Notes under the pieces: generated by a model
The model's input: only the letters and a program-made list of their open reading frames with translations
Told to the model about the DNA's origin: nothing
Databases searched by the model: none
Position numbers and translations under genes: made by a program
Shown: positions 1-64,000 of the stretch, piece by piece
Position numbering within the stretch: position 1 is the stretch's first letter
Layout of the letters: every line of letters begins with the position of its first letter
NCBI GenBank assembly: GCA_965372535.1
Contig: CBDVCR010000001.1
Span: forward strand, 11,290 to 75,289
Direction of reading: 5' to 3'
Source: an uncultured bacterium
Lineage (GTDB): Bacteria; Nitrospirota; Thermodesulfovibrionia; Thermodesulfovibrionales; JdFR-86
DNA: 64,000 nt

Positions 1-470
1 TCTCCGCTCTGCTCAGCTGGTATGCCGAGACCCCCTTGCCCAGCGCCGAAAGCAACCTTTATGCGGCAAACGGCGAGTTCCAGGCAATGCTCGACCAGAT
101 AGGAAAGACGATAAAGACCACGGCTGCCCTCCCCAACAGTGTGGCGGACGGCAACCTCTGCCATCTGTCCGTAACCCACTGGTGCAGGGCCTCCGGGATG
201 GCCAGCGGCTCCTCCGAGCGCTCCGAGCGCTGCGCCAGGCTGTCCGGGGACGTGGCCGCAAAGAGCGTTCAGCTTCTCAACGATCTTTTCGGCCAGAACG
301 GGATACCCGCATACACCGTGCCGGGCGACAAGTCGACTTGCCGCCAGTGCCACTACAAAGGTCCGGACTACGCCGCCGGCCAGTTCACCCGCGGCAAGAT
401 GGACTGCGAGATGTGTCACGTGGACATAAAAAAGGTATCGGCAAACCATCGCAAAGGAAAGCTGAAGTGA
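1..470 (+). CDS. c-type (multi)haem cytochrome, C-terminal part; the 5' end lies outside the window
   Basis: The frame is open from the window edge to the stop at 468-470. The tail carries two CxxCH haem-binding motifs (CRQCH, CEMCH). Confidence 0.6.
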   Translation, partial: SALLSWYAETPLPSAESNLYAANGEFQAMLDQIGKTIKTTAALPNSVADGNLCHLSVTHWCRASGMASGSSERSERCARLSGDVAAKSVQLLNDLFGQNGIPAYTVPGDKSTCRQCHYKGPDYAAGQFTRGKMDCEMCHVDIKKVSANHRKGKLK

Positions 471-528
471 CATTCCGTCCGGTCACGGCCGGACAATGAC
501 GGATGACCCCTCCAAGTGGCGGGAAAAA

Positions 529-561
529 CCGGGGGCCGCGGAACCCGCGCCCCCGGTTTTT
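529..561 (+). terminator. Rho-independent terminator after the cytochrome gene
   Basis: GC-rich hairpin ccgggggc...gcccccgg followed by ttttt; an A-run precedes it, so it could act in both directions. Confidence 0.6.
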
Positions 562-756
562 ACTACCTGGAGCATGAAATACTTCACATCCCAATGCCGG
601 GACTGCCATCTAAAATAAGCTTTTTTCAAGGGTTCAATGTGAATATAAAACTAACCGTGTTAGTATCTGGTACATGGCCCGGCAAGCCGATTTGAAAGGC
701 CGACCTCTCTCACCCCGGCCTGTTACGCTGCCAGACTGCGCTTGTTACCAGCTTTG

Positions 757-778
757 CCGGACTCGTGCAATATCCGGG
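757..778 (-). repeat. dispersed 22-nt repeat, copy 1
   Basis: The reverse complement cccggatattgcacgagtccgg matches 6448-6469 at 21/22 positions. Confidence 0.6.
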
Positions 779-930
779 ATAGCGTAGCAGGAAATCAGAA
801 GGTTACGCAGGCTGAGCGTACAGTTGCGTCAGGGGGTCCGAACCCTCGCCCGAACCAGGGGGGATACATAAGGGGAACCTGTCGCCCCTTATGATGAAAA
901 GGGAGGAACGCAAGCACCGCGAAGACCCTC

Positions 931-1917
931 CTACGGGCCAAACCCCATGGCCTCCCTGACCTCGGCCATGGTCTTGAGGCAGACCTCCCTTGCCTTGTCC
1001 GTGCCGTGGCTCACTATCTCCTCGAGGCGCGAAGGGTTGCTTATAAGCTCCTGGCGCTTATTCCAGATGGGCTCCATGACATTAAGGACGTTCTTTATGA
1101 GGACCTTCTTGCAGTCGATGCAGCCGATTCCCGCGGTGACGCAGCCTTTGGCCACCTCGTCCTGCTCCTCGGAGGTGGAAAATATTTTATGTAGATGAAA
1201 GACCGGGGACTTTTCGGGGTCGCCCCTGTCGGTGCGCTTGACGCGGGCGGGGTCGGTCATCATGGTGCGGAGCTTCTGCTCCACCGTCTTGGGGTCGTCG
1301 GACAGGTATATGGCGTTGTCATAAGATTTGGACATCTTCCTGCCGTCCACCCCGGGTACCTTGGGGAACCTCGTCAGCAAGGGCTGGGGCTCGGTGAAGA
1401 CCTCCTTCAGGTAGAGGTGGTTGAACCTGCGGGCGATTTCGCGGGTAATCTCAAGGTGCGGCACCTGGTCCTCGCCCACGGGGACGAAGTCCGCCTTGTA
1501 CATCAGGATGTCGGCGGACTGGAGCACAGGGTAGCCGAGGAAGCCGTACATGTTGAGGTCGCGGTCGGAGAGCTCTTCCTTCTTCTCCTTGTAGGAGGGT
1601 ACCCGCTCGAGCCACCCGATGGGGGTTATCATGCCGAGCATCAGGTGAAGCTCGGCGTGCTCAAGCAGCCGGGACTGGAGGAAGATGGTGCTGCGCTCCG
1701 GGTCGAGACCCGCAGCTATGTAGTTTGCGAGGATGTCTCCGGTGCTCTCCTTGATGTCCCGGGGGTTTGCGTACCCGGTGGTGAGGGCGTGCCAGTCGGC
1801 CACGAAATAGTAGCACTCGTATTCGTCCTGGAGCTTTACCCAGTTAGAGAGAGCGCCCACGTAGTTTCCGAGATGGAGCCTGCCGCTTGCCTGCATCCCG
1901 CTTAAGACCCTCCGCAC
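931..1917 (-). CDS. trpS: tryptophan--tRNA ligase
   Basis: 328 aa with a class I HIGH-type motif (GRLHLGNY) and KMSKS; the full-length layout is typical of TrpRS. Confidence 0.95.
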   Translation of the reverse strand: MRRVLSGMQASGRLHLGNYVGALSNWVKLQDEYECYYFVADWHALTTGYANPRDIKESTGDILANYIAAGLDPERSTIFLQSRLLEHAELHLMLGMITPIGWLERVPSYKEKKEELSDRDLNMYGFLGYPVLQSADILMYKADFVPVGEDQVPHLEITREIARRFNHLYLKEVFTEPQPLLTRFPKVPGVDGRKMSKSYDNAIYLSDDPKTVEQKLRTMMTDPARVKRTDRGDPEKSPVFHLHKIFSTSEEQDEVAKGCVTAGIGCIDCKKVLIKNVLNVMEPIWNKRQELISNPSRLEEIVSHGTDKAREVCLKTMAEVREAMGFGP

Positions 1918-1929
1918 CTGCGTCCTCCT

Positions 1930-2595
1930 CTAAAGCAGACCTGATAACAGGTTAAGAAAATATAACAGCAGGTTGACCACCGGGTTTACGAACACCCTGT
2001 AAAGGCCGGTCATGAGCAGTACTATGGCGATAATCATCCCGTAGGGCTCAAGCCTTGCGAAAGCCGCGGCCTGGGAGGGGGGGAGAAAGCCGGTCACGAT
2101 TCTTCCCCCGTCCAGGGGGGGCACTGGCATGAGGTTTATGGCCGCAAGGAACACGTTTATAAAGATGCCGGATTCGAGCATGAGGATGAGGGGGACCCAT
2201 ATTGACCGGGGGAGCACGCCGGAAAGGACGAGGACCATCTTAAGAAGCAGCAGGAACGCCACCGCAAGGGCCACATTCATCCCCGGCCCGGCGGCGGCCG
2301 ACAGCGCCATGTCCCGCCTTGGGTTTCGGAAGTTATAGGGGTTTATGGGGACGGGTTTTGCGTAGCCGAAGACGAACTGGCCGCCCGAAAGGGCCAGCAG
2401 GAGCAGGGGCATGAGCACCGTGCCCACCGGGTCGATGTGGGCCAGGGGGTTCAGCGTGAGCCGGCCCGATGCCTTGGCCGTGCCGTCGCCCATCCTGTAG
2501 GCCGCAAGGCCGTGGGCCACCTCGTGAAAGGTGATGGCTATAAGCAGCGGTACCGCCGATATGGCAAGCTGCCTCAGTATGGAGGCTATATCCAA
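1930..2595 (-). CDS. site-2 protease family (peptidase M50) membrane metalloprotease
   Basis: HEVAHG (HExxH) lies in a transmembrane segment, with the NLMPVPPLDGG motif and a polytopic hydrophobic profile. It sits immediately upstream of trpS on the same strand. Confidence 0.85.
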   Translation of the reverse strand: MDIASILRQLAISAVPLLIAITFHEVAHGLAAYRMGDGTAKASGRLTLNPLAHIDPVGTVLMPLLLLALSGGQFVFGYAKPVPINPYNFRNPRRDMALSAAAGPGMNVALAVAFLLLLKMVLVLSGVLPRSIWVPLILMLESGIFINVFLAAINLMPVPPLDGGRIVTGFLPPSQAAAFARLEPYGMIIAIVLLMTGLYRVFVNPVVNLLLYFLNLLSGLL

Positions 2596-2718
2596 TTTAC
2601 GAAACTCTCCTTAGGGGGCCGGCATGGGTTTAAATGTCTATTTTAGAACATTTGACCTGAAAACTTCACGCCGCGTCTTTTTGTTTCCATGTGGCAACGA
2701 AATTGCTAATTAATCTCC

Positions 2719-4080
2719 GTGCAACGGACGGGGAAGTCGGAAAACTTTACACAGGACACAGGCGATATGGAACTTGATATGGAACTTATAGAGAAGCTGA
2801 AAACGAGAAAAGCCCGGGTAGGGGTGATCGGACTGGGGTACGTGGGGCTTCCGCTGGTCATCCAGTTCTGCAAGGCGGGCTTCCGCGTGACCGGCTTTGA
2901 CATAGACCTTGAAAAGATTGCCATGCTTAAAGAGGGCAAGAGTTATATAAGGCATATCGAATCGTCTTTAATCGCCGGGTGCGGCCGGCTTTTTACCCCC
3001 ACTTCCGAGTATTCGGGGCTTTCCGGCATGGACTGCATAATCATCTGCGTGCCCACGCCGCTTAACAGATACCGGGAACCGGACATGTCGTTTGTCGTCG
3101 GCACTTCAAGGTCAGTCTCAAAGCACCTCCGGAGGGGCCAGCTCGTCGTCCTTGAGTCCACGACCTATCCCGGCACCACGGACGAGGACATGAGGGCGAT
3201 ACTTGAGGAGTCCGGCCTTCGGGCGGGGGCCGATTTCCATCTCGCCTACTCGCCCGAGCGCGAGGACCCGAACAATAAGGACTTCAATACCGGCAACATC
3301 CCGAAGGTCGTGGGCGGGTACACGGAAAATTGCCTCAAGGCGGCGGTGGCCCTCTACGGGCAGATTGTGGAGCGCACCGTCCCTGTTTCGTCCACTAAGG
3401 TCGCCGAGGCGGCGAAACTGCTCGAAAACATATACCGTGCGGTAAACATCGCCCTGGTAAACGAGCTGAAGGTCCTGTTTGCCAGGATGGACATCGACAT
3501 CTGCGAGGTAATAGACGCGGCCAGCACCAAGCCTTTTGGTTTTCAGGCGTTTTATCCCGGCCCGGGCCTCGGCGGGCACTGCATCCCCATCGACCCCTTC
3601 TACCTGACCTGGAAGGCGAGGGAGTACGATTTCCACACCAAGTTCATCGAACTCGCGGGCGAGATAAACGCCTCCATGCCCTACTACGTGGTCCACGAGA
3701 CCATGGAGGCCATTAATGGAAACGGAAGGAGCATTCGGGGCGCGAAAGTCCTCATCCTCGGCCTGGCGTACAAAAGAGGGGTGGACGACCCCCGCGAGTC
3801 GCCGTCGCTTAAGATTATCGAACTCCTGAAAGACCGCGGTGTCGAGGTCGACTACAACGACCCCTATATTCCGAGGCCCCCCAGGATGCGGAAATACGAC
3901 CTGGACATGGAGTCCGTGCCGTTGACCCCCGAAAACCTGAGAAAATACGACTGCGTTCTGGTGGTTACAGACCATCCCGAGTATGACCCTGATTTCATCG
4001 TCGAGCACTCAAACTTCGTCGTCGACACCAGGAACCTGATAAAGGACCGGAACGGAAACTCCAAAGTCAGGAGAGCCTGA
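2719..4080 (+). CDS. nucleotide-sugar 6-dehydrogenase (UDP-GlcNAc / UDP-ManNAc dehydrogenase, WbpA/WecC-like)
   Basis: N-terminal Rossmann motif VGVIGLGYVGLP and a catalytic-Cys region GLGGHCIP; the length fits the UDP-glucose/GDP-mannose dehydrogenase family. The true start may be the ATG at 2767. Confidence 0.85.
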   Translation: MQRTGKSENFTQDTGDMELDMELIEKLKTRKARVGVIGLGYVGLPLVIQFCKAGFRVTGFDIDLEKIAMLKEGKSYIRHIESSLIAGCGRLFTPTSEYSGLSGMDCIIICVPTPLNRYREPDMSFVVGTSRSVSKHLRRGQLVVLESTTYPGTTDEDMRAILEESGLRAGADFHLAYSPEREDPNNKDFNTGNIPKVVGGYTENCLKAAVALYGQIVERTVPVSSTKVAEAAKLLENIYRAVNIALVNELKVLFARMDIDICEVIDAASTKPFGFQAFYPGPGLGGHCIPIDPFYLTWKAREYDFHTKFIELAGEINASMPYYVVHETMEAINGNGRSIRGAKVLILGLAYKRGVDDPRESPSLKIIELLKDRGVEVDYNDPYIPRPPRMRKYDLDMESVPLTPENLRKYDCVLVVTDHPEYDPDFIVEHSNFVVDTRNLIKDRNGNSKVRRA

Positions 4081-4199
4081 AGTCTTTCCTCCCCTGCTTT
4101 TCGGCCTGCGAAACCGCTGCTGGTCATGTTTTCCGCCGCCGGCCCTGTTCTGCCCAGAGGTTTGTTTTTTAGGCAGCCCCTTGCAGTAAAAAGATATTT

Positions 4200-5261
4200 T
4201 TAGAGGGCGCCTTTAGTGAATATGGTGATTTCGCTTGAGATATCAAGTATAAAATCCACCGTCTGGGTAAAGACCATCACGGTTTTGCCCGAGTCCATGT
4301 AGCCTTCCACAGTACCGAACCCTTCGATGGTTACGGTTCCTTCCGGGGTAATGGACAGGGCCCTGTCTATTTCCCCGCTTTCACCGCTGCTGTTTTCGTA
4401 CGAGATGCCGGCCGTGCCGTCCGGGGCAATCATGGCCGTGCCCTTTCCGGCAACCGGGGAATAGGCGCCTGTTGACAGGGTGCTCATCTTCCATGTGCCT
4501 TCAAGGTCGGCCGTGGAATAGACGGCAGCCTGTCTGGTCAATACGGCAAGTTCCATGGTATCGTTATGCCATTTGTCGGTCCAGACTATGACCGTTTTAT
4601 CAGAATCCATGCGGCCTTCCAGAGAGGGATACTCATCGATAGTGATAATTCCTTTTGCCGTGATATTCATTATCCCGCCGTAGCTCAGGTAGCCGGGGTC
4701 GCCGAAAATATCCGTGGTCGTTGCGGTGAATTCCCCTGATGCATTTACCGTAAGCGCGCCCCTTTCCCACCAGGGCGAGCTGGGGCCGGAGACCAGGATG
4801 TTTACGCCCCAGGCGCCTTCGAGGTCGGCGAGGGAGTAGGAATCAGCCTGCTTAAGCGCGGTAAACAGGCCGGTCGGGTCGTTGTTATATGCGGTTATTC
4901 CATGTATAACCGTATCGTTGGAATCACAGTGGCCCGAAAAAGTGCCGTCGCTCCCAATCGTAACCGTCCCGTCATCCGATATGGTTAACGTGTCCGTGGT
5001 GTTGTCGCTCGTCCCGCTGCTGTCAACGGTCAGGACGGATGCCGAACCGTTTGAGGATACCTCCATTGTGCCTCTTTTCCACCAGTTATCCTCGGAGCCC
5101 GAGGCAAGGAGGTTTGTCCCCCACGTGGCCTCAAGTCCGGGTGTTGGGTTTTTATCCCGGGGTGCGGAGCCGCTTTCCCCTCCACCTCCGCAGGCGGCCA
5201 GGGATGCCGCCAACATGCCGCTCAACAGCAAAGCCGTAATGTTTCTCAGGTGCTTTTCCAT
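4200..5261 (-). CDS. lipoprotein with a three-fold internal repeat, function unknown
   Basis: The ATG at 5261 follows a GGAGGAG RBS. The lipobox is LAASLAAC-GGGG. Three similar modules are present (..DLEG[AT]W..W[WK]RG.. and ..G.MDS.KTV.V.T..). Confidence 0.6.
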   Translation of the reverse strand: MEKHLRNITALLLSGMLAASLAACGGGGESGSAPRDKNPTPGLEATWGTNLLASGSEDNWWKRGTMEVSSNGSASVLTVDSSGTSDNTTDTLTISDDGTVTIGSDGTFSGHCDSNDTVIHGITAYNNDPTGLFTALKQADSYSLADLEGAWGVNILVSGPSSPWWERGALTVNASGEFTATTTDIFGDPGYLSYGGIMNITAKGIITIDEYPSLEGRMDSDKTVIVWTDKWHNDTMELAVLTRQAAVYSTADLEGTWKMSTLSTGAYSPVAGKGTAMIAPDGTAGISYENSSGESGEIDRALSITPEGTVTIEGFGTVEGYMDSGKTVMVFTQTVDFILDISSEITIFTKGAL

Positions 5262-5353
5262 CTCTCCTCCTTTTAAAAAGAAATTATTCCCCTTCATGTC
5301 ATCTTCCCGAGAACTCCCTGTCTTGATAACGGTTTTTTTCGCAACAACGTTTT

Positions 5354-5369
5354 TGCAACATCGGCGCCA
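5354..5369 (-). promoter_or_regulatory. sigma-54 (-24/-12) promoter for the lipoprotein gene
   Basis: The minus strand reads TGGCGC-cgatg-TTGCA, one mismatch from the TGGCAC-N5-TTGCA consensus. It lies about 90 nt upstream of the ATG at 5261. Confidence 0.6.
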
Positions 5370-5391
5370 TCGGCCCGGGGGGAGAAAAGAT

Positions 5392-5408
5392 TGTAAAGAA
5401 TGCCGACA
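5392..5408 (-). promoter_or_regulatory. candidate enhancer-binding-protein site (TGT-N11-ACA)
   Basis: The minus strand reads TGTCGGCATTCTTTACA, the same motif as 5535-5551 in the opposite orientation. Confidence 0.3.
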
Positions 5409-5534
5409 GGGGAGCGGGAAGGTCTTTCAGCTCTCCGTTGGCCGGTTTTTCGCCTGGCGGCCGCAAGGCCCTTTTTTTCCCGGGCAATCTCTCCCGGAGG
5501 AGCGCCCGCCGCGGGGAGAGGACTTGCAGCCTTG

Positions 5535-5551
5535 TGTCGGAGAAGTTTACG
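5535..5551 (+). promoter_or_regulatory. candidate enhancer-binding-protein site (TGT-N11-ACG)
   Basis: TGTCGGAGAAGTTTACG, about 50 bp upstream of the plus-strand sigma-54 promoter. Confidence 0.3.
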
Positions 5552-5600
5552 GCAGGGAGGATGCTTCAAAAAATGCCAATAAAAACGGCGCATTGGATGC

Positions 5601-5616
5601 TGGCATTGGTGTTGCT
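5601..5616 (+). promoter_or_regulatory. sigma-54 (-24/-12) promoter for the PEP-CTERM protein gene
   Basis: TGGCAT-tggtg-TTGCT, about 57 nt upstream of the ATG at 5673. Confidence 0.65.
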
Positions 5617-5672
5617 ATGTCTTGTGCGGAATTCAAATTTGATTGATTAACAACTCAAGAAAGGAGGCTGTC

Positions 5673-6347
5673 ATGAAAAAGGAAAGGTTCTTAATCGGTT
5701 TGCTGGTCATGGCGCTGATGCTTGGCCTGGGCGCGGCTGCATATGCGGTGCCCTCCCTCGGCGTCGGCACGGGTGATTTCAACTGCACGGGGGCAACGGA
5801 ATACTGGGATTGCTTCAGCGGCAATCTCGGGGGCCACGGTTTTGCGCTTCCGGCTTCCGGCGTGACAGACGGCATCACGCCGTTTACAAACATTGGTGGA
5901 GCCAACATCTGGCTCCTTGCGGAGCCGGGCATTGACCCTGTTTCGTTTGCCGCCGGAGGTACGACGTATCTTTTCGATACCGTGTTTTCGCCCGGCGTCG
6001 CTTTCGGTTCCTACCAAACGCCATATGAAGGGGCAAACCTCGGGGAGGTGGACGGCGACTGGTCCGCACTTCCCTCCCCCTTTAATCCCGCGACCTTCTA
6101 TGGCCTGCCCGGGACCCTTGATTACAGTGGAGACGCCGCTGGCAAGTGGGTCTTCCTGGTCGCCGATGATAACGGCATAGGCGGGTTGCAGGGCAATGGC
6201 ATGCCGGGCAAGCACGACTCCTTCTCCCCGAAGACCACCGGCGCGGTCGGCGTGCCCGAGCCCTCGACGCTTTCGATGGCGGTTGTCGGCGGGATTATCC
6301 TCATCGTCGGGATAATCGCAAGGAGGCGGGCGTACGGGGCGGCGTAA
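5673..6347 (+). CDS. PEP-CTERM sorting-domain secreted protein (exosortase substrate)
   Basis: The ATG follows an AAGGAGG RBS and there is a signal peptide. The C-terminus VPEPSTLSMAVVGGIILIVGIIARRR has the PEP motif, a transmembrane helix and a basic tail. Confidence 0.85.
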   Translation: MKKERFLIGLLVMALMLGLGAAAYAVPSLGVGTGDFNCTGATEYWDCFSGNLGGHGFALPASGVTDGITPFTNIGGANIWLLAEPGIDPVSFAAGGTTYLFDTVFSPGVAFGSYQTPYEGANLGEVDGDWSALPSPFNPATFYGLPGTLDYSGDAAGKWVFLVADDNGIGGLQGNGMPGKHDSFSPKTTGAVGVPEPSTLSMAVVGGIILIVGIIARRRAYGAA

Positions 6348-6384
6348 GACGGGTAGTAAGACGGGTATTTTGTTCAAACCGAAA

Positions 6385-6417
6385 GGGCTGCCCCGGAAAG
6401 GGGCAGCCCTTTAATTT
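6385..6417 (+). terminator. Rho-independent terminator
   Basis: gggctgcccc-ggaaa-ggggcagccc hairpin followed by a T-rich tract. Confidence 0.7.
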
Positions 6418-6447
6418 CGGCCTTTTTCCATTCCCCTTTTGGCATAG

Positions 6448-6469
6448 CCCGGATATTGCACGAGTCTGG
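6448..6469 (+). repeat. dispersed 22-nt repeat, copy 2
   Basis: cccggatattgcacgagtctgg. Confidence 0.6.
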
Positions 6470-6594
6470 TTTGCCGCAGACGCAAGGCGCGCGGGGCGCG
6501 AAGGGGGACAGCGTCCCCCGGCTCTATCAATACCGCGAGTGGCCCGCAACGCCGCGGATGCGGTAATTCGCGGGGGTCCGTGACCCCCGGGCTC

Positions 6595-6622
6595 GCCCGA
6601 AGGGTGAGTGCTCCGGAAATTC
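6595..6622 (+). repeat. dispersed 28-nt repeat, copy 1
   Basis: gcccgaagggtgagtgctccggaaattc matches 11289-11316 at 25/28 positions. Confidence 0.6.
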
Positions 6623-6763
6623 CGTTAACTTTTTCAGGTGACAAAACGCATCTAAAACTAAAAATAGAATATTCCTATGGACATTTTGTATTTTCATGCC
6701 TTCTGTTCTATTTTTCATAATACTCATGAAATATCCGGGATAGGGGCGTGGGTGCGGCGCTCC

Positions 6764-8596
6764 CTACTCGACGGTTACGCTCTTTGCCAGGTTGCGCGGC
6801 TGGTCCACGTTGCAGCCCCTGAGCACGGCGACGTGGTATGCGAGCAGTTGAAGGGGTATGACGTTGACAAAGGCCGAAAGCGCGGGGTGGGTCGGCGGGA
6901 CCTCGATAAGGTCGTCCACCTTGTCCCGGAGGCAGGAGCGCTCGTCGGTTATAGCTATCACCCTTGCCCCTCGGGCCCTTACCTCCTCTATGTTTGAGAG
7001 GTTTTTATTGTAAACGTGGTCCACCGGGGCGATTATCACGACCGGAAGCCCGTCCTCTATGAGGGCGATGGGGCCGTGCTTTATCTCCCCCGCCGGATAG
7101 CCTTCCGCGTGGATATAGGATATCTCCTTGAGCTTCAGCGAGCCCTCAAGGGCGATGGGGTAGTTGATGCCCCTGCCGAGGAAGAGAAAACCGTTTGCGT
7201 GGATTAGTTTTGCGGCAAGCTCCTCTACCTCCCTGCCTTTTGTGAGCGTCTTTTCCATGAGCGCGGGCATCCTTTTGAGCTGTGCCTTCAGGGGGTTGGC
7301 CTCCTCCGAAAACAGCCTCCCCCTTTTTATCCCGAGCGCTATGGTGAGGAGGCAGAGGGCGGCCATCTGTGCGGCAAACGTCTTGGTGGAGGCCACCCCT
7401 ATTTCGGGGCCACCCCTGGTGTAGAGGACGGAGTCCGCCTCCCTGGCCGCGGTACTCCCCACCACGTTGCAGATTGTGAGCGTCCTTGCGCCCTTTCTCT
7501 TCGCCTCCCGCTGTGCGGCAAGGGTATCGGCCGTCTCGCCGGACTGGGTGATGGAGATGAAGAGGTTGGCGCCGTTTTCTATAATCGGCTCCTTGTAGCG
7601 GTACTCGGAGGCCGTATCGACGTCCACGTGGATATGGGCGATGTTCTCTATGATGTACTTGCCCACGAGCGCCGCGTGATAGGAGGTGCCGCAGGCCACT
7701 ATCTGCAGCCTCCTCAGCCCCATAATCATTTCCTTGCCGAGGCCGAGCTCTCCAAGGAGCCTCGGGGGGTCGTCTATCCACTCTCTTATTGTGTCGTTCA
7801 CCACGCGGGGCTGTTCGTAAATTTCCTTGAGCATGAAGTATTCATACCCCTCCTTTTCCGCCATGGAGGGCGTCCAGTCCACCTCGACGATTTTTTTCTC
7901 AAACGGTACGCGGCATTCGGAGTCAAGGTTTTCGAATTCCATCTCCTCGGGCCTCAGGGTGCATATCTGTCCGTCGTCGGGAAAGATGAACTTCCTTGTA
8001 TACGGGAGCAGGGCGGGCGTGTCGGAGGCGAAGAAATTTTCCCCTTCCCCGCAGCCTATCACGAGTGGGCTTCCCTTTTTCACCGCGTAAAGCGTTTCCG
8101 GCTCCGTCTCGCTTATCGCGCCGACGGCGAAAGAGCCGTGTAATTGAGAGGCCGTTTTCCTGAAGGCTTCCTTGAACGTGAGCCCTTCTTTCAGGTACCA
8201 TGCTATCAGCTGCGGGATGACCTCGGTGTCGGTGTCCGAAACAAACGTCGCGCCTTTTAAAAGAAGGTCTGATTTAAGCTCCCGGTAGTTCTCGATTATT
8301 CCGTTGTGGACCACGGCGACCCCCTCGGCGCCGTGGGGGTGGGCGTTGACCGATGAGGGCATTCCATGGGTTGCCCACCTCGTATGGCCCAGCCCCGCCC
8401 CTGCCGCGGGAGGAGACGGCGGCAGGATGTCCAGGAGGTCCTTTATCTTTCCCCTGCTCTTGTGTATCTCGATGCCGCCGCCGTTTTGGTAGGCAACGCC
8501 CGCCGAGTCGTATCCCCGGTATTCGAGCCTTTTCAGTCCGTCGATAAGGACGGGAAGAGAGTTTTTCCTTCCGACGTATCCCACAATCCCGCACAT
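6764..8596 (-). CDS. glmS: glutamine--fructose-6-phosphate aminotransferase
   Basis: The protein starts MCGIVGYVG (N-terminal Cys nucleophile) at the ATG at 8596, has two SIS domains and ends with the canonical ..AKSVTVE. The longer ORF reaching 8734 is an upstream extension. Confidence 0.95.
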   Translation of the reverse strand: MCGIVGYVGRKNSLPVLIDGLKRLEYRGYDSAGVAYQNGGGIEIHKSRGKIKDLLDILPPSPPAAGAGLGHTRWATHGMPSSVNAHPHGAEGVAVVHNGIIENYRELKSDLLLKGATFVSDTDTEVIPQLIAWYLKEGLTFKEAFRKTASQLHGSFAVGAISETEPETLYAVKKGSPLVIGCGEGENFFASDTPALLPYTRKFIFPDDGQICTLRPEEMEFENLDSECRVPFEKKIVEVDWTPSMAEKEGYEYFMLKEIYEQPRVVNDTIREWIDDPPRLLGELGLGKEMIMGLRRLQIVACGTSYHAALVGKYIIENIAHIHVDVDTASEYRYKEPIIENGANLFISITQSGETADTLAAQREAKRKGARTLTICNVVGSTAAREADSVLYTRGGPEIGVASTKTFAAQMAALCLLTIALGIKRGRLFSEEANPLKAQLKRMPALMEKTLTKGREVEELAAKLIHANGFLFLGRGINYPIALEGSLKLKEISYIHAEGYPAGEIKHGPIALIEDGLPVVIIAPVDHVYNKNLSNIEEVRARGARVIAITDERSCLRDKVDDLIEVPPTHPALSAFVNVIPLQLLAYHVAVLRGCNVDQPRNLAKSVTVE

Positions 8597-8762
8597 AACG
8601 GCTCCCTCTTTCCCCGGTATTTGCGCCTCCGCGTCTATGTTGTAGCAAGAAAAGTACCACCTTTCGAAATTAAAAATATCCTTGACAACGGCGTTAGGGA
8701 GGTCTAAGACTGTAATTATTAGGAAGCAAGGCATCCGAGGATGCGCTTAGCAGGAGGAGAGC

Positions 8763-9773
8763 TTGGTGGTTGTGGAGCAAATACATTGCTTTCGTACTGA
8801 CCATACGCTTTGCATAAACGAGTGGGACGAAAACATGGCAGAGCTTACCGGGAAACGTTCCCCGGCGGTTATCGGGAAAAAGTACCACGAAGTCCTCCCC
8901 ATGATATTGGCCGGGGAAGCGGACGCGGTAGGCGCGGGGATAAAGGAGGGAAAGCCCCGGACGCTAAAGGATTATGCGTTTAACTGTCTCGGCGGCCAGA
9001 CGAAAGCCGATATAACGATCAGCCCTCTAAAGGACGGGGACGGAAAAGTCGCCGGCGCAAAAGTATGTATTTCACCAACCTCCACATGTTCGGTATTCAG
9101 GAAGCTCCAGGACTCGCAGCGTCTGATAGACATCGGTAAAATGGCCTCGACCCTCGCCCACGGGGTCAGGAACCCCCTTAACGCCATAAAGGGCGCTGTC
9201 GTCTACCTCGGGGAAAAGTATTCCGACGAGCCCACCCTTGTCGAGTTCACAAGCCTGATGGGAAGCGAGATATCAAGGCTCGATAATTTTATTTCGAGGT
9301 TCCTGAGCGCGTCCCTGTCGGATGCGGCGCCCTCCAGGGTGGACGTCAACTCCCTGCTCGAAAAGATAGAGGTCTTCACTTCCCTCCAGATGCAGGCCGG
9401 CAACGTGAAGCCCGTATTCGAATACGGTGATGTCCCCGAGGTGCCGATAAACACTTTCCAGTTCGAGCAGGCAATCCTGAACGTCATAAACAACTCGCTG
9501 GAGGCGATGCCCGGCGGCGGGCGGCTTGCCGTAAGGAGCCGGGCGGAAGACCGCTTTGGCTCCCGTGTTGCCGTAATCGAGATTTCCGATACCGGCAGGG
9601 GGATGTCCGACGCTGACATCACCCCGCCTCCGAAGGACAATGGAAGGGGTTTCGGGTTGTTTATCACCCGTGAAATCCTTCAGTATTACGGTGGCCGCCT
9701 CGAAATAGAGACCACCCGGGGCGAAGGCTCCACCGTAAGGCTGTGTCTTCCGGTAAATAACCCGGAGGTATGA
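8763..9773 (+). CDS. sensor histidine kinase (PAS-like N-terminus, HisKA, HATPase_c)
   Basis: H-box LAHGVRNPLNAIKG, N-box NVINNSLEAM, G1 DTGRGM and G2 GRGFGLFI. The TTG start is uncertain. Confidence 0.85.
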   Translation: MVVVEQIHCFRTDHTLCINEWDENMAELTGKRSPAVIGKKYHEVLPMILAGEADAVGAGIKEGKPRTLKDYAFNCLGGQTKADITISPLKDGDGKVAGAKVCISPTSTCSVFRKLQDSQRLIDIGKMASTLAHGVRNPLNAIKGAVVYLGEKYSDEPTLVEFTSLMGSEISRLDNFISRFLSASLSDAAPSRVDVNSLLEKIEVFTSLQMQAGNVKPVFEYGDVPEVPINTFQFEQAILNVINNSLEAMPGGGRLAVRSRAEDRFGSRVAVIEISDTGRGMSDADITPPPKDNGRGFGLFITREILQYYGGRLEIETTRGEGSTVRLCLPVNNPEV

Positions 9774-9774
9774 G

Positions 9775-11154
9775 ATGGACGCAAAAGGCAGGGTCTTAAT
9801 CGTGGACGACGAGCCCAATGCCCTCAAGGTGCTTTCCGCGGTGCTCTCTGCCGGCGGCTACAAAGTCCTTGAGTCCACGAACGTTGACGAGGCCTCGGAC
9901 TTGATGCGGAAAGAGGACGTGGACGCGGTAATAACGGACTTGAAGATGCCGGACAAGGACGGCAACCATCTTTTCGAGTACATCAAGGAGAACCATTCGG
10001 ACATCCCGGTCATCTTCCTGACGGCGTTCGGGACCGTTGAGTCCGCCGTGCATGCGATAAAGGGCGGGGCTTTTGACTTTTACATAAAACCTCCCGATTG
10101 CACAAGGCTAAAGGAGAACCTCGCGCGGGCGGTCGAACTTCGCCGGTTGAAAAAGGAACTCGGAGACCTGAAAAGCAACTTTCCGTCCGACAACGGGCTG
10201 CACGTTATCGGGCACACCAGGACAATGCGCAAGATGGTGGAGACGATTAAGTCGGTCAGGGATTCCGAAAGCAGCGTGCTTGTCTGCGGGGAGACGGGCA
10301 CGGGCAAGGAACTGGCCGCAAGGGAGCTCCATTACAGCGGCAAGAGAAAGGACGGGCCATTCATAGCCGTAAACTGCGCCGCCATACCGAGGGAACTGCT
10401 GGAGTCCGAGCTTTTCGGTTATGAAAGGGGAGCGTTCACGGGCGCCGTCTCAAGCAGGACGGGCAAGTTCGAGGAGGCATCCGGGGGGACGTTTTTCCTT
10501 GACGAGGTCGGTGAGCTTGAGCTTTCGCTTCAGGCGAAACTCCTGAGGGTGCTGGAGACAAAGGAGGTCGAGCGGCTCGGCAGCAACAGGAGGACAAAGG
10601 TCGATTTTAGGCTCGTCTGTTCTACCAACCGGAACCTCGAAGAAGAGGTAAGGGCCAGGAAATTCAGGGAGGACCTTTTTTACAGAATAAATGTAATAAA
10701 AATATCGACGGCTCCTCTGAGGGAGAGGGTCGCGGATATTCCACCGCTGGTCTCCGCCTTTGTCGGCGAGTACTGCTCCAGGGAGGGTAAGGTCCTCACG
10801 GTGTCGGAGCAGGTGATGGAAATATTCCGGAATTACCACTGGCCGGGCAATATCAGGCAGTTGAGAAACGTTGTGGAAAGGGCGGTCGTCCTCGCCAGGG
10901 GCAGTACGATTAGTCTCAGGGAACTGCCGGAGGAACTTTCGTCCGCGGCGAAGGAAGCGGCGCCCGATACTTTTTCCAGGACCCTGAGGGAGATGGAAAT
11001 ACAGGCCGTCAGGGACGCGCTCCGCAACTGTATCGGCAATAAGTCCAAGGCCGCCAGGATGCTCGGCATATCCCGTAAGGCTTTTTACAAAAGACTTTAC
11101 GATATGGGGGGCTTCAACGACAATCCCCCCCGCTCCAATAATAAAGCCTTCTGA
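9775..11154 (+). CDS. sigma-54-dependent response regulator (NtrC/AtoC family)
   Basis: A REC domain is followed by an AAA+ domain with Walker A GETGTGKE and the GAFTGA motif, then a C-terminal Fis-type HTH. Confidence 0.9.
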
Positions 11155-11288
11155 GCCGTTCCGCCGCAGCCTTGTTTCCGATGGGGACGAAATTTTAGTC
11201 CCATGCCGACCTGTAACCTATGGACACAAAAAATTCCTTTAAAATCCGGTGCCTGTAATTCTGCTTCCATTGGGTACAGTTCCGGTCG

Positions 11289-11316
11289 GCCCGAAAGGTG
11301 AGCGCCCCGGAAATTC
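11289..11316 (+). repeat. dispersed 28-nt repeat, copy 2
   Basis: gcccgaaaggtgagcgccccggaaattc. Confidence 0.6.
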
Positions 11317-11369
11317 ATGGGCCTTTCCCGGTACAAACCGTTCACATGAATATGCATGGATGACCCTTG

Positions 11370-11385
11370 AATGCACCAGTGCATT
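11370..11385. promoter_or_regulatory. perfect inverted repeat AATGCAC-CA-GTGCATT (candidate regulator site)
   Basis: 7-bp arms with TGCAC/GTGCA cores as in NtrC-type sites, about 100 bp upstream of the first gene of the EPS block. Confidence 0.25.
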
Positions 11386-11486
11386 CCCCGTGGTCTTGCC
11401 GCGGGGTTGCCAACTCCTTGCCTTTTCGGGATACCCTGAGGTCTCTGCCGCCCTTCCGGCGCCGGATTTGCTTCTTCTCCGGTGAA

Positions 11487-11873
11487 ATGGCGCTCTGGTC
11501 AAAGAAAAAGATACTTTTAATCGACGAGGCCTGCTTTTCCCGCATCTGCTCCGCCATCCTTGTGTCCGAGGGTTATCATATCGAGACGGCGTCGGGTGCC
11601 GGGAGCCTGTCGCCGCTTCTGAACTCCAACGAGCTGGGCTTGATAATTACGAGCTATCCCTACGGAGCGTTCCTTTTCGAGAAGCTCAAGGCCGGGGGGA
11701 TTCCGGCCATAATCCTGTCCGACCAGATAAACCTCGAACTCATCAACATACTTGAGGGGTTCAATCGTTCCTACTGTTTGATAAAGCCCCTTGACTACCG
11801 GAAGTTCAGGACCCTGGTAAAACGCGTCATGAGCGGCGACATGGGCATCAGCGGAGGGTATAACATTGTTTAG
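11487..11873 (+). CDS. receiver-like (pseudo-receiver) single-domain protein
   Basis: REC-like pattern: ILLIDEA, then LGLIITS where the phospho-acceptor Asp is expected, then IILSD and LIKP. Confidence 0.55.
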   Translation: MALWSKKKILLIDEACFSRICSAILVSEGYHIETASGAGSLSPLLNSNELGLIITSYPYGAFLFEKLKAGGIPAIILSDQINLELINILEGFNRSYCLIKPLDYRKFRTLVKRVMSGDMGISGGYNIV

Positions 11874-14619
11874 GACGGTCTCGGCGGCCCTGGCGGTATT
11901 TTTTATGATGGCGGGGTGTGCCGAGAATACGAAAGAGGAGATGTTCGGGGAGGGGCTTGAGCTTCTGGAAAGCGGCAACCCGAGGGGGGCCATCGTGCTT
12001 TTACGCAGAGCCCTCGACAGGGACCAGAACTTTGTGGAGGCCAGGTTTCAACTCGCGAAAGCGTATTTCGTGATAGGGTCTGTCGATTCCGCGGAAAAAG
12101 AGCTCCTCAAGGTCCAAAGGCAGCGCCCTTCCTCAAGGGACGTCCGTATCGAGCTGGCAAGGGTTTACCTTCGAAAGGCCAGGCCCGACGAGGCGCTTGA
12201 GGAAATTGGCGGCCTTGCGGAAGGTCCGTCGGACGATGCCGAGGCCCTTGAACTCGCGGCATTGGCCCACGCCGCGAAAGGCGATTATCCGTTTTCCATA
12301 AAATTGCTCAAGCGGGCGTTTTCCTTTGAGAGAGGACGGAAAACGGCCGCCATCTCGCTTGCCAGGGTTTACATGATGGCCGGGGAGGAAGGAAAGGCCG
12401 AGGCTAAGGTTAAGGAGCTGCTGAGAAGGTATCCCTCAAACAGGGACGCCCTCGGCCTGCTTGCGGCTCTCCGGAAAAGCAGAAAAGACATTGACGGGGC
12501 GCTTGAGAGCTACGAGCTGCTCTTAAAGACCAATCCCGCGGATTTCGAGGCCCTTTACGGGAAGGGCGCTCTTTATGCGGGTTCCGGCAGGTACACGGAA
12601 GCCCTCGCGGTATTGGACGAAATAATCGAAAAACATCCACGGCGGCCCGAAGGATACGTGCTGAAGGGAAGGGTCCTCTTTTATAAAAAGGACTTCGAGG
12701 AAGCCATGAACTTTCTTCAGCAATCGCTCTCGCTCCGCCCCGGCGCCGCGGCGTATTATTTTCTCGGCCTCTGCCATTACAACAAGAACGAACTCGAACA
12801 GGCGCTGAGCCGGTTTTACAGGGCGCTTGATTATAACCCGTCGCTGCTTGAGGCAAGGACGCTCGTGTCGTTTATTCTCCTCAGACAGGGCAGGACCGAG
12901 GACGCCATTTCCGAGGCCGTGAAGGTCACCGGTATGGACGGGGAGAACGTATTTGCCCATTACATACTCGGCAGCGCCTACCTGAAAAAGGGCCTGTATG
13001 AAGAAGGGATGCGGGAACTTGGCAGAGCCGTTGAGATAGCCCCCGGGCCTTCGGACGCCCATATAGAGAAGGGCCTCTATCAGTTCGGCAGGGGTGATTT
13101 GAAAGACGCGGGGGAGGAATTCGAGGCCGCCGTGAGCGCGGCCCCCGGGGAGCTGAACTCAAGGGTCGTCCTCGCCTCATACCATATGGAGAAAGAGGAG
13201 TTCCGGCGGGCAATAGAGGTCTTGAAGGGCGGTGTGAGGGGCCTCGAAACCGACGCGGTGCTTTTTAACCTTATCGCCGAGGCGTTTGGGAGGCAGAACA
13301 GGGTAGACGAGGCCATCCGGTATTTAAAGAAGGCGATAGGCTCAAACCCCGGCTACCTTGCCTCGTATTTCAACCTCTCCTCGCTGTATATGCTCAAGGG
13401 CGAGCACGAAAAGGCGGTGGTGGAGCTCGATGCCGCCGTGGAAAATTCTCCCGGAAACGTAAAGGCGCTGCTCGGAATCGCACGCATATACGAAACCGCC
13501 GGCGGAGACGGGAAGGCGCTCGGATATTATGTCATGGCCGAGGAGACGGGAAAGGCCGAGGGGAGCATGGCGCTGGCGGAATACTACCTGAGAAAAGGCA
13601 AACATGGCGAGGCCCTTGGCGTGCTCGGAAAGGGCATCGGTAAAAACCCTTCGGAATCCGCCCTTCACGAAATGGAGGGGAAAATACTCCTTTCGATGGA
13701 AAGGCCGCGTGAAGCCGTCCGGAGCTTTGAAAGAATCGAGAAGTTAAGCCCCGGCCGCGGGCTGCCTCTCATCGTCAATGCCTATGTGTTCATTGGGAAA
13801 CACCGGGAAGCCCTGAGGAAAGTCCGCGAGGCCCTGAAGCGTGAGCCGGAAAGTCCCGGCCTTGCGGCGGAGCTTTCGAGAATATTATTGATTATGGGCA
13901 GGGAAAACGATGCAGTTGAAAACGCCGGAAAAATGATACTCGCAAAACCCGGCTCGCCGGTCGGTTACATGACGCTTGCGAGGCTCTACCGAAACATGAA
14001 TAAGCCCGGACGGGCGATAGATGTGCTTATGGGGGCGAACGTCGCGGGAAGCGACAGGGCCGCAATATACGCGATGCTCGGGGATATGCACGCCTTTAGG
14101 AAGGATTACGCCTCGGCCCTCGACTATTACGGCAAGGCCGAGGGTGTAAACGGGGCGTATGTTCCGGCCGTATTCGGGCGGGGGGCGGCGCTTCATGCAA
14201 TGGGCAGGAAAGAAGAGGCCGCCGCAAGCTACAAGAAAGTGCTGAGGCTTTCGAGAAACCACGTGCCGGCGCTGAACAGCCTCGCCTATCTTTACGCCCA
14301 GGGCGACACGGACCTTGAAACCGCTCTCTTATTGGCCACAAGGGCGTATATGACCGCACCCCGCGACGGCCCGGTACTGGACACCTTCGGTTTCGTCCTG
14401 CTCAAGAGCGGGAGGGCGGGGGAAGCGGCGGATGTCCTCAAGAGGGCCGTCGAGATTATGCCGGAGGACCCCTCGGTCCGATACCACCTCTCGCTGGCCT
14501 ATAAGGAGCTGGGCGATAAACGCCGGGCGGTGGAGCACCTTGAGCGGGCGCTGAGGTCCGGGGATTTTACGGAGTCTGAACAGGCAAGGTCGTTGCTTGT
14601 CCAGTTAAAAGAGGGATGA
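11866..14619 (+). CDS. prsT: PEP-CTERM system TPR-repeat lipoprotein (PrsT-like)
   Basis: 917 aa with lipobox FFMMAGC and TPR repeats throughout. The size and position at the head of an exosortase EPS locus fit PrsT. Confidence 0.8.
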   Translation: MFRTVSAALAVFFMMAGCAENTKEEMFGEGLELLESGNPRGAIVLLRRALDRDQNFVEARFQLAKAYFVIGSVDSAEKELLKVQRQRPSSRDVRIELARVYLRKARPDEALEEIGGLAEGPSDDAEALELAALAHAAKGDYPFSIKLLKRAFSFERGRKTAAISLARVYMMAGEEGKAEAKVKELLRRYPSNRDALGLLAALRKSRKDIDGALESYELLLKTNPADFEALYGKGALYAGSGRYTEALAVLDEIIEKHPRRPEGYVLKGRVLFYKKDFEEAMNFLQQSLSLRPGAAAYYFLGLCHYNKNELEQALSRFYRALDYNPSLLEARTLVSFILLRQGRTEDAISEAVKVTGMDGENVFAHYILGSAYLKKGLYEEGMRELGRAVEIAPGPSDAHIEKGLYQFGRGDLKDAGEEFEAAVSAAPGELNSRVVLASYHMEKEEFRRAIEVLKGGVRGLETDAVLFNLIAEAFGRQNRVDEAIRYLKKAIGSNPGYLASYFNLSSLYMLKGEHEKAVVELDAAVENSPGNVKALLGIARIYETAGGDGKALGYYVMAEETGKAEGSMALAEYYLRKGKHGEALGVLGKGIGKNPSESALHEMEGKILLSMERPREAVRSFERIEKLSPGRGLPLIVNAYVFIGKHREALRKVREALKREPESPGLAAELSRILLIMGRENDAVENAGKMILAKPGSPVGYMTLARLYRNMNKPGRAIDVLMGANVAGSDRAAIYAMLGDMHAFRKDYASALDYYGKAEGVNGAYVPAVFGRGAALHAMGRKEEAAASYKKVLRLSRNHVPALNSLAYLYAQGDTDLETALLLATRAYMTAPRDGPVLDTFGFVLLKSGRAGEAADVLKRAVEIMPEDPSVRYHLSLAYKELGDKRRAVEHLERALRSGDFTESEQARSLLVQLKEG

Positions 14620-14635
14620 GCATGGAGGAGGGCGC

Positions 14636-15436
14636 ATGAGGGTTTCGGCGTTTTTTCTTTTTATCGCCCTGCTTCTGCCGCAGTGGGTTTTCGCGGAGGA
14701 CTATATTATCGGCGAGGGCGATGTCCTGCGCGTTTCGGTCTGGGGCGAGGAGCAGTTGAGCCTGTCCGTTAAAGTCAGGCCGGACGGGAAGATTACCGTC
14801 CCCGCCCTGGGCGACGTGAGGGCGGCGGGGCTTACCACAAAAGCCCTGCAGAGGCTGCTCACGAAAAAATTGACCAGGCTTATCAAGAAACCCGTCGTCA
14901 CCGTGATAGTCGAGGAAATAACCAACAACAAGGTCTACGTCTTCGGCGGAGGGGTGAAATCCGGAATTTACAACCTCACGCGGAGGACCACCCTTTTGCA
15001 TCTCCTCTGCCAGATAGGCGAGTTGGACAACGCCGACCTCAAAAACGCCTATGTGCTGAGGAAAGGCGTGAAAGTAAAAGCTGATTTCCACAGGCTTTTC
15101 GTGGAGGGGGACATGACCGAGGAGGTGGCGATAAAGCCCAACGACGTGGTTTTCATCCCGGGCGTGGTCGATAAAAACGTATACGTGGTGGGCGCCGTTC
15201 AGAGGCCCAGGTTTATAGTGTACAGGGAGGGCCTGACCGTAATGGCCGCAATACTTGAGGCGGGCGGTTTCACGAAGTTCGCGAAGCTCAACAGCATCGT
15301 CGTTTTCCGGGAAAACGGGGGCGAAGAGCTTGCCATAGCCGTGAAGGCGAAAAAACTGATGCAGGACGGCGAGCTGGAGCAGAACGTAAAACTCAGGCCA
15401 GGGGATTATGTGGTCGTAAAGGAAGGGATGTTTTAG
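14636..15436 (+). CDS. polysaccharide export protein (Wza/EpsE-like, Poly_export + SLBB)
   Basis: Signal peptide; GDVLRVSVWGEE motif; PGDYVVV soluble-ligand-binding beta-grasp ending. Confidence 0.85.
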   Translation: MRVSAFFLFIALLLPQWVFAEDYIIGEGDVLRVSVWGEEQLSLSVKVRPDGKITVPALGDVRAAGLTTKALQRLLTKKLTRLIKKPVVTVIVEEITNNKVYVFGGGVKSGIYNLTRRTTLLHLLCQIGELDNADLKNAYVLRKGVKVKADFHRLFVEGDMTEEVAIKPNDVVFIPGVVDKNVYVVGAVQRPRFIVYREGLTVMAAILEAGGFTKFAKLNSIVVFRENGGEELAIAVKAKKLMQDGELEQNVKLRPGDYVVVKEGMF

Positions 15437-15446
15437 GAGCACGGCC

Positions 15447-16976
15447 ATGGAACCGTCCGGGCAGGATATAAAAGGATATTTTAAGCTCGTCCGCCAGCGA
15501 AAGGGGCTGTTCGCTCTCAGTGCGATATCGGTCGTTAGCCTTTCGCTGCTGGCCGGTTTTTTGCTTCCCAATGTCTACGAGGCAAGCTGTACCGTATTAA
15601 TCGAGGAAAACGTCATCAAGCGCCTCGTAAAGGACATTGCCGTAACCCCGTCCATGGAGGAAAGGTTCAGGGTCCTCGCTTACGCAATGGAGAGCAGAAG
15701 CCTCCTGATGGACGTGATGGAGGAAATCGGAATCGAAATGAGCGGGAAGTCGCCGGCGGAGTTGGAAAAACTCGTCAAGAAATTCCAGAGAAGGACTGAA
15801 ATCGAAAGCACCGAGGAAATGGACCTTTTCACCGTGTCCTACAGGGACGGCGACCCCGTGTTCGCCAGAGACTTCGTAAACGCGCTGGTGCGGAAATACA
15901 TCGAGATGAACGTATCCGAAAAGAGGGAAGAGGCATACGGCGCCAGCAGGTTCCTGGCCGAGCAGATGAGCTTTTTCAAGGAAAAGCTGGACGGCGTGGA
16001 GTCGGGGATGGTCGATTTCAGGAAGGAAAAGGGCATTTTCGTGGCCGTTGACGAGCGGAGGGTCGCGGAGGAGATAAAAGACGCCAGCGAGAAAATCGAG
16101 GAGTTGAAAATACTCAAGAGCGAGCTGAACGCGAAAAAGAAGATGATAAAAAAGCAGATGGAGGACGAGGACCCGTACACCGCGGCGGCGCTCGGCATGA
16201 AGCCCGAGGATACTTTGGGGGGCAGGCTCCTCATGCTCCAGGACAGGTTGAACATGCTTTTGACCAGGTATACCGAGACCCATCCAGAGGCGGAAAGGGC
16301 AAGGGCGGAGATAGAGTCCCTGAAAGCGCAGATAAGGGAGGGAAAGGCGAGGGGAACGGGCGGAGGGGGGGCGGGTTTTGAGATGGACCTTTCCGCTTTC
16401 ACCCCCCTGCACCAGCAGTTACGGGAGGAACTGGCCAAGGGGGAGGTCGAGCTTGCCGCCCTTAACGCCAGGGAGCAGCACCTGCTCAGGCTCATAGAAT
16501 CGAAGGAGGAATACCTGAGGGACATCCCGGCCGAGAAGAAGATACTTATCGACCTTGAGAGGGAGAGAAACACTTACGACAGCATCTACAAGGAACTCGT
16601 GATGAGCTTCGGCCAGTCCGAGGTCGCAAAGCAGATGGAGATACAGGACAAGGCCGCCACTTTCAGAATCGTGGACCCTGCCATCACCCCTGTGGAGCCG
16701 GTGAGCCCGAACAGGATGAAGCTTCTGTTTCTGGGCATATTCGCAGGGCTTGCGGGTGGTTTCGGGGCCGTTGTCCTCAAGGACAACCTCGACGACTCGG
16801 TAAAATCGGTAGAGGGCGTTAAATCTTTCGGCCTGCCGGTGCTCGCGGTAATTCCGACCATGAGCAACGAGGAGGAGCAGAGGAGAAAAAGGCTGAAGGA
16901 CGTCTTTCTGTTCGGATTTACAGGGTTATATCTGTTGTGCGTTTTCGTCGTGATTTTTTTCGAGGTCTTTGTCTGA
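15447..16976 (+). CDS. polysaccharide chain-length determinant (Wzz/EpsF-like)
   Basis: N- and C-terminal transmembrane helices flank a long coiled-coil periplasmic region. Confidence 0.8.
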   Translation: MEPSGQDIKGYFKLVRQRKGLFALSAISVVSLSLLAGFLLPNVYEASCTVLIEENVIKRLVKDIAVTPSMEERFRVLAYAMESRSLLMDVMEEIGIEMSGKSPAELEKLVKKFQRRTEIESTEEMDLFTVSYRDGDPVFARDFVNALVRKYIEMNVSEKREEAYGASRFLAEQMSFFKEKLDGVESGMVDFRKEKGIFVAVDERRVAEEIKDASEKIEELKILKSELNAKKKMIKKQMEDEDPYTAAALGMKPEDTLGGRLLMLQDRLNMLLTRYTETHPEAERARAEIESLKAQIREGKARGTGGGGAGFEMDLSAFTPLHQQLREELAKGEVELAALNAREQHLLRLIESKEEYLRDIPAEKKILIDLERERNTYDSIYKELVMSFGQSEVAKQMEIQDKAATFRIVDPAITPVEPVSPNRMKLLFLGIFAGLAGGFGAVVLKDNLDDSVKSVEGVKSFGLPVLAVIPTMSNEEEQRRKRLKDVFLFGFTGLYLLCVFVVIFFEVFV

Positions 16977-17003
16977 TGCGAAGGCGTATGGCGAGGAGAA
17001 AAT

Positions 17004-17816
17004 ATGAGCAGGATTGAAAAGGCGCTTGAGAAGGCAACGCGGCTGAGAGACAACAGAAGCAGCGCTTTTTCGCCCGCCGGGAAGCGTGCCGAAAAGGAAA
17101 GCGCCGTTACCGTTGAAAACATAAGCCCCTACGCCGCCACCTTGCATGAGCCGGATTCTCCGGTTTCGGAAGAGTACAGGAAACTGAAGTCCATGGTCGT
17201 CAGGCTCACCAAACAGGGCGGGTTCAAGAACACCCTGGCGGTAATGAGCGCCGTAGGCGGGGAGGGCAAGAGCATCACCGCCCTCAACCTGGCGGTCGCG
17301 TTGTCCCGGGAGTACGACCATACGGTCCTGCTGGTGGACGCCGACCTCAGGAACCCGGCCCTGCACGATTATTTCGGCACGGTCCCGGAAGCCGGACTCT
17401 CCGACTGCCTCGCCGACGGGCTCGATATGCGGGTCGCGCTGCTTGACGTCGGAAAGGGGGGCTTTGCGTTCCTTCCGTCGGGCAGGAAGGCGAAAAACCC
17501 CGCCGAGCTCCTCTCCTCGCTGAGAATGAAGGAACTCCTCGCCGAGATGAAGCACCGTTATTCCGACCGGTATGTCATCATCGATACCCCGCCGCTGCTG
17601 CCGTTTGCCGAGGCGTTTTCAATCGGCTCCATGGTGGACGGCGTTGTCTTTGTCGTCAGGGCGGGCGCGGCTTCGAGGGACAATGTCAGGGACGCGCTGG
17701 ATGTCCTTAAGGACTGTAACGTCCTCGGCGTCGTTTACAACGACGCCGGCGCGGAGAATCCATACGGGCGCTATGCGTGTTATAGCTCTAGATGCGGGAA
17801 GCCCGCGGAAGGATGA
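17004..17816 (+). CDS. chain-length-determinant tyrosine-kinase-type P-loop ATPase (EpsG/BY-kinase-like)
   Basis: Walker A SAVGGEGKS, A' VLLVDADLRNP, Walker B YVIIDTPP, and a Tyr-containing C-terminal tail. Confidence 0.8.
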   Translation: MSRIEKALEKATRLRDNRSSAFSPAGKRAEKESAVTVENISPYAATLHEPDSPVSEEYRKLKSMVVRLTKQGGFKNTLAVMSAVGGEGKSITALNLAVALSREYDHTVLLVDADLRNPALHDYFGTVPEAGLSDCLADGLDMRVALLDVGKGGFAFLPSGRKAKNPAELLSSLRMKELLAEMKHRYSDRYVIIDTPPLLPFAEAFSIGSMVDGVVFVVRAGAASRDNVRDALDVLKDCNVLGVVYNDAGAENPYGRYACYSSRCGKPAEG

Positions 17817-17818
17817 TA

Positions 17819-18862
17819 ATGGGCGCTTACGAGGAGTTTTTCGGCTTCAGGACAAAGCCCTTCGAGCTGGTGCCCAACCCGGACTTCATGTATCCGAGCG
17901 GCACGCATAAGAAGGCCATGACCTACCTCGAATACGGCATAAGGGAGAAGATAGGGTTTGTTCTCCTTACCGGCGAGGTGGGCTCCGGCAAGACGACCCT
18001 TATACAGGACCTGATAAAAAAACTCGACACGAGGGTGAACCTCTCCAAGGTTTTTAATACGAACGTAAACTGCGAACAGCTGCTTTCCATGGTCAACGAC
18101 GACTTCGGGCTCGACGTCAAGGGCAAGGACAAGGTCATGCTGTTGAAGGACCTGAACGATTATCTGATAGCGCAGTACGCCGAGGGAAACCATTCGGTCC
18201 TGATTATCGACGAGGCGCAGAACCTCGGCCCGGAGCTCCTTGAGGAAGTCAGGATGCTGTCGAACCTCGAAACCGACCGGACAAAACTGCTACAGATAAT
18301 CCTGGCCGGCCAGCCCGAACTCGGCAGGACCCTTGCCAGGGCCGAACTCAGGCAGCTCCGGCAGCGGATAAGCATAAGCTGCAACATCCTGCCGCTGACG
18401 AGCGAGGAAACCATAGAGTACATACTTCACAGGCTCGATGTAGCCGGCAACCGCCATGCCATAACGTTTCTTGATGGGACGGTCGATATCGTCCACAATT
18501 TCAGCAGGGGCATACCGAGGTTTATAAACATTATCTGTGATTTCCTCCTGCTCGCCGCGTTTGCCGAAGAGACGCGCCAGCTTTCCGTGGATATCGTCAA
18601 CGACGTAATCCAGTCGATTGACGCCGAAAACAGGTACTGGCAGGACGAGCCGCACGGGCAAGGGGAAGCCAACGGCGGACAACTTAAGGGCCTGATGGAG
18701 CGCCTGGACAATATCGAGAAAGAGGTCGTTCGCACCAATGAACTTTTTATCGATTTTATCAACAGAAACCCGATAAGTTTCATGAGAGCGGGAGATTCCA
18801 TTGCCTGCGAGGGAAGGCGGGCCATTATCAACGCGCTTAAAAGGTCAAAGCGGGTGCAATAG
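17819..18862 (+). CDS. ExeA-like AAA ATPase associated with PEP-CTERM EPS loci
   Basis: Walker A GEVGSGKTT and Walker B LIIDEAQNL. The start ATG at 17819 lies 3 nt downstream of the upstream gene's stop. Confidence 0.75.
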   Translation: MGAYEEFFGFRTKPFELVPNPDFMYPSGTHKKAMTYLEYGIREKIGFVLLTGEVGSGKTTLIQDLIKKLDTRVNLSKVFNTNVNCEQLLSMVNDDFGLDVKGKDKVMLLKDLNDYLIAQYAEGNHSVLIIDEAQNLGPELLEEVRMLSNLETDRTKLLQIILAGQPELGRTLARAELRQLRQRISISCNILPLTSEETIEYILHRLDVAGNRHAITFLDGTVDIVHNFSRGIPRFINIICDFLLLAAFAEETRQLSVDIVNDVIQSIDAENRYWQDEPHGQGEANGGQLKGLMERLDNIEKEVVRTNELFIDFINRNPISFMRAGDSIACEGRRAIINALKRSKRVQ

Positions 18863-18871
18863 GGGTATTCC

Positions 18872-19378
18872 ATGGGCGAGTCATATTCATGGTTTGTGCT
18901 TTACGTCAAATCAAGGCATGAGTTCGTAACCCGGAACGAACTGGCCGGAAAAGGCATAGAGACCTTGCTTCCGTCCGCCAAACGCTACAGGTTATGGAGC
19001 GACAGGAGGAAGCTGGTGGAGTTCCCTCTCTTTCCGGGGTATCTTTTTGTCCATATCCATCCCGACCCGGAATCATACGTAAGCGTCCTCAAGGCCAGGG
19101 GCGCGGTGACGTTTGTCGCCCTCGAATCGAGCAATCCCACGCCAGTGCCGTCCGGGGAGATACGGTCGCTGAAAGCAGTCGTCGAAAGCGGCAAGGAGAT
19201 GGACATCTACCCGGAACTGAGGGAAGGCGCCAGGGTCAGGGTCAGGCGAGGACCTCTTGCCGGGGCCGATGGGGTCCTGGAGCGCAAGGGTGACGGAAAC
19301 CGGTTTCTGGTAAATATACAGATTCTCGGCAGAAGCATCGGCGTAAGGATTTATGACGACGACATCGAGGCGGCCTGA
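18872..19378 (+). CDS. NusG-family transcription antiterminator paralog (RfaH/UpxY-like)
   Basis: NGN domain (WFVLYVKSRHE...FPGYLFV) plus a KOW-like segment (GARVRVRRGPLAGADGVL). Confidence 0.8.
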   Translation: MGESYSWFVLYVKSRHEFVTRNELAGKGIETLLPSAKRYRLWSDRRKLVEFPLFPGYLFVHIHPDPESYVSVLKARGAVTFVALESSNPTPVPSGEIRSLKAVVESGKEMDIYPELREGARVRVRRGPLAGADGVLERKGDGNRFLVNIQILGRSIGVRIYDDDIEAA

Positions 19379-19591
19379 GGCCGAAGGGGCCTGATACGCG
19401 GGGTTTCCGGCCCTAACCCGGCCGGGGCCGAGATGTCCGGTGGAGGCGAGACGAGCAGCTTTTCGGTTATCCCGTGTAACCGAGAAGGCGGAGCATTGCC
19501 GGAAGGGTTTTGTTCGAGGGGTTTCAAAGTCCGCCCTTTATTGGTCAGGTCGCACCCTGGCCCAGGAAGCCATGAGGTTTTATGGAGCAGG

Positions 19592-20815
19592 ATGTCTCTT
19601 AAGACCCTCGCCCCCGTCTCGATGGCAATGCTCGCGTTCGTCGGCACGGCAGAGGGCGCCACATTCAAGCTGCGGCCGTTTCTTGCCGTTGTCGAAGAGT
19701 ATAACGATAACATGCTGCTTACGAAGGAAAACAGGGTGGACGATTTCATAACGAGGGTCCAGCCCTCCATCCAGCTTGAATACGAGGCCCCCGCATGGGA
19801 ATGGGACATCGGTTACCAGTTTGACTACAGGTATTTTGCCGAGCGGACGAGGAGCGACGAGGCAACCCATACCCTCGGCGCCAAGGGGCGCATCAATGTG
19901 TTCAGGGACGTGTTTTTTATCGATATAAGAGACGACTTCGAGCGGGTGACGCTGGACGTGACGAGAGACTTTACCAGGGAAAGCCTGATTGTGAACCAGT
20001 CGGACAGGAATATTTTCGTTCTGAACCCGAACCTGATGCTGAGGCTCGCCCCCACCGTATATCTAACGCCGGGCTACATATACGGAAGTATCCGGTACGA
20101 AGACGAACGCGGCATCGACAAGACAAACAACGCGGCGTATGTGTCGATTGTCAAGGAGATGTCGGAGAAGACGACTTTCAGCCTGGGATACAGTTATACG
20201 CGGGAAGACACGGATTTCAGGGATTTTGAGAAAAACGACGTGTTTGCGGGGTCAAGGCATGAGTACGCGGAAAATTCGTATTTCTTCTTTACGGTGGGCA
20301 ATACCTGGCTCGACGTGGAAGGCGGGGACGCTTTCAGCCAGTTTTTCTGGGACACCGGACTAAGCCATGCCTTTGCCGCACTCAAAACCACCATTAAGAG
20401 CTCGCGCACGTATGATGAAAACCCCACGGGAAATTCTATACGGGTGAACAAATACGAGGCGTCCCTGGGCGAAGACCTCGAAAGGGCCTCTTTTAATGTT
20501 TCGGCTTCCTTTCGGGATTACAGGGACACGGTTACAGATGCGCTCCAGGCCAGAAGATACGGAGCGTGGGGCAGCGTCAAGTACGAGCTGAGCCCGCGAA
20601 CGGCCGGGAGCCTGAACGTTTACGGAGAAAAAATAGAGAGAAAGCAGTCGCGTTCCGACCCAAAACGCTACTCCGCCACGGTGCGGTTGGATTATATGCT
20701 TTTTAAGGATGTCCTGTTTGCCGTTTCATACCAGTATGCGAAATCCGGGTCAAAAGTCGACCTGGACGATTACGAGGTCAACAGGGTATCGGTGGAAGTG
20801 AAGAAAACGTTCTGA
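19592..20815 (+). CDS. outer-membrane beta-barrel protein of the EPS locus
   Basis: The ATG at 19592 follows GGAGCAGG. There is a signal peptide, an alternating beta-strand pattern and a C-terminal ..KKTF aromatic terminus. Confidence 0.6.
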   Translation: MSLKTLAPVSMAMLAFVGTAEGATFKLRPFLAVVEEYNDNMLLTKENRVDDFITRVQPSIQLEYEAPAWEWDIGYQFDYRYFAERTRSDEATHTLGAKGRINVFRDVFFIDIRDDFERVTLDVTRDFTRESLIVNQSDRNIFVLNPNLMLRLAPTVYLTPGYIYGSIRYEDERGIDKTNNAAYVSIVKEMSEKTTFSLGYSYTREDTDFRDFEKNDVFAGSRHEYAENSYFFFTVGNTWLDVEGGDAFSQFFWDTGLSHAFAALKTTIKSSRTYDENPTGNSIRVNKYEASLGEDLERASFNVSASFRDYRDTVTDALQARRYGAWGSVKYELSPRTAGSLNVYGEKIERKQSRSDPKRYSATVRLDYMLFKDVLFAVSYQYAKSGSKVDLDDYEVNRVSVEVKKTF

Positions 20816-20832
20816 GCGTTTTCCGAAAGGAT

Positions 20833-21981
20833 ATGAAAATGAAATCCTTCCTGAACGGCAAGGCCGCTTATCAGAAAAACAATGCGTGCTGCGAGCATTG
20901 TTCCGGACACTTGCTCGACCGGACGTTCGGACTATACGTCGAAGGACACTTCAGAGAGATACTGAACTGGGAAAGAAAGCGGACCGAGCGCTCACGGAAA
21001 CCTTTTATGCTCATGTTGCTGGGCATCGGAAAAATACCTCACGGCTTCGAAAGGGATACGGTAACAAGAAAGACGGCCAATGTGCTTTTTTCCGTTACCA
21101 GACAGACGGACCCGAAAGGCTGGTACCGGGACGGCTCCGTCATAGGCGTGATATTTACCGAGCCGCGTGAAATTGACGACACCACCGCCGACATAAAGAT
21201 ATATAAGGAGCTCTCCAGGGAATTAGGCCCGGAAGATGTGCGAAAAATCGAGATCAGCACCTTTGTTTATCCCGAAAAAAAAGGCAGGCAGGGGCAGTAC
21301 CGCCCGCCGGATTTGAACCTTTACCCCGACCTCTTGGACATGAATTTCTCGCGGAAGCTTTCCCTGTCGATAAAGAGGGCAATGGACGTCGCGGGCGCAG
21401 CCCTGGGAGCGCTTGTCTTTTCACCGTTTTTTGTAATTGTCCCGATTGCCATTATATTGTCGTCAAGGGGGCCGGTGCTTTTCAGGCAGGAAAGAGTCGG
21501 GCGGCAAGGGAGAAAGTTCATGTTCCTGAAGTTCAGGACCATGTTTGTCGGCAACGACGAGAGCGTCCACAGGGAATACGTAAAAACCCTTATACAAGCA
21601 CGGAACAATATCGATGAAGACGGAGTCTTCAAGATAAAGGACGACTCGCGTGTGACGAGAATCGGCGGATTTCTGAGGAAGAGCAGCCTCGACGAACTGC
21701 CCCAGTTTTTTAACGTGCTGAAGGGCGATATGTCCCTGGTGGGCCCACGGCCCCCCATTCCGTATGAACTCGATGACTATGACATATGGCACAGGAGGAG
21801 GGTGCTTGAGGCGAGGCCCGGCATCACGGGGCTCTGGCAGGTGGAGGGCAGGAGTTCCACTACCTTTGACGAGATGGTGAGGATGGACCTCAAGTACATC
21901 AGCGAGTGGTCGGTATGGCTTGACATCAAGATACTCCTTCAAACCCCCCGGGCCGTTCTGTCCTTCAAGGGCGCTTATTAG
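20833..21981 (+). CDS. polyprenyl-phosphate sugar phosphotransferase (bacterial sugar transferase family, priming enzyme)
   Basis: The C-terminal domain carries LDELPQFFNVLKGDMSLVGPRPP. Confidence 0.85.
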   Translation: MKMKSFLNGKAAYQKNNACCEHCSGHLLDRTFGLYVEGHFREILNWERKRTERSRKPFMLMLLGIGKIPHGFERDTVTRKTANVLFSVTRQTDPKGWYRDGSVIGVIFTEPREIDDTTADIKIYKELSRELGPEDVRKIEISTFVYPEKKGRQGQYRPPDLNLYPDLLDMNFSRKLSLSIKRAMDVAGAALGALVFSPFFVIVPIAIILSSRGPVLFRQERVGRQGRKFMFLKFRTMFVGNDESVHREYVKTLIQARNNIDEDGVFKIKDDSRVTRIGGFLRKSSLDELPQFFNVLKGDMSLVGPRPPIPYELDDYDIWHRRRVLEARPGITGLWQVEGRSSTTFDEMVRMDLKYISEWSVWLDIKILLQTPRAVLSFKGAY

Positions 21982-22031
21982 GCAAGAGGCATTGTGGAGA
22001 GCATGATAAAAAGGGCGGATAAAGCCGGAGG

Positions 22032-23039
22032 TTGAGTATGCTGAGGATAGGCGTCATAGGGTACGGCTACTGGGGTCCTAATATCGTGAGGAATTTCATG
22101 GGCAACGAGGGGTCCGAGGTCGTCACCGTGTGCGACTTGAACCGGAACGCGCTAAAACGGGCGCAAGGCTCCTATCCCAATATGAATGTCACCACGGACT
22201 GCCGTGAGATTATCGATTCCCCCCGCATCGACGCCGTTGCGATTGTCACGCAGGTCTCGACTCATTACGAGTTTGCCAGGAAGGCTCTTCTGAACGGTAA
22301 ACATGTCTTTGTGGAAAAACCTTTTACATCGAGCGTGGCCCAGGCGGAGGAGCTGATTGAGCTTGCGGAGAAGAAAAGCTTGAAGATAATGGTGGACCAC
22401 ACGTTTCTTTTTACCGGCGCCGTGAAAAAAATCAAGGAGCTGATAGACGCTGGCACACTGGGGGAGCTGTATTATTACGATTCCGTGAGGATAAACCTCG
22501 GTCTTTTCCAGCATGACGTAAACGTAATATGGGACCTCGCGCCGCACGATTTCTCAATCATGGACTACCTTGTCGGAGACAGAAGCACCGCGCTGGCGGC
22601 TTCCGGCCGGGCGCACGTCAACGGGAAAGAGGACGTGGCCTACGTAACGGTCTATTGCGAAAACGACATGATAGCCCACTTCAGCCTGAACTGGCTCTCG
22701 CCGGTCAAGGTAAGGTCGACGCTTATAGGCGGCGAGAAGAAGATGCTGGTCTGGAACGACGTCGAGCCCGACGAAAAGATCAAGGTTTACGACAGGGGCG
22801 TCGAGGTCAAGAGCACGGAAGGCATTTATGACCTGCTCGTAAGCTACCGCTCAGGCGACGTATGGGTGCCCAGGGTTGAGCAGACCGAGGCCCTCAAGCT
22901 TGAGGCCTCATATTTCATTGATTGCGTCATGAACGGTAAAACCCCGGTTAACGACGGACATGCCGGCCTCAGGGTGGTCCGGTTGCTTGAGGCGTGCAGC
23001 AAGTCGCTGGATAATAACGGGGAGGCTCAGCCCCTATGA
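22032..23039 (+). CDS. Gfo/Idh/MocA oxidoreductase (WbpB-like UDP-GlcNAcA 3-dehydrogenase candidate)
   Basis: N-terminal IGVIGYGYWGPN Rossmann motif and EKP motif; it sits next to the acetyltransferase and aminotransferase genes. Confidence 0.8.
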   Translation: MSMLRIGVIGYGYWGPNIVRNFMGNEGSEVVTVCDLNRNALKRAQGSYPNMNVTTDCREIIDSPRIDAVAIVTQVSTHYEFARKALLNGKHVFVEKPFTSSVAQAEELIELAEKKSLKIMVDHTFLFTGAVKKIKELIDAGTLGELYYYDSVRINLGLFQHDVNVIWDLAPHDFSIMDYLVGDRSTALAASGRAHVNGKEDVAYVTVYCENDMIAHFSLNWLSPVKVRSTLIGGEKKMLVWNDVEPDEKIKVYDRGVEVKSTEGIYDLLVSYRSGDVWVPRVEQTEALKLEASYFIDCVMNGKTPVNDGHAGLRVVRLLEACSKSLDNNGEAQPL

Positions 23040-23515
23040 GATACCTTTGCATAGCGGACGACGTCTGTCTGGGAAAAAACGTCAGGCTCTCGAAGTTCAT
23101 CAACCTGTATGGGTGCTCGGTGGGCGACGATACGAAGGTCGGAGCCTTCGTGGAAATACAGAGAAACGCCAGGGTCGGCAACAGGTGCAAGATATCAAGC
23201 CATACGTTCATCTGTGAGGGGGTTACCATCGAGGATAAAGTCTTTGTGGGGCATGGCGTTACGTTCATAAACGACGGCTACCCGCGCGCGGCGACTCCGG
23301 AAGGAAAACTGAAAACCGACGATGACTGGCGTGTGGAGCCGACCGTGGTCAGAAGCGGTGTCTCCATAGGGTCCGGAGCCACGATACTTTCAAACGTGAC
23401 CATCGGCGAGAACTCCCTCGTGGGCGCCGGGAGCGTGGTGACCAGGGACGTGCCGCCCGGGTCCGTGGTTGCCGGGAACCCGGCCAGGGTAGTAAGGAGA
23501 ATTAAGGATGAATAA
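23036..23515 (+). CDS. left-handed beta-helix N-acetyltransferase (WbpD-like)
   Basis: Hexapeptide repeats throughout; 4-nt overlap with the upstream gene. Confidence 0.85.
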   Translation: MRYLCIADDVCLGKNVRLSKFINLYGCSVGDDTKVGAFVEIQRNARVGNRCKISSHTFICEGVTIEDKVFVGHGVTFINDGYPRAATPEGKLKTDDDWRVEPTVVRSGVSIGSGATILSNVTIGENSLVGAGSVVTRDVPPGSVVAGNPARVVRRIKDE

Positions 23516-24701
23516 CAGGGTGCCGTTTCTGGACCTTGTGGCTCCCCATCTGGAGCTCAGGGAGGAGTTGGTAGCGGTTTTCAATGAAGCCCTCGATAAG
23601 GGCGGGTTTGTCGGCGGGCCAATGGTGGAGAACTTCGAAAGGGATTTCGCGCAATACTGCGGCACCAAGTATTGCGCAGGGGTGGGAAGCGGCACCGACG
23701 CCTTGAGGTTCGCCCTTATCGCGGCGGGCGTTAAGGATGGCGACGCGGTCGTCACCGTGCCGAACTCCTTTATCGCCACCTCGGAGGCGATTTCCCAGGC
23801 CGGCGCCTCGCCCGCGTTTGTGGACATCGATAGGCGCACTTACAACATGGACCCGGAGAAACTCCGTGAGTACCTGGAAACGCAATGCAATCTGGACGAG
23901 ACCTCGGGGAGGCCGGTTGACAGGAAAACGGGCAGGAGAGTCTCTGCCCTGATCCCCGTGCACCTTTACGGGCAGACGGCCGAGATGGACGCCATCCTGG
24001 GGCTTGCGGAGAAATACGGGTTATACGTAATCGAGGACGCGTGCCAGGCCCACGGGGCCGAATATTATTCCATAAAACAAAACCGATGGCTGAAGGCCGG
24101 CTCCATGGGCCTGGCCGCTGCCTTCAGTTTTTATCCCGGAAAAAACCTTGGGGCCTGCGGAGAGGGCGGGGCGGTCACGACGAACGACGAGGGTTTTGCG
24201 GCGAAGGTCAGGATGCTCCGGGACCACGGGCAGACCAGAAAGTACCGCCACGAGATGGAGGGCTACAACGGCAGGCTCGATGCCATACAGGCGGGCTTTT
24301 TGAGGGTAAAGCTCAGGCGCCTGACCGGATGGAACGAAAGCAGAAGGAGGAACGCCCGTTACTATGACGAACTCCTCGGAAAGGTGGGCGGTGTTGTGAC
24401 TCCACATGAGCCTTCCTGGTCGAGGGGGGTTTACCATCTCTACGTAATACGGAGTCCGGAAAGGGAAGGGATTGAGAAGCATCTTACGGAAAACCATGTT
24501 TTCACCGGGCTGCATTACCCGTGTCCGCTTCATCTGTTGAAGCCGTACGCTGGCAATGGCCACGGAGAGGGCGACTTCCCGGTTTCGGAAAACGTTTCGA
24601 GGGAAATCCTCTCTTTGCCCATGTACCCCGGGCTCAGGGACGTGCAGCAGGAGTGGGTAGCCGAGAAAATCACCGAGTACCTGGCATGCGAGTCGAAGTA
24701 A
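23508..24701 (+). CDS. DegT/DnrJ/EryC1-family PLP aminotransferase (WbpE-like)
   Basis: Full-length aminotransferase pattern, including the FYPGKNLGA region that carries the PLP lysine. Confidence 0.9.
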   Translation: MNNRVPFLDLVAPHLELREELVAVFNEALDKGGFVGGPMVENFERDFAQYCGTKYCAGVGSGTDALRFALIAAGVKDGDAVVTVPNSFIATSEAISQAGASPAFVDIDRRTYNMDPEKLREYLETQCNLDETSGRPVDRKTGRRVSALIPVHLYGQTAEMDAILGLAEKYGLYVIEDACQAHGAEYYSIKQNRWLKAGSMGLAAAFSFYPGKNLGACGEGGAVTTNDEGFAAKVRMLRDHGQTRKYRHEMEGYNGRLDAIQAGFLRVKLRRLTGWNESRRRNARYYDELLGKVGGVVTPHEPSWSRGVYHLYVIRSPEREGIEKHLTENHVFTGLHYPCPLHLLKPYAGNGHGEGDFPVSENVSREILSLPMYPGLRDVQQEWVAEKITEYLACESK

Positions 24702-25723
24702 GGATTATAAACCCGGTTGATTGTTCCGGGTGGGACGACATGCTGTTGTCCGCGCGGGGCCATTCGTTTTTTCATACCGCGGAATGGGCGCGGGTGCTCA
24801 GCGGGGCATACAGCTATACCCCCTTGTATTTCAGCGTGCTCGATAACGGCAGGCTGCTGGCCCTGATTCCGGTAATGGAAATAAACAGTGTTTTTACGGC
24901 AAAGCGCGGAATATCGCTTCCTTTTTCCGATTATTGCGAACCCATAATTGCCGAAAGAGGCCTGTTTTCCGTCGTATTCAACCGGATGATAAGATACGGG
25001 AAGAAGGCCGGGTGGAAGGTCGTCGAGCTGAGGGGCGGCAGGGGGATGCTGCAAGGCGTTGCCTCGTCGTATTTTTTCTCTCACACGCTGGACCTCACGC
25101 GGGACGAGGAGGGAATCTTTTCTAAATTCCGCAGCAATACGAAGCGGAATATCAAAAAGGCCATGAAAGAAGGGGTGTGCGTCGAGATATGTAACTCGCC
25201 CGAGTCGATAAAACAATTTTACCGCCTTAACTGTCTGACGAGGAAGGAGCACGGTCTTCCTCCACAGCCGTATTCGTTCTTCAGGAAGCTGCATGAAGAA
25301 GTCATTTCCAGGGACATGGGGTTCGTGGCTTTGGCGTCATATAAAGGGCAAAAGATAGCCGGCGCGGTATATTTCAGGTTCGGAGACACGGCGATGTACA
25401 AATACGGGGCATCTGACAGGAGGTTCCAGCACCTCAGGGCAAACAACATGGTCATGTGGGAATCGATAAAATGGCACGCGGAGAAAGGCTACAGGCGTTT
25501 TTGCTTTGGAAGAACGGAGCCTGAAAACAAGGGGTTGAGAGTTTTCAAGTCCGGGTGGGGAGGAGAGGAGAAAGTCATTTGCTATTACAAGTATGACCTG
25601 AGGAAAGAAGATTTCGTGTGCAATGGCGCAAGAGCGGGCGGTCTGCGGCGCCGGATTTTAAAAAGGATGCCCGTCCCCCTGCTGCAGGCCGCGGGAACGG
25701 TGTTGTACAAACATATGGGATAG
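24686..25723 (+). CDS. FemAB-like / GNAT-fold acyl(aminoacyl)transferase associated with PEP-CTERM loci
   Basis: The start MRVEVRIINP overlaps the upstream stop. The two-lobed FemAB-like layout includes YKYGASD..ANNMVMWE. Confidence 0.65.
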   Translation: MRVEVRIINPVDCSGWDDMLLSARGHSFFHTAEWARVLSGAYSYTPLYFSVLDNGRLLALIPVMEINSVFTAKRGISLPFSDYCEPIIAERGLFSVVFNRMIRYGKKAGWKVVELRGGRGMLQGVASSYFFSHTLDLTRDEEGIFSKFRSNTKRNIKKAMKEGVCVEICNSPESIKQFYRLNCLTRKEHGLPPQPYSFFRKLHEEVISRDMGFVALASYKGQKIAGAVYFRFGDTAMYKYGASDRRFQHLRANNMVMWESIKWHAEKGYRRFCFGRTEPENKGLRVFKSGWGGEEKVICYYKYDLRKEDFVCNGARAGGLRRRILKRMPVPLLQAAGTVLYKHMG

Positions 25724-25766
25724 GCGACGTAAAGGGCGTTCGTCTTCAAGCGCAATAATTTTTGAA

Positions 25767-26696
25767 ATGGTCACCAAAATTTACTACCATCTCAAACCGG
25801 CGATTCCGAGGGCCCTGCAGATTCATGTGCGGAGAAAATATGTCGCCCGAAAGCGTCCGAAGTGCGCCGGCATATGGCCGATTGACGAATCAGCGGGCAC
25901 TCCCCCGGCCTGGTGGAAGGGATGGCCGGAGAAAAAACAGTTTGCCCTTGTCCTTACGCACGACGTTGATACGGCAAAGGGCCAAAAAAAGTGCGGTGAT
26001 TTAATCAAGCTTGAAAAGGAAGCCGGTTTCCGTTCTTCCTTTAATTTTGTCCCCGAGCGCTATAAGGTTTCCTCTGAACTTCGTGATTATCTCATGCGAA
26101 ACGGGTTTGAAGTCGGGGTGCACGATTTGTACCATGACGGCAGGCTTTATAGCTCGAAAAAAGAGTTCGCGAAGCGGGCAGAGAAGATCAACAGGTATCT
26201 GAAGGAGTGGGATTCCGTTGGGTTCAGGTCCGGCTCGATGATGTGTAATTTACGATGGATACGCTCCCTGGACATAGAATACGATGCCTCGACTTTTGAT
26301 ACGGATCCTTTTGAGCCGCAACCTTATGGAACAGGGACCATTTTTCCATTCAGGGTGGTGGGCAACCATGGCCGAAAAGGATATATTGAACTCCCATATA
26401 CTCTCCCGCAGGATTTCACCCTTTTTGTCCTTATGCGGGAAAAGAGTATTGACATCTGGAAGAAAAAACTTGACTGGATAGTCGAATGCGGCGGCATGGC
26501 CCTCTTAAACACACACCCGGATTATATGTGCTTCGGCTCGACGGGGGCAGGCAACGAAGAGTACCAGTATAAGTATTATGAGGAGTTTCTCATGTATATG
26601 AAAACGGAATACAAGGGACAATGCTGGCACGTTTTACCAAGGGAACTGGCTGGTTTCTTTCAGGAATCGATGCCTGCGGAGACGAAGAACCAGTGA
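25767..26696 (+). CDS. polysaccharide deacetylase-family protein
   Basis: NodB-like LVLTHDVDT motif and later His-containing motifs. Confidence 0.65.
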   Translation: MVTKIYYHLKPAIPRALQIHVRRKYVARKRPKCAGIWPIDESAGTPPAWWKGWPEKKQFALVLTHDVDTAKGQKKCGDLIKLEKEAGFRSSFNFVPERYKVSSELRDYLMRNGFEVGVHDLYHDGRLYSSKKEFAKRAEKINRYLKEWDSVGFRSGSMMCNLRWIRSLDIEYDASTFDTDPFEPQPYGTGTIFPFRVVGNHGRKGYIELPYTLPQDFTLFVLMREKSIDIWKKKLDWIVECGGMALLNTHPDYMCFGSTGAGNEEYQYKYYEEFLMYMKTEYKGQCWHVLPRELAGFFQESMPAETKNQ

Positions 26697-26707
26697 GGGA
26701 CTATCAC

Positions 26708-27928
26708 ATGAGAATCTACATCGAGCGTGATGGCTGCAAGAGGAGGGGAGCCGAGGTATCGAAGCTCGGCAGGTACTTCGTTTTAAACGGCTACGAAATC
26801 GTTGACAAGCCCGAAAAAGCGGATTATATCTTATTGGCTACATGTGCGTTTAAGAGGACGGAAGAGGAGAACTCATTAAGCAGGGTCGAGGCCCTTCAGG
26901 GCTACAACGCTAAAATGATAGTCTTCGGCTGTCTTCCGGATATCGCCCCTTCCAGATTTCGGCAATTCTCGGAAATAAACCATGTTTCACCCAAAAACAT
27001 TAATAATATCGATTCATATTTCGATAACATCAGCATTAAATTCTCTGAAATCGAAGAGCAGGATGAAAGCATTAATGAGATAGAACCTACACCTTTAAAA
27101 ACCGCTTTTGCCAAGCTTCTGAGAGAATTTGAATTTTCCGGAGAAACTTTCAACAAAACAGTACGGTATGGGAAAAAGAGGGTCAAGGATGTTTTCAAAA
27201 ATAAGAAGAGTTATTACCTAATTACAAGCAGGGGATGCCTTGGAGAATGCAGTTACTGTGCAATTAAATATGCTATCGGCCCAATCAATAGCAGGCCCCT
27301 TGAAGTTGTGACGAAGGAATACAGGAAGTGTGTTGAGGCCGGATATCGTAATTTTATCGTTGCCGGCGATGATGTGGGCGCGTATGGAATTGACAGGAAC
27401 AGCAGCTTTCCGGAACTTGTGGAATGTCTTTTGGGGGAGACGTCCGATAATGGCGGGATAGGTTTCCATATAGACGAAATTCATCCAAGGTGGTTGATAC
27501 GGTACCATGACAGGTTTATTGAACTCCTTGCATCAAAGAGGATAAAGAGCGTCATGTGCCCCGTCCAATCGGGGAATAACAGGATTCTTGGACTGATGAA
27601 GAGGAATCATACCGCGGAGGAGCTTCTTCAAGTCATTGGAGGCATACAGCGGACCGACCCGGCAATAAGGCTCTCCACACAGATAATGGTCGGTTTTCCT
27701 TCCGAGACTGATGGGGAGTTTGCCGATACCCTCGAGTTCATGAAAAAAGCGCGCTTCAGCTCCGTAATAATATTTCCATATCACGAGAAGGAAAAAACCC
27801 CGGCCTCGAAGTTGCCGGACAAGATGCCGGAACATGTGATTCAGCGGCGAATTAAGGAAGCCCAGGAATATCTCAAACAGGAGAATATCCAGTATTTCTT
27901 TAACTGTGCGCATGTCGAAACAATCTGA
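26708..27928 (+). CDS. radical SAM enzyme with a methylthiotransferase-type N-terminal domain and no TRAM domain
   Basis: Three N-terminal Cys are present (DGCKRR, LATCAF, VFGCLPD). The radical-SAM motif is CLGECSYC. Confidence 0.75.
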   Translation: MRIYIERDGCKRRGAEVSKLGRYFVLNGYEIVDKPEKADYILLATCAFKRTEEENSLSRVEALQGYNAKMIVFGCLPDIAPSRFRQFSEINHVSPKNINNIDSYFDNISIKFSEIEEQDESINEIEPTPLKTAFAKLLREFEFSGETFNKTVRYGKKRVKDVFKNKKSYYLITSRGCLGECSYCAIKYAIGPINSRPLEVVTKEYRKCVEAGYRNFIVAGDDVGAYGIDRNSSFPELVECLLGETSDNGGIGFHIDEIHPRWLIRYHDRFIELLASKRIKSVMCPVQSGNNRILGLMKRNHTAEELLQVIGGIQRTDPAIRLSTQIMVGFPSETDGEFADTLEFMKKARFSSVIIFPYHEKEKTPASKLPDKMPEHVIQRRIKEAQEYLKQENIQYFFNCAHVETI

Positions 27929-29195
27929 GCCGCCTGCCGTTGCCCCCGAAGCTCTTTTAGATAACGCAAATATGTTTGGACGAGACAGAAATTCAATGCC
28001 GGCCGTTGTCCTTTCGAGCCATACCAGCGGCATGGGGGTAATATCCGCTCTCGGGTTAATGGGCGTGCCTGTGGTGGCCGTCTATTACGAGAAAAAGGAT
28101 ATGGGGTATGTTTCAAAATATGTAAAAGAGAGGATATGCGCTCCACATCCGGAAAAGCATGAAAGCGAGTTCATAAGCCTGCTTTTGGAAAAAGCCTCAC
28201 GCTACCCGGGTTGCCTGCTTATCCCGGCTGATGACGAAACACTCGGGGTGGTTTCGAGGCATAAGGCCCTGCTTGGGCGATACTACATTGTGGCATGTAC
28301 GGGCTGGGAAGTCGTGGAAAGGTTGATCGACAAAAAGTACATATATGCCCTGGCGGATGCAATCGGCATAGCGACCCCGAAAACGCTGGTTCCCGGGTCA
28401 GCCGACGACGTGGAGAGCTATGGCAGGAGCATTGAATACCCTTGCGTTGTAAAGCCATGCCAAAGTCACAGGTATTTTGAAGTTTTCAGGGTAAAGATGG
28501 TTTGCGTCGAAAACCTTGACCATATGTTGTCTGTTTACAAACAAGCCGCGGCCGTGGGTATCGAGGTTATGCTGCAGGAATACATTCCCGGCGATGATAG
28601 CCGGGGCGTGAATTATAATTCGTATTTCTGGGATGGGGAACCCTTGGTGGAGTTTACCGCGCAGAAGGTAAGGCTGTCGCCCCCCGGGTTTGGCGTCCCC
28701 CGGGTGGTGCGGAGCAAGGATATCCCGGAAATAATCGAACCGGGACGCAAGATTCTCAAGGCCCTGGGGTATTACGGGTATTCCTGCACCGAGTTTAAAA
28801 AAGACCCGCGAGACGGCGGCTATAAGTTCATGGAAGTAAACGGCCGCCACAACCGGTCCACGCTTCTTTCCGTGCGGTGCGGCATAAATTTCCCCTGGCT
28901 CGAATACAGGCACCTGATGCGTGACGAACTTCCGGCGGCGACAGGCTACAGAACCGGCGTCTACTGGATTGATGAATTCAGGGATATGTTCAGCAGCGCA
29001 AGGTACAGGAAAGAAGAACGGTATCCTTTAGGTCACTATATCCGTCCATATGTCAGCCCGCACGTATTCTCGGTGTTGCACTGGAAGGACCCCATGCCCT
29101 TTGTCAAAAGATGTGTCGACTCCATCAAGATGGTTTCCCGACATGTCCTTTCTTTTTTGAAAAACGATTTTCCGAGGAAAGAGGTGCAAAAATAA
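27906..29195 (+). CDS. ATP-grasp carboxylate-amine ligase-like enzyme
   Basis: ATP-grasp pattern (..YPCVVKP.., ..MLQEYIPG.., ..EVNGR..). The likely ATG is at 27912. Confidence 0.7.
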   Translation: MRMSKQSEPPAVAPEALLDNANMFGRDRNSMPAVVLSSHTSGMGVISALGLMGVPVVAVYYEKKDMGYVSKYVKERICAPHPEKHESEFISLLLEKASRYPGCLLIPADDETLGVVSRHKALLGRYYIVACTGWEVVERLIDKKYIYALADAIGIATPKTLVPGSADDVESYGRSIEYPCVVKPCQSHRYFEVFRVKMVCVENLDHMLSVYKQAAAVGIEVMLQEYIPGDDSRGVNYNSYFWDGEPLVEFTAQKVRLSPPGFGVPRVVRSKDIPEIIEPGRKILKALGYYGYSCTEFKKDPRDGGYKFMEVNGRHNRSTLLSVRCGINFPWLEYRHLMRDELPAATGYRTGVYWIDEFRDMFSSARYRKEERYPLGHYIRPYVSPHVFSVLHWKDPMPFVKRCVDSIKMVSRHVLSFLKNDFPRKEVQK

Positions 29196-29989
29196 TGCGT
29201 AAAGACGCTATCCGGCTCGAAGAGGAACGGCTGAGGGGTATTAACGATATCCGGGAATATCCGAGCTTGCATGAGAGGCACAGGATATTTCCCGGTATTC
29301 TTGAACTGCGGAGCCACGGTAGAATACTCGACATAGCCGCGGGAGTGGGCGTGGTGGGGAAGAGAATTCAGGAACATTACCACGGTGAGCTGTTATGTAA
29401 CGATATCTGCCCGACATGTGTGAGGACCATGCAAAAAAGCGGTCTTCAAACGGTGTCTTTTGACATCGACGACAGTGAAAAGCCATATCCGTTCCCTGAC
29501 GGTCATTTCAACGCGATTATCGCACTCGCTTCCATTGAGCACTTAATCCACGTGGACCATTTTTTGAAAGAGATTTACCGCCTGCTGGACGATGGCGGAT
29601 GCCTGTACCTTTCCGCTCCCAACTATTCGGGTCTGTCATACCTGATGCCTTTTTTGCTGACGGGCAAGACGTTTCATGACCCCTTTGGCGAGTCTTCGCG
29701 TTACGAGTTTTACGCTCATGTCAGGTATTTCACATATCGGACGCTCCTTGAGTTTGTGAGTTCGTTTGGATTCGCTGCGGACACCGTCTATCTTGCCGTG
29801 CCGGAAGGCAGTTCGCGTTTCAAGAAATTGAAATCGAACTCAAAGACGAAGGCATTAACTTTTAAGTATGTCATGAAATATATTTATAAGTTCTTTTCTC
29901 CCCGATGGGCGGCTGAGCCGGTAGTCTGTTTCAGGAAATCCGGCGATAGCCGGAAAGTAAATTTCAAACCAAAGAAAATTGTCCTTTAA
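29195..29989 (+). CDS. class I SAM-dependent methyltransferase
   Basis: Motif I ILDIAAGVGVVG; the ATG overlaps the upstream stop. Confidence 0.75.
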   Translation: MRKDAIRLEEERLRGINDIREYPSLHERHRIFPGILELRSHGRILDIAAGVGVVGKRIQEHYHGELLCNDICPTCVRTMQKSGLQTVSFDIDDSEKPYPFPDGHFNAIIALASIEHLIHVDHFLKEIYRLLDDGGCLYLSAPNYSGLSYLMPFLLTGKTFHDPFGESSRYEFYAHVRYFTYRTLLEFVSSFGFAADTVYLAVPEGSSRFKKLKSNSKTKALTFKYVMKYIYKFFSPRWAAEPVVCFRKSGDSRKVNFKPKKIVL

Positions 29990-29997
29990 GTTCTTTA

Positions 29998-31059
29998 ATG
30001 TCGAGGAGAGTCCCGGTGCAAAAAAAAATCTGGATTGACCTTGATAACTCGCCGCATGTGCCGTTTTTCAAGCCGATCATTGATGAATTGGACAGAAGGG
30101 GTTTCACGATTATTCTGACTGCTCGTGACTGTTTCCAGGTGTGCGGTCTTGCAAATTATTATAAGCTGCGCTACAAACGAATAGGGCGACACTATGGAAA
30201 AAACAAGTTTCTCAAGGTGTTTGGCCTGCTGTTAAGGACTGTGCAGCTTACGCCTGCTGTCTGGAGTGAAAAACCGGACCTGGCGGTGTCTCATGGGTCA
30301 AGAGCCCAGTTGACCCTCGCAAAATTACTGAAAATACCTTCGATAGTGATAACCGATTATGAACACGCCAAGGCGCTTATTAAATTCATTTCCCCGTCGT
30401 GGGTAATAATGCCCGAGGTGATTCGAGATGATGAATTCAATCTCGACAAGGCAAGGGTTCTCAAATATCCAGGCATCAAGGAAGATGTCTATGTCCCCGG
30501 CTTCAGACCGTCTTATAACATACTGGATGAACTGGGGATCAAAGAGAGCGACATAGTGGTCACCATCCGCCCGCCGGCGGCAGAGGCACATTACCGCAGT
30601 CCCCAGAGCGAAGAGCTGTTCAGGGCGGTAATGGAGTTTTTATGCGAAAAGGAATGCGTCCGGCTTGTCATCTTGCCGAGAAACGAAAAACAGGCCGCTC
30701 GATTAAAGAAAATTTGGCCGTCTCTGTTTGCTGAAAGGAAAATCATTATACCGAATCATGTGGTCGACGGGCTCAATTTAATATGGCATTCGGACCTTGT
30801 CATCAGCGGAGGCGGCACCATGAACAGGGAGGCCGCGGCATTGGGCGTTCCGGTATACAGCATCTTCAGGGGAAAAATCGGAGCTGTTGACCGGCATCTG
30901 GCTGACATTGGACGTCTTACGCTTCTGGAAAACGTGGAGGACGTCAGGGCGCAAATAAAATTGTTAAAGCATCATCGACCGAACAAGCTCAATGTTTGTG
31001 GCGTCACGCTAAAAAGCATCGTAGATAGTATTGATGAAGTGATGGCATTCAGGTCATAA
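29998..31059 (+). CDS. DUF354-family protein (GT-B / epimerase-like fold)
   Basis: N-terminus KIWIDLDNSPHVPFFKPIIDELDRRGFTIILTARD is typical of DUF354. Confidence 0.6.
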   Translation: MSRRVPVQKKIWIDLDNSPHVPFFKPIIDELDRRGFTIILTARDCFQVCGLANYYKLRYKRIGRHYGKNKFLKVFGLLLRTVQLTPAVWSEKPDLAVSHGSRAQLTLAKLLKIPSIVITDYEHAKALIKFISPSWVIMPEVIRDDEFNLDKARVLKYPGIKEDVYVPGFRPSYNILDELGIKESDIVVTIRPPAAEAHYRSPQSEELFRAVMEFLCEKECVRLVILPRNEKQAARLKKIWPSLFAERKIIIPNHVVDGLNLIWHSDLVISGGGTMNREAAALGVPVYSIFRGKIGAVDRHLADIGRLTLLENVEDVRAQIKLLKHHRPNKLNVCGVTLKSIVDSIDEVMAFRS

Positions 31060-31257
31060 GTGGCGGAATATACTTGTAAAGGCATAATTGGCCCAATGAA
31101 ATGGGATGTTCATATAATTCAGGAAAGTTTTTTTCGATGTAAAAATATGGACTTTACCGGACAGCATGCCAGGGGAAAAGCTAACTTATTGAAAATAAAG
31201 AGATTATTTCTCTCACCACTGAGCGGATTAAAAAATTGAAAACTTAACCGGACAGTA

Positions 31258-32568
31258 ATGAGATTACAAATGGATCCTAAACGGAAAGCGAATATCTCTT
31301 TTGCTCTTTGGGTGCCTTTTATCTGGTACGCGTTTGCTGTATCGCAAAGTCCCAGCCATTGGTTAAATCAATTTGGCGATAGTATAAGGGCGAGTTACCT
31401 GGGAGGTAACCCTGTCGAGAGAACTGTATATAGTATTTTTATAGCTATAGGAATATTAATACTTTTAAGAAGAAAAGTAGACTGGTCCCATCTGCTAAGA
31501 AATAATACATGGATTTTTGTATTGTTCCTTTATATGGCAATCAGTATACTCTGGTCCGATTTTAGAGGGGTATCCTTCAAAAGATGGATAAAAACAGCCG
31601 GTGCTCTTGTGATGGTTCTGATAGTCCTTTCAGAGTCCAAACCTTTCGAGGCAATGACAACACTGTTAAGGAGGTGCTTCTATCTTTACCTTCCGCTGTC
31701 GATCATATCTATCAAATATTTTCCAGCTATTGGTGTAACTAAAGATGGGCTGTCTGAAATGTGGAAAGGGTTGACATTACATAAAAACACTCTTGGTCAA
31801 GTGGTTATGGTCAGTGGGATCTACTTCCTATGGAATATTATGAGGGCCGGGAAAAGAAAAAAAATATACATTGACCTTTCTTATTTATTAATGGCACTGT
31901 GGTTGCTAACCGGCTCTCGTAGCGTTACATCAATATTCGGGTTTTTGTTCGGTGTCTGCATATTATTCATGCTTCACTTTATGAAATCAAATCCGAAATA
32001 CATGGGGAGGCACATTATAATAGGTATTTTTTTCATTGCTTTTTCCTTCTTGATTTTTGAACTTGCGGTAGAATCATTTGCCCAGGAAACATTACTAACA
32101 CTCGCTCTTGAGAGGTCAGGACGTGATATGACATTTACCGGAAGAATACGCCTTTGGAATGACATTATAGACATTGCATCCCTTCATTCAATATTGGGAA
32201 CCGGATATGGTAGTTTCTGGATCGGAGACCTGACACATGATTTATGGGAAAGACACCGCTGGAGGCCGGGACAGGGACATAATGGCTATATAGATGTCTA
32301 TGTTGAACTTGGTTTTGTAGGCGTATTTTTACTTATAGCTGTAATATTGTCTGCATATAGAAGTACAATGAGAAATTTTGCGGTTAATTTTGAATATGGG
32401 AGATTTCGCATGGTACTTCTCTCAATAATCTTATTGTGCAATATCACCGAATCAAACTTTCTAAACGGAACAAATAATTTGTGTTTTCTTTTTCTTCTTG
32501 CCGCAGTGAATATCTCAGATATTTCTCACTCTCATCATAAAAACATAGAAGATAAGCATAAGACTTAA
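31258..32568 (+). CDS. O-antigen ligase/polymerase-family polytopic membrane protein (Wzy-like)
   Basis: About 10-12 transmembrane helices with a large loop containing ..GHNGYIDVYVELG.. Confidence 0.7.
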   Translation: MRLQMDPKRKANISFALWVPFIWYAFAVSQSPSHWLNQFGDSIRASYLGGNPVERTVYSIFIAIGILILLRRKVDWSHLLRNNTWIFVLFLYMAISILWSDFRGVSFKRWIKTAGALVMVLIVLSESKPFEAMTTLLRRCFYLYLPLSIISIKYFPAIGVTKDGLSEMWKGLTLHKNTLGQVVMVSGIYFLWNIMRAGKRKKIYIDLSYLLMALWLLTGSRSVTSIFGFLFGVCILFMLHFMKSNPKYMGRHIIIGIFFIAFSFLIFELAVESFAQETLLTLALERSGRDMTFTGRIRLWNDIIDIASLHSILGTGYGSFWIGDLTHDLWERHRWRPGQGHNGYIDVYVELGFVGVFLLIAVILSAYRSTMRNFAVNFEYGRFRMVLLSIILLCNITESNFLNGTNNLCFLFLLAAVNISDISHSHHKNIEDKHKT

Positions 32569-32629
32569 TAAGAAATAATCAACAGATTATCTGCATTTGA
32601 AAGAAATTCTATCAAATAGGGAAAAGCAT

Positions 32630-33538
32630 ATGGGAAACTGTCATATTTGTGTATGCATTTGTACATATAAGAGACAGCAGTATTTAGAGTTTTTATTAAA
32701 AAGGCTCCAAGATCAAAGGACTGATAGGTTATTTACCTACTCCATAATCGTAGTTGACAATGACCATGAGATGTCCGCAAAAAGTATTGTTAACGATATG
32801 AAGAAAAAATCCTCAATTGCCATAGATTATTACGTAGAGCCTGAAAAGAATATCGCCCTCGCAAGGAATAAGGCTATCCAGAATGCAAATAGTGATTTTG
32901 TGGCTTTTATTGATGATGATGAGTTTCCTGTTGATGAATGGCTCTTGTATCTATACAAAACATATAATTTTTACAAGGCCGATGGTGTTCTTGGACCAGT
33001 AATGCCACATTTTGAGGAAAGACCTCCTGAATGGATACAAAAGGGCAAATTCTGTGAAAGGCCAGCTTATGAAACAGGAACGGTAATGCATTGGAGAAAT
33101 ACTCGTACAGGTAATGTTCTGCTCAGCAAGAATATTTTTAAAGATGGAGACAATGTATTTAATCCTGCGTTCAAAGTCGGGGGTGAAGATGTCTATTTTT
33201 TCAAGGAAATGATTGATAAAGGATATGTTTTTATTTGGTGCAATGATGCCAATGTATATGAAATGGTCCCGCCTACTCGTTGTAAAAAAAGCTATTTTTT
33301 GCGAAGGGCATTCCTCTCGGGAAACGTATCATTAAATTATTTTAAAAAGAATTTACAAAATAAAGCCTATATTCTGATAAAGTCTGTAACCGCATTTAGC
33401 ATATATACTCTCATTTTACCTTTCACATATTTTTTCGGAATTCATATTTTTTTAAAGTATTTAATTAAAGACATAAATCATATTAGCCGTCTTTTGGCTT
33501 TATTTGGAATAGTACGTGTTAAAAAGAGAAATCTTTAG
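32630..33538 (+). CDS. family 2 glycosyltransferase
   Basis: ICVCICTYKR..IIVVDND..FIDDDE (DxD motif). Confidence 0.85.
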   Translation: MGNCHICVCICTYKRQQYLEFLLKRLQDQRTDRLFTYSIIVVDNDHEMSAKSIVNDMKKKSSIAIDYYVEPEKNIALARNKAIQNANSDFVAFIDDDEFPVDEWLLYLYKTYNFYKADGVLGPVMPHFEERPPEWIQKGKFCERPAYETGTVMHWRNTRTGNVLLSKNIFKDGDNVFNPAFKVGGEDVYFFKEMIDKGYVFIWCNDANVYEMVPPTRCKKSYFLRRAFLSGNVSLNYFKKNLQNKAYILIKSVTAFSIYTLILPFTYFFGIHIFLKYLIKDINHISRLLALFGIVRVKKRNL

Positions 33539-33599
33539 ATAATATTCTTACCTTGAAAAAGAATATATTGTTTGAATAAATTGATCTGAAAGGAGCATT

Positions 33600-34727
33600 T
33601 TGCCTGTGAATAAGTTATTGATCATATCCAATCGGGTAATGCATTATAGGGTTTCTGTTTACAATTATATTTCTCGGAGGTTTAAACAACATGGCTGGGA
33701 ATTCATTGTTAGAAGCAACGAACTTCAAAAGCAAAACCCCCACCCCTTGGAATTCGATTTCAAGGAAATTGAATTCAAATTTAATAGATATAAAAGGGAA
33801 ATCGAAGAGATCAAGCCGGATGTTGTAATAATTTACTTGCGTCTTAAGGACTTTATTGTCTGGCCATTAGTTCATTGGCTGAAGTTGAAAAAGATACCCA
33901 TTGTTTATTGGACTATAGGTATTAATCTTTACGACTCGGATAATAAGTTTAGACATCTATTTTTCAATCATATTCACAGCATATGTGACGGCATAATTCT
34001 GTATTCAAAACATGAAATTAAATATATCAAGGGGAAAAATAGAAACAAAATATCAATTGCAAATAATACTTTAAATTTTGAAGACTTTCCTGAAATAAAT
34101 ATATCTAAAGAACAGATAAAGGAAGAGCTTGGCATTCCTTTTGAGAAAGTTGTTCTCTCTGTGGGCAGGATGGGTGTCGAAAATCAGAGAAAAAAGGTTC
34201 ATCATTTAATCGAGATATTTAATGGTATAACAATGAAGGGAACTGGCCTTGTTATAGTTGGATCTGGAGTAAACAATGATCTGTTGAAGAAAATGAATAA
34301 AGATAATACAATTTATCTTGGAGAAATACACGATCATCATCTAATAAGCAAAATATTTAAAATGGCTGATATATATTCGATACCTGGCAATGTTGGCTTG
34401 AGTTTAAACCAGGCATTTTATTGGGGGTTGCCGGTAATTACCGCGAATGGATTCCAAGGTCCGGAATTTTATTACCTGATCAATGGATACAATGGATTCG
34501 TTGTTCCGAATAATGATCTATCAGAACTCAAGAAAAAGATACTGCATTTATTGAAAAATGATGATATCAGACTGGAATTCTCTAAAAACGCAAGAGATTA
34601 TATCCTGGAAAACGCATCTGTTAGTAATATGTTCATGGGTTTCAAGAACTGTGTAGATTCTTTATTTGCTCATCGCGTTAAGGAAAAAAGAATCTTCAAT
34701 CGAGGAAAGTTATCAATTAAGAGTTAA
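33600..34727 (+). CDS. family 4 (GT-B) glycosyltransferase
   Basis: The C-terminal half matches the Glycos_transf_1 pattern (..GRMGVENQRKKVHHLI.., ..E..G L.LNQAF..GLPVI). Confidence 0.8.
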   Translation: MPVNKLLIISNRVMHYRVSVYNYISRRFKQHGWEFIVRSNELQKQNPHPLEFDFKEIEFKFNRYKREIEEIKPDVVIIYLRLKDFIVWPLVHWLKLKKIPIVYWTIGINLYDSDNKFRHLFFNHIHSICDGIILYSKHEIKYIKGKNRNKISIANNTLNFEDFPEINISKEQIKEELGIPFEKVVLSVGRMGVENQRKKVHHLIEIFNGITMKGTGLVIVGSGVNNDLLKKMNKDNTIYLGEIHDHHLISKIFKMADIYSIPGNVGLSLNQAFYWGLPVITANGFQGPEFYYLINGYNGFVVPNNDLSELKKKILHLLKNDDIRLEFSKNARDYILENASVSNMFMGFKNCVDSLFAHRVKEKRIFNRGKLSIKS

Positions 34728-34830
34728 ATGATGAGTGTGATTTGTATCACGTTTTTTTTTATGGTTTTCCTTTAATTTATTAATATAGCAGATTTAATCT
34801 GCTCTGAATGCAAAGTGCAGAGGAGAAGAT

Positions 34831-35973
34831 ATGAAACACCTGACATTTCTTTTAGTGATAATATGCTTATTTATCGGAGGTGGGAAAACCTATGCAGGTG
34901 TTATCCAGGCTGCAAGTACATCCCGGGCAGACATCCAGGCGGCTATAAACTCTGCAAGTGACGGTGACATTGTAGTAGTTCCGGCAGGTATTTCTACATG
35001 GACCAGCAGGGTTACCATATCCGCTCAAATTACTCTACAGGGTGCGGGGCAGAGGAAAACTGTTATTACAAAGACGGGTGGGGATTACGCATTATATGCA
35101 AACGGAGTTGATAACTTGAGGATTACGGGATTCACGATAAGGGGTGGCAACTATTCGTCAAATGGCATCAATCTTGCTGGAAACCCAAAAGGCTTCCGCA
35201 TTGATAATAATAAGTTTACTCAATGTACCGGAAGCGCAGTTCAGATACGGGGCTATGCGAAGGGAGTAATTGACCACAACAATTTTATTGATAATCAAAA
35301 ATATGATGTTGTTATATATGGTGATAATGATGCGGGATGGCAGAGGCCGATAAATTTAGGAACAGACGAAGCTGTTTATGTCGAGGACAACTATTTTGAA
35401 CATACTAATACCCCAAGCAATGCACATTCCATAGCATCTAACCACGGTTCACGTTATGTCTTCAGGTACAATACAATTAATGACAACGGCAGTCTTAACA
35501 CGGTTCCAATCGACGCTCATGGAAATTGCTACTATGGGCGGGGAAGTGTTAGTTATGAGATTTATAATAACACTATAAATTCAGAGCATAGTTATAATGG
35601 AATGGGCATCAGGGGGGGGACAGGCGTCATATTTGGCAATACCTACATTGGCGACTTCACTAATCCGATTTATTTGACTAATTATCGGTCATGGAAAACT
35701 AATTGTTCTACGGGCGGTATAGTCTCTGCATACCCTGCTCCTGACCAAATTAATAACCTCTATATTTGGGGTAATATATACAATGAACAACCGCTAACAT
35801 CAGTTACCATAGCTTCAAGCGGTTACGCTTTTGACCATATTCAGGAAGATAGGGATTATTATTCTGAAAGACCTAGTTATACGCCATATGTATATCCACA
35901 TCCACTTACCGGTGGTGCTGATACTACTAGTCCATCTCCACCATCAAACCTGAGGATTGTGCAGTTGCAGTAG
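34831..35973 (+). CDS. secreted right-handed parallel beta-helix protein (pectate-lyase-fold; possible EPS lyase/modifier)
   Basis: Signal peptide and repeated ..I.GN.F.. beta-helix rungs. Confidence 0.6.
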   Translation: MKHLTFLLVIICLFIGGGKTYAGVIQAASTSRADIQAAINSASDGDIVVVPAGISTWTSRVTISAQITLQGAGQRKTVITKTGGDYALYANGVDNLRITGFTIRGGNYSSNGINLAGNPKGFRIDNNKFTQCTGSAVQIRGYAKGVIDHNNFIDNQKYDVVIYGDNDAGWQRPINLGTDEAVYVEDNYFEHTNTPSNAHSIASNHGSRYVFRYNTINDNGSLNTVPIDAHGNCYYGRGSVSYEIYNNTINSEHSYNGMGIRGGTGVIFGNTYIGDFTNPIYLTNYRSWKTNCSTGGIVSAYPAPDQINNLYIWGNIYNEQPLTSVTIASSGYAFDHIQEDRDYYSERPSYTPYVYPHPLTGGADTTSPSPPSNLRIVQLQ

Positions 35974-36130
35974 GCATAAGGTTTTCTCACTTGTCCTTCG
36001 GAGAAACCCGCAATAGATGCGTGCTTTTAAAAAAAGCAATATGGCTTGACGCGCCGTGCAAGCCCTCCTGAAAGCTATCAGACGATTGATCCCTTGAAAA
36101 TTCCCGCAGCCAGGCCTCGGCGTCCTGATA

Positions 36131-37606
36131 ATGGATACAACTTTTCAAGCTCAAAGCCTTTCCCGGAGAGTGATCATAAGCGGTTTCTGGGTGTTGGCGA
36201 TCAGGATGACCCACCAGGCTTTCAAGTTGGTCAGGCTGTTGATCCTTGCCCGCATCCTTGCCCCTAACGATTTCGGACTGCTCGGGATTGCCTTGTTGAC
36301 ATTAGGCGCAGTGGAAACATTCTCCAAGACGGGATTCGAAGCCGCCTTAATCCAGAGAAAAGATGATATAAGAAGCTATCTTGACAGCGCGTGGACTATC
36401 CTGGTTTTAAGGGGGGTTATCCTATTCGTGATCCTCTACTTGATTGCTCCTCATGTGGCTGTCTTCTTCGATACCCCGGAGGCAAAGCCTATCATTCGGG
36501 TTATAGGGTATTCAATCCTCTTTAAAGGTTTTACCAATATAGGGATAATATATTTTCAGAAGGACCTAGAGTTCAATAAGCAGTTCATCTATCGATTCAG
36601 TGGCACATTGGCAGATTTTATCGTCGCCGTTTCCGCAGCATTGATATTAAGAAACGCCTGGGCTCTCGTTGTCGGCCTGCTTGCGGGCAATCTAGTGGAA
36701 TTTCTTATGAGCTACATAATCCATCCTTACAGGCCCCGCCTGAGTTCTGATTTCAAAAAGGCAAAGGATCTGTGGGGCTTCGGGAGATGGGTATTAGGGT
36801 CGAGCATGCTGATATTCCTGGTCAACCAGGGCAACGATATCATGGTCGGAAAGGTACTGGGTGCGACCGCGCTTGGTTTTTATTTAATGGCGTACAGGAT
36901 TTCAACCATGCCTTCCGCGGAGATAAGCCATATGATTTCGCAGGTGATATTTCCGGCATACTCCAAGCTGCAAAACGACATGCCGAGGTTAAGAGAGGCA
37001 TTCCTGAAAGTAACTCAACTTACGGCATTTTTGTCTTTTCCCATAGCAGGTCTGATAGTTGTTCTGGCACCGGACTTTGCCAGGATATTTTTAGGAGAAA
37101 AGTGGTTGGCAATAGTGCCAGCGATGCAGGTATTGGCATGCGCCGGGCCGATGCGATCAATAGCCGCCACATTCGGTTACATGTTTTACGCCATAGGGAG
37201 GCCAAAAACGGACACCGCCATGCAGATACTCCGCCTGTCGATATTGTCCGCCTTGATTTTGCCCTTTACCTTGAAGTGGAACATCCTGGGAACTTCAATA
37301 GTGGTTCTCTTGAACATATCCATCCCGGTTATCGTGTTTAGCCTGATAAGCATTAACATCACTAAATGCGGGATCAAAAAATATGCTAACAATTTCCTGC
37401 TGCCGTTGATAAACATGATCATAGTGGTGCTGCTCGTGCAGGGACTGAAAACCTTTGTCACTGTCGGGGCAGGAGAGTTTGTGGCGTTGGCGTGCACAGG
37501 CATTTTCTCTTACCTCTTGCTGACTTACTATCTGGACAGTTTTTTTAAATTCGGAATAAGCCCCTTGATAAGGGAACGCGTGTTCGCCAGTATAGTCAAG
37601 AGATGA
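36131..37606 (+). CDS. polysaccharide flippase (Wzx, MOP superfamily)
   Basis: About 12-14 transmembrane helices with the typical N-terminal R/K-rich helix. Confidence 0.8.
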   Translation: MDTTFQAQSLSRRVIISGFWVLAIRMTHQAFKLVRLLILARILAPNDFGLLGIALLTLGAVETFSKTGFEAALIQRKDDIRSYLDSAWTILVLRGVILFVILYLIAPHVAVFFDTPEAKPIIRVIGYSILFKGFTNIGIIYFQKDLEFNKQFIYRFSGTLADFIVAVSAALILRNAWALVVGLLAGNLVEFLMSYIIHPYRPRLSSDFKKAKDLWGFGRWVLGSSMLIFLVNQGNDIMVGKVLGATALGFYLMAYRISTMPSAEISHMISQVIFPAYSKLQNDMPRLREAFLKVTQLTAFLSFPIAGLIVVLAPDFARIFLGEKWLAIVPAMQVLACAGPMRSIAATFGYMFYAIGRPKTDTAMQILRLSILSALILPFTLKWNILGTSIVVLLNISIPVIVFSLISINITKCGIKKYANNFLLPLINMIIVVLLVQGLKTFVTVGAGEFVALACTGIFSYLLLTYYLDSFFKFGISPLIRERVFASIVKR

Positions 37607-37727
37607 AGAAAGAGCTGCCGGTCCAAAACAGTCAGTTAATCAAAATATCCTTAACCCTATAAAGGTCACTTCATGAAAAAGTCTTTTTTGGCATGTGCAA
37701 TGCCGGATAAACAAAGAGGTGACGAAC

Positions 37728-37913
37728 ATGAAAAACAACGATCTCTGCATAAAGATCCGTGACAAGAAAGCCTGAATCGGCGTTATTGGCTTGGGATACG
37801 TCGAACGTCTGCTTGTTATCCATTTCTGCAAGGCGGGGGTTCTGGGTAATAGGCTTCGACAATGACGAAGATAAGGCTTCTCGGGAAGGTAAAAGCTATA
37901 TCAAAACCCATTG
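37728..37913 (+). pseudogene. decayed N-terminal fragment of a second WbpA/WecC-like nucleotide-sugar dehydrogenase
   Basis: It reads MKNNDLCIKIRDKKA*IGVIGLGYVERLLVIHFCKAG, then a +1 shift in a G-run, then FWVIGFDNDEDKASREGKSYIKTH*. This parallels KARVGVIGLGYVGLPLVIQFCKAGFRVTGFDIDLEKIAMLKEGKSYIRHI of the intact gene at 2719. Confidence 0.7.
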
Positions 37914-37958
37914 ACAGTGCCCATGTTGCACAATGCGGCAAGACCGCATGAGGCCACT

Positions 37959-39131
37959 ATGAAAAAAATCTGCATTGTCGCCGGGGCGAGGCCCAATTTC
38001 ATGAAGGTCGCCCCCTTGATAAGGGAGCTGTCCCGGGTGCGGGAAATCGAGACGCTGATTGTCCATACCGGGCAGCACTACGACAGGGACATGTCGGAAA
38101 GTTTTTTCGATGACCTGGAAATTCCCAGGCCCCATTTGTTCCTTGGCGTTGGTTCCGGTTCACACGCTGAACAAACGGCCAAAATAATGATTTCTTTCGA
38201 GGAGGTTCTGCTTCAGAAAAAGCCGGAACTTGTCATTGTTGTCGGGGATGTCAACTCTACGTTGGCCTGCGCATTGGTAGCTGTAAAACATGGCATAAAA
38301 ATTGCGCATATTGAGGCGGGCTTAAGGAGTTTTGATAAATCCATGCCGGAGGAAATCAACAGGATTGTAACTGATGCGATTTCAGACTTTTTGTTTGTAA
38401 CGGAGGAAAGTGCGATATTGAACCTTAGTAGAGAAGGGGTTTCGAAAGGAAAAATCTTTTTTGTCGGAAACGTAATGATTGATACTTTATTGCAATATAG
38501 GGAAAAAGCGAGACACTCGGATATTTTAAATAAAATTGGATTAAACAGCGCCTCCAATAGTGTTTTGGATTATGCGGTTCTCACTTTGCACCGCCCGTCA
38601 AATGTGGACGACAGGGGGAAGTTTATGGAAATCATTGATGCGGTGAGAGAAATTTCCGAGGTGGTGCCAGTCGTTTTTCCTGCTCACCCAAGGACGATGA
38701 AACACATAAAGGACTTCGGATATGAGGAATATTTCAAAATCTCAGAAGATAGCCTGAGTTATAAAGTCGCCAAGAGGGGAATTTACTGTATCGGTCCTCT
38801 TGGATACCTGGACTTCCTCCATTTGACCTCTCTGGCAAAACTGGTCTTGACCGATTCAGGCGGAGTCCAGGAGGAAACGACCATTCTCGGTGTTCCATGT
38901 GTCACCATTAGGGAAAATACCGAAAGACCAATAACCGTTACACATGGGACAAACAGAATTGCAGGGACGGAAAAGCTGTCAATTATTAATGAGTGTTTTG
39001 ATGCGTTGCGTAACAGGAATGCTAAAACCGCTATCCCACCGCTATGGGACGGAAATGCGGCAAAGAGGGTGGTTGCCATTCTATTGGAGATATTTAATCA
39101 TTCTGATGGGAATATCCGTGAGATGGCTTAA
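37959..39131 (+). CDS. non-hydrolysing UDP-N-acetylglucosamine (or UDP-GlcNAc3NAcA) 2-epimerase (WecB/WbpI-like)
   Basis: The protein starts MKKICIVAGARPNFMKVAPL; the HTGQHYD and ..LTDSGGVQEE.. motifs are present. Confidence 0.9.
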   Translation: MKKICIVAGARPNFMKVAPLIRELSRVREIETLIVHTGQHYDRDMSESFFDDLEIPRPHLFLGVGSGSHAEQTAKIMISFEEVLLQKKPELVIVVGDVNSTLACALVAVKHGIKIAHIEAGLRSFDKSMPEEINRIVTDAISDFLFVTEESAILNLSREGVSKGKIFFVGNVMIDTLLQYREKARHSDILNKIGLNSASNSVLDYAVLTLHRPSNVDDRGKFMEIIDAVREISEVVPVVFPAHPRTMKHIKDFGYEEYFKISEDSLSYKVAKRGIYCIGPLGYLDFLHLTSLAKLVLTDSGGVQEETTILGVPCVTIRENTERPITVTHGTNRIAGTEKLSIINECFDALRNRNAKTAIPPLWDGNAAKRVVAILLEIFNHSDGNIREMA

Positions 39132-39323
39132 AAAGTCTATAAGGGGCCGGTTATCAAATTTGTTATTCGGATTACATCGAAACATGGTACTGTTTGAAAA
39201 AAAATCTTTTAAGACAAGCCGTTTTTGTTGAATGTACGGATCTTCAAGAAGCCCCCTCGGGACACCTGAAAAAGGCAAGTTCATCGTGTTGCTTTTAAAT
39301 CTTTTAGAGAAAGGAAAAAACAA

Positions 39324-39734
39324 ATGACCGGACTGATAGATGAGTTAAAAAGAGAAAATTCTCTTATTTTCGAAACCCTCAAGGACATCAAGAAACTTGG
39401 CGTCAGAACAAAAGAGGGGCAGGCTAAACTGCTGTCAGCCAGAGCAGGGTTGCTTGCGCACCTGAAAAGGGAGGACGAAGAGGTTTACCCCGCCCTCAAA
39501 ATGTCCGCCGAGAAGGACGAGAGCCTGAAACGCATCATGAACCTTTTCGAGGACGACATGAAAGAGGTCTCAAGCCTCGCGAACAGTTTTTTTGAGAAAT
39601 ACCCGCAGGGCGGGGCCGGAATTGAGTTCATTACCGATTTTGGACAGCTTTTCATGGCGCTCAAGGTGAGGATAGCTCTGGAGGAAAATGTAATCTTTAC
39701 CGAGTATGTAAACGGGCAGACAAGCTGTTGTTGA
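39324..39734 (+). CDS. hemerythrin-like (HHE cation-binding) domain protein
   Basis: LLAHLKREDEEVYPAL resembles the H..EE..L.P motif, but only weakly. Confidence 0.4.
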   Translation: MTGLIDELKRENSLIFETLKDIKKLGVRTKEGQAKLLSARAGLLAHLKREDEEVYPALKMSAEKDESLKRIMNLFEDDMKEVSSLANSFFEKYPQGGAGIEFITDFGQLFMALKVRIALEENVIFTEYVNGQTSCC

Positions 39735-39773
39735 AAATATTGTGAGCCGCGCCGCCTTTACGCGACAAGCCAT

Positions 39774-40694
39774 ATGAAAACCCTTAATGCTGAAGGAATT
39801 CATCTTGAGCCGCAGTCGCGAGTTACCCCAAGGAATATTTCCTTCCTGCTGTTTAATATTATTGCCCTTATGATGTTTTATCGACCAATTCACGAGTTGT
39901 TTTCAATGTCGTTGCATAATAATCTTTACTCTCACGTGGTTCTGGTGCCGCTTGTAAGCGGGTATCTGATTTATTCGAGAAGGAAGATTATATTTGAGGA
40001 CGTGAGGTATTCATTTCCAGCGGTCGCCGTTATTTTTGCCGGAATCTGTCTGTATCTTATTTGGAAAAAATCCCCTGGAAGCGTAAATCAAAACGACGCT
40101 TATTCACTCATTTCGCTTTCTTTTGTTATATTCTGGATAGGCGGATTCATATTCCTTTACGGGATTCGAGCATTCCGGCGTGCACTGTTTCCCCTTCTAT
40201 TTCTTTTCTTTATGGCGCCGATTCCTACCCTGATGGCGGATAAAATAATCTGGGTCCTGGAGAGCGGTTCAACGGAGGTCTCTTACTGGCTGTTCGAGCT
40301 TTCGGGGATTCCTTTTGCAAGAGAAGGGTTTGTGTTTCATCTCCCCGGGCTGAGCATCGAAGTGGCCGAGCAGTGCAGCGGCATCCGTTCGAGCCTTGTG
40401 CTTTTAATGTTCGGCATTTTACTGGGCAACCTCTTCTTGAAAAGCCGGTCCGGAAGATTACTCCTGATTTTAGCGGTTTTTCCCGTAACCGTGCTGAAAA
40501 ACGCCTTGCGGATTGTGATGCTTTCAGTCCTCGGGGCGTACGTCGATATAAGGATACTAGACGGCATCCTTCACCGGCGGGGGGGAGTGCCCTTTTTCGT
40601 CATAGCGCTTTCAATGCTGGTAATATTCCTTTGGGCTTTAAGGCTATCCGAAAAAAGCTTTAACGCCAGAGGTGAGACAAAATGTTTGAAATAA
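39774..40694 (+). CDS. exosortase (XrtA/EpsH-type)
   Basis: Polytopic membrane protein with the catalytic-Cys motif AEQCSGIRS. Conserved Arg (NALRIV) and His (GILHRRGG) are also present. It lies next to prsK and prsR. Confidence 0.85.
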   Translation: MKTLNAEGIHLEPQSRVTPRNISFLLFNIIALMMFYRPIHELFSMSLHNNLYSHVVLVPLVSGYLIYSRRKIIFEDVRYSFPAVAVIFAGICLYLIWKKSPGSVNQNDAYSLISLSFVIFWIGGFIFLYGIRAFRRALFPLLFLFFMAPIPTLMADKIIWVLESGSTEVSYWLFELSGIPFAREGFVFHLPGLSIEVAEQCSGIRSSLVLLMFGILLGNLFLKSRSGRLLLILAVFPVTVLKNALRIVMLSVLGAYVDIRILDGILHRRGGVPFFVIALSMLVIFLWALRLSEKSFNARGETKCLK

Positions 40695-42751
40695 CCCTGT
40701 CGGCCATATCCTCTTTTTTTCTCCTCGCCCTTTCCTTGTTCGTGATATTGAAGAAGAGGTCGGCCCCGAACGCGTCCCTTGGCGCCGTCCTGCTTTTACT
40801 TTTGGCAATCGAGCTTATGGACAGGTTTGCCCTTGTTCTTCCGGGAGAGCCCCTTGCGTTTAAAGGGGCCGCTCTTTTTTTCGAGTCGCTACTCCCTGCT
40901 GCTTTCCTGGCCTTCAGTCTCACCTATGCGCGGCAAAGGTCGGGGAACTTCCCCTCTTTTATCTGGGTTTTTCTCATGGCGTTGGCTGTCGCCTTCCCCT
41001 TGGGCGCGCTGTTTATTCCGCTCGATGATTTCTTCTATTCCCCCGACATCCGGTCGGAAAAAACGCTGTTTCTCGGTCAAGCCGGATATTGGTTTTATAC
41101 TGGGCTAATGGTCTACTGCGTCGCATCTTTAGTAAATATAGAGGCCACTTTCGCGGCCTCCTCGGGCGAGGACAGATGGAGGATGAAATTCGAAGTCGTG
41201 GGGATAAGCGCCGTTCTGGCGGTGCTTGTATTCTATTTCAGCCAGGGACTTCTGTACAGGACCATAAACATGGACCTTTTGCCGGCAAGGTCGGGGGTAA
41301 TGATACTGGCCTTCCTTCTTATAGGATATTCGAGGGCTTTCAGGGGCAATGACGTCCGGGTCGAAGTGTCAAGATACGTTGTCCATCGGTCGTTGGCGCT
41401 TCTCGTAATAGGGATATATTTTCTCGCTCTCGGGGTAATAGGCGAGGGCATGAGGTATTTGGATGTCTCTTTTGGACGCGACCTGACTATTTTCATCGCA
41501 TTTGCCGGCGCCGCCGCAGTGCTGCTCGTTCTTTTTTCCGAAAAGCTCAGGAGAAAGGCCAGGGTGATTATCAACAAGAATTTTTATGCCCAAAAGCATG
41601 ATTACAGAAACGAGTGGCTCAGGTTCACCGGCAGGCTCTCGTCCTGTAAGACGGCCGCTGACGTACAGGGCGTTATACTTGCCACATGCAGGGAGGCCCT
41701 GGACCTCAGGGGCGCTTCCCTGTACCTTGCGGCAGGAGAAAATAAATTTCTTCTCGGGGCGAACCAGGGGATGCCGGAAGAACCGCGAGAGTTTCGGGCT
41801 TCCGATGGAATGCTCGCGTATTTTATGGACCGGGGCAGGGCTTTCAGCCCCTTTGACGGAGAGTATGTCCCTGACGAAGAGGAAGCCTCTTTTGTCCGGC
41901 GCACCGGGGCGGCGTTGACAGTGCCCTTGATTGGCAACGATAAGGTCGAAGGCCTTCTGGTGTTCGGCGAACGGTTGAGCCGGGAGGAGTTTATCTATGA
42001 GGACTATGACCTCATGAAGACGCTTGCAAGGCAAGCTGCTCTTTCAATAAAGAAATTTTCGCTTTCGGAGGAGCTTGCCGAGGCAAGGGAGATGGCGGCG
42101 GTGGCGAGGATTTCCTCGTTCGTCATCCATGACCTTAAAAACCTCGCTTCCTCGCTTTCCGTGCTTTTAGACAATGCGCAGGATTACATGGATGAGCCGG
42201 ATTTTCAGAAAGACACGCTCAAGACCATCGGAAACACGGTTGCGAGGATGAAGAGCATAATGCAGAGGCTGAAGACCATACCGCAAAAGCATTCCCTGCG
42301 CCCGCAACCAGTGGACCTGGCCCTTCTCTCAAGAGAGGCGGTGGGTGAGGTCGCAAGGGTAAAACCGGGGGCGAAGTTGGTATGCCGGGGCACGAAGGCG
42401 GCGTCATCTGTTGATGTCGAGGAGATAAGAAAAGTCGTCATGAACCTGTTGCTCAATGCGGTTGAAGCGTGCAATGGAGACGGCGTCGTAAGGGTAGGCA
42501 CCGGCCGCAGCGACGGCATGGCATATGTCCGCGTGGAGGACAGCGGGTGCGGGATTGACGATGAGTTTATGAAAAACCATTTGTTCAAGCCCTTCAGGAC
42601 GACAAAGCAAAAAGGGCTTGGCATAGGGCTCTACCAGTGCAAACAGATAGCGGAGGCGCATGGCGGCAGACTGGAGGTGGAAAGCGAGGTCGGCAGGGGT
42701 TCTGTCTTTACGGTGTATCTGCCGGCCCCGGCCTCGAGGTGCACAGTGTAA
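40682..42751 (+). CDS. prsK: PEP-CTERM system histidine kinase (PrsK-like)
   Basis: 689 aa: a multi-transmembrane N-terminal half, a GAF-like region, H-box FVIHDLKN, NLLLNAVEA, DSGCGI and GLGIGLYQ. Confidence 0.85.
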   Translation: MFEITLSAISSFFLLALSLFVILKKRSAPNASLGAVLLLLLAIELMDRFALVLPGEPLAFKGAALFFESLLPAAFLAFSLTYARQRSGNFPSFIWVFLMALAVAFPLGALFIPLDDFFYSPDIRSEKTLFLGQAGYWFYTGLMVYCVASLVNIEATFAASSGEDRWRMKFEVVGISAVLAVLVFYFSQGLLYRTINMDLLPARSGVMILAFLLIGYSRAFRGNDVRVEVSRYVVHRSLALLVIGIYFLALGVIGEGMRYLDVSFGRDLTIFIAFAGAAAVLLVLFSEKLRRKARVIINKNFYAQKHDYRNEWLRFTGRLSSCKTAADVQGVILATCREALDLRGASLYLAAGENKFLLGANQGMPEEPREFRASDGMLAYFMDRGRAFSPFDGEYVPDEEEASFVRRTGAALTVPLIGNDKVEGLLVFGERLSREEFIYEDYDLMKTLARQAALSIKKFSLSEELAEAREMAAVARISSFVIHDLKNLASSLSVLLDNAQDYMDEPDFQKDTLKTIGNTVARMKSIMQRLKTIPQKHSLRPQPVDLALLSREAVGEVARVKPGAKLVCRGTKAASSVDVEEIRKVVMNLLLNAVEACNGDGVVRVGTGRSDGMAYVRVEDSGCGIDDEFMKNHLFKPFRTTKQKGLGIGLYQCKQIAEAHGGRLEVESEVGRGSVFTVYLPAPASRCTV

Positions 42752-42818
42752 TGGCGCGGACGTTTTTATGCCGCTTCGCGGCCTGCGCCTTTGCGGGAGG
42801 CCACAGGGAGACGCCGGG

Positions 42819-44282
42819 ATGGAAAAGCTCTTAATCATCGACGACAACGAAGATATCAGAAGGCAACTCAAGTGGGGCTTTGCGAAAGAGTACGAAACGC
42901 TTATGGCGAAAGACGCCGAAGAGGCGCTCGCCCTTTTCGGGAGGCACGGCCCGAAAGTCGTGACCCTCGACCTGGGGCTGCCGCCGCATGCGGATACGGT
43001 GGTCGAGGGGCTGCGGTGCCTTGAAAGAATTCTGGCCGAGCGGCCTTCGACGAAGATTGTCGTGATAACGGGCAACGAGGAGGGGGAAAACGCGCTCAGG
43101 GCCGTGCGGATGGGAGCATATGATTATTACCGGAAACCGATAGACCTCAAGGAGCTGAGGGTTATCGTCAAGAGGGCTTTCCACCTGCATGAGATCGAGC
43201 GGGAGAATCTCAGGCTTCACACGGCCATTGCCGAAGGGAAGCCCGCCGGGTTGGAAGGCATGCTGGGGCAATGCCCGGAGATGGAGGCTGTTTTCTCGAT
43301 TATCGGGAAGGTCGCCTCCTCCGCCGTCAACGTGCTGGTAGTCGGCGAAAGCGGTACGGGCAAGGAACTGGCGGCCAAGGCGATTCATGCCGGCAGCTTG
43401 AGGAACAGGGGTCCCTTCATGCCGATAAACTGCGGCGCCATCCCCGAGAACCTCCTTGAGTCCGAACTCTTCGGGCACGAAAGAGGCGCTTTCACCGGCG
43501 CGCACGCCAGGCTGCAGGGGAAGTTCGAGTACGCGCACGGAGGCACGCTCTTTTTTGACGAGATAGGCGAGCTGCCGGCGAACCTGCAGGTGAAGCTGCT
43601 CCGCTTTCTCCAGGAGAAGACCATCCAGCGGGTGGGGGGGAGGGAGGACATAGCCGTTGACGCGAGGATTATCGCCGCAACGAATATCGATATATCAAGA
43701 GCCATGAAGGAAGGCGCCTTCAGGGAGGACCTCTACTACAGGCTGGGCGTGATTACGATAAAACTTCCGCCGCTGAGGGAGAGGAAGGGAGATATCATGC
43801 TCCTTTCGAGCTTCTTTCTGCAGAGGGCCAACGCGGAGTTCAAAAAGAGGGTGAGGGGGTTCAGCCCCTCGTCGGTAGAGCTTCTTGAGTCTTGTCATTG
43901 GCCCGGCAACGTGAGGGAGCTTGAGAACAGGATTCAGAGGGCGGTCATTATGTCGGAGGCGACGGTCATTCAGCCCCAGGGCCTCGGGTTCATGGATACC
44001 CCCGCAAGGCAGGAGTCCGGGATCGCCGAGACGATGACCCTCCGGGAAGGGAGGGACAGGGTGGAGAAGGAAATGATAATCGCCGCCACCGAAAAATGCG
44101 AGGGCAACATAGCAAGGACAGCCGAAAGGCTCGGCGTAAGCAGGCCGACACTTTATGACCTAATGAAGAAACACGGTCTTTTCAGTATGCCGGTGCAGGG
44201 CCGGGACGGAGGGGGCCAGAGAAACGGGCCTGTCTCCGATGCGCCGCCCGGCGCGCGGAGCGGTTTACATCCCCTCCCTTAA
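42819..44282 (+). CDS. prsR: PEP-CTERM-box sigma-54-dependent response regulator (PrsR-like)
   Basis: The protein starts MEKLLIIDDNEDIRR. It has REC, AAA+ (GESGTGKE, GAFTGA) and Fis-type HTH domains. Confidence 0.9.
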   Translation: MEKLLIIDDNEDIRRQLKWGFAKEYETLMAKDAEEALALFGRHGPKVVTLDLGLPPHADTVVEGLRCLERILAERPSTKIVVITGNEEGENALRAVRMGAYDYYRKPIDLKELRVIVKRAFHLHEIERENLRLHTAIAEGKPAGLEGMLGQCPEMEAVFSIIGKVASSAVNVLVVGESGTGKELAAKAIHAGSLRNRGPFMPINCGAIPENLLESELFGHERGAFTGAHARLQGKFEYAHGGTLFFDEIGELPANLQVKLLRFLQEKTIQRVGGREDIAVDARIIAATNIDISRAMKEGAFREDLYYRLGVITIKLPPLRERKGDIMLLSSFFLQRANAEFKKRVRGFSPSSVELLESCHWPGNVRELENRIQRAVIMSEATVIQPQGLGFMDTPARQESGIAETMTLREGRDRVEKEMIIAATEKCEGNIARTAERLGVSRPTLYDLMKKHGLFSMPVQGRDGGGQRNGPVSDAPPGARSGLHPLP

Positions 44283-45017
44283 ATCCCTTTGCATGAAGTC
44301 CGGGCTCAGGCGTATGTGCCGGTTTTTCAGGACGGTGATTTCCTTGTCTCTCTGGAGCTTGTCGATTACCCTTGTCGCGGTCTCTCTCGTAAGGCCCGCC
44401 ATGTTCGCTATGTCCCTGTGGGTGAGCTTGAGGTCCAGCGTGACGCCCTCTCCCGTTTCCTTGCCGTACTCCTCAGCGAGCAGGCAAAACAGCATCTTCA
44501 ACCTCTGGGACGCGTTTTTGAAGTTCAGTATCTGTATCATGTCCCAGGAGTTGCGGAGACGGGCGCACAGTATCTGAAGCAGCCGATCGAGTATCTTGCT
44601 CTGGGAATGTATCAGGGAATAAAAATCGTTTTTGGAAATGACGGCGGTCAGGGTGTCTTCTATCGCAAGCACGGTGGCGGGGACCGTTTTGCCGTCAATC
44701 AAGGACATCTCGCCGAAGAATTCCCCTGTCCGGTGTATGGCCAGGATGGTCTCCTTCCCGTCCTCGCTTATCTGGATAACTTTCACCTTCCCGGACAGGA
44801 TAATATACATGTATTCGTTGGTGTCTTCCTCATAAAGTATCGTCTTGTTCTTACTGTACTGTTTAATCTTCAGTTTCGCGCTGATATGGAGCAGGTCCTG
44901 ATCCGTAAGCGAAGCGAAAATCTGTACTGGTTTCAGTCTGTCTATAACGTTTTTTTCTTCCACGTCTGTCCCTCTGGCAAGTCGGTTTTTACACGGTTTC
45001 CCATGTATTTTTTGCAA
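44265..45017 (-). CDS. Crp/Fnr-family transcription regulator
   Basis: cNMP-binding domain (FGEMSLIDG) plus a C-terminal HTH (RDIANMAGLTRETATRVIDKL). The start could be an internal GTG. Confidence 0.9.
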   Translation of the reverse strand: MQKIHGKPCKNRLARGTDVEEKNVIDRLKPVQIFASLTDQDLLHISAKLKIKQYSKNKTILYEEDTNEYMYIILSGKVKVIQISEDGKETILAIHRTGEFFGEMSLIDGKTVPATVLAIEDTLTAVISKNDFYSLIHSQSKILDRLLQILCARLRNSWDMIQILNFKNASQRLKMLFCLLAEEYGKETGEGVTLDLKLTHRDIANMAGLTRETATRVIDKLQRDKEITVLKNRHIRLSPDFMQRDLREGM

Positions 45018-45220
45018 GACCCGTGCCCAACGGCGAATTACCTTTAATCAGCCTGTTATACATGTTTTACGGGCCGTGGCATGTAAAGTAATTCGACACC
45101 TGTCGTTTAACGTTACACTCTCAATTAATCGAGTATTTCCCGCATCGCCCGTCTTTTGAGGCATCGTCCCTTCCCGGCTTTTCTCCGTTCGGCATCGCAT
45201 TCAGTCAATTCCCTGTAACT

Positions 45221-45345
45221 AAAAGAGCCGCCGGAGAAATCCTCTCTGGCGGCCCGGCGGACATAGGATAGCGTTTGCTGACATCCTTTAGTCCCGTCGC
45301 TCTGCGTCCCCGGGTTTCCCCAGGTTTGCTCTGAGCAGAGAACCT
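45221..45345 (-). promoter_or_regulatory. GEMM-I (cyclic-dinucleotide) riboswitch-like leader with intrinsic terminator, upstream of the crp-like gene
   Basis: The RNA reads ..CAGAGCAAACC-UGGG-GAAA-CCCG-GGGACGCAGAGC..GGAC-UAAA-GGAU..AUCC-UAU-GUCC.., then GCCGCCAGAGA..UCUCCGGCGGC-UCUUUU. This matches the Vc2 core GGCAAACC..GAAA..GGGACGCAAAGC. Confidence 0.75.
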
Positions 45346-45388
45346 ATGCATTAATTATTAAATAATAATAAGAACAGACAGAAAAAAA

Positions 45389-45404
45389 TGTGATTCAAAT
45401 CACA
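45389..45404 (-). promoter_or_regulatory. CRP/FNR-type box TGTGATTCAAATCACA (perfect palindrome)
   Basis: TGTGA-N6-TCACA centred about 41 bp upstream of the predicted start of the riboswitch leader, with an AT-rich -10 region between them. Confidence 0.7.
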
Positions 45405-45467
45405 TTGCGGCAGAGGGTTAAGGGCATGCAAAAACCGCGGGCTTTTTGTTGTTTGCGGAAACGGGAA

Positions 45468-46583
45468 TCAGCGGGAAAGGTAGGTGCTTATTTCGGTCGA
45501 GTAGGCGCTTTCGTTGCCCTGTGTATCGTATGCCGTTACGGCGAAATAATAGTATAAGCCGGTCGGGAGGTTCCCGACGGTGTATTGCGTTACATTTGCC
45601 ACGTCAAACGATTCGGTATAGTTGCCGGTGGAAGTTCCGTAATAGAGCCTGTAGCCCGCGAGGTCATCAAGTGGAGCGCCCTCTTCGTTGGTCGTGGGCG
45701 CATCCCAGAGAAGGGTTACCGGGCGGTGGGTTTGCAAAGGACTCGTTGCGGTACAAGCCTGGATGCCTGCGGTTGATTCGTTGCCTTCCGTATCATATGA
45801 GGTAACGGTATAGCAGTATGCTGTTGCGGGGAACAACCCCGTATCGCTGTAGACGGTGGAAGTAGAGGTTCCTGTTTCAACGCCGTCTCTGTAAACCCTG
45901 TAGCCGGCGACTCCGGAACCGTCTCCGTCCGTGGAAGGATTCCACGAGAGGTCAATCCGGCTTGAGGAAACAACTTTTGTTATCAGTCCCGTTACGGCCT
46001 CCGGAGGGGTGATGTCCAACCCGGAGCCTATTGGTTCGGTGGCAACGGGGTCTGGTTCGGAGATAACGGGGGCCGGCTCGGAGCCTATTGGTTCGGTGGG
46101 AACGGGGTCTGGTTCGGCGGGAACGGGGTCTGGCTCGGCGGGAACGGGGTCTGGCTCGGCGGGAACGGGGGTCATCATTATATTAATTATGGATTCGGTT
46201 TTTTTCTCCACGTCCACGATACCGGCATAAGGCTCATATCCGTCACCGGTTGCGGTAATGGTTATGCCTTTCCCTTTTACTATATTCTTGATAGTGTATT
46301 CTCCGTTGCCGGCCGTAATGTCCATTGCTTCGCCTATCCGGACCATGACCGCTGAAAGAGCCGTCCCGTCAACATCGGTTACAATGCCGGTGACGCTGCC
46401 GAGGACCCCATAGGCATTTCCTGTCCCATTATATAGCGAACCCTCCGCGAGTCCTCCAGGGGCGTCCTTCGCAATATTTTCGGCAAAGCCGTTTCCCGCG
46501 GCATATCCGGTTATGGACAAAACGGCCACGAAAAAGACAAGAAGATGTGGGGCGCCGTGTTTCACTGAAAATGTTTTCATCAA
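45468..46583 (-). CDS. secreted surface protein: carboxypeptidase-regulatory-like domain, Pro-rich repeat linker, two FN3 domains
   Basis: Signal peptide; GIVTDVDGTALSAVMVRIG.. domain; PVPAEPD x3 linker; two FN3-like modules (..LSWNPSTD.., ..LLWDAPTTNEEG..). Confidence 0.75.
   Translation of the reverse strand: MMKTFSVKHGAPHLLVFFVAVLSITGYAAGNGFAENIAKDAPGGLAEGSLYNGTGNAYGVLGSVTGIVTDVDGTALSAVMVRIGEAMDITAGNGEYTIKNIVKGKGITITATGDGYEPYAGIVDVEKKTESIINIMMTPVPAEPDPVPAEPDPVPAEPDPVPTEPIGSEPAPVISEPDPVATEPIGSGLDITPPEAVTGLITKVVSSSRIDLSWNPSTDGDGSGVAGYRVYRDGVETGTSTSTVYSDTGLFPATAYCYTVTSYDTEGNESTAGIQACTATSPLQTHRPVTLLWDAPTTNEEGAPLDDLAGYRLYYGTSTGNYTESFDVANVTQYTVGNLPTGLYYYFAVTAYDTQGNESAYSTEISTYLSR
46024..46173. 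repeat. in-frame tandem 21-bp repeats (about 4 copies plus diverged copies)
   Basis: Units ggytcggygggaacggggtct lie at 46090, 46111, 46132 and 46153. They encode PVPAEPD on the minus strand. Confidence 0.85.
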
Positions 46584-46668
46584 ACCTTCATGATTCCATC
46601 GAAAGGCGCGGCTTTCGGCAAAGCATAAGCGGAATGTTTTATTATTTTCCGAAACAACGGTAAAAAGA

Positions 46669-46684
46669 TGTGATTTGAATCACG
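46669..46684 (-). promoter_or_regulatory. CRP/FNR-type box TGTGATTTGAATCACG
   Basis: One mismatch from the palindrome; centred about 93 bp upstream of the ATG at 46583. Confidence 0.6.
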
Positions 46685-46826
46685 CCTCTTTCTAACGGGA
46701 CCGTTGGCAGGCCGACATATGAATGCCCCGGAATCCCTGCTCACGGGGCCTTGGAAGGATTCAACGCCGGATGAGAACCTGACCGGTTGATAATAAATCT
46801 GTACTTCAAAGGGTGTTATGTGAATC

Positions 46827-46852
46827 GGGCGGACCCCTTCCGGGGTCCGCCC
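46827..46852 (-). terminator. strong GC hairpin downstream of the FN3/PKD gene
   Basis: gggcggacccc-ttcc-ggggtccgccc. No clear U-tract follows. Confidence 0.4.
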
Positions 46853-46876
46853 GTTGCGTGACCGGCCAAGAAGATA

Positions 46877-48745
46877 TTACCCGCGTGCCTTCTCGTGTCT
46901 GTTCCTTTTCCGGTGCGCTATCAGGAACATGACGATGCCCGCAAGGACAATAATGCCGCCTAAGGAGGCCCTGGGAAACTTTATTCCATAGACAATCGGC
47001 GCAAGCGCCCGCCTAGTGGCGACCCTCAGCGCTTCGTGTCTTGAGATAAAGTCCGCCGCCTGCGGAGACAGCCTGTAGTAGGCGGCCACGAACGCCCTGC
47101 CCGGAAGGCTGCCAAGCAGGTATTCGTCCCTGAATTTCCTGAGCACCACTACATCGGGAGCCAGGGAGCTTCCGTAAGCGGCGGTTGCTATGAAGCATGC
47201 ATACGGGGAGGGGATTGTCGAATCCATGGAACCGGGTGGAGTCACGTCGGTGCCTGTGCCTCCCTGGTCTTGTCCCGGGTCCGCTGAAACGGTAATAACC
47301 GTCTCGCCGCTTGCCGATGCTCCGCCGTCGTCCGTAAACCGGACTTTTGCCGTGAAGGTGCCGGGGGTCTGATAGGTATGAGAGACGGGGCTTGCGGCGG
47401 TCTGGGCGTCGAAAACTCCGTTTCCGTCAAAGTCCCACTCGTACAGGACTATCTTTCCGTCGGGGTCCGAGACCACGGTGGAAAAAACCACCGTTAACGG
47501 CGCTGTTCCCGCATTGGGCGAGGTTTTGACCGAGGAGACGACCGGAGGTTCGTTCAGCGCGGAGGTTGCCGTTATCGTCACCGGAGGCGATATGGTCGAG
47601 GCCCCGCCGTTGTCCGTGATTTTCAGGCGCACGTTGCAGGCGCCTTCGTTTGAATATATATGGGACGCGCTCGATACCGCGCCCGTGTTCTCATCGAATG
47701 TGCCGTCGCCGTCAAAGTCCCACTCGAAGGCGACGACGGCGCCGTCGGGGTCCGATGCCTGTGCCGTAAAGTCCACGAGGAGGGGGACGGTCCCGGTCGC
47801 GGGGGCTGCTGAAAAAGCGGTTATCACGGGGGAGAGGTTCGATGTCGTGAAAGAGTGTTCCGCCGACATGGCCTCGTTGCCCGCTGCGTCGGCGGACCTG
47901 ACCCTGAAGACGTAGGTGGTAAAGCTCGAAAGCCCCGTAATCTCCACGGAATGCATGGTGACCGGGTCGGAAACAAGTGGGGTGATGCTCCCGTAAGCTG
48001 AGGCAAGGCCGTGTTCGACCCTGGAGGACGAGGGCTCGTCGGTCGTCCAGGAGATAATCGCCGAAGAGTCTGTAATGCTTGCGGTCTGTACCGCGGTTAT
48101 TACCGGAGGCGTCGTATCCAGCGGGTCGGACGTGGTGAAGGTATGGGTTTCCGAGACTGCCGCGTTGCCTGCGGCGTCGGCGCTCAGTACCCGGTAGTAG
48201 TACTGTGTTGAAGGCGAAAGGCCGCTTACGCCCTGGGAGTGGGTGGTGACAGGCGAAGGGTCGAGGGCGGTGGAGCTTCCGAGGGCGAGGGTTGCGCCGT
48301 ATTCCACACGGGTGTCGGAAGCCTCGTCAGTGGTCCAGTTTATGGTCGCGCTCTCGACGGTAACGTCCCCGGCGTAGACCCCGGAAATCACCGGGGCGGA
48401 GGTATCCGCGGTTGCCGGGGTCATACTGGCCTCGTTTGAGTACGCGCTTTCATTGCCCGCCGAGTCGTAAGCACTGGTCGCGAAATAGTAGGTGAGGCCG
48501 TTTGTGAGGCCGGTGACCCGGTAGGTTGTCACTTTTCCAACGTCTATGCTCGACGAATAACCGCCGCTTGCGGCGCCGTAGTACACCCTGAAGCCCGCAA
48601 GGTCGCCCAGCGCCGTGCCGTCCTCGTTAGTTGTGGGCGCGTCCCAGGCAAGGGTGGCCTCGCCAGCGAACGCGGAGGCGACTAAAACAAAGGTCAAAAA
48701 GACAATCAAACAAACTGTTGCTGTACTTTTTCCGTTTCTTTTCAA
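46877..48745 (-). CDS. large secreted FN3/PKD-repeat surface protein with a C-terminal CFIATAAYGS-type sorting-like domain
   Basis: The TTG start at 48745 follows a GGGGAGGA RBS. A signal peptide is followed by FN3 modules and two PKD-like modules (..FDGDG[TV]FD..). The tail is ACFIATAAYGS..LRKFRDEYL.. plus a transmembrane helix and HRKRNRHEKARG. Confidence 0.8.
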   Translation of the reverse strand: MKRNGKSTATVCLIVFLTFVLVASAFAGEATLAWDAPTTNEDGTALGDLAGFRVYYGAASGGYSSSIDVGKVTTYRVTGLTNGLTYYFATSAYDSAGNESAYSNEASMTPATADTSAPVISGVYAGDVTVESATINWTTDEASDTRVEYGATLALGSSTALDPSPVTTHSQGVSGLSPSTQYYYRVLSADAAGNAAVSETHTFTTSDPLDTTPPVITAVQTASITDSSAIISWTTDEPSSSRVEHGLASAYGSITPLVSDPVTMHSVEITGLSSFTTYVFRVRSADAAGNEAMSAEHSFTTSNLSPVITAFSAAPATGTVPLLVDFTAQASDPDGAVVAFEWDFDGDGTFDENTGAVSSASHIYSNEGACNVRLKITDNGGASTISPPVTITATSALNEPPVVSSVKTSPNAGTAPLTVVFSTVVSDPDGKIVLYEWDFDGNGVFDAQTAASPVSHTYQTPGTFTAKVRFTDDGGASASGETVITVSADPGQDQGGTGTDVTPPGSMDSTIPSPYACFIATAAYGSSLAPDVVVLRKFRDEYLLGSLPGRAFVAAYYRLSPQAADFISRHEALRVATRRALAPIVYGIKFPRASLGGIIVLAGIVMFLIAHRKRNRHEKARG

Positions 48746-48764
48746 GATATCCTCCCCTTTCAAC

Positions 48765-48893
48765 AAAAAAAGCCGCCAGAGAAATATCTCTGGCGGCACG
48801 GCGGGCATGGGACAGCTTATCTCCGGGCCGTCCTTTAGCCCCGTTGCTCTGCGTCCCCGGGTTTCCCCGGGTTTGCTCTGAGCAGAGAAGAAC
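48765..48893 (-). promoter_or_regulatory. GEMM-I (cyclic-dinucleotide) riboswitch-like leader with intrinsic terminator, upstream of the FN3/PKD gene
   Basis: It has the same architecture as 45221-45345, with compensatory base-pair changes. The terminator GCCGCCAGAGA..UCUCUGGCGGC-U7 ends about 20 nt before the RBS. Confidence 0.8.
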
Positions 48894-48941
48894 CGTTGTT
48901 TTCCGTTCTGTGTTAATTTAAACGAACCGGATGGAAAAAAC

Positions 48942-48957
48942 TGTAATTCAAATCACA
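48942..48957 (-). promoter_or_regulatory. CRP/FNR-type box TGTAATTCAAATCACA
   Basis: One mismatch; centred about 41 bp upstream of the predicted leader start. Confidence 0.65.
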
Positions 48958-49038
48958 ATTTTATCTTGAGTCTAATAGAAGGGGAGTGGTATCGAGAACC
49001 ACGCGCAAGGAAGTGAAAGCGGGAAAAGGGGCGTTTCT

Positions 49039-51318
49039 TCAGGGAGGGGGCTGCCGGGATTTCAGGGCTTTTTCGAGGGCCTTGACGACCGAAGGGTCGT
49101 AGATTGTGCACGAGCCCTTTTTTATTTCCTGCAGTGCTTCTTTCTTTGTGAATTTTTTCCCGTACGGCCTTTCCCTCGTCATTGCCGAGAATGCGTCGAT
49201 AACGGAGATGGCCCGTGAAATGAGGGGTATTTCCTCCCCCCTCAGACCGTCCGGATAGCCCGAGCCGTCGTACCTTTCATGGTGGTGGAGTATGGCGTCC
49301 CTGGCTTTTTCGGAAAACTCAAAGTCGTCCAGCAGGGTTACGGTCGTGTACGGATGGACCCTTAGGGTGCGGGCCTCGGCGGGAGAGAGTTTGGTGCTCT
49401 TCTCAAGAATGCTTTGGTCGATAAACATAAGCCCGAGGTCGTATATCATGGAGACGTAAACCGCGAGGGCCTTTTCCCCCTCCTCGACTCCGAGGTCGTC
49501 CATGACGTCCGAGATAAGGTCAGGGAACAACTTCTTCTTTTTATGGTATCTCTTTTCGGCGTCAAGGAGGCCCTGGAAGGACGTGATGAACTGTTTGAAA
49601 TCATATTCCACGGGGCCGTCCATGGAGAACTTTTCGAAAAAATGCGAAACCCTTTCGACCACCTCGAGGGCGATATAAAGGTCGCGGACCGTGAAGGGGG
49701 ATGAGGTCCTCTTGTTGTTGAGGTTGAGCACCCCTATTGCCTTGTCCCGCAGCTTTATAGGCACTGAAATAAGGGATTTCGTGTTGTACCGCGGATTGTT
49801 CTTCCTTCCGAAACGCGGGTCGCTCTCTATGTCTTCTATGAGCAGTGGTCTGCCCTCGATGGCAACCCACCCGGAAATCCTGTCGCTGAACCGTATTCTC
49901 GTCCGCTTTATGACGTCTTCGGAAAGCCCCATGGCCCCCTTAATCGTAAGTTCCCCCGACAGGTCGTCGCTGAGCATGATGGAACAGACGTTGACGTCGA
50001 GCAGGTCCGAGATGAACTCGATGAACAGTTCCATGGCGGTGTTGACGACGGCCTCCCTTTTTTCCCTTTTTCCTTTTGGGATTGTCAGGGTGACGTGGAA
50101 TTTGTCGTTAATGTTTTGCGCTGTCATTTCCCACCTGTGAAACTCCGCCACCTTCCGGGCAAGGTAGAAGTTCAGGCCCTCCCGGGGATGGTCCGACTGG
50201 AAGATGTATCCTGTTGTGGCGAGGTAGGGCAGTATCGCCTCGGGCATCTTTCTGGGGACGACCAAATCCACGTCTATGAAATTGTTCTCGTGGATGCTCA
50301 GGTCAATTGCGTCTCCGGTCTCAAGGTGGTGGCTGAGGCCCTCCATGAGGTTCAGAAAGAACTGGGCGAGCCTGGTCTTGTCGGCAGCGATGTACGATAT
50401 GTCCTTTTTGATGTCCGTTTCGAGCCTCAGGTCCTTTTTCGCGAGCAAGGAGTTCAGCATCCTGGAGTTTACGAGCTCCTCTATGAGGTCGGCGAGGTTC
50501 ACAACCGTCTTTCTTACCGCCCTCGTTTCGTCGTCAAGCCTGAGGAAATCAAGCAGGTTTTCGACGATGGAGACAAGCTTCGTTGTCTCGTCGCCGATGA
50601 TGTCGCGATATTCCCTCTGGTCGCTCGGGGGCATGTCCCCGGTCTGCTGCAAATAGTATATGGCCCCGCTGATTGAATTGAGCGGCGTCCGGAGCTCATG
50701 AGAGACATGGGTTACGAATTCGGTTTTTACGACGTCGCTCTCGATGAGTTTCTTATTCATCTCCTCAAGCTCCGCGGCCTTCGCCTTGAGCTGTTTCATC
50801 AAAAACGCGTTTTCCAGGGCGATGGCCGCCTGGTTCGCTATGATCTTAACCAGGTCGAATTCGTCTTCCGTAAAAGCTTTCTCGTCCTTCTTGTCGTTGA
50901 TGTTGATGACGCCGAGCAGCCTGCTCTTGCTTATCAGCGGGCATGAGATGAACGATTTTGTCCTGAAACGCTCTCTTGTTTCCCCCGGGAACAGGTCGCT
51001 TTCCTCGATGTTTTCGACAAGGACGGGAACGCGGTTTTTCGCCACCATGCCGGCAATCCCCTTGCCTATCTCTGTTCTGCTGCTTCTGATTTGCGGGCCG
51101 CTAACGCCTCTTGAGACAAAGACGTACAGTTCGTCCCGCTCGCTGAGAAGCATCAGGGAGCCTTTTTCGGCGTTGGCGTAGTTCAGGGCGGACTCCAGCA
51201 TGAGGTTGGCGATGGCGCTTACGTTGTCCGTGGCGACTATGGCGCTCGTGGTTTCCTGAAGTATGCAGAACTTCTTCTCGAAAAGCTCCGGATTTTGCAT
51301 AAGGCAATTATAATTCAT
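49039..51318 (-). CDS. GAF - HisKA - degenerate HATPase - GAF - HD-GYP multidomain signalling protein (cyclic-dinucleotide phosphodiesterase candidate)
   Basis: H-box FVTHVSHELRTPLNSISG is present. The kinase ATP-lid region lacks the DxGxG and GxGxG boxes. The C-terminus has HHHERYDGSGYPDGL (HD-GYP). Confidence 0.8.
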   Translation of the reverse strand: MNYNCLMQNPELFEKKFCILQETTSAIVATDNVSAIANLMLESALNYANAEKGSLMLLSERDELYVFVSRGVSGPQIRSSRTEIGKGIAGMVAKNRVPVLVENIEESDLFPGETRERFRTKSFISCPLISKSRLLGVININDKKDEKAFTEDEFDLVKIIANQAAIALENAFLMKQLKAKAAELEEMNKKLIESDVVKTEFVTHVSHELRTPLNSISGAIYYLQQTGDMPPSDQREYRDIIGDETTKLVSIVENLLDFLRLDDETRAVRKTVVNLADLIEELVNSRMLNSLLAKKDLRLETDIKKDISYIAADKTRLAQFFLNLMEGLSHHLETGDAIDLSIHENNFIDVDLVVPRKMPEAILPYLATTGYIFQSDHPREGLNFYLARKVAEFHRWEMTAQNINDKFHVTLTIPKGKREKREAVVNTAMELFIEFISDLLDVNVCSIMLSDDLSGELTIKGAMGLSEDVIKRTRIRFSDRISGWVAIEGRPLLIEDIESDPRFGRKNNPRYNTKSLISVPIKLRDKAIGVLNLNNKRTSSPFTVRDLYIALEVVERVSHFFEKFSMDGPVEYDFKQFITSFQGLLDAEKRYHKKKKLFPDLISDVMDDLGVEEGEKALAVYVSMIYDLGLMFIDQSILEKSTKLSPAEARTLRVHPYTTVTLLDDFEFSEKARDAILHHHERYDGSGYPDGLRGEEIPLISRAISVIDAFSAMTRERPYGKKFTKKEALQEIKKGSCTIYDPSVVKALEKALKSRQPPP

Positions 51319-51809
51319 TTCGTACCACGATTTTTATATATTTATTGGGATCCAAGTAATAATTAAGCAATAATTATGCCTTTTGCGTACAACCTGTAAA
51401 AAAGAATTTTCTTTTTTTTCAAGCAGGTATGGACGGCAAGGAGGAGAGGGACGCGGCCCGCCTAATAAGTGTTAACCAGGCCGACTTTCAGTGTCGCATG
51501 TGTTTACAGCCTGGGTTCCGGAAGAGCCGGAAACATTTCGAAGGGGAGCCTTTCGAACGGACGCGTTCCAGGCTAACAACAACCCTCATGGTCTGACAGA
51601 CTCTTCATAACTGTATGCTTCTTTTTCCCTTTCAACCGGGTATGGGCATGAAACGGCACTTATAGGACAAGGGCGCGTCCCTCGATGCGGGCGCGTTGTG
51701 CGTACCGCTTCGAGTAAGTCTTCCCTTGTCGTTTAACGTCCCGTTTTATCGCGTGGACGCATTTCGGCGTGCTTGGAAAACCCCGCCTTTCGGGCCGGCA
51801 TGAGCGTTT

Positions 51810-51837
51810 GCTTTACCCCCATGCGAGGGGGTAAAGC
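51810..51837. repeat. perfect 11-bp-stem hairpin next to the IS110 remnant
   Basis: gctttaccccc-atgcga-gggggtaaagc. Confidence 0.6.
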
Positions 51838-51851
51838 AACTGTGATGGATG

Positions 51852-52790
<939 letters not shown>

Positions 52791-52851
52791 TTGTTCCGTA
52801 GGGGCTAAAGAGGCGCCTTGACCGGGGGGGCGATAAAATTTTATCCTTAGC

Positions 52852-54231
52852 GTGATGAAAAAACCGTGGGCAGGAAGGTTCAGCGAGGCGACGGCAAAGG
52901 CTGTTGAGTCGTTTACGGAGTCCGTCTCGTTTGACCGCAGGCTCTGGAAGTACGATATCGAGGGCAGCATCGCCCACGCCCGCATGTTGGGCAGACAGGG
53001 AATAGTCTCAAAAAGCGAGTCCGAAAAGATTGTGAGGGGCCTTGGGGAAATCGCCTCCTCCATGGAAAAGGGGGAGTTCGCCTTCAGCGAGGAACTCGAG
53101 GACGTACACATGAACATAGAGGCCGCTTTGGTGGAAAAAATCGGCCCCGCGGGCGGCAAGCTCCACACTGCGCGTAGCCGCAACGACCAGGTGGCCCTGG
53201 ACCTCAGGCTCTATTTAAGGGCAGAGACCGACGAAATACTCGGCCTTATCGGAAGCTTGCAGGCCGCCATGCTTTCGCTTGCGGAGAGGAACATCGGCCT
53301 GATAATGCCCGGCTACACCCATATGCAGAGGGCCCAGCCCGTGCTCCTGGCCCACCACCTCCTTGCATACGTGGAGATGCTCGAAAGGGACCGGGAGAGG
53401 CTTACGGACTGCCAAAAGAGGATAAACGTTCTTCCCCTGGGGGCCGGGGCGCTTGCGGGCACGAGCCTCCCCATCGACAGGAAATACGTGGCCGAGCTTC
53501 TGGGTTTCAGGGCCGTGGCGGCAAACAGCATCGACGCGGTCTCGGACAGGGACTTCGCCCTTGAGTTCGTCTTCGCGGCAAGCATGGTCATGGCGCATTT
53601 AAGCAGGCTTTCCGAGGAACTGGTACTCTGGGCCTCTGAGGAGTTTTCGTTCGTCGAACTCCCCGACGCCTTTGCCACCGGATCGAGCATCATGCCCCAG
53701 AAGAAAAACCCCGACGTGCCGGAGCTTGTGCGGGGCAAGGCCGGGAGGGTGTACGGCGACCTCGTGGCCCTTCTGACGATAATAAAGGGGCTTCCCCTGG
53801 CCTATAACCGGGACCTCCAGGAGGACAAGCCCGCGGTGTTCGATACCGTGGACACGGTGAAGGGGTGCCTCGCGGTGCTTGCCGGGATGCTGCCCCGGCT
53901 CGGGTTCAACGAAAAGAGGATGTATGAGGCGGCCTCCAGGGCCTACTCCACTGCCACGGACGTGGCGGAATACCTGGTGGGAAAGGGCATGCCCTTCAGA
54001 GAGGCCCACGAGATGACGGGCAGGATAGTGGCTTACTGCATCGAGAAGGGCAAGGGCCTCGAGGAGCTGAAAACCGGGGAGTTCAGGAAGTTCTCCGGCC
54101 TGTTTGAAAGCGACATCTCCTCCCGTCTGAGCGCCGAGGCCTCGGTGAAATCCAGGAGTTCCGAGGGCGGCACCTCGCCCAAAGAGGTGAAGCGCCGCCT
54201 CAGAAGGCTGGCTTCCCGGATACGTAAATGA
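52852..54231 (+). CDS. argH: argininosuccinate lyase
   Basis: 459 aa with the signature [12 protein letters not shown]. Confidence 0.95.
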
Positions 54232-55151
54232 AGCCCGGGCCGAGGCTCCTCTGTTTAGTTGTTCTTTCATCACTCGTTGTCTCATGCGGAAAGAAAGCCC
54301 CGCCGAGGTGGATAGAGCCTGTGCCGCCCCCCGCGCCTTCCGCCCTGCGTGCCGTGGTCAGGGAGGACGCCGTCGTACTCAGGTGGGATTACCCTGAAGG
54401 AAGGGTAAAAGAGGGTTTCTTGGTTATGAGGGCCGCTCCGGGTGCGGAATTCGAGGAAATAGCCGTTGTGAAGGAGCAGGCGTATATGGACAGGGATTTC
54501 CTTGCGGGCGTTGCCTATGCATACAGTGTGGCGGCCCTGGGGAGGAGGGGGATGAAAAGCGGAAGCTCCAACCGGGTTGAGGCATCCCCCCCTTCGGGTG
54601 TTGCGCCTCCCTCCGGCCTTTCCTTCTCGATTCACGAAAACGTACTGGACCTCTCCTGGGAGCGCCCCTCGGGGGACGGCATGTTTAACATATACAAGAG
54701 TGCCGGGCAGGATGCCTATCCCATTGAGCCTGTAAATTCCGAACCTCTTGCCGGGGCTTCTTTCAGAGACATCCTGTCCCCGGAAGCCGCTGTCTACTAT
54801 GCTGTAAGGGCGGTCGAGCACGGCGCGTCCGAGGGAGTGACGAAGGAAAGCGCCCCAGCAGAGCTCCGGGTAGGGCCGGAGGACTATATCCCCTCCGCCC
54901 CCGGCGGCCTTGGGGCCGCGGTCGCGGACGGCAAGGTGGTGCTTTACTGGGACGAAAGCCCCGAGACGTGGGTGAGGGGCTACAGGGTCTACCGGGCGGC
55001 GGACGGCGGGGAGTTTGTGGATATTGGGGAATCGCGGACCCCGGCGTTCAAGGACCGGGAGCCCTTCAAGGGGAAAATGCGTTACCGGGTAAGCGCACTC
55101 GGGCCTGTCGGCGAAAGCGCCCTTTCCGGGGCAATAACGGTGTCCCCATAA
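54228..55151 (+). CDS. lipoprotein with FN3-like repeats
   Basis: Lipobox LVVSC; three ..LRWDYP../..LSWERP../..LYWDESP.. modules. Confidence 0.6.
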
Positions 55152-55308
55152 ATCCCTTTTCCCTTAACCGGCCGCCTGTATGAAGCATTGCTTTATATGA
55201 CAATTATGCGCTTCCTGAAGTGGGAGCATCTGTTGCTTGTAATGCCGGCGCATCTAACGCACAATGCGGATACAGGCTCCCGGCGATGTGATATAATCTG
55301 GTCACTGA

Positions 55309-56991
<1,683 letters not shown>

Positions 56992-57073
56992 GCCGCGTCA
57001 TCCCTTTGCCTGTGTGTTGAGTTCGCCCCCGTTTTTTTAGTCCGCCGGAAACGGCCTGTTTATAGGGCCGGGG

Positions 57074-57101
57074 TGGACATTTCCTTCCGCTTGTCTATAA
57101 T
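57074..57101 (+). promoter_or_regulatory. sigma-70-type promoter
   Basis: TGGACA, a 16-bp spacer, then TATAAT, about 30 bp upstream of the next CDS. Confidence 0.5.
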
Positions 57102-57131
57102 TAAAACTATGGCGCGCGTCTCAGGAGGGCC

Positions 57132-58193
57132 TTGGCCGTGAGAATCGCGGAACTTATCCTGCGGAGAGGAAGAGGCCCTTTCGCTTTGTCTCTGCTGCTT
57201 TCGCTCCCCATTGTCTGCCTTTTTACCCTTCTCCTTGCCGTCCTCCATATCTGGGAGGACGGCACGAGGCGGCGCAACTTCGAGATGCAGCTCAGGGAGT
57301 CGGCGAGGGCCCATTTCGAGCAGGTGGTGCTTACCGGGCTGTGGAACGCGCAGCACGGGGGCGTGTATGTAATGCTTGCCGAAGCAGGTTCACGCTCAAG
57401 CATGAGGGTCTCCCCGGAGGACACGGTAAATATCGGCGGCAAGCTGTACACAAAGCTCAACCCGGCGTATATCACCAGGCAGTTGTCCGAGATGGCAGCG
57501 GATAAAGGGTCTTTTATCAGGTTCCGTATATCGAGCCTTAACCCCGCTAACCCTTCCAACAGGCCCGGCAAGTGGGAGGCCCGGATGCTTCGCGCATTCG
57601 AAAACGGCGAGACGGAGGGGTACGGGATAATCGAGCAGGAGGGGTTGGAGTATTTCAGGTATATGTCCAGGCTGGTGGCAACCGAGGGATGCCTTGGCTG
57701 CCACTCGGAGCAGGGCCTGAAAGCCGGGGACATCATCGGCGGCGTAAGCGTAATCATCCCCGCGGGCCTGAACAGGGCGCTTCAGAGCGACATGAGAAGA
57801 CGGAGCATAATTGTCTTCAGCGTTATATGGGGCGCTACCGCCCTGTTAATCCTGGGCATTACATGGGTCTTGGCAAGGAGGCTCAGCCGGGGGGTCAAGA
57901 GCGAGGTGGAAGGCGAAAAACTCAAGAGCGCCGTAAGCATGGCAGGTGCGGCGGCCCACGAGCTCAGGCAGCCGCTGTCCATCATAATGGGGTTTTCCGA
58001 GCTTCTTAAGGACAAGGCGACAAACGGGGAGAACACCGACAGGGAGACCGAAATCATCATAAGCCAGTGCCGACGCATGAACGAAATCATCTCAAGGATG
58101 CTCAACGTCACCTCTTACAGGACTAAGTCCTACGGCGGCTATACCGAGATATTCGACTTCGGCCTGGAACCTGAAGAATCCTCCCGGAAATAA
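57132..58193 (+). CDS. DUF3365 (haem-binding, CxxCH) sensor domain fused to a HisKA-type dimerisation/phosphoacceptor segment, with no ATPase domain
   Basis: It has ..NPANPSNRPGKWE.., ..EGCLGCHSEQG..GGVSVIIP, a transmembrane helix and H-box AAHELRQPLSII. The protein ends about 70 aa after the H-box. The start is TTG 57132 or GTG 57138. Confidence 0.7.
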   Translation: MAVRIAELILRRGRGPFALSLLLSLPIVCLFTLLLAVLHIWEDGTRRRNFEMQLRESARAHFEQVVLTGLWNAQHGGVYVMLAEAGSRSSMRVSPEDTVNIGGKLYTKLNPAYITRQLSEMAADKGSFIRFRISSLNPANPSNRPGKWEARMLRAFENGETEGYGIIEQEGLEYFRYMSRLVATEGCLGCHSEQGLKAGDIIGGVSVIIPAGLNRALQSDMRRRSIIVFSVIWGATALLILGITWVLARRLSRGVKSEVEGEKLKSAVSMAGAAAHELRQPLSIIMGFSELLKDKATNGENTDRETEIIISQCRRMNEIISRMLNVTSYRTKSYGGYTEIFDFGLEPEESSRK

Positions 58194-58758
58194 CCCGCTG
58201 TAGTCGGTCACACAGTTTGGAATTATTGGCCATTTGATCTGAGATTTATTAAGAAAATAAGCGGGATTTGCCGGGAATAGTAAAGAATCGGCGGGATTTT
58301 CAAAAGTTATTTGACCAGTTAGGCATTCCGGTTATCGGGGAATATTTCTTATGGCAAAATCCTCCTTCTCTGAGCCTTGAACACCTGACAAAAAAATCGC
58401 GCTTTTGAGACTTTTTCGAGGAAAGCTCACCCTTTCCCGCTGATTCCGCAAAGACCGGCACGGGATAGGGCTGAACCTGGCCGAAAACCTCAGGGTCGAG
58501 TTCCGCTCCTGAATTGAAGGAGTAGTCCTTGCGGGTAAGCTGAAGAAGAGCATCGTCCATTAGTACGGTATGCCACATTGTCCGATTTTTGTGTGAAATG
58601 GCGCACCTCAATTACTTCGGGTATGCGATATCACACTAAATCAGCCTGATTTTCCGGTTGTCCCTTGCCGGGGAATCTCAATAAAAAAAATCATTTCCCG
58701 CTCAAACCCGCATGGATACTATTTTAGATAGTTTTGCATATTTAATTTGCCACCAAAC

Positions 58759-58774
58759 TGGCACGCAACTTGTA
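58759..58774 (+). promoter_or_regulatory. possible sigma-54 promoter (TGGCAC-gcaac-TTGT)
   Basis: The -24 element is perfect, but -12 is TGT rather than TGC. It ends about 12 nt before the riboswitch-like leader. Confidence 0.35.
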
Positions 58775-58786
58775 TGGAAGAGAGAG

Positions 58787-58918
58787 CCACCGAAAAGAGC
58801 AAAGCCGGGGTAACCGGGCGGCGCAAAGCCACCTGCCCTGAGTTAATCGAAGGGTAGAGGGGGTTGCCGAAGTGGAAAGAGCAGCATCTTCGGCCCGTCT
58901 TTTCGGAGGCGGGTTTTT
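58787..58918 (+). promoter_or_regulatory. GEMM-I (cyclic-dinucleotide) riboswitch-like leader with terminator, upstream of the transglutaminase-core gene
   Basis: The RNA reads CCACCGAAAAGAGCAAAGCCGGG-GUAA-CCGGGC-GGCGCAAAGCCACCUGCCCU..AGGGUAGAGGGGGUUGCCGAAGUGG. It aligns along its length with Vc2 (..GGGACGCAAAGCC..GGUAGCGGGGUUACCGAUGG). The hairpin CCCGUCU..GGAGGCGGG-U5 follows. Confidence 0.8.
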
Positions 58919-58945
58919 ATGTTTACAACATTCGGGGGAGGTACG

Positions 58946-61930
58946 ATGGACTTCAGGCATACGCTTATCGCGAGGGCCGTATCATTTATAGTCCTGCTCC
59001 TGTTTTCGTGGACGTTCGCGGGCGTTTACGACGTGGCCTATGCTGTCAAGAACAGCGGCGAGTTATTCAACAAAGACAACCGTGTTCGCACCATAAGGGG
59101 AAAGACCGCCGCCGGGAAGTTCGAGGAGGCCGTCGAGCGCATGGAGGAGGCCCTTGCCGACCCCTCGCTTGAGATGAAGGACAAGAAGGGCCGGCTGGCG
59201 AAGGTCAGGTCAGAGATGGAGAGGCTTGCGGAAAAACTCAGGGAGGAGTTCGGGGCCACGGAAAAAAAGCTCAGGGAAGACGGGCTTCCCCCGGAGATAC
59301 TTGACAGGCATCATGATTTTGTAAAGCGCTTCGAGGAGAACCTGGACACGGTGCTCGAGCACATCGAGTCCATTGACCGGGCGGCAACGCATTCTGATTT
59401 CGACAAGCGGGTGGGAAAAGCTCTTGAGCATGTCAAAAAGGCAAAGCCGCCGAAGAAGCACGTTCCCCTCGACCCCGACAACCTCCCCCACCGTGCCGCC
59501 GAGCCCACCAGGAAGGAGCCCAGGCTCAAGAAAGAGGAGTTCATAAACGGCATGAGGGCACAGGCCGAGCCCATCCTTGTTGCCTCCACGGGTTCCCTTG
59601 CCGGGCTTCTGGATGAGAACTCACAATATATGCAGCTTGCCCTGGCCGTCGGGCTGCCCGGGCAGGCCGACCTTGCCGAGACAGTGGAGATAAAATTCAC
59701 TCCCGCCATACAGACCAGGGCCGAGGAGCTTGGCGGCAGGCCCCTTGCCATCTACGAGTGGGTGAGGAATAACGTGGAGTTCGTGCCCACCTGGGGCTCC
59801 ATACAGGGTGCGGACTACTGCCTTCAGACCATGCAGTGCAATGCCTTCGACACGGCAAGCCTGCTTATCGCCCTTCTCAGGGCCTCGGGCATCCCGGCCC
59901 GGTACGCCATGGGCACGGTGGAGATGCCCATGGAAAAAGTCATGAACTGGGCCGGAGGGTTTACTGATGCCAACGCGGCCCTTAACTTCATGGCCTCGGG
60001 CGGCATACCCGCAGGGGGGCTCGTCGAGGGCGGGCGGATAAAGGTCGTCCAGATGGAGCACGTCTGGGTGGAGGCATGGATTGATTACATCCCCTCGCGC
60101 GGGGCGCGGCACAGGCAGGGCGGAGGCGATACTTGGATACCCCTGGACGCGAGCTTCAAGCAGTATGCCTATACGGACGGCATGGACGTTAGCTCGGCGG
60201 TTCCATTTGACGCCGAGGGGTTTGCCGACGCCCTCATATCCTCTGCAATCATAAACGAGACGGACGGCTACGTCACCGGGGTGGACTCTGCCTACATCCA
60301 GCAGGCGATGAGCGAATATCAGGCTCAGGTCAGCGATTATATCACTACTAATCATCCTGACGCCACGGTGGGCGACGTTCTTGGAAAGAATGAAATCATT
60401 GTCCAGAAATTTCCGTATCTTCTGGGTACGCTTCCTTACAGGCTCAGGGTAACGGGGGCGCGGTACAGCAGTATGCCCGACAGCTACCGGCATAAGATCG
60501 AGTTCTACCTCGCCGCCGAGAGCATAATTTCCGGGTCAATGCCCATAAGCATCACCAGGAGCCTGCCCGAGCTTGCGGGGAGGAAGATAACGCTCAGCTA
60601 CTCTCCGGCCACTCCAGAGGATGAGGCGGTTATCAACTCCTATCTGCCAGAGCCCCATCCTGACGGCACGCCCATAGACCCCTCTGAGTTTCCGTCCTCG
60701 CTTCCGGCGTATCTGATAAACTTAAAGCCGGAACTGAGAATGGACGGCGAGGTGGCAGCCACGGGCGGGGCGATAGGCATGGGCCATATACAGAAACTCG
60801 ACATGACGTTTACATCTCCGAGCCATGGAAGCGGCGTGGTGGCAAACAAGGTCAATGCGGGCGAGTACTTCGGCATCGCGCTGGATTTGGCCGGGATATC
60901 CGGGCCGCAGATGGAGGCCGTCAAGGCGAAACTTGAGAGCACCAAGGCGAAGCTCGAGTCGGGCAACTACGAGGGGCTTACCAAGGACGACGTCTTGGGC
61001 GACCTGCTCTATGCCACGGCGCTTTCTTACTTCGCGGAGCTCGACGCAATGGACCACGTGCAGGCAAGGACAATGGGGGTGGTTGACATAAGGCTCCCGT
61101 CCGAGAATATTTTCAAGACGGCGCTGGAAGTGGAGCATTCCTTCGGCGTTCCCGTATCCGTTAGCGCGGGCGGGCTTGCGATGGACGCAGACAGGATGTT
61201 GAGCCTTTCGAAGGCCAGGGACGGAGACTATGAGAAGAAGAGGCAGTTCATGCTGGCCTCCGGGATGAACTCATCGGCCCTGGAGCACAGCGTGCCGGAG
61301 CAGTTGTTCTCGACGCCCGAAAACCCGGTCGAGGGGATAAGCGCGGTCAAGGCCCTCCAGATAGCCAACGGGCAGGGCATACCGATATATACGGTCACCA
61401 GGGACAACATCGCCGCGGTGTTTCCGCAGCTACAACTTGACCCCCGGGTGATTAATGATATTTTAAACGCCGTGAATGCGGGCATGGAGGTTACGGTCTC
61501 GAAGACGGACATAACCTACAACGGCTGGATCGGCTGCGGCTACCTCGTCATAAACCCCCTGACGGGTTCCGGCGGGTATATGATTAGCGGGGGTGCGAGC
61601 GGGGCAGTTTTGCTGGTGCTTACCCTTATTTTTAGTTTATTAGCGATAGTGACCGCCGCACCTACTGGCGGAATAGGAGCAGTTTTCTTTGGAATGCATG
61701 CTATTGCAACATTGGAAGGCGCAATCGCTGCATTGTATGGGAAGGATAAATTAAATGAATTTATGAATTGTTTAGTTAAAAGCGTTGCCAAGATTATTGT
61801 TAAAGATAAGACTGCTCACTATTTAAAACCGTATTTAATACCTGCAGTAGCTGTACTGTTACCTTACATCCTATCATTTACTGCTGGTTGGTCCATAGGT
61901 AAATGTATCAGTGACACATTTTACAATTAA
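58946..61930 (+). CDS. large secreted/membrane protein with a transglutaminase-like Cys-His-Asp core, a conserved pre-C-terminal block and a variable hydrophobic C-terminal cassette
   Basis: The ATG at 58946 follows a GGGGGAGG RBS, and there is a signal/anchor sequence. The core is QCNAFDTASLLIALLRASGIPARY, EHVWVEAW and WIPLDAS. The last ~105 aa are AT-rich at DNA level and transmembrane-like. Confidence 0.8.
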   Translation: MDFRHTLIARAVSFIVLLLFSWTFAGVYDVAYAVKNSGELFNKDNRVRTIRGKTAAGKFEEAVERMEEALADPSLEMKDKKGRLAKVRSEMERLAEKLREEFGATEKKLREDGLPPEILDRHHDFVKRFEENLDTVLEHIESIDRAATHSDFDKRVGKALEHVKKAKPPKKHVPLDPDNLPHRAAEPTRKEPRLKKEEFINGMRAQAEPILVASTGSLAGLLDENSQYMQLALAVGLPGQADLAETVEIKFTPAIQTRAEELGGRPLAIYEWVRNNVEFVPTWGSIQGADYCLQTMQCNAFDTASLLIALLRASGIPARYAMGTVEMPMEKVMNWAGGFTDANAALNFMASGGIPAGGLVEGGRIKVVQMEHVWVEAWIDYIPSRGARHRQGGGDTWIPLDASFKQYAYTDGMDVSSAVPFDAEGFADALISSAIINETDGYVTGVDSAYIQQAMSEYQAQVSDYITTNHPDATVGDVLGKNEIIVQKFPYLLGTLPYRLRVTGARYSSMPDSYRHKIEFYLAAESIISGSMPISITRSLPELAGRKITLSYSPATPEDEAVINSYLPEPHPDGTPIDPSEFPSSLPAYLINLKPELRMDGEVAATGGAIGMGHIQKLDMTFTSPSHGSGVVANKVNAGEYFGIALDLAGISGPQMEAVKAKLESTKAKLESGNYEGLTKDDVLGDLLYATALSYFAELDAMDHVQARTMGVVDIRLPSENIFKTALEVEHSFGVPVSVSAGGLAMDADRMLSLSKARDGDYEKKRQFMLASGMNSSALEHSVPEQLFSTPENPVEGISAVKALQIANGQGIPIYTVTRDNIAAVFPQLQLDPRVINDILNAVNAGMEVTVSKTDITYNGWIGCGYLVINPLTGSGGYMISGGASGAVLLVLTLIFSLLAIVTAAPTGGIGAVFFGMHAIATLEGAIAALYGKDKLNEFMNCLVKSVAKIIVKDKTAHYLKPYLIPAVAVLLPYILSFTAGWSIGKCISDTFYN
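61181..61611 (+). repeat. conserved ~430-bp block, copy 1 (inside the large gene)
   Basis: It aligns colinearly (constant offset 1186 bp, no indels seen) with 62367-62797 at high identity. It encodes MDADRMLSLSKARDGDYEKKRQFML...GSGGYMISGGASGAV. Confidence 0.85.
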
Positions 61931-61945
61931 CCGAGGAAGATAATT

Positions 61946-62275
61946 ATGCTGAACTTAATAAGAGAAAATCCCAATCTAATTTTAGGATTAATAATATTAA
62001 CTGCTCTGATTATTGCACTGCTTATTTCGATAAAGAGAGGTGACTATCATCACTCCTACAAGAAATCACTTATTATTTTTGGAGTTGGAATAATTGATTT
62101 AATTGTAGGTATTATCTTTAACTCGATTGAAGTCGGTCGATGGGATAAGGAAACAATTACATCATACTTATTCTTAAAAACCGATAATCTTATTTTAGTG
62201 ATTTTTGGTTATGTCTTTCTTGTAACTGGAGTCTTCCAATTCTTGGTTACAATTGTTAATCGCTTTAGGGCTTAA
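61946..62275 (+). CDS. small 3-TM membrane protein (candidate cognate/immunity partner of C-terminal cassette 1)
   Basis: 109 aa, GAGGAAG RBS, AT-rich, three hydrophobic helices. Confidence 0.55.
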   Translation: MLNLIRENPNLILGLIILTALIIALLISIKRGDYHHSYKKSLIIFGVGIIDLIVGIIFNSIEVGRWDKETITSYLFLKTDNLILVIFGYVFLVTGVFQFLVTIVNRFRA

Positions 62276-62313
62276 AGCTTAAGCAGCACGTTCTTTGACA
62301 ACATGGGAGGCAA

Positions 62314-62348
62314 GGCGGGCACGAAGGCTCAGAGTGTTCGTGCCCGCC
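62314..62348 (+). other. perfect 12-bp GC-rich hairpin at the junction before the orphan module
   Basis: ggcgggcacgaa-ggctcagagtg-ttcgtgcccgcc. No U-tract follows. Confidence 0.6.
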
Positions 62349-62366
62349 TTCAAAAGGAAGCGAAGA

Positions 62367-62797
62367 ATGGACATAGACCACGACATGGTGATGGTGAAGG
62401 CGCGTGACGGAGACGACGAGAAGAAGAGGCAATTCATGCTGGCCTCCGGGATGAACGGCTCGGCCCTGGAGCACTCGGTGCCGGAGCAGTTGTTCAGGAC
62501 ACCCGAAAACCCGGTCGAGGGCATATCGGCGGTCAAGGCGCTCCAGATAGCCAACGAGCAGGGCATACCGATATATACTATCGACCGGTCAAATATAAGC
62601 ACGGTCCTTCCTCAGCTTCAGGTTGATGCCCAGGTAATAAATGACATAAGGAATGCCGTGAATGCGGGGAAAGAAGTGACTGTCTCGAAGACGGACATCA
62701 GCTACAACGGCTGGACAGGCTGCGGCTACATAGTCATAAACCCCGTCACCGGCTCCGGCGGGTATATGATTAGCGGGGGAATGGCGGGGGCGGTTGT
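62367..62797 (+). repeat. conserved ~430-bp block, copy 2
   Basis: See 61181-61611. Confidence 0.85.
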
Positions 62798-63170
62798 TGA
62801 TATAGACGATATTAAGGTTATATGGTTTGGTATTGCCACAAACTTAATATTGTGGGGACCTATCATTATGGGTGTAGGAATGGCTGTCCCTATTGCTGGG
62901 CTTGCTTTGACTGGTGCAATAATCACAGGGCTTGGAGCAGGTATGGTGCTGAGCCAGATTCTGCCTGAAGAAGTTAAAGACTTCATTTTGGAAGCACTAT
63001 CAGATACCAGCGTCATGATTGGAATTCTAACTACCATGTCAATCTTGGGAATATCAACATGTTTATTTGCTGTTGTTGCTCTTCTTCTGCTTTACAATCT
63101 ATATGTACAAACACAAGCCAGTATAAATTATAGATTTCCATATTATTCGACAAAAAATACGTATGCATAA
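62367..63170 (+). CDS. orphan C-terminal module: a copy of the conserved block fused to a second, unrelated hydrophobic glycine-zipper-rich cassette
   Basis: MDIDHDMVMVKARDGDDEKKRQFML...GSGGYMISGGMAGAV is followed by a divergent ~125 aa (..GVGMAVPIAGLALTGAIITGLGAG..). An AAGGAAG lies 6 nt before the ATG. Confidence 0.65.
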   Translation: MDIDHDMVMVKARDGDDEKKRQFMLASGMNGSALEHSVPEQLFRTPENPVEGISAVKALQIANEQGIPIYTIDRSNISTVLPQLQVDAQVINDIRNAVNAGKEVTVSKTDISYNGWTGCGYIVINPVTGSGGYMISGGMAGAVVDIDDIKVIWFGIATNLILWGPIIMGVGMAVPIAGLALTGAIITGLGAGMVLSQILPEEVKDFILEALSDTSVMIGILTTMSILGISTCLFAVVALLLLYNLYVQTQASINYRFPYYSTKNTYA

Positions 63171-63186
63171 TAATTATGGATGAGAA

Positions 63187-63591
63187 ATGATAGAAAAAGT
63201 TATTTCATTAATTGTTATACCTGCAGCCTTGATTTATATAGCAGTTATTGCTAGGCAAAGATTGTATGCTTACATAGGAATAGTTTTTCTATTTCTGATG
63301 ATTTTGATGGCTTTTCCTGATACTGCTGTATTTTTCTCTCTCCATGAAAATTACTTTCCATGGGTGACAGAAAAAATGATATTTAATGCGATAACTACCA
63401 TAACTATAATTGTAGGGCTTATTTTAGCAATTCATTGTTATAAAGCAGAAGCAAAAGCTAAAAAAGAAGGCAATCCAATAATCTTAAAGAGCGATTTCAG
63501 GAAAATACTGGCTCCATCAAAAGGGAATATTACATTTTGGATTATTATCATTATTTATTACATCAGCACCAAGATATTTCTTGGCAATTAA
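63187..63591 (+). CDS. small 4-TM membrane protein (candidate cognate/immunity partner of C-terminal cassette 2)
   Basis: 134 aa, AT-rich, four hydrophobic helices. Confidence 0.5.
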   Translation: MIEKVISLIVIPAALIYIAVIARQRLYAYIGIVFLFLMILMAFPDTAVFFSLHENYFPWVTEKMIFNAITTITIIVGLILAIHCYKAEAKAKKEGNPIILKSDFRKILAPSKGNITFWIIIIIYYISTKIFLGN

Positions 63592-63632
63592 GGCTAAACA
63601 TATAAAGCAAAGGTTTTTACATATATAACAAA

Positions 63633-63751
63633 CCACCGAAAGGGCAAGGCCGGGGCGACCCGGCGGCGCAAAGCCACCTGTCCCATTAAGGATAGAGGGG
63701 CCGTCGAAGTGGGAAGAAACTTTGCCCACCCTTTCGGAGGTGGGCTTTTTT
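63633..63751 (+). promoter_or_regulatory. GEMM-I (cyclic-di-GMP type) riboswitch-like leader with terminator
   Basis: The RNA reads CCACCGAAAGGGCAAGGCCGGG-GCGA-CCCGGC-GGCGCAAAGCCACCUGUCC..GGAUAGAGGGGCCGUCGAAGUGG. The hairpin GCCCACCC-UUUC-GGAGGUGGGC-U6 follows. Confidence 0.8.
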
Positions 63752-63800
63752 AATGGAGATGGAGAATAAAAGTAAAAAAACAATAGGAATGGAGGCAGCC

Positions 63801-64000
63801 ATGAAACAGGGGGGCATATTCATAACAGCGGTCATTACCTTAATCTTGATTTGCACGCCTGGCCCGGGCCATGCCCGGACGCCCGAGATAGAAAGCGGGC
63901 TCAATTACCTGGCCTCCACGCAGAACGCCGACGGCTCATGGGGCGCCGCCGCCTCCGCAACCGATTCCATGACCGCCACGGCCGAGGCGATAGGCGCTCA
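63801..64000 (+). CDS. secreted protein, N-terminal part (prenyltransferase/squalene-oxidase-type repeat beginning); the 3' end lies outside the window
   Basis: The ATG follows GGAGG, and there is a signal peptide. LNYLASTQNADGSWG resembles the terpenoid-cyclase/prenyltransferase repeat. Confidence 0.5.
   Translation, partial: MKQGGIFITAVITLILICTPGPGHARTPEIESGLNYLASTQNADGSWGAAASATDSMTATAEAIGA

Follow-up and report, generated by a model that had tools for sequence, protein, structure and literature searches.

Two paralogous GEMM-I type-1 leaders with adenine at position 20, predicted to act as transcriptional ON switches before a Crp/Fnr-family regulator gene and an FN3/PKD surface-protein gene

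Results

Genes and leaders at the locus

The window (the whole 64-kb stretch of DNA that was analyzed) carries two riboswitch-like leaders on its minus strand, each of which lies 5' of a gene on the same strand, with promoter-like elements upstream and a terminator that overlaps the aptamer at its 3' end (Table 1). The first-pass annotation had placed leader 1 before a Crp-like regulator gene, and indeed the product of this gene contains the Pfam domains cNMP_binding (8e-25) and HTH_Crp_2 (1.5e-12), with CRP, NtcA and FNR as its PDB relatives. Its orthologues are 60-94% identical, every named one coming from Nitrospirota MAGs, and the host genome is probably from Nitrospirota as well. Leader 2 had been placed before a large FN3/PKD surface protein gene, and this too was borne out: the protein contains PKD_4 (1e-23) and fn3 (1.9e-14) domains; its N terminus carries a signal peptide, and its C terminus a hydrophobic anchor and basic tail. 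The second FN3 gene downstream of it is preceded by a CRP-type box of its own (TGTGATTTGAATCACG, 46669-46684). An HD-GYP-type gene adjoins leader 2, and the leaders adjoin a PEP-CTERM exopolysaccharide locus.

CRP-type boxes lie upstream of both leaders. The box of copy 1 is a perfect CRP-consensus palindrome (TGTGATTTGAATCACA, 45389-45404), whose proximal half ATCACA occupies the -35 slot, 18 nt upstream of a -10-like TATTAT (45370-45365). In copy 2, an A/T-rich -10-like element (TTAAAT/TAAATT, ~48921-48915) follows the box by ~20 nt, which is near the spacing of copy 1. The copy 1 terminator is separated from the crp start codon by ~260 nt, a spacer that may hold a second promoter.

Table 1. 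Features of the four GEMM-I copies and their associated genes in the window
Feature	Position	Strand	Details
Crp/Fnr-family regulator gene	44265-44963	-	232 aa; GTG start after GAGGGA
Copy 1 terminator, intrinsic	45221-45253	-	GCCGCCAGAGA-GGAUU-UCUCCGGCGGC, then UCUUUU
Copy 1 aptamer, GEMM-I type 1	45243-45341	-	RF01051 and covariation
Copy 1 P1 3' strand	45248-45243	-	CAGAGA
Copy 1 G91-C92	45250-45249	-	C92 = 45249
Copy 1 P3	45300-45251	-	UAAA/UAU receptor-like loop
Copy 1 A47, G48	45303, 45302	-	
Copy 1 P1a hairpin	45324-45309	-	GAAA loop
Copy 1 G21-C22	45329-45328	-	
Copy 1 J1/2	45335-45330	-	CUCAGA; A20 = 45330
Copy 1 P1 5' strand	45341-45336	-	UCUCUG
Copy 1 promoter region	45365-45404	-	CRP-type box and -10-like element
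Second FN3/CarboxypepD_reg-like secreted protein gene	45468-46583	-	Downstream of the FN3/PKD gene
FN3/PKD surface protein gene	46877-48745	-	622 aa; TTG start after GGGGAGG
Copy 2 terminator, intrinsic	48765-48797	-	GCCGCCAGAGA-UAUU-UCUCUGGCGGC, then U7; terminator scan
Copy 2 aptamer, GEMM-I type 1	48787-48888	-	RF01051, 63.7 bits
Copy 2 P1 3' strand	48792-48787	-	CAGAGA
Copy 2 G91-C92	48794-48793	-	C92 = 48793
Copy 2 A47-G48-A49	48850-48848	-	A47 = 48850
Copy 2 J1/2	48882-48877	-	CUCAGA; A20 = 48877
Copy 2 P1 5' strand	48888-48883	-	UCUCUG
Copy 2 promoter region	48915-48957	-	CRP-type box TGTGATTTGAATTACA at 48942-48957
Copy 3 aptamer and terminator	58788-58915	+	RF01051, 53.5 bits; aptamer 58788-58871, A20 = 58798, C92 kept; terminator 58892-58915
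Transglutaminase-like protein gene after copy 3	58919-61930	+	1003 aa; Pfam Transglut_core
Copy 4 aptamer and terminator	63633-63745	+	RF01051, 50.8 bits; aptamer 63633-63708, G20 = 63643; terminator 63724-63745
Secreted-protein gene after copy 4	63801, past window end	+	

Family membership and fold

The search with the Rfam c-di-GMP-I covariance model (RF01051) that had been proposed as a check on the leaders was positive, with scores of 60.9 bits for leader 1 (E=1.8e-9, 45340-45245) and 63.7 bits for leader 2 (E=3.8e-10, 48887-48789), both on the minus strand, against a curated gathering score of 35 bits; both matches cover model positions 1-87 of 87. Together with the GAAA tetraloop and the CUAAAG/YAUG receptor-like internal loop found in both leaders, these matches uphold the GEMM-I type-1 call. 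The sequences quoted in the first-pass annotation are present as given on the minus strand, and each of its ranges (45221-45345 and 48765-48893) spans the P1 5' strand through the end of the terminator T-run. While both of its leaders are real, its count of two fell short, as the window holds four RF01051 matches, the extra two being copies 3 and 4 on the plus strand. The related families c-di-GMP-I-GGC (RF03167) and c-di-GMP-I-UAU (RF03168) belong to the same clan and have the same fold as the window copies, but all four copies are set apart from them by score, RF01051 being the best model for each.

The minus-strand sequence UCUCUG-CUCAGA-GCAAACC(U/C)GGGGAAACCCGGGGACGCAGAGC is common to both leaders, and P1 is UCUCUG/CAGAGA in both. 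Each leader RNA adopts a three-helix junction (P1, P1a and P3), as is usual for GEMM-I. P1a, which is the P2 of the crystal-structure papers, is capped by the GAAA loop, and the receptor-like internal loop of P3 (ACUAAAGG/CCUAUGU in copy 1, GCUAAAGG/CCCAUGC in copy 2) agrees with the RF01051 consensus CUAAg...uAuG. The junction, the GNRA tetraloop with its receptor, the GCAAAC...GACGCA core, A47 and C92 are all common to the leaders and Vc2, the c-di-GMP-I riboswitch of Vibrio cholerae.

Covariation and conservation in relatives

Aligning the two leaders gives GGGAC-UAAA-GGAU...AUCC-UAU-GUCC for the P3 helix of copy 1 and GGGGC-UAAA-GGAC...GUCC-CAU-GCCC for that of copy 2, so that the two compensatory changes noted in the first pass, A-U to G-C and U-A to C-G around an unchanged UAAA loop, are real. 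However, the leaders are paralogues that share 79% identity across ~300 nt, promoter included, and the two changes amount to just two events; the weight of the covariation argument therefore rests on other genomes. Among 38 related aptamers, both positions covary family-wide (the first with G-C 21, A-U 15 and G-U 2; the other with A-U 15, G-C 12, C-G 5 and U-A 2). In the same 38 aptamers, 94% of cells are paired, versus 30-48% with slid partners, 17 pairs are changed on both sides, and the covariation score is 0.366 versus 0.128 in shuffles, with 0 of 500 shuffles reaching the observed value. An anchor-based count in 51 aptamers from other genomes gave 87% canonical pairs, versus 28-42% when shifted. 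RNAalifold independently recovers P1, P1a and P3, and the variants of P1 covary (CUCUG/CAGAG, CGCUG/CAGCG, CUUUG/CAAAG, CUCCUG/CAGGAG).

Leader 1 is kept in a 94%-identical relative (L125), with its terminator conserved and its changes confined to loops or a wobble pair, while no RF01051 match turned up upstream of the crp orthologues at three loci of greater divergence (64-75% identity). The proposed link between riboswitch and crp thus stands for this genome and a very close relative but not for the distant loci, and control of this regulator by the element is therefore lineage-restricted. A Nitrospiraceae MAG (L077) has kept the leader 2 module, whose P1, P1a and terminator show compensatory changes there; CRP-type box, riboswitch and FN3 gene occur together at that locus, too. 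In a further related locus (L123), an RF03167 element lies behind a CRP-type box and before an FN3-like gene.

The absence from three crp loci, and the origin of the leaders as duplicates, would also fit relics without function or chance look-alikes, in which case the terminators or promoters alone would matter. We regard this as very improbable, given that the model is covered full-length at E-values of 1e-9 to 1e-10, that the ligand-contact and tertiary-contact nucleotides are all intact, that the paralogues differ in a compensatory manner, and that both the close L125 and the remoter L077 keep the structure, their changes being compensatory or limited to loops. With high confidence, both leaders are genuine type-1 riboswitches of the GEMM-I family (RF01051) for cyclic dinucleotides and would work as transcriptional ON switches.

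Predicted switch mechanism

In both leaders, the last three P3 nucleotides, C92 and the entire P1 3' strand form the terminator 5' arm (GCCGCCAGAGA). The hairpin has 11 perfect pairs in copy 2, and one A.C mismatch followed by a weak U-run (UCUUUU) in copy 1. Because C92 and the P1 3' strand lie inside the terminator arm, aptamer and terminator are mutually exclusive, which predicts an ON switch like that of Geobacter pilM. In line with this, the unconstrained minimum free energy structures contain the terminator (-55.8 kcal/mol for copy 1, -70.1 kcal/mol for copy 2), whereas enforcing P1 removes it (-37.4 and -45.2 kcal/mol, respectively). Without ligand, the terminator (GCCGCCAGAGA...UCUCNGGCGGC and U-run) would win and transcription would halt before the target genes, namely the Crp/Fnr regulator gene for copy 1 and the FN3/PKD surface-protein operon for copy 2; with ligand bound, P1 and C92 would be held in the aptamer, the terminator would be blocked and the downstream genes would be transcribed.

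The architecture recurs in the subfamily: 91 of 147 unique aptamers have NNNUGGCGG(C/U) within <=70 nt downstream, followed by a T-run in 70 of the 91. A three-way covariation between the P1 5' strand, the P1 3' strand and the terminator 3' arm (C-G-C 51, C-G-U 23, U-A-U 11; at the next position G-C-G 48, U-A-U 19) supports the ON-switch architecture. We infer the ON polarity in vivo from thermodynamic folding and covariation rather than from co-transcriptional kinetics. For the pilM cGAMP ON switch of Geobacter, it was shown experimentally that the terminator sequesters the ligand-pairing C (PMC9262584), and the P1 3' strand is sequestered likewise; in silico, the leaders are alike. Deletion of the cGAMP synthase gene lowers the expression of GEMM-Ib-controlled genes (PMC6456294). 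Vc2, in contrast, is a translational riboswitch (PMC9262584).

Copies 3 and 4 are predicted to be OFF switches. In copy 3, aptamer and terminator are able to coexist, and the P1 5' strand is complementary to the terminator. Copy 4 has U at position 92 (gCC versus GUC in the model alignment). Only these two copies resemble the c-di-GMP OFF riboswitch Cd1 of Clostridioides difficile, in which aptamer and terminator coexist and an alternative antiterminator competes (PMC9262584); the architecture of copies 1 and 2 is the opposite.

Ligand pocket and ligand choice

The ligand pocket would be made by J1/2 (CUCAG-A20), A47 and G91-C92, with P3 closed next to it by G48-C90 in both leaders. In GEMM-I riboswitches, A47 intercalates and C92 forms a Watson-Crick pair with G-beta (PMC6140456, PMC5888326). 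G20 recognizes G-alpha. Both leaders keep A47 and C92 and have A at position 20 (Vc2 numbering) in place of the G20 that marks the c-di-GMP-selective majority, so c-di-GMP is not to be presumed as the ligand, and the first-pass annotation was right to name 3'3'-cGAMP among the candidate ligands. This removes the presumption of c-di-GMP selectivity yet leaves the leaders inside RF01051, which also holds A20 sequences. A20 is known as the determinant of 3'3'-cGAMP acceptance, and it can by itself give bispecific binding: the Vc2 G20A mutant binds both ligands, as do a number of natural A20 variants, Cbe 1-2 among them (PMC6140456, PMC9262584).

At the base of P3, Vc2 has an A-U pair where the leaders have G48-C90. 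Its J1/2, CACAG-G, is nearly the same as the CUCAG-A of the leaders; with the A at position 20 that defines the Vc2 G20A mutant, and an otherwise Vc2-like J1/2, the leaders resemble a natural version of that mutant. By this analogy, they are expected to accept 3'3'-cGAMP, selectively or along with c-di-GMP.

A classical GEMM-I riboswitch for c-di-GMP only, with cGAMP playing no role in the organism, is possible but somewhat unlikely. In its favor, c-di-GMP-I is the Rfam model that matches best, J1/2 is Vc2-like and unlike Geobacter, HD-GYP domains such as that encoded next to leader 2 are classically linked to c-di-GMP, and no cGAMP synthase was seen within the 64-kb window, where no long ORF has a GG[DE]EF motif. 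A20 could bind G-alpha through a protonated adenine, as A20 RNAs do when they bind c-di-GMP (PMC6140456). However, a scan permitting A or G at position 20 found 122 A and 1 G in the subfamily, though G would give the tighter recognition of c-di-GMP, and this near-fixation argues for selection of something beyond plain c-di-GMP binding. Vc2 G20A, moreover, gains cGAMP binding (PMC6140456), and the G20 kept in copy 4, beside A20 copies in the same window, suggests that the variants are not interchangeable.

Strict cGAMP selectivity, as in the GEMM-Ib riboswitches Gs1761 and Gm0970 (>1000-fold), is a similarly tentative reading. A20, A47 and C92 agree with GEMM-Ib (PMC6140456), being equivalent to A14, the intercalating A and C75 of Gs1761/pgcA, Gm0970 and pilM, and the ON-switch terminator architecture is identical to that of pilM. 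The Geobacter riboswitches occur in multiple genomic copies before genes for surface or extracellular proteins and a regulator (PMC6456294), as do the leaders. Against this, A20 alone leads to promiscuous binding in Vc2 G20A and some natural variants (PMC6140456), and J1/2 of Gs1761 is A-rich, with A9, A11 and A12 contacting the ligand, whereas A9 and A11 are C in the leaders and the A12 equivalent (A18) alone is kept; Geobacter-like cGAMP selectivity is thus not to be assumed. The leaders also close P3 with G48-C90, where Gs1761 has A-U. They differ from Geobacter GEMM-Ib further in their type-1 tetraloop receptor and in their host, probably Nitrospirota instead of Desulfuromonadales. They are not filed as GEMM-Ib because the Gs1761-like J1/2 and A-U closure of P3 are absent, neither being a formal defining feature of that class.

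GEMM-I is a well-known family, to which leaders 1 and 2 add further members. As type-1 ON switches with A20, they may sense 3'3'-cGAMP besides or instead of c-di-GMP, the ligand that we infer being cGAMP, c-di-GMP or both. If the strictly cGAMP-selective reading were true, the locus would belong to a Hypr-GGDEF/cGAMP regulon in Nitrospirota.

Both leaders belong to the GEMM-I riboswitch family

The first-pass annotation had described two GEMM-I leaders on the minus strand, one before a Crp-like regulator gene (copy 1) and one before a gene for an FN3/PKD surface protein (copy 2). A cmsearch with RF01051, the c-di-GMP-I model of Rfam (gathering score 35), which it had proposed as a check, matched both leaders over the whole model, with 63.7 bits for copy 2 (E=3.8e-10) and 60.9 bits for copy 1 (E=1.8e-9). 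The two leaders therefore stand, but the number for the window does not, as two more elements on the plus strand (copies 3 and 4) bring the total to four. Re-read from the window, the minus-strand leader sequences are as quoted at the time, and they share the start UCUCUG-CUCAGA-GCAAACC(U/C)GGG-GAAA-CCCGGG-GACGC-AGA-GC. The resemblance to type-1 aptamers holds in the RF01051 alignment, where the GAAA tetraloop and the CUAAAG/YAUG internal loop agree with the type-1 consensus; aligning the copies also reproduces the two compensatory double substitutions around a constant UAAA loop (GGGAC/UAAA/GGAU...AUCC/UAU/GUCC in copy 1, GGGGC/UAAA/GGAC...GUCC/CAU/GCCC in copy 2), and Pfam returned the same two types of downstream gene. 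We consider the observation on both leaders confirmed and the GEMM-I reading supported. GEMM-I is one of the best-studied riboswitch classes, and the leaders are additions to this already known class that are found directly by the Rfam model.

Features of the riboswitch region and the neighbouring locus, numbered within the window
Feature	Position	Strand	Remarks
Classical PEP-CTERM protein	5643-6347		C-terminus PEPSTLSMAVVGGIILIVGIIARRR
glmS	6764-8734	minus	
PrsT	11866-14619		
Chain-length determinant	15447-16976		
TIGR03016 outer-membrane protein	19433-20815		
CRP-type box	29719-29734		Palindrome scan
CRP-type box	34736-34751		Palindrome scan; gene at 34831
PrsK	40682-42751		
PrsR	42660-44282		
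Crp/Fnr regulator gene, 232 aa	44265-44963	minus	Pfam cNMP_binding and HTH_Crp; downstream of copy 1
Copy 1, RF01051 match	45340-45245	minus	
CRP-type box	45389-45404		Palindrome scan; copy 1
Second FN3 protein gene	45468-46583	minus	After FN3/PKD gene
CRP-type box	46669-46684		Palindrome scan; second FN3 gene
Secreted FN3/PKD protein gene, 622 aa	46877-48745	minus	C-terminal membrane anchor; downstream of copy 2
Copy 2, RF01051 match	48887-48789	minus	
CRP-type box	48942-48957		Palindrome scan; copy 2
GAF-HisKA-GAF-HD_5 protein gene	49039-51318	minus	Directly upstream of leader 2
Copy 3, element	58788-58915	plus	Aptamer match 58788-58871, RF01051 53.5 bits; before 1003-aa transglutaminase-like protein gene
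Copy 4, element	63633-63745	plus	Aptamer match 63633-63708, RF01051 50.8 bits; before secreted-protein gene running off window

Covariation supports the aptamer structure

The leaders are paralogues with 79% identity over ~300 nt including the promoter, and two compensatory changes between them are therefore weak evidence alone. We therefore gathered relatives by a pattern scan with one genome per species, which yielded at least 120 loci and in which A20 was fixed, so that frequencies derived from it are biased. Among the matches listed, the leaders represent a distinct flavour of GEMM-I (...CUG-CUCAG-A-GCAAA...GACGCAGAGC...GCCG(G/A)GCCGCCAG...) that is abundant in MAGs of Gemmatimonadales (Gemmatimonadota), Nitrospirota, Acidobacteriota and Chloroflexota. 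In 38 listed aptamers, 94% of cells were paired in the canonical structure, against 30-48% with the partners slid by 1-3 columns; changes on both sides were seen in 17 pairs, and the covariation score was 0.366 versus 0.128 in shuffles, with 0 of 500 shuffles as high. The helices P1, P1a and P3 were independently recovered by RNAalifold. The covariation first noted at two helix positions extends across these 38 aptamers (G-C 21, A-U 15 and G-U 2 at one; A-U 15, G-C 12, C-G 5 and U-A 2 at the other).

Two pairs, G14-C93 and U13-A94, anchor P1; the three pairs after them covary, and the helix reads CUCUG/CAGAG in the leaders and CGCUG/CAGCG, CUUUG/CAAAG or CUCCUG/CAGGAG in relatives. An alternative register of P1 (G19-C93, C17-G95 etc.) was rejected, since the changes across species fit only the UG/CA-anchored one. 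Anchoring and covariation together thus fix the register and leave CUCAG-A20 as a six-nucleotide J1/2, the junction strand of the ligand pocket, equal in length to that in the crystal description of Gs1761, a 3'3'-cGAMP-selective (GEMM-Ib) riboswitch of Geobacter. G48 is unusual relative to the family consensus, but an altered ligand pocket, our initial reading, was discarded because the residue covaries with its partner at position 90; the pair was G-C in 63 and A-U in 35 of 102 aptamers (L001-L120 and the window, among the matches listed), with four exceptions. This pair closes P3 beside the ligand pocket and is undrawn in the RF01051 consensus structure; its G-C form in the leaders is the counterpart of the first P3 pair, A42-U73, in Gs1761. 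In addition, GCUC at the P1-J1/2 junction (G14-C17: 45336-45333 and 48883-48880) is complementary to GAGC at the base of P3 (G48-C51: 45302-45299 and 48849-48846); both motifs are invariant, and RNAalifold as well as single-sequence MFE folding draw this helix as an alternative pairing, which could conceivably form in the apo state. CUCAG and G48 are found together in 47 of 48 cases.

Aptamer and terminator compete in copies 1 and 2

In both leaders, the 5' arm of the terminator, GCCGCCAGAGA, consists of the last three P3 nucleotides, G91-C92 and the entire P1 3' strand, while the 3' arm has the same sequence as the P1 5' strand (UCUC(U/C)GGCGGC), with a U-run after it. The unconstrained fold is the terminator (-55.8 kcal/mol for copy 1, -70.1 kcal/mol for copy 2), and forcing P1 abolishes it (-37.4 and -45.2 kcal/mol, respectively); aptamer and terminator are thus mutually exclusive, with termination as the default. 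In the proposed mechanism, the terminator would win without ligand and transcription would stop, while ligand binding would allow read-through, as in an ON switch. From these folding models we infer ON polarity in vivo for copies 1 and 2.

The arrangement is shared by many relatives: among 147 unique subfamily aptamers collected, 91 carried NNNUGGCGG(C/U) within 70 nt downstream, followed by a T-run in 70 of the 91. Changes were three-way, involving the P1 5' strand, the P1 3' strand and the terminator 3' arm (C-G-C 51, C-G-U 23, U-A-U 11; at the next position G-C-G 48, U-A-U 19). Because the three strands change together and both alternative pairings are kept, the switch is supported, and not the aptamer alone. 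The same architecture is found in the pilM cGAMP ON switch of Geobacter metallireducens, for which sequestration of the ligand-pairing C75 by the terminator was shown experimentally (PMC9262584). By analogy, the predicted ON architecture also fits the fall of GEMM-Ib-controlled transcripts upon deletion of the cGAMP synthase gene in G. sulfurreducens (PMC6456294).

Unlike in copies 1 and 2, aptamer and terminator can coexist in copies 3 and 4, where the P1 5' strand (CCACCGAAA(A)G) is complementary to the terminator loop and 3' arm; on these grounds copies 3 and 4 are predicted to be OFF switches.

The ligand pocket points to an A20-fixed subfamily

In c-di-GMP recognition, one guanine is recognised by G20 and the other is paired by C92, and in GEMM-Ib an A replaces G20 and recognises the adenine of 3'3'-cGAMP (PMC6140456; PMC9262584). 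A47 and C92 are both present in leaders 1 and 2 (model alignment, coordinates checked), whereas copies 1, 2 and 3 all carry A at position 20 and only copy 4 has G there. However, A20 by itself permits two ligands: dual binding is described for Vc2 carrying G20A and for several natural RNAs with A20 (PMC6140456; PMC9262584), because protonated adenine can still recognise guanine. Apart from A20, the J1/2 of the leaders (CUCAG) is like that of Vc2, so that they look like a natural Vc2 G20A; it differs from the A-rich J1/2 of Gs1761, in which A9 and A11 contact cGAMP. Given the dual binding of A20 RNAs and the Vc2-like J1/2, we file the leaders as A20 variants of GEMM-I (RF01051) and not as proven GEMM-Ib.

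When metagenomes were scanned with position 20, and that position only, free to be A or G, 122 subfamily members had A and one had G. Judged from these sequences, A20 is under selection in the subfamily, which favours, rather than proves, a ligand preference that includes cGAMP; what the leaders bind, cGAMP included, we infer from sequence. Only tentatively, at less than even confidence, we put forward that both leaders are part of a large and so far uncharacterised GEMM-I subfamily, with a Vc2-like CUCAG J1/2, G48-C90, a terminator-embedded GCCGCCAG 3' end and near-fixed A20, that senses 3'3'-cGAMP either selectively or together with c-di-GMP. In copy 4, G20 (63643) is combined with U at position 92 (about 63703, plus strand), where the gCC of the model is aligned to GUC with high posterior; this U92 could pair with adenine and might confer a non-standard ligand preference. 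In some soil metagenome contigs (L131, L174, L241), two subfamily aptamers lie in tandem ~160 nt apart, an arrangement also described for some Geobacter GEMM-Ib leaders.

CRP-type boxes and downstream genes

CRP-consensus palindromes (TGTGA-N6-TCACA, at most 1 mismatch) occur five times in the window versus 0.7 expected. The boxes of the two leaders (TGTGATTTGAATCACA) are perfect or near-perfect palindromes, located 66-72 nt ahead of A20, and share the spacer TTTGAA with the box at 46669. Their proximal half stands at the -35 position of a promoter-like match, and a -10-like element follows 18 nt (copy 1) or ~20 nt (copy 2) downstream; for both leaders and two other genes, the boxes lie at such a box-overlapping (class II-like) distance, the layout expected for a class II-type activator promoter. 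The Crp-like protein contains RETATR, an RE...R-type recognition helix, where E. coli CRP has its RE...R DNA-recognition motif, and may therefore act on its own and its neighbours' promoters. On the leader promoters, such action would add control by a transcription factor in series with that by the riboswitch. In the Nitrospirota loci L077, L119 and L123, too, GEMM-I elements have similar boxes upstream.

Hundreds of Crp orthologues were found at 60-75% identity, the named ones all from Nitrospirota MAGs, and the nearest riboswitch relatives among the matches listed are likewise from Nitrospirota (L077, L087, L103, L119); on these two grounds, the window is probably of Nitrospirota origin. Exact look-ups of two window proteins gave no match. 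Leader 1 is kept in a 94%-identical relative (L125), with changes only in loops or to wobble pairs, while three loci with more distant crp orthologues (L121, L123, L124) lack an RF01051 match upstream of the gene; a general association of riboswitch and crp was therefore rejected. The spacer of 258 nt that separates the crp start from the copy 1 terminator is not significantly structured (z = -1.16). In the Nitrospiraceae MAG L077, the leader 2 module (box, riboswitch and an FN3 gene starting ...WDAPTTN(E/A)DGT) recurs, and its P1, P1a and terminator carry compensatory changes. Among 138 collected subfamily riboswitches with enough sequence, a WDAPTTN.DG-type FN3 gene downstream was clear only for copy 2 and L077; a family-wide association was discarded (3/138, including a looser match in L075, versus a background of 3/414). 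In the Nitrospirota MAG locus L123 (10915-11100, plus strand), an RF03167 (c-di-GMP-I-GGC) riboswitch (64.6 bits) has a CRP-type box (TGTGATATTAATCACA) ~90 nt upstream and an FN3-like gene (starting ...LSWDAPATNA) after it; this is the leader 2 module with a variant aptamer class, for which no established ligand is known.

Surrounding locus and significance

An XrtA/PEP-CTERM exopolysaccharide locus lies upstream (window 1-44300), with genes for PrsT, PrsK, PrsR, a TIGR03016 outer-membrane protein and a chain-length determinant. Within its polysaccharide gene cluster (region 28000-40000), GC content falls from ~0.56 to 0.36 at 32-36 kb, near a flippase-like gene (36131-37606), which suggests a horizontally exchanged glycan-specific cassette. 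The GAF-HisKA-GAF-HD_5 protein has the HD-GYP signature HHERYDGSGYP in its C-terminal domain, with YD at the expected HD dyad, and its gene also adjoins the crp orthologue in L121 (GCA_037386885.1). A motif scan found no ORF with a GGDEF motif within the window, and two EAL..R matches, inside the PrsT and pgi genes, look fortuitous.

Four cyclic-dinucleotide riboswitches thus lie beside an XrtA/PEP-CTERM locus in what is probably a poorly studied Nitrospirota lineage, with FN3/PKD adhesin-like proteins, a transglutaminase-like protein and a Crp/Fnr regulator as predicted targets, a concrete, testable connection from second-messenger signalling to surface or biofilm functions in Nitrospirota. 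The riboswitch calls themselves are routine, and the wider interest lies only in the ligand preference of the A20-fixed subfamily. With A20 near-invariant across a widespread non-Geobacter subfamily, the known range of cGAMP riboswitches would grow substantially if the response to 3'3'-cGAMP were true; at this locus, cGAMP sensing, the CRP-type box, the predicted OFF copies and the G20/U92 copy would then together place surface-protein and matrix genes under the control of several signals, and riboswitch-based cGAMP signalling, known from Geobacter, would reach much further, into major phyla of soils and sediments.

Follow-up and report, generated by a model that had tools for sequence, protein, structure and literature searches.

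The window, which is the whole 64-kb stretch of DNA that we analyzed, contains exactly four matches to the c-di-GMP-I/GEMM-I riboswitch family (RF01051), as called by cmscan against Rfam 15. All four matches are full-length, with 50.8–63.7 bits and E-values of 4e-10 to 6e-7, which is 16–29 bits above the gathering score of 35 bits. Aptamers A (45245..45341) and B (48789..48888) are on the minus strand, and C (58787..58875) and D (63633..63712) are on the plus strand; the cmscan matches themselves span 45340..45245 (60.9 bits), 48887..48789 (63.7 bits), 58788..58871 (53.5 bits), and 63633..63708 (50.8 bits). For every copy, the best match in Rfam is RF01051 and not the variant families RF03167 or c-di-GMP-I-UAU. 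The GC...GC pairs of the three-helix junction (G21-C46/C22-G45) and the intercalating A47, which lies directly after GACGC, are kept in all four. Each aptamer has a GNRA tetraloop (GAAA in A and B, GUAA in C, and GCGA in D), while A and B have the tetraloop receptor (CUAA/UAUG in A) and C and D lack it. The closing pair of P3 is an A·C mismatch in A, B, and D. These four elements are real GEMM-I cyclic-dinucleotide aptamers. The initial annotation had described four aptamers with A at the position of Vc2 G20 in three and G in the other; the covariance model bears this out, and it places the purine at exactly the same nucleotides (45330, 48877, 58798, and 63643).

Leader A precedes a gene for a Crp/Fnr-family regulator (44265..44963, minus strand; cNMP_binding and HTH_Crp domains), whose recognition helix (R-E-T-A-T-R) is the same as that of E. 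coli CRP. A perfect CRP-type box (TGTGA-N6-TCACA, 45389..45404) overlaps the -35 region and is some 41 nt upstream of where leader A probably starts; the -10 hexamer TATTAT ends at 45365. Leader B precedes two genes on the minus strand (45468..48745), which encode a secreted FN3/PKD protein with a C-terminal transmembrane helix and a basic tail (46877-48745) and an FN3/CarboxypepD_reg protein (45468-46583). Another CRP-type box, with one mismatch, is upstream of leader B (48942..48957), and a third is between these two genes (46669-46684). We infer that the Crp-like protein is probably a controller in this system. Directly upstream of leader B is a gene for a GAF-HisKA-GAF-HD-GYP protein with the motif HHERYDGSGYP (49039..51318, minus strand), which is a candidate cyclic-dinucleotide phosphodiesterase.

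On the plus strand, leader C precedes genes for a transglutaminase-like membrane protein (58946-61930) and three small membrane proteins (61946-62275, 62295-63170, and 63187-63591), so that the genes under C span 58946..63591. The gene under leader D runs off the end of the window (63801..64000, plus strand). It begins with a signal peptide and then a prenyltransferase/TED-like repeat; a CARDB-rich surface protein of 2,500–3,600 amino acids has this N-terminus in relatives.

The best protein relatives of the host are from metagenome-assembled genomes (MAGs) of Nitrospirota or Thermodesulfovibrionales (the relatives of the Crp and transglutaminase-like proteins are so named). For ArgH, no GTDB representative is more than 65% identical, and the best matches are from Nitrospirae MAGs. 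The pathway of GacA, cGAMP, and riboswitch is known from Geobacter, Myxobacteria, and other deltaproteobacteria, whereas this host looks like a Nitrospirota and not like Geobacter.

To number the pocket bases, we used the sequences of Vc2 and Gs1761: in Vc2, the positions of G14, G21, C46, and A47 agree with PMC9049102, and in Gs1761, 11 of 11 ligand-contact residues match those of PMC7288161 (G8, A11, A12, U13, A14, C15, A41, A42, G74, C75, and C76). In a MAFFT alignment with these sequences, Gs1761 A14, Vc2 G20, and the A or G of the window share one column. Together, the residue checks and the alignment support the initial annotation's numbering of Vc2 G20. This column is position 11 of the covariance model, an unpaired purine directly 5' of the G12-C13/G36-C37 pairs, and the alignment posterior there is '*'. 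The base is A in aptamers A (45330), B (48877), and C (58798), and G in D (63643). Model position 83 corresponds to C92 of Vc2 and to C75 of the Geobacter riboswitches (Gs/Gm). It is C in A (45249), B (48793), and C (58867), as the structure-aware alignment also finds, and it is U in D (63704, within ...GGGGCC-G-U-C-GAAGUGG). Alongside A20/C92, aptamers A, B, and C retain A47 and A18.

Thus, the canonical ligand-reading pair G20/C92 is found in none of the four aptamers. A, B, and C have the bases of the GEMM-Ib subclass (A at Vc2-G20/Gs-A14 and C at C92/C75) and D does not. Aptamer D had been considered canonical, which is correct at position 20 and incorrect at position 92: with G20/U92, its pocket is a variant of the canonical c-di-GMP one. 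The suggestion that the window mixes both specificities rested on a canonical D, and D has U92 instead. The A20 aptamers represent two independent lineages instead of three because A and B are recent duplicates.

Judged by sequence, A and B are recent paralogues: the two leaders are 72% identical over about 220 nt, promoter and terminator included. Relative to A, B has compensatory changes in P3 from A-U to G-C (GGAU/AUCC to GGAC/GUCC). P1 of aptamer A is formed by UCUCUG (45341-45336) and CAGAGA (45248-45243). The intrinsic terminator of leader A (45221..45253, minus strand) has the stem GCCGCCAGAGA/UCUCCGGCGGC followed by UCUUUU, and its 5' arm consists of the aptamer's final 9 nt, C92 among them, and the 3' strand of P1. 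The terminator of leader B (48765..48797, minus strand) has a perfect 11-bp stem, GCCGCCAGAGA/UCUCUGGCGGC, followed by U7, and also overlaps the 3' end of the aptamer and the 3' strand of P1. The A/B terminators are strong (11 bp and U7), and thermodynamic folding favors the terminator by about 20 kcal/mol, so the switch must be kinetic. If P1 is enforced during folding, then the terminator cannot form. Because the terminator overlaps C92 and the 3' strand of P1, the terminator and the ligand-bound aptamer should be mutually exclusive, and we therefore infer that A and B are ON switches. Binding of the ligand would lock P1 (UCUCUG/CAGAGA) and hold C92, bases which would otherwise form the terminator's 5' arm. 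RNA polymerase would then read into the gene for the Crp-family regulator (A) or into the genes for the two FN3/PKD surface proteins (B). This resembles the cGAMP ON switch of pilM from G. metallireducens, whose terminator sequesters the C75/C92 equivalent and the 3' strand of P1 (PMC9262584). In our computed folds, the pilM/pgcA-type competition for the aptamer's 3' strand, including C92, is found in A and B, while C is a predicted OFF switch.

C and D are also paralogues. P1 is formed by CCAC-CG and CG-AA-GUGG in both aptamers (58787-58792 with 58868-58875 in C, and 63633-63638 with 63705-63712 in D). The expression platform of C (58888..58920, plus strand) includes a terminator (58892-58915) and a U-tract, and that of D (63719..63751, plus strand) includes a terminator (63724-63745) and U6. 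When P1 is enforced, the terminator still forms. In unconstrained folds and prefix folds, a 9-bp long-range helix replaces the terminator. Specifically, in the ligand-free minimum-energy fold of C, 58790-58798 (CCGAAAAGA, which contains A20) pairs with 58898-58906 (UCUUUUCGG), 58866-58872 pairs with 58888-58894, and there is no terminator. In the ligand-free fold of D, 63636-63644 (CCGAAAGGG, which contains G20) pairs with 63729-63737 (CCCUUUCGG). The antiterminator helices of C and D differ at two positions, one of which is position 20, and both differences are compensated (A-U to G-C).

From these folds, C and D look like OFF switches. If there is no ligand, the 5' strand of P1 together with J1/2 (position 20 included) would pair with the loop and 3' arm of the terminator, and transcription would continue. 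If ligand is bound, these bases would be kept in the aptamer and the terminator would form. So ligand would shut off the transglutaminase-like operon (at C) and the giant surface protein (at D). In the c-di-GMP OFF switch Cd1 from Clostridioides difficile, the aptamer and the terminator can likewise coexist, an antiterminator competes if ligand is absent, and ligand leads to termination. However, the main competing helix of C and D uses the 5' strand of P1 and J1/2 with position 20, while Cd1 uses only the 3' strand of the aptamer. The opposite logic of the two pairs (A/B ON, C/D OFF) was absent from the initial annotation.

Which ligand do these aptamers sense? In the cGAMP riboswitches, A14 pairs with the adenine of cGAMP and C75 with the guanine, and every A20 aptamer tested so far binds cGAMP with nanomolar affinity (PMC6140456). 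In Geobacter, this single base sets selectivity: with the A20G change, Gmet_0970 no longer prefers cGAMP but c-di-GMP, and the riboswitch of pgcA favors cGAMP about 1200-fold (PMC6456294). As A, B, and C carry the GEMM-Ib pocket, they should be able to bind 3'3'-cGAMP. The initial annotation went further and took A20 to suggest sensing of cGAMP rather than c-di-GMP. The GEMM-Ib pocket (A20/C92) is indeed present, but A20 is necessary and not sufficient, because Vc2 G20A accepts either ligand (53 nM for c-di-GMP and 120 nM for cGAMP) and Cbe 1-2, a natural A20 aptamer, prefers c-di-GMP (30 nM, versus 463 nM for cGAMP). A20 aptamers read c-di-GMP through an adenine in protonated form, and the composition of P1 seems to tune selectivity (PMC6140456).

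We think that, in the cell, A, B, and C most likely respond to cGAMP, be it as selective sensors or as sensors of both cGAMP and c-di-GMP. We know of no further sequence determinant of ligand selectivity. As a whole, our proposal is that the window has four functional GEMM-I riboswitches that act on transcription termination, with A, B, and C responsive to cGAMP, A and B ON, C and D OFF, and D a G20/U92 variant; we give this about even odds. The three independent lineages in the window all depart from G20/C92, as one would less readily expect of a pure c-di-GMP regulon. A circumstantial hint of cGAMP comes from the HD-GYP protein. Its guanine-reading motif, Rxx(K/R), reads RPYG, so that the K/R is lost, although a lysine follows directly, and the orthologue in a relative whose crp gene has no riboswitch has RPYR. 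Phosphodiesterases with RxxQ/N at this motif are specific for cGAMP (10.1101/600031), and by analogy RPYG may point to cGAMP. On the other hand, A and B have G at the equivalent of A48, which contacts the ligand in Gs1761 (PMC7288161), and this may count against cGAMP.

Among the related loci, L117 has a Crp orthologue that is 94% identical, and A20 is kept there. We found no GEMM-I leader at the Crp orthologues of the nearest relatives, so the conservation of A20 could be checked in one very close relative only. At the locus L116, an FN3-type gene is preceded by a canonical G20/C92 aptamer that belongs to the structural subfamily of those in the window. (It is the sole match to RF03167, yet its bases are the canonical G/A/C.) Therefore, c-di-GMP riboswitches exist in this clade.

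The strongest competing explanation, which we consider somewhat less probable than our proposal, is that all four aptamers sense c-di-GMP and that no cGAMP is made. A20 (as a protonated adenine) and U92 (as a G·U wobble) would be tolerated with lower affinity, which would give different thresholds for the ON and OFF switches. The nanomolar affinity of Vc2 G20A for c-di-GMP, the preference of Cbe 1-2, and the canonical aptamer of L116 all fit this explanation, as does the host's position outside the lineages with a demonstrated GacA pathway. Also, Vc2 C92U is partly responsive to c-di-GMP in vivo (10.1101/617340). We looked for a cGAMP synthase, either a Hypr GGDEF (Ser348 and GGDEF) or a DncV-type CD-NTase, in the window and in related loci: the 64-kb window has no gene for a GGDEF, SMODS, or other cyclase, and no cGAMP synthase, GGDEF motif, or cyclase domain was found in L081-L120. 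However, this explanation does not lead us to expect the departure from G20/C92 in all three lineages. The differences between C and D at the two contact bases are reciprocal, with compensation in the expression platform, and look maintained rather than the result of drift. And the same base in Geobacter gives ~1000-fold selectivity for cGAMP (PMC6456294).

We also considered that both types of pocket might read 3'3'-cGAMP, in opposite orientations, so that all four aptamers would belong to a single cGAMP regulon, as two ON and two OFF switches. In A20/C92 pockets, A20 would pair with the adenine and C92 with the guanine; in G20/U92 pockets, G20 would pair with the guanine and U92 with the adenine. 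This would explain why the paralogues C and D differ reciprocally at exactly these positions and why no pocket in the window is canonical. Furthermore, an engineered G20A/C92U double mutant binds c-di-AMP, which shows that the two sites can be re-read separately through simple pairing rules, and G20/U92 recurs in two related loci (L082 and L087), although with D this makes just three sequences. However, a natural cGAMP sensor with G20/U92 has no experimental precedent. The Spinach sensor based on Vc2 C92U was reportedly not described as a cGAMP sensor. U92 can also form a wobble pair with G, in line with the residual response of Vc2 C92U to c-di-GMP (10.1101/617340). Overall, opposite orientations seem unlikely. 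Finally, it is very improbable that some of the copies are duplicates in decay, without a role in regulation: although A and B arose by duplication, three of the four P3 closing pairs are mismatched, and some orthologous crp loci lack a riboswitch, all four aptamers score well above the gathering score and have intact terminators positioned to interact with the aptamer, and the changes that set A apart from B and C from D are compensatory.

Returning to our proposal, the window's aptamers share their fold family with the Geobacter GEMM-Ib riboswitches (Gs1761/pgcA, PDB 4YAZ; Gmet_0970/pilM), and A, B, and C share A20/C92 as well. In both systems, several copies per genome control the transcription of genes for extracellular or surface proteins, and the targets include a transcriptional regulator. 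The differences are the Nitrospirota-like host, the G of A and B at the position of A48, and the predicted OFF logic of C. Also, the targets in Geobacter are cytochromes and pili, while here they are the Crp regulator, FN3/PKD proteins, and the transglutaminase-like operon. With Vc2, the c-di-GMP-I riboswitch of Vibrio cholerae, the window's aptamers share the three-helix junction and the roles of position 20 (Hoogsteen), A47 (intercalation), and position 92 (Watson-Crick), and A and B share the GNRA tetraloop with its receptor. Unlike Vc2, none has G20/C92; instead, these natural variants match the engineered Vc2 mutants G20A (bispecific) and C92U (weakened binding of c-di-GMP). Cbe 1-2 from Clostridium beijerinckii is, like A, B, and C, a natural A20/C92 aptamer from outside the deltaproteobacteria, and its measured preference is a cautionary precedent against taking A20 as proof of cGAMP sensing.

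Rfam catalogs some variants of the GEMM-I pocket separately: changes in the nucleotides that contact the ligand define c-di-GMP-I-GGC (RF03167) and c-di-GMP-I-UAU, which are in the same clan as RF01051 (CL00126). Rfam has no separate family for A20/C92 or for G20/U92. The GEMM-Ib kind, with its A20/C92 pocket, is already known, and by their pocket bases A, B, and C appear to be further members of it. The paralogous pair of C and D is a useful natural test case.

We searched the 64-kb window with cmscan against Rfam 15 at gathering thresholds and found four matches to the c-di-GMP-I (GEMM-I) family RF01051 and none to any other Rfam family. All four are full length: aptamer A at 45340..45245 on the minus strand (60.9 bits), B at 48887..48789 on the minus strand (63.7 bits), C at 58788..58871 on the plus strand (53.5 bits), and D at 63633..63708 on the plus strand (50.8 bits). 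Because these scores are above the family threshold of 35 bits, we consider the four aptamers to be real and not chance matches. No further aptamers turned up in a regex sweep through all 121 sequences.

The initial annotation had placed A at the position of Vc2 G20 in three aptamers and G in the fourth. The covariance-model alignment, for which we used the RF01051 model alone, is unambiguous for the window copies and confirms this, down to the exact coordinates. Model position 11, the unpaired purine directly 5' of the pairs G12-C37 and C13-G36, is A in A (45330), B (48877) and C (58798) and G in D (63643), with maximal posterior probability. In Vc2, one guanine of the ligand is recognised by G20 at its Hoogsteen edge and the other pairs with C92, and the Geobacter pgcA aptamer Gs1761 has A14 in place of G20 (PMC6140456). 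These published assignments are the first of three checks that model position 11 is the counterpart of Vc2 G20 and Gs1761 A14. In what we take to be the Vc2 sequence, G14, G21, C46 and A47 fall where PMC9049102 names them, and what is presumably the Gs1761 sequence has the correct base at all 11 of the 11 contact residues of PMC7288161. In a MAFFT alignment, both of these sequences line up with the copies in the window as expected, column by column. Leaders A and B share 72% identity from promoter through terminator and, judged by this similarity, are recent duplicates, so A20 has two independent lineages here, not three.

The second ligand-reading base is at model position 83, the equivalent of C92 in Vc2 and C75 in the Geobacter aptamers. 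A (45249), B (48793) and C (58867) have C there, and the two bases together place all three in the known A20/C92 pocket class (GEMM-Ib type). D has U instead, at 63704 (...GGGGCC-G-U-C-GAAGUGG), in a register that is anchored on either side, by the preceding 3' strand of P3 and the following 3' strand of P1. With A20/C92 in three aptamers and G20/U92 in D, none of the four has the canonical pocket. The suggestion that the window mixes both specificities depends on a canonical fourth copy, which D is not. In the subfamily of C and D, P1 is CCAC-CG paired with CG-AA-GUGG, and the first C of its 3' strand pairs with the P1-closing G, like G8-C76 of Gs1761. (We dropped a G19-C93 pairing for P1: the Gs1761 contact list gives G8-C76, or Vc2 G14-C93, as the top P1 pair, with a J1/2 of 5 nt.) C and D are built on the same scaffold with the same P1 design, and their differences at the two ligand-reading bases are reciprocal.

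The G20/U92 pocket is also found in two related loci (L082:2743-2822 and L087:4837-4917), each time upstream of a transglutaminase-like gene. This natural GEMM-I variant recurs beside genes for transglutaminase-like or giant surface proteins on Nitrospirota-like contigs. Another related locus has a canonical G20/C92 aptamer (L116:13022-13100). Its best match is the variant family c-di-GMP-I-GGC (RF03167, 64.6 bits), but its bases are G20/A47/C92, with A and not G at position 47; RF03167 is probably preferred because P1 is part of that model. Where a family name results from clan competition, it is best compared with the actual bases.

In A and B, the terminator is formed by GCCGCCAGAGA/UCUC(C/U)GGCGGC followed by a U-tract. 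The last nine nucleotides of the aptamer, including the C92 equivalent, and the P1 3' strand CAGAGA make up its 5' arm. In constrained folding with P1 (UCUCUG/CAGAGA) enforced, the terminator cannot form. This layout is that of the cGAMP ON switch of pilM from G. metallireducens, whose terminator sequesters C75 (PMC9262584), and we predict that A and B are ON switches. Because the terminator fold is favored by about 20 kcal/mol over the aptamer fold, the choice between them has to be made kinetically, which is also what has been described for pilM.

The terminators of C (58892-58915) and D (63724-63745) lie downstream of P1 and still form when P1 is enforced. In unconstrained and prefix folds, the P1 5' strand and J1/2 pair with the terminator's loop and 3' arm, and the P1 3' strand is used by a second hairpin. 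The predicted long-range helix joins 58790-58798 (CCGAAAAGA) to 58898-58906 (UCUUUUCGG) in C and 63636-63644 (CCGAAAGGG) to 63729-63737 (CCCUUUCGG) in D. Since the terminator is blocked in this ligand-free fold and is compatible with P1, ligand should cause termination; that is, C and D should be OFF switches. At two of the nine pairs, C and D carry different bases, with a compensatory change (A-U to G-C) each time, which supports the helix. Position 20 lies inside it, with U58898 as its partner in C and C63730 in D, which shows that the base at this position is matched by each aptamer's own platform.

Which ligand do these aptamers sense? The initial annotation favored cGAMP over c-di-GMP. 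This holds insofar as A, B and C have the GEMM-Ib-type pocket, and given that pocket they are very likely able to bind cGAMP; but elsewhere A20 can give bispecific or c-di-GMP-preferring binding. That cGAMP, alone or with c-di-GMP, is their physiological signal seems to us about an even call. In Geobacter, selectivity is set by position 20: A20G in the Gmet_0970 (pilM) aptamer flips its preference to c-di-GMP, and the pgcA aptamer is ~1200-fold selective for cGAMP (PMC6456294). Every A20 aptamer that was assayed binds cGAMP with nM affinity (PMC6140456). Also in favor of cGAMP, none of the three independent lineages in the window has a canonical pocket. Furthermore, the GAF-HisKA-GAF-HD-GYP protein encoded directly upstream of leader B (49039-51318, minus strand) reads RPYG at the motif by which canonical enzymes recognise guanine, Rxx(K/R), while the orthologue beside crp in L112/L113, where crp has no riboswitch, has RPYR. 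HD-GYP variants with RxxQ/N are cGAMP-specific phosphodiesterases (10.1101/600031), although RxxG itself is uncharacterised.

The main rival, which we find plausible but lean against, is a pure c-di-GMP regulon whose variants are tuned in affinity. Several points weigh against cGAMP. Vc2 G20A is bispecific (53 nM for c-di-GMP and 120 nM for cGAMP), Cbe 1-2, an aptamer with a natural A20, binds c-di-GMP better than cGAMP (30 versus 463 nM), and a protonated adenine accommodates c-di-GMP (PMC6140456). The host is outside the lineages with a described GacA pathway; no GGDEF, SMODS or other cyclase was found in the 64-kb window or the related loci; and A and B have G at the equivalent of A48, a contact position in Gs1761. 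We also considered that A20/C92 and G20/U92 might be mirror-image pockets that read 3'3'-cGAMP in opposite orientations, with A–D as one cGAMP regulon of two ON and two OFF switches, but this has no experimental precedent and we think it improbable. If true, a cGAMP regulon would be linked both with a Crp-type regulator and with a non-canonical HD-GYP protein in a Nitrospirota-like lineage that is not known for riboswitch-based cGAMP signalling.

Aptamer A controls the gene of a Crp/Fnr-family regulator (44265-44963), and aptamer B those of a secreted FN3/PKD protein and an FN3/CarboxypepD_reg protein. Under the control of C are three small membrane ORFs along with a transglutaminase-like membrane protein, and under that of D is the start of a prenyltransferase/TED-like protein whose relatives are CARDB-rich surface proteins of 2,500-3,600 residues. 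TGTGA-N6-TCACA boxes with at most one mismatch occur five times in the window, versus 0.7 expected (45389-45404, 48942-48957, 46669-46684, 34736-34751 and 29719-29734). Three of these flank riboswitch-controlled genes: upstream of leader A, upstream of leader B, and between the FN3 genes. The recognition helix of the Crp-like protein, R-E-T-A-T-R, matches the R-E-x-x-x-R of E. coli CRP. From the boxes and this helix, we propose a likely circuit in which the Crp-like factor would control initiation, including positive autoregulation of crp, and the dinucleotide would control elongation. The protein has V-P-A-T instead of the Arg-Ser/Thr phosphate clamp of cAMP-binding CRPs, so its effector may be other than cAMP.

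In the nearest relative, the HD-GYP gene is directly upstream of crp (L112 5374-8699). In the window (44265-51318), they are separated by the two FN3 genes and a second copy of the leader with its riboswitch, an arrangement that points to local duplication or insertion. The FN3/PKD protein (46877-48745, minus strand) ends in a hydrophobic helix and a basic tail (GGIIVLAGIVMFLIAHRKRNRHEKARG) that resembles a C-terminal sorting signal, and it may be an exosortase substrate. An untranslated spacer of ~250 nt (44964-45220, minus strand) separates terminator A from the crp start codon and is kept in a close relative (L117:120-375). A fragment of an IS110/IS116/IS902-family transposase (51908-52552, minus strand) lies between the HD-GYP gene and argH.

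The host's ArgH is at most 65% identical to that of any GTDB species representative, and its best matches are Nitrospirae MAGs; in the six best loci examined from a scan of genome contigs with ArgH, argH had no GEMM-I nearby. The closest relatives of Crp (75% and 66% identity), like several of those of the transglutaminase, carry the names Nitrospirota or Thermodesulfovibrionales. The GEMM-I leader is absent from the Crp orthologues of these nearest relatives (66-75% identity) and is present, with A20, in L117, whose Crp orthologue is 94% identical. A metagenome scan with the transglutaminase-like protein gave 28 loci, one of which (L087) has a GEMM-I. Geotalea daltonii and a JGI homologue both have the module of transglutaminase and giant protein, but in neither did we find a riboswitch at the module, so we rejected conservation of the regulon with Geobacter.

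A complete exopolysaccharide locus of the PEP-CTERM/exosortase type occupies 11866-44282. It encodes a TPR protein, Poly_export, GNVR, a ParA-like kinase, an AAA_22 ATPase, a beta-barrel, a sugar transferase, Wzy, glycosyltransferases, a flippase, the exosortase EpsH (39774-40694), and a GAF histidine kinase together with a sigma-54 response regulator. Between 28 and 40 kb the GC content drops to 36-47%, a sign that a glycosyltransferase cassette may have been acquired.

If all four aptamers sense c-di-GMP, then the finding is routine. Their main value is as test material, in the paralogues C and D and in the ON/OFF pairing. In C and D, the compensating base of the switching helix differs along with both ligand-reading bases on one scaffold, so they are suited to dissecting cGAMP versus c-di-GMP selectivity beyond position 20. 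And because ON and OFF switches of one family adjoin, one messenger could toggle two sets of surface proteins. Should A, B and C indeed be cGAMP sensors, signalling by cGAMP through riboswitches would reach past Geobacter to a Nitrospirota-like lineage, where the signal would be tied to surface and adhesin genes adjoining a PEP-CTERM/exosortase polysaccharide locus.

Follow-up and report, generated by a model that had tools for sequence, protein, structure and literature searches.

What does a protein do that joins a histidine-kinase core to an HD-GYP-type domain and is encoded beside cyclic-dinucleotide riboswitches? The 759-aa protein that raises this question is encoded in the window (the whole 64,000-nt stretch of DNA analyzed here), and a preliminary description took it for a phosphodiesterase that removes the riboswitch ligand. 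Pfam searches matched two GAF domains (E 1.5e-31), HisKA over residues 198 to 263 and HD_5 over residues 621 to 744 (E 2.8e-29), bearing out the ORF with two GAF domains and an intact H-box; the motif strings quoted earlier (SHELRTPLN, DLVVPRKMP, REGLNFYLARK and HHHERYDGSGYPDGL) were likewise all recovered in their places (Table 1). The protein has 120 full-length homologs (53 to 96% identity) in Geobacter, Geotalea, Desulfuromonadales and Nitrospirota, and conservation counts given for the protein family refer to the resulting 121 sequences. Its nearest named relatives are from Nitrospirota (60%) and Geobacter/Geotalea (54 to 56%). A probable ortholog in G. sulfurreducens is GSU1939 (approximate locus tag), which appears in transcriptome papers as a list entry only and is counted among c-di-GMP-degrading genes in PMC11283642.

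Table 1. Features of the window in order of position, counted from its first nucleotide
Feature	Position	Strand	Basis or remark
Reference PrsR-regulon unit with PEP-CTERM gene	5392-6347	+	UAS, -24/-12, C-terminus
UAS sites of reference unit	5392-5408, 5535-5551	+	
-24/-12 element of reference unit	5601-5616	+	
PEP-CTERM protein gene, C-terminus VPEPST-TM-RRR	5673-6347	+	
Exosortase (EpsH family)	39774-40694	+	TIGR02602 139.7 bits vs cutoff 105.55
PrsK, XrtA/PEP-CTERM system histidine kinase	40682-42751	+	TIGR02916 532 bits vs cutoff 300
PrsR, PEP-CTERM-box sigma-54 response regulator	42819-44282	+	TIGR02915 646 bits vs cutoff 502.6
Crp/Fnr-family regulator gene, probable GTG start 44963	44265-45017	-	
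Second GEMM-I aptamer, A20 type	45245-45340	-	Perfect CRP box upstream, 45389-45404
fn3/CarboxypepD_reg surface protein	45468-46583	-	CRP-type box 46669-46684
Riboswitch-controlled fn3/PKD surface protein, CFI-box-CTERM sorting domain, likely TTG start 48745	46877-48745	-	Pfam; NF041770 98.8 bits
Intrinsic terminator, 11-bp stem + T7	48762-48797	-	Overlaps aptamer 3' end
GEMM-I (c-di-GMP-I, RF01051) aptamer, A at G20-equivalent, GEMM-Ib-like	48789-48887	-	63.7 bits vs gathering score 35
CRP-type palindrome TGTAATTCAAATCACA	48942-48957	.	5' of riboswitch/PKD unit
ORF of 759 aa, GAF/DHp/CA-remnant/GAF/YD-GYP protein	49039-51318	-	ORF and domain searches
Variant HD-GYP ("YD-GYP") domain, aa 576-745	49084-49593	-	Alignment to 5z7c, 4mcw; family conservation
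YD-GYP motif RPYG	49159-49170	-	
YD-GYP motif GYP	49252-49260	-	
YD-GYP motif HHE	49276-49284	-	
YD-GYP motif YDLGL	49429-49443	-	
Further YD-GYP motif residues H655, D708		-	
GAF domain 2, aa 425-566	49621-50046	-	Pfam
Degenerate CA (HATPase_c) remnant, aa 266-416	50071-50523	-	Boxes replaced; fold in AF2 model
DHp/HisKA, aa 198-265	50524-50727	-	Pfam HisKA E 3.4e-16
H-box SHELRTPLN with His207 and H-E-x-x-T motif	50677-50703	-	Within DHp
GAF domain 1, aa 32-170	50809-51225	-	Pfam GAF/GAF_2; folded in AF2 model
Sigma-54-type -24/-12 element AAGGCATAATTATTGCT, about 49 nt 5' of ATG	51366-51382	-	Cross-locus conservation
17-nt upstream activator site (UAS) TGTAAACACATGCGACA, TGTMAA-N6-CRACA	51492-51508	-	Haft "motif 1"-like, predicted PrsR site

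The DHp domain and the CA remnant align along the entire HK853 core, and the H-box is that of HK853. No HATPase_c match was found in the 759-aa protein by Pfam, even at E ≤ 10. LVVPRKMP stands in place of the G1 box (DxGxG) and REGLNF in place of the G2 box (GxGxG), both being conserved non-Gly motifs across the family, and the Mg-binding Asn of the N-box is Gly (Gly327) in 119 of the 121 sequences. Weak, sub-threshold echoes of HATPase_c were detected in 15 of 41 relatives (best E 6e-5); as a positive control, sister-clade proteins with intact N, G1 and G2 boxes scored 64 to 113 bits for the same profile. The AF2 model renders the CA remnant as an alpha/beta sandwich (pLDDT about 80 to 90). 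Together, the alignments and the model show a CA domain that is predicted to keep its fold and has lost every ATP- and Mg-binding motif. The earlier idea of a kinase-dead ATP region behind a preserved H-box thus finds support across all 121 sequences, with the sister clade as control. A CA domain without such motifs cannot drive autophosphorylation, and their loss shows the protein to be, as judged from its sequence, incapable of it. Within the H-box, His207 is conserved in 117, Glu208 in 119 and Thr/Ser211 in 119 of the 121 proteins, and N214, S215 and G218, putative response-regulator specificity positions, are near-invariant. Natural variants at His207 (H→Q in 4/121 and H→Y in the relatives P0126 and P0129) are otherwise intact, suggesting that phosphorylation of this His is not needed in every case.

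Ortholog neighborhoods, taken from contigs encoding individual orthologs, identified PrsK/PrsR plus exosortase as the conserved partner of the family gene: the genes are adjacent in seven of eight other lineages (PrsR, 59 to 69% identity; PrsK, 43 to 63%), with adjacent PrsK/PrsR missing in one, L004 (Nitrospirota). A contig scan with HHE/GYP peptide patterns returned mostly unrelated HD-GYP loci, L005 being the sole true ortholog. Not all lineages with PrsKR have the family: it is confined to Geobacterales-like and some Nitrospirota-like ones. The adjacency bears on the proposal, already made in the preliminary description, that the protein receives phosphate from another kinase. As a phosphotransfer or phosphate-sink protein akin to ChpT, Spo0B or RetS, it would be phosphorylated at His207 in trans by PrsK, or through back-transfer from PrsR~P, and would thereby control its C-terminal domain. 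Such a role would fit the conservation of His207, the HK853-type H-box, the neighboring PrsK and PrsR, the presence of RetS and DivL DHp–CA structures among the structural and sequence matches of the protein, and the parallel with ChpT and Spo0B in having a CA-like fold that lacks ATP motifs. However, the His207 variants are otherwise intact, the PrsK DHp is too divergent to give a Pfam HisKA match, which makes heterodimerization less likely, and no extra receiver or Hpt domain was found in any of nine loci. We consider such a role unlikely.

Upstream of the gene, the -24/-12 element is conserved in six of seven loci, compared to 0 of 20,000 shuffles, and was also found in L089; none was detectable directly upstream of the family gene in L087 or L088. 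A sigma-70-like match (51373-51400) overlaps the element. Matches to a generic sigma-54 consensus (2 mismatches) show no enrichment across the window (66 versus 53 ± 7), so that the -24/-12 match takes its meaning from its position and cross-species conservation only. The UAS pattern, which was defined post hoc from the orthologous loci, occurs in eight of nine of these loci versus 4 of 80 unrelated ones, lies also 5' of ugd-prsK-prsR, and has nine matches in the window versus 2.6 expected. A 17-nt motif ending in TTTACA is described as the predicted PrsR site in the text of Haft et al. 2006, and the UAS and -24/-12 pair agrees with motif 1 and motif 2 as that text describes them. A UAS plus -24/-12 pair of the same kind lies, elsewhere in the window, 5' of a bona fide PEP-CTERM gene. 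On the strength of the adjacent PrsK/PrsR and this shared signature, the 759-aa protein gene is a predicted member of the PrsK/PrsR (sigma-54, PEP-CTERM/exosortase) regulon.

The C-terminal domain had been described as a complete HD-GYP domain. The HD_5 match spans profile positions 44 to 170 only, and residue-by-residue alignment to PmGH (4mcw) and to the cGAMP phosphodiesterase V-cGAP3 (5z7c), the best PDB sequence match (E 1.5e-28), sets MIYDLGL opposite LLHDIGK. The HD dyad His (PmGH H221) is thus Tyr626 in all 121 sequences (YD, Y626-D627), the conserved Lys of HDxGK (PmGH K225) is Leu630 in 119, and the equivalent of PmGH D308 is Cys or Ser (C/S711). The N-terminal first-His motif DxYTxGHS (PmGH D183/H189) is absent from the 759-aa protein; no acidic residue is conserved in the family at the D183-equivalent position, and H592 (95/121) lines up with PmGH H189 only across a gap of three residues in the alignment to V-cGAP3. 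In PmGH, the substitutions H221A, K225A, H189A, D183A and D308A each abolish activity, and alanine variants of GYP, R314 and K317 do not (PMC4159591). The domain is therefore not complete, and residues on which PmGH depends for hydrolysis are replaced in it.

Other elements are retained. H655, H679, H680 and D708 (equivalent to PmGH H250, H276, H277 and D305), E681 of HHE, the GYP motif and Y719 are present in all 121 sequences and R717 in 111. The G-site metal ligands D627, H655, H679 and H680, plus D708, GYP and RxY, are the elements present in the PmGH–c-di-GMP crystal complex, in which the G-site Fe alone is found (PMC4159591). With five invariant metal ligands and an invariant Tyr626, the YD-GYP domain has probably kept its metal center. 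Tyr can ligate Fe, so a residual or different hydrolysis is conceivable. Position 720 is R in 76, K in 14 and G in 29 of the 121 sequences, the Gly (RPYG) being that of the window copy and 28 others; Q or N, as in Rxx(Q/N), occurs in none of the 121. Since Rxx(Q/N) is the signature of the cGAMP-specific HD-GYP (GAP) subclass (Wright et al., preprint), a cGAMP-specific phosphodiesterase was rejected.

GSU1937 is the Hypr GGDDF cGAMP synthase of Geobacter (PMC8835794), and a gene of this type lies two genes upstream of the family gene in Geobacter and Geotalea; in L087, a GGEEF cyclase gene is upstream. A cyclase gene often directly upstream is what would be expected of a synthase/hydrolase pair and speaks for an alternative close to the preliminary description, namely an active cyclic-dinucleotide phosphodiesterase under GAF control that has an unusual metal center (Tyr-ligated, bi- or mononuclear) and lowers local c-di-GMP or cGAMP, the dead kinase core acting mainly as a dimerization and signal-transmission module. 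The HD_5 and V-cGAP3 matches agree with this, as does the invariance of D627, H655, H679, H680, E681, D708 and GYP, since pure receptors often lose such ligands. Moreover, some HD-GYPs that lack canonical residues are active: a Lysobacter RpfG without the H189 equivalent is one, and an RxxS variant hydrolyzes c-di-GMP (Galperin and Chou). However, the family-wide substitutions fall at the H221, K225 and D308 positions, where alanine abolishes PmGH activity (PMC4159591), the D183/H189 motif is missing, no activity could be detected for PA2572, which has this H→Y change too (PMC3411652), and a dimerization role alone does not explain why the H-box and docking residues are so extremely conserved. 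These substitutions, with the missing Rxx(Q/N), weaken the claim of enzymatic removal of the riboswitch ligand, and we regard an active phosphodiesterase as doubtful, if still a serious contender. Two degenerate catalytic sites could also mean that a hybrid kinase/phosphodiesterase has lost its function and is decaying. This is effectively refuted by the conservation pattern: the replacement residues are themselves invariant (Y626, L630, G327, P359), both gene order and promoter have been kept, AF2 predicts the fold with confidence, and the full-length homologs extend from Geobacter to Nitrospirota.

The adjacent GEMM-I aptamer was confirmed; it lies 152 nt 3' of the 759-aa ORF stop codon, and its overlap with the terminator indicates a ligand-ON expression platform arrangement. 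The window holds three further GEMM-I aptamers (RF01051 range, 50.8 to 63.7 bits). We equate RF01051 model position 11 with nucleotide 20, going by the Vc2 numbering with A47 and C92 as cross-checks; this position is A in three aptamers (48887, 45340 and 58788) and G in the fourth (63633). Nucleotide 20 has a role in GEMM-I ligand choice, with A found in cGAMP-sensing Geobacter riboswitches (PMC6140456, PMC6456294); A20 alone can yield bispecific binding, as in Vc2 G20A (PMC6140456). The three A20 aptamers are GEMM-Ib-like by fold and nucleotide 20, and their cGAMP selectivity is a prediction only. CRP-type sites number five versus 0.7 expected. A UAS pair (45082-45098, 45101-45117) and a sigma-54-like element (45013-45029) 3' of the riboswitch belong to the Crp/Fnr gene itself; in L004, L087 and L088, an ortholog of this gene adjoins that of the family. 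The riboswitches flank the family gene in one lineage only, that of the window and the 96%-identical relative L003. Riboswitch adjacency therefore stands as a trait confined to this lineage, and the proposed local circuit centered on riboswitches is weakened, the conserved neighbors and cis-signature pointing instead to the PrsK/PrsR, sigma-54 PEP-CTERM regulon.

The reading that we tentatively prefer is a dinucleotide-sensing pseudo-histidine-kinase in the PrsK/PrsR regulon that feeds back on PrsR. The DHp domain would dock onto a conserved response regulator, for which the neighboring PrsR is the likeliest candidate; we infer this interaction from adjacency and shared cis-elements alone. There it would act as phosphatase or phosphate sink rather than kinase, exerting feedback on the regulon that transcribes its own gene. 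YD-GYP and GAF2 would serve mainly as a sensor of c-di-GMP and/or 3'3'-cGAMP that sets DHp output, and GAF1 may contribute a second input. In the window lineage, the gene and prsR appear to have been separated by insertion of a three-gene CRP-box/GEMM-Ib island of surface-protein and Crp-family genes, so that one dinucleotide pool would act in parallel on RNA switches and on the 759-aa protein. The 97% conservation of His207 exceeds what a phosphatase would seem to need, which argues against a pure phosphatase role. In many HisKA proteins, a nucleotide-bound CA domain stimulates the phosphatase reaction; with the ATP site lost, such stimulation is impossible here, which also counts against the phosphatase model. 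A more specific version, in which the family is a cyclic-dinucleotide receptor (for 3'3'-cGAMP from GSU1937 in Geobacter) whose hydrolysis-dead YD-GYP domain couples binding to PrsR dephosphorylation or phosphate siphoning, we judge quite improbable.

Were the receptor reading true, the family would be the first protein effector of Hypr-cGAMP signaling; to our knowledge, the cGAMP effectors of Geobacter-type bacteria are riboswitches only. It would also supply the signal input that the PEP-CTERM/exosortase regulon is missing; Haft et al. 2006 call the PrsK/PrsR stimulus obscure. With a predicted PrsR-type sigma-54 promoter, prsR/prsK alongside and, in Geobacter, GSU1937 two genes away, the family sits at the junction of PEP-CTERM control and cGAMP readout. 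A YD-GYP domain of dinucleotide-binding type fused to a presumed response-regulator-docking module offers a concrete wiring diagram, one that would tie matrix and surface-protein export to dinucleotide signaling in electroactive and sediment bacteria. Annotations such as "HD-GYP c-di-GMP phosphodiesterase" or "histidine kinase" (e.g., GSU1939, PMC11283642) call for caution, as the proteins may be neither.

Several known systems resemble parts of this protein. RetS, DivL, ChpT and Spo0B combine DHp and a CA-like fold without autokinase activity and modulate another two-component pathway. The 759-aa protein shares this kinase-inactive arrangement, and P0126 and P0129 have, like DivL, Tyr instead of His; however, none of the four has an HD-GYP-type domain, and the 759-aa protein keeps the H-E-x-x-T phosphatase motif and has conserved charged residues in place of the ATP-lid glycines. 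SgmT (a degenerate GGDEF receptor), RavS and CckA also use a cyclic-dinucleotide-binding module to steer two-component signaling, which governs extracellular matrix and lifestyle; they are active kinases whose receptor module is GGDEF, PAS or CA, not HD-GYP. The gene adjoins prsR and prsK of the PrsK/PrsR/PrsT system and carries its motif-1-like UAS and sigma-54 motif, whereas the components described by Haft et al. 2006 include no HD-GYP or GAF protein. The cGAMP HD-GYPs PmxA, Bd2325, Gmet_3476 and V-cGAP1-3 share fold homology, and the hosts of the 759-aa family have GEMM-Ib-type riboswitches, with a Hypr GGDDF next to the family gene in Geobacter; unlike these enzymes, the family has neither Rxx(Q/N) nor the HD His and Lys, and the candidate Geobacter cGAMP phosphodiesterase is another gene, Gmet_3476 (Galperin and Chou). 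PA2572 of P. aeruginosa (REC + YN-GYP) has the His→Tyr change in common with the family and retains a regulatory role without detectable phosphodiesterase activity (PMC3411652); HnoD and ECA3548 are further inactive but regulatory HD-GYPs that, like PA2572, act through protein–protein interactions (Galperin and Chou). The family differs in keeping the dyad Asp and HHE (YD, not YN), and in having DHp/CA-remnant and GAF domains as input rather than a receiver domain. There is also an extensive likeness to the c-di-GMP phosphodiesterase PmGH of Persephonella marina (GAF-like + HD-GYP, 4MCW/4MDZ), to which GAF2 and the C-terminal domain align over about 340 of 361 residues with the equivalents of D222, H250, H276, H277, D305, GYP and R314 kept. 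The 759-aa protein departs from it by H221→Y, K225→L, D308→C/S and the lack of the D183/E185/H189 motif, residues essential or important for PmGH hydrolysis (PMC4159591), and by being fused, in addition, to a pseudo-kinase.

The 759-residue open reading frame is genuine, and every sequence string quoted from it in the preliminary description was found in the protein. Pfam searches identified two GAF domains (E 1.5e-31), HisKA at residues 198 to 263 (E 3.4e-16) and HD_5 at residues 621 to 744 (E 2.8e-29); HATPase_c gave no match even with the cut-off loosened to E ≤ 10, and none of the NCBIfam models covers the fusion. The profile search for an intact HATPase_c thus upheld the kinase-dead core proposed earlier. 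Because the NCBIfam whole-kinase models CreC and VanS align across residues 172 to 414, the segment following the DHp is a CA-domain homolog. In the AlphaFold2 model (mean pLDDT 79, pTM 0.70), residues 270 to 414 form a confident α/β sandwich, and Foldseek matched the DHp and CA-like segment to the entire HK853 cytoplasmic core (∼235/237 residues). We aligned the protein with 120 full-length homologs of 53 to 96% identity (the family, n = 121). The Mg-binding Asn of the N box is Gly in 119 sequences, the G1 box reads [P/S]-R-[R/K]-[L/I/M]-P, which is not canonical, and K/E/R stand at the G2 glycine positions inside a conserved KLYLARK motif. As a positive control, distant full-length relatives (P0134, P0140, P0147, P0185 and P0203) carry canonical NxxxN, DxGxG and GxGLGL boxes and score 64 to 113 bits against HATPase_c; family members P0121, P0125 and P0131 gave no score, and sub-threshold echoes were seen in 15 of the 41 members tested (best E 6e-5). 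As read from the alignment, all nucleotide-binding determinants of the CA segment are lost, and the kinase core is ATP-site-dead.

Within the kinase half, the DHp is the best-conserved part. Its SHELRTPLNSI motif is nearly invariant (H207 in 117, E208 in 119 and T/S211 in 119 of 121), and N214, S215 and G218, positions that set partner specificity in HK853-type DHp helices, are invariant or almost so. In HisKA kinases, H-E-x-x-T/N is well established as the phosphatase motif, and the T264A HK853 structure 6AZR is among the structure-database matches of the protein. His207 is replaced by Gln in four close homologs and by Tyr in two more distant members, P0126 and P0129, with the other motifs intact; homologs P0068, P0079, P0087 and P0089 are also listed with the His207 variants. 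A phosphotransfer or phosphate-sink protein, the reading nearest to the earlier idea that the retained His receives phosphate from another kinase, would use the residue that most members keep and these homologs lack, and appears improbable. A decaying relic is ruled out by the conservation of the family. The window encodes a second CA-less HisKA protein, a 353-residue membrane protein whose heme-type sensor (Tll0287-like, CLGCH) is joined to a HisKA DHp (AAAHELRQPLS), directly after which the protein ends; no CA domain was found 3′ of this DHp in any frame up to the next riboswitch.

The best PDB matches by phmmer for the HD-GYP half were V-cGAP3 (5z7c, E 1.5e-28) and the Persephonella marina phosphodiesterase PmGH (4mcw, E 3e-17), and in both alignments MIYDLGL of the target lies opposite LLHDIGK. 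Mapped onto PmGH (chain numbering = literature number + 6), H221 corresponds to Y626, D222 to D627, K225 to L630, H250 to H655, H276/H277 to H679/H680, D305 to D708, D308 to S711 and R314/K317 to R717/G720. This YD-GYP variant is conserved: Y626, D627, H655, HHE, GYP and D708 occur in 121/121 family sequences and L630 in 119/121, with Cys at position 711 in 110/121. The canonical N-terminal D-x-Y-T-x-G-H-S, which holds D183, E185/Y and H189, reads A-E-K-K-Y-H-K-K instead, and H592 (95/121) matches the H189 position only via an alignment gap. Thus, the open reading frame, domains and nearby riboswitch described earlier are real, but the HD-GYP domain is not complete as claimed: the HD His is Y626, the Lys is L630 and the N-terminal motif is replaced.

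In PmGH, H189A, H221A, D183A, K225A and D308A each kill activity, and Ala variants in GYP, R314 and K317 keep it (Bellini et al., PMC4159591). H221 is an "H-site" residue, the proposed nucleophile is a hydroxide bridging the M–H iron pair, and the c-di-GMP complex 4MDZ holds the G-site iron only (PMC4159591). The mutagenesis and this complex therefore indicate that the family kept the elements that hold c-di-GMP and altered those needed for cutting. Pseudomonas aeruginosa PA2572 (YN-GYP), which shares the His-to-Tyr change in the HD dyad, has no detectable activity, yet is a regulator (PMC3411652), and Galperin and Chou give other examples of inactive HD-GYPs that work via protein–protein contacts. 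They also note a reportedly active RpfG that lacks an H189 counterpart and an RxxS variant that still hydrolyzes c-di-GMP. Five invariant ligands and the invariant Tyr argue that metal is probably still bound. Hydrolysis is likely, though not provenly, lost or severely reduced; the caution stems from these invariant ligands and the reported active variants. The same points would favor the principal alternative, an authentic phosphodiesterase of atypical kind, against which the PmGH mutants speak and which we consider unlikely. The cGAMP-specific Rxx(Q/N) signature (Wright et al.) occurs in 0/121 family sequences; the test position holds R in 76, K in 14 and G in 29, and the window copy has the minority RPYG. 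Since sister clades with intact kinases share the [H/Y]D-x-G-[L/M] variant, the altered HD-GYP is older than the CA decay.

The −24/−12 element upstream of the target gene has equivalents in the orthologs from Geotalea (TGGCATTTATATTGC), the Nitrospirota locus L004 (AGGTATAATTATTGC) and loci L086 (AGGCACAATTATTGC), L085 (GGCACTTTTGTTGT), L005 (GGCATTGTTACTGC) and L089. In a formal test, 6/7 loci carried it (shuffle mean 0.06 loci; 0/20,000 shuffles reached 6). Anchoring on this element revealed, 70 to 120 nt further upstream, a 17-nt motif, TGTMAA-N6-CRACA, with 9 matches (≤1 mismatch) in the window vs. 2.6 expected (0/100 shuffles reached 9). A scan of all 89 fetched loci gave exact copies in 8/9 orthologous vs. 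4/80 unrelated loci. The copies immediately precede the family gene, except in L087, where they precede the GGDEF gene before it; L001, L085 and L089 also have the motif upstream of the ugd-prsK-prsR operon. In Geobacter and Geotalea (L001, L085 and L089, ∼15100–16000), the predicted PrsR-type upstream site (UAS) lies between that operon and a divergent gene for ∼720 to 740 residues, which had no Pfam match. Haft et al. described, in PEP-CTERM control regions, a 17-nt "motif 1" with 3′ end TTTACA, sometimes repeated, then a spacer and a sigma-54 motif; motif 1 is the predicted PrsR site. The reverse complement of our motif, TGTYG-N6-TTKACA, fits motif 1 as compared by text description. Because a control gene in the window, whose predicted product is a typical PEP-CTERM protein, shows the matching pair of elements, the target gene bears the PrsR-regulon signature.

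Beyond the riboswitch island, the window encodes PrsR (TIGR02915, 646 bits vs. cutoff 502.6), PrsK (TIGR02916, 532 vs. 300) and an exosortase (TIGR02602, 139.7 vs. 105.55), the exosortase-prsK-prsR genes coming after a low-GC polysaccharide cluster. That block (0.34–0.47 vs. ∼0.57 elsewhere), with Wzx-type flippase and WecB epimerase genes, may be an EPS cassette that has been exchanged horizontally. With window proteins as tblastn queries, conserved adjacency was evident: 7 of 8 other lineages have PrsR (59–69% identity, full length) and PrsK (43–63%) orthologs within ∼3 kb of, and convergent with, the family gene. In L004, tblastn found neither nearby; another sigma-54 regulator is there. 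Geobacter, Geotalea and a Desulfuromonadales MAG have a HAMP-GGDEF gene two positions upstream of the family gene, and the two sequences inspected (L001 and L085) read GGDDF, with Ser replacing the guanine-specifying Asp. GSU1937, which contributes to cGAMP synthesis (Hammond and Bond laboratories, PMC8835794), has the same signature. No GGDEF gene was found in the 64-kb window. In Geobacter sulfurreducens, PrsR is GSU1940 and PrsK is GSU1941 (PMC7726332; Haft Table 1), so by synteny GSU1939 should be the target ortholog; in the literature it appears only in transcriptome lists, as "sensor histidine kinase" or a presumed c-di-GMP-degrading gene. Just upstream of the target control region lies an IS110-family transposase remnant (Transposase_20 + partial DEDD_Tnp_IS110), where synteny with L003, a 96%-identical metagenomic relative, stops; L003 has a baeRF-family gene there.

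A GEMM-I (c-di-GMP-I) aptamer lies 152 nt past the target stop codon. Such proximity is found only in the window and L003; GEMM-I is absent from L001, L004, L085, L086, L087 and L089 and kilobases distant in L005 and L088. In the window lineage, three minus-strand units lie between the target gene and prsR. The terminator of unit i overlaps the 3′ end of its aptamer, and its riboswitch-controlled PKD/fn3 protein has a CFI-box-CTERM sorting domain at the C-terminus (NF041770, 98.8 bits), unlike the PEP-CTERM signal served by the neighboring exosortase. 3′ of the riboswitch, the Crp-family gene of unit iii has a separate UAS pair and a sigma-54-like element (TGGGCACGGGTCTTGCA), so it could be transcribed through or bypassing the riboswitch. 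CRP boxes (TGTGA-N6-TCACA) number 5 in the window vs. 0.7 expected. Because they precede three units, two riboswitch-gated and the last encoding a Crp/Fnr regulator, the arrangement suggests a Crp-type regulon that is autoregulated and superimposed on dinucleotide riboswitches. By our own transfer of Vc2 positions to the Rfam model, nucleotide 20 is A in three of the window aptamers; the fourth has G. A20 typifies cGAMP-sensing GEMM-Ib and A20G flips selectivity, but A20 alone can yield bispecific binding (PMC6140456; PMC6456294). With the G20 (c-di-GMP type) aptamer, whose 3′ gene extends past the window end, both variants occur within 20 kb. A near-consensus sigma-54 element ends ∼15 nt before the third aptamer (A20 type); this predicted promoter feeds straight into the riboswitch.

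Features of the window discussed in the text
Feature	Position	Strand	Detail
17-nt motif copies, control unit	5392-5408; 5535-5551
−24/−12 element, control unit	5601-5616
Control PEP-CTERM gene	5673-6347		signal peptide; C-terminus VPEPST-TM-RRR
Low-GC block	∼26000-40000
Further CRP box	34736-34751
Putative Crp-type regulon	44265-48957
Region 3′ of riboswitch, unit iii	45013-45117		UAS pair 45082-45098, 45101-45117
GEMM-I aptamer, unit iii	45245-45340	-	second; then Crp/Fnr-family regulator gene
CRP box, unit iii	45389-45404		perfect
CRP-type box, unit ii	46669-46684		then fn3 protein gene
PKD/fn3 gene, unit i	46877-48745	-
Terminator, unit i	48762-48797	-	strong
GEMM-I aptamer, unit i	48789-48887	-	target strand; 63.7 bits vs. 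gathering score 35
CRP-type box, unit i	48942-48957
Target ORF	49039-51318	-	759 aa
−24/−12 element, target	51366-51382		AAGGCATAATTATTGCT; ∼49 nt upstream of ATG
IS110-family remnant	51908-52552	-
CA-less HisKA protein	57132-58193	+
Sigma-54 element	58759-58773		TGGCACGCAACTTGT
GEMM-I aptamer, third	58788-58871		precedes transglutaminase-core gene
Transglutaminase-core gene	58919-61930		1003 aa
GEMM-I aptamer, G20	63633-63708	+

Our preferred reading, held tentatively, is that of a pseudo-kinase that is set by dinucleotide and directs feedback at PrsR. The DHp would dock PrsR and remove or siphon its phosphate, and GAF1 and the GAF2/YD-GYP module would set DHp activity by sensing a small ligand and a cyclic dinucleotide; the outcome would be dinucleotide-dependent feedback on PEP-CTERM/exosortase expression. 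The family analysis also corrects a likely mis-annotation. Pseudo-histidine-kinases such as DivL, RetS and ChpT/Spo0B are already known. So are inactive HD-GYPs, namely PA2572 (PMC3411652) and HnoD; the family is not a new principle, its two component types each being known separately. Their conserved fusion in the PEP-CTERM regulon, near the Geobacter cGAMP synthase, was not described in the literature searched, and it provides a specific, testable link from dinucleotide signaling to the still-unexplained PrsK/PrsR system.
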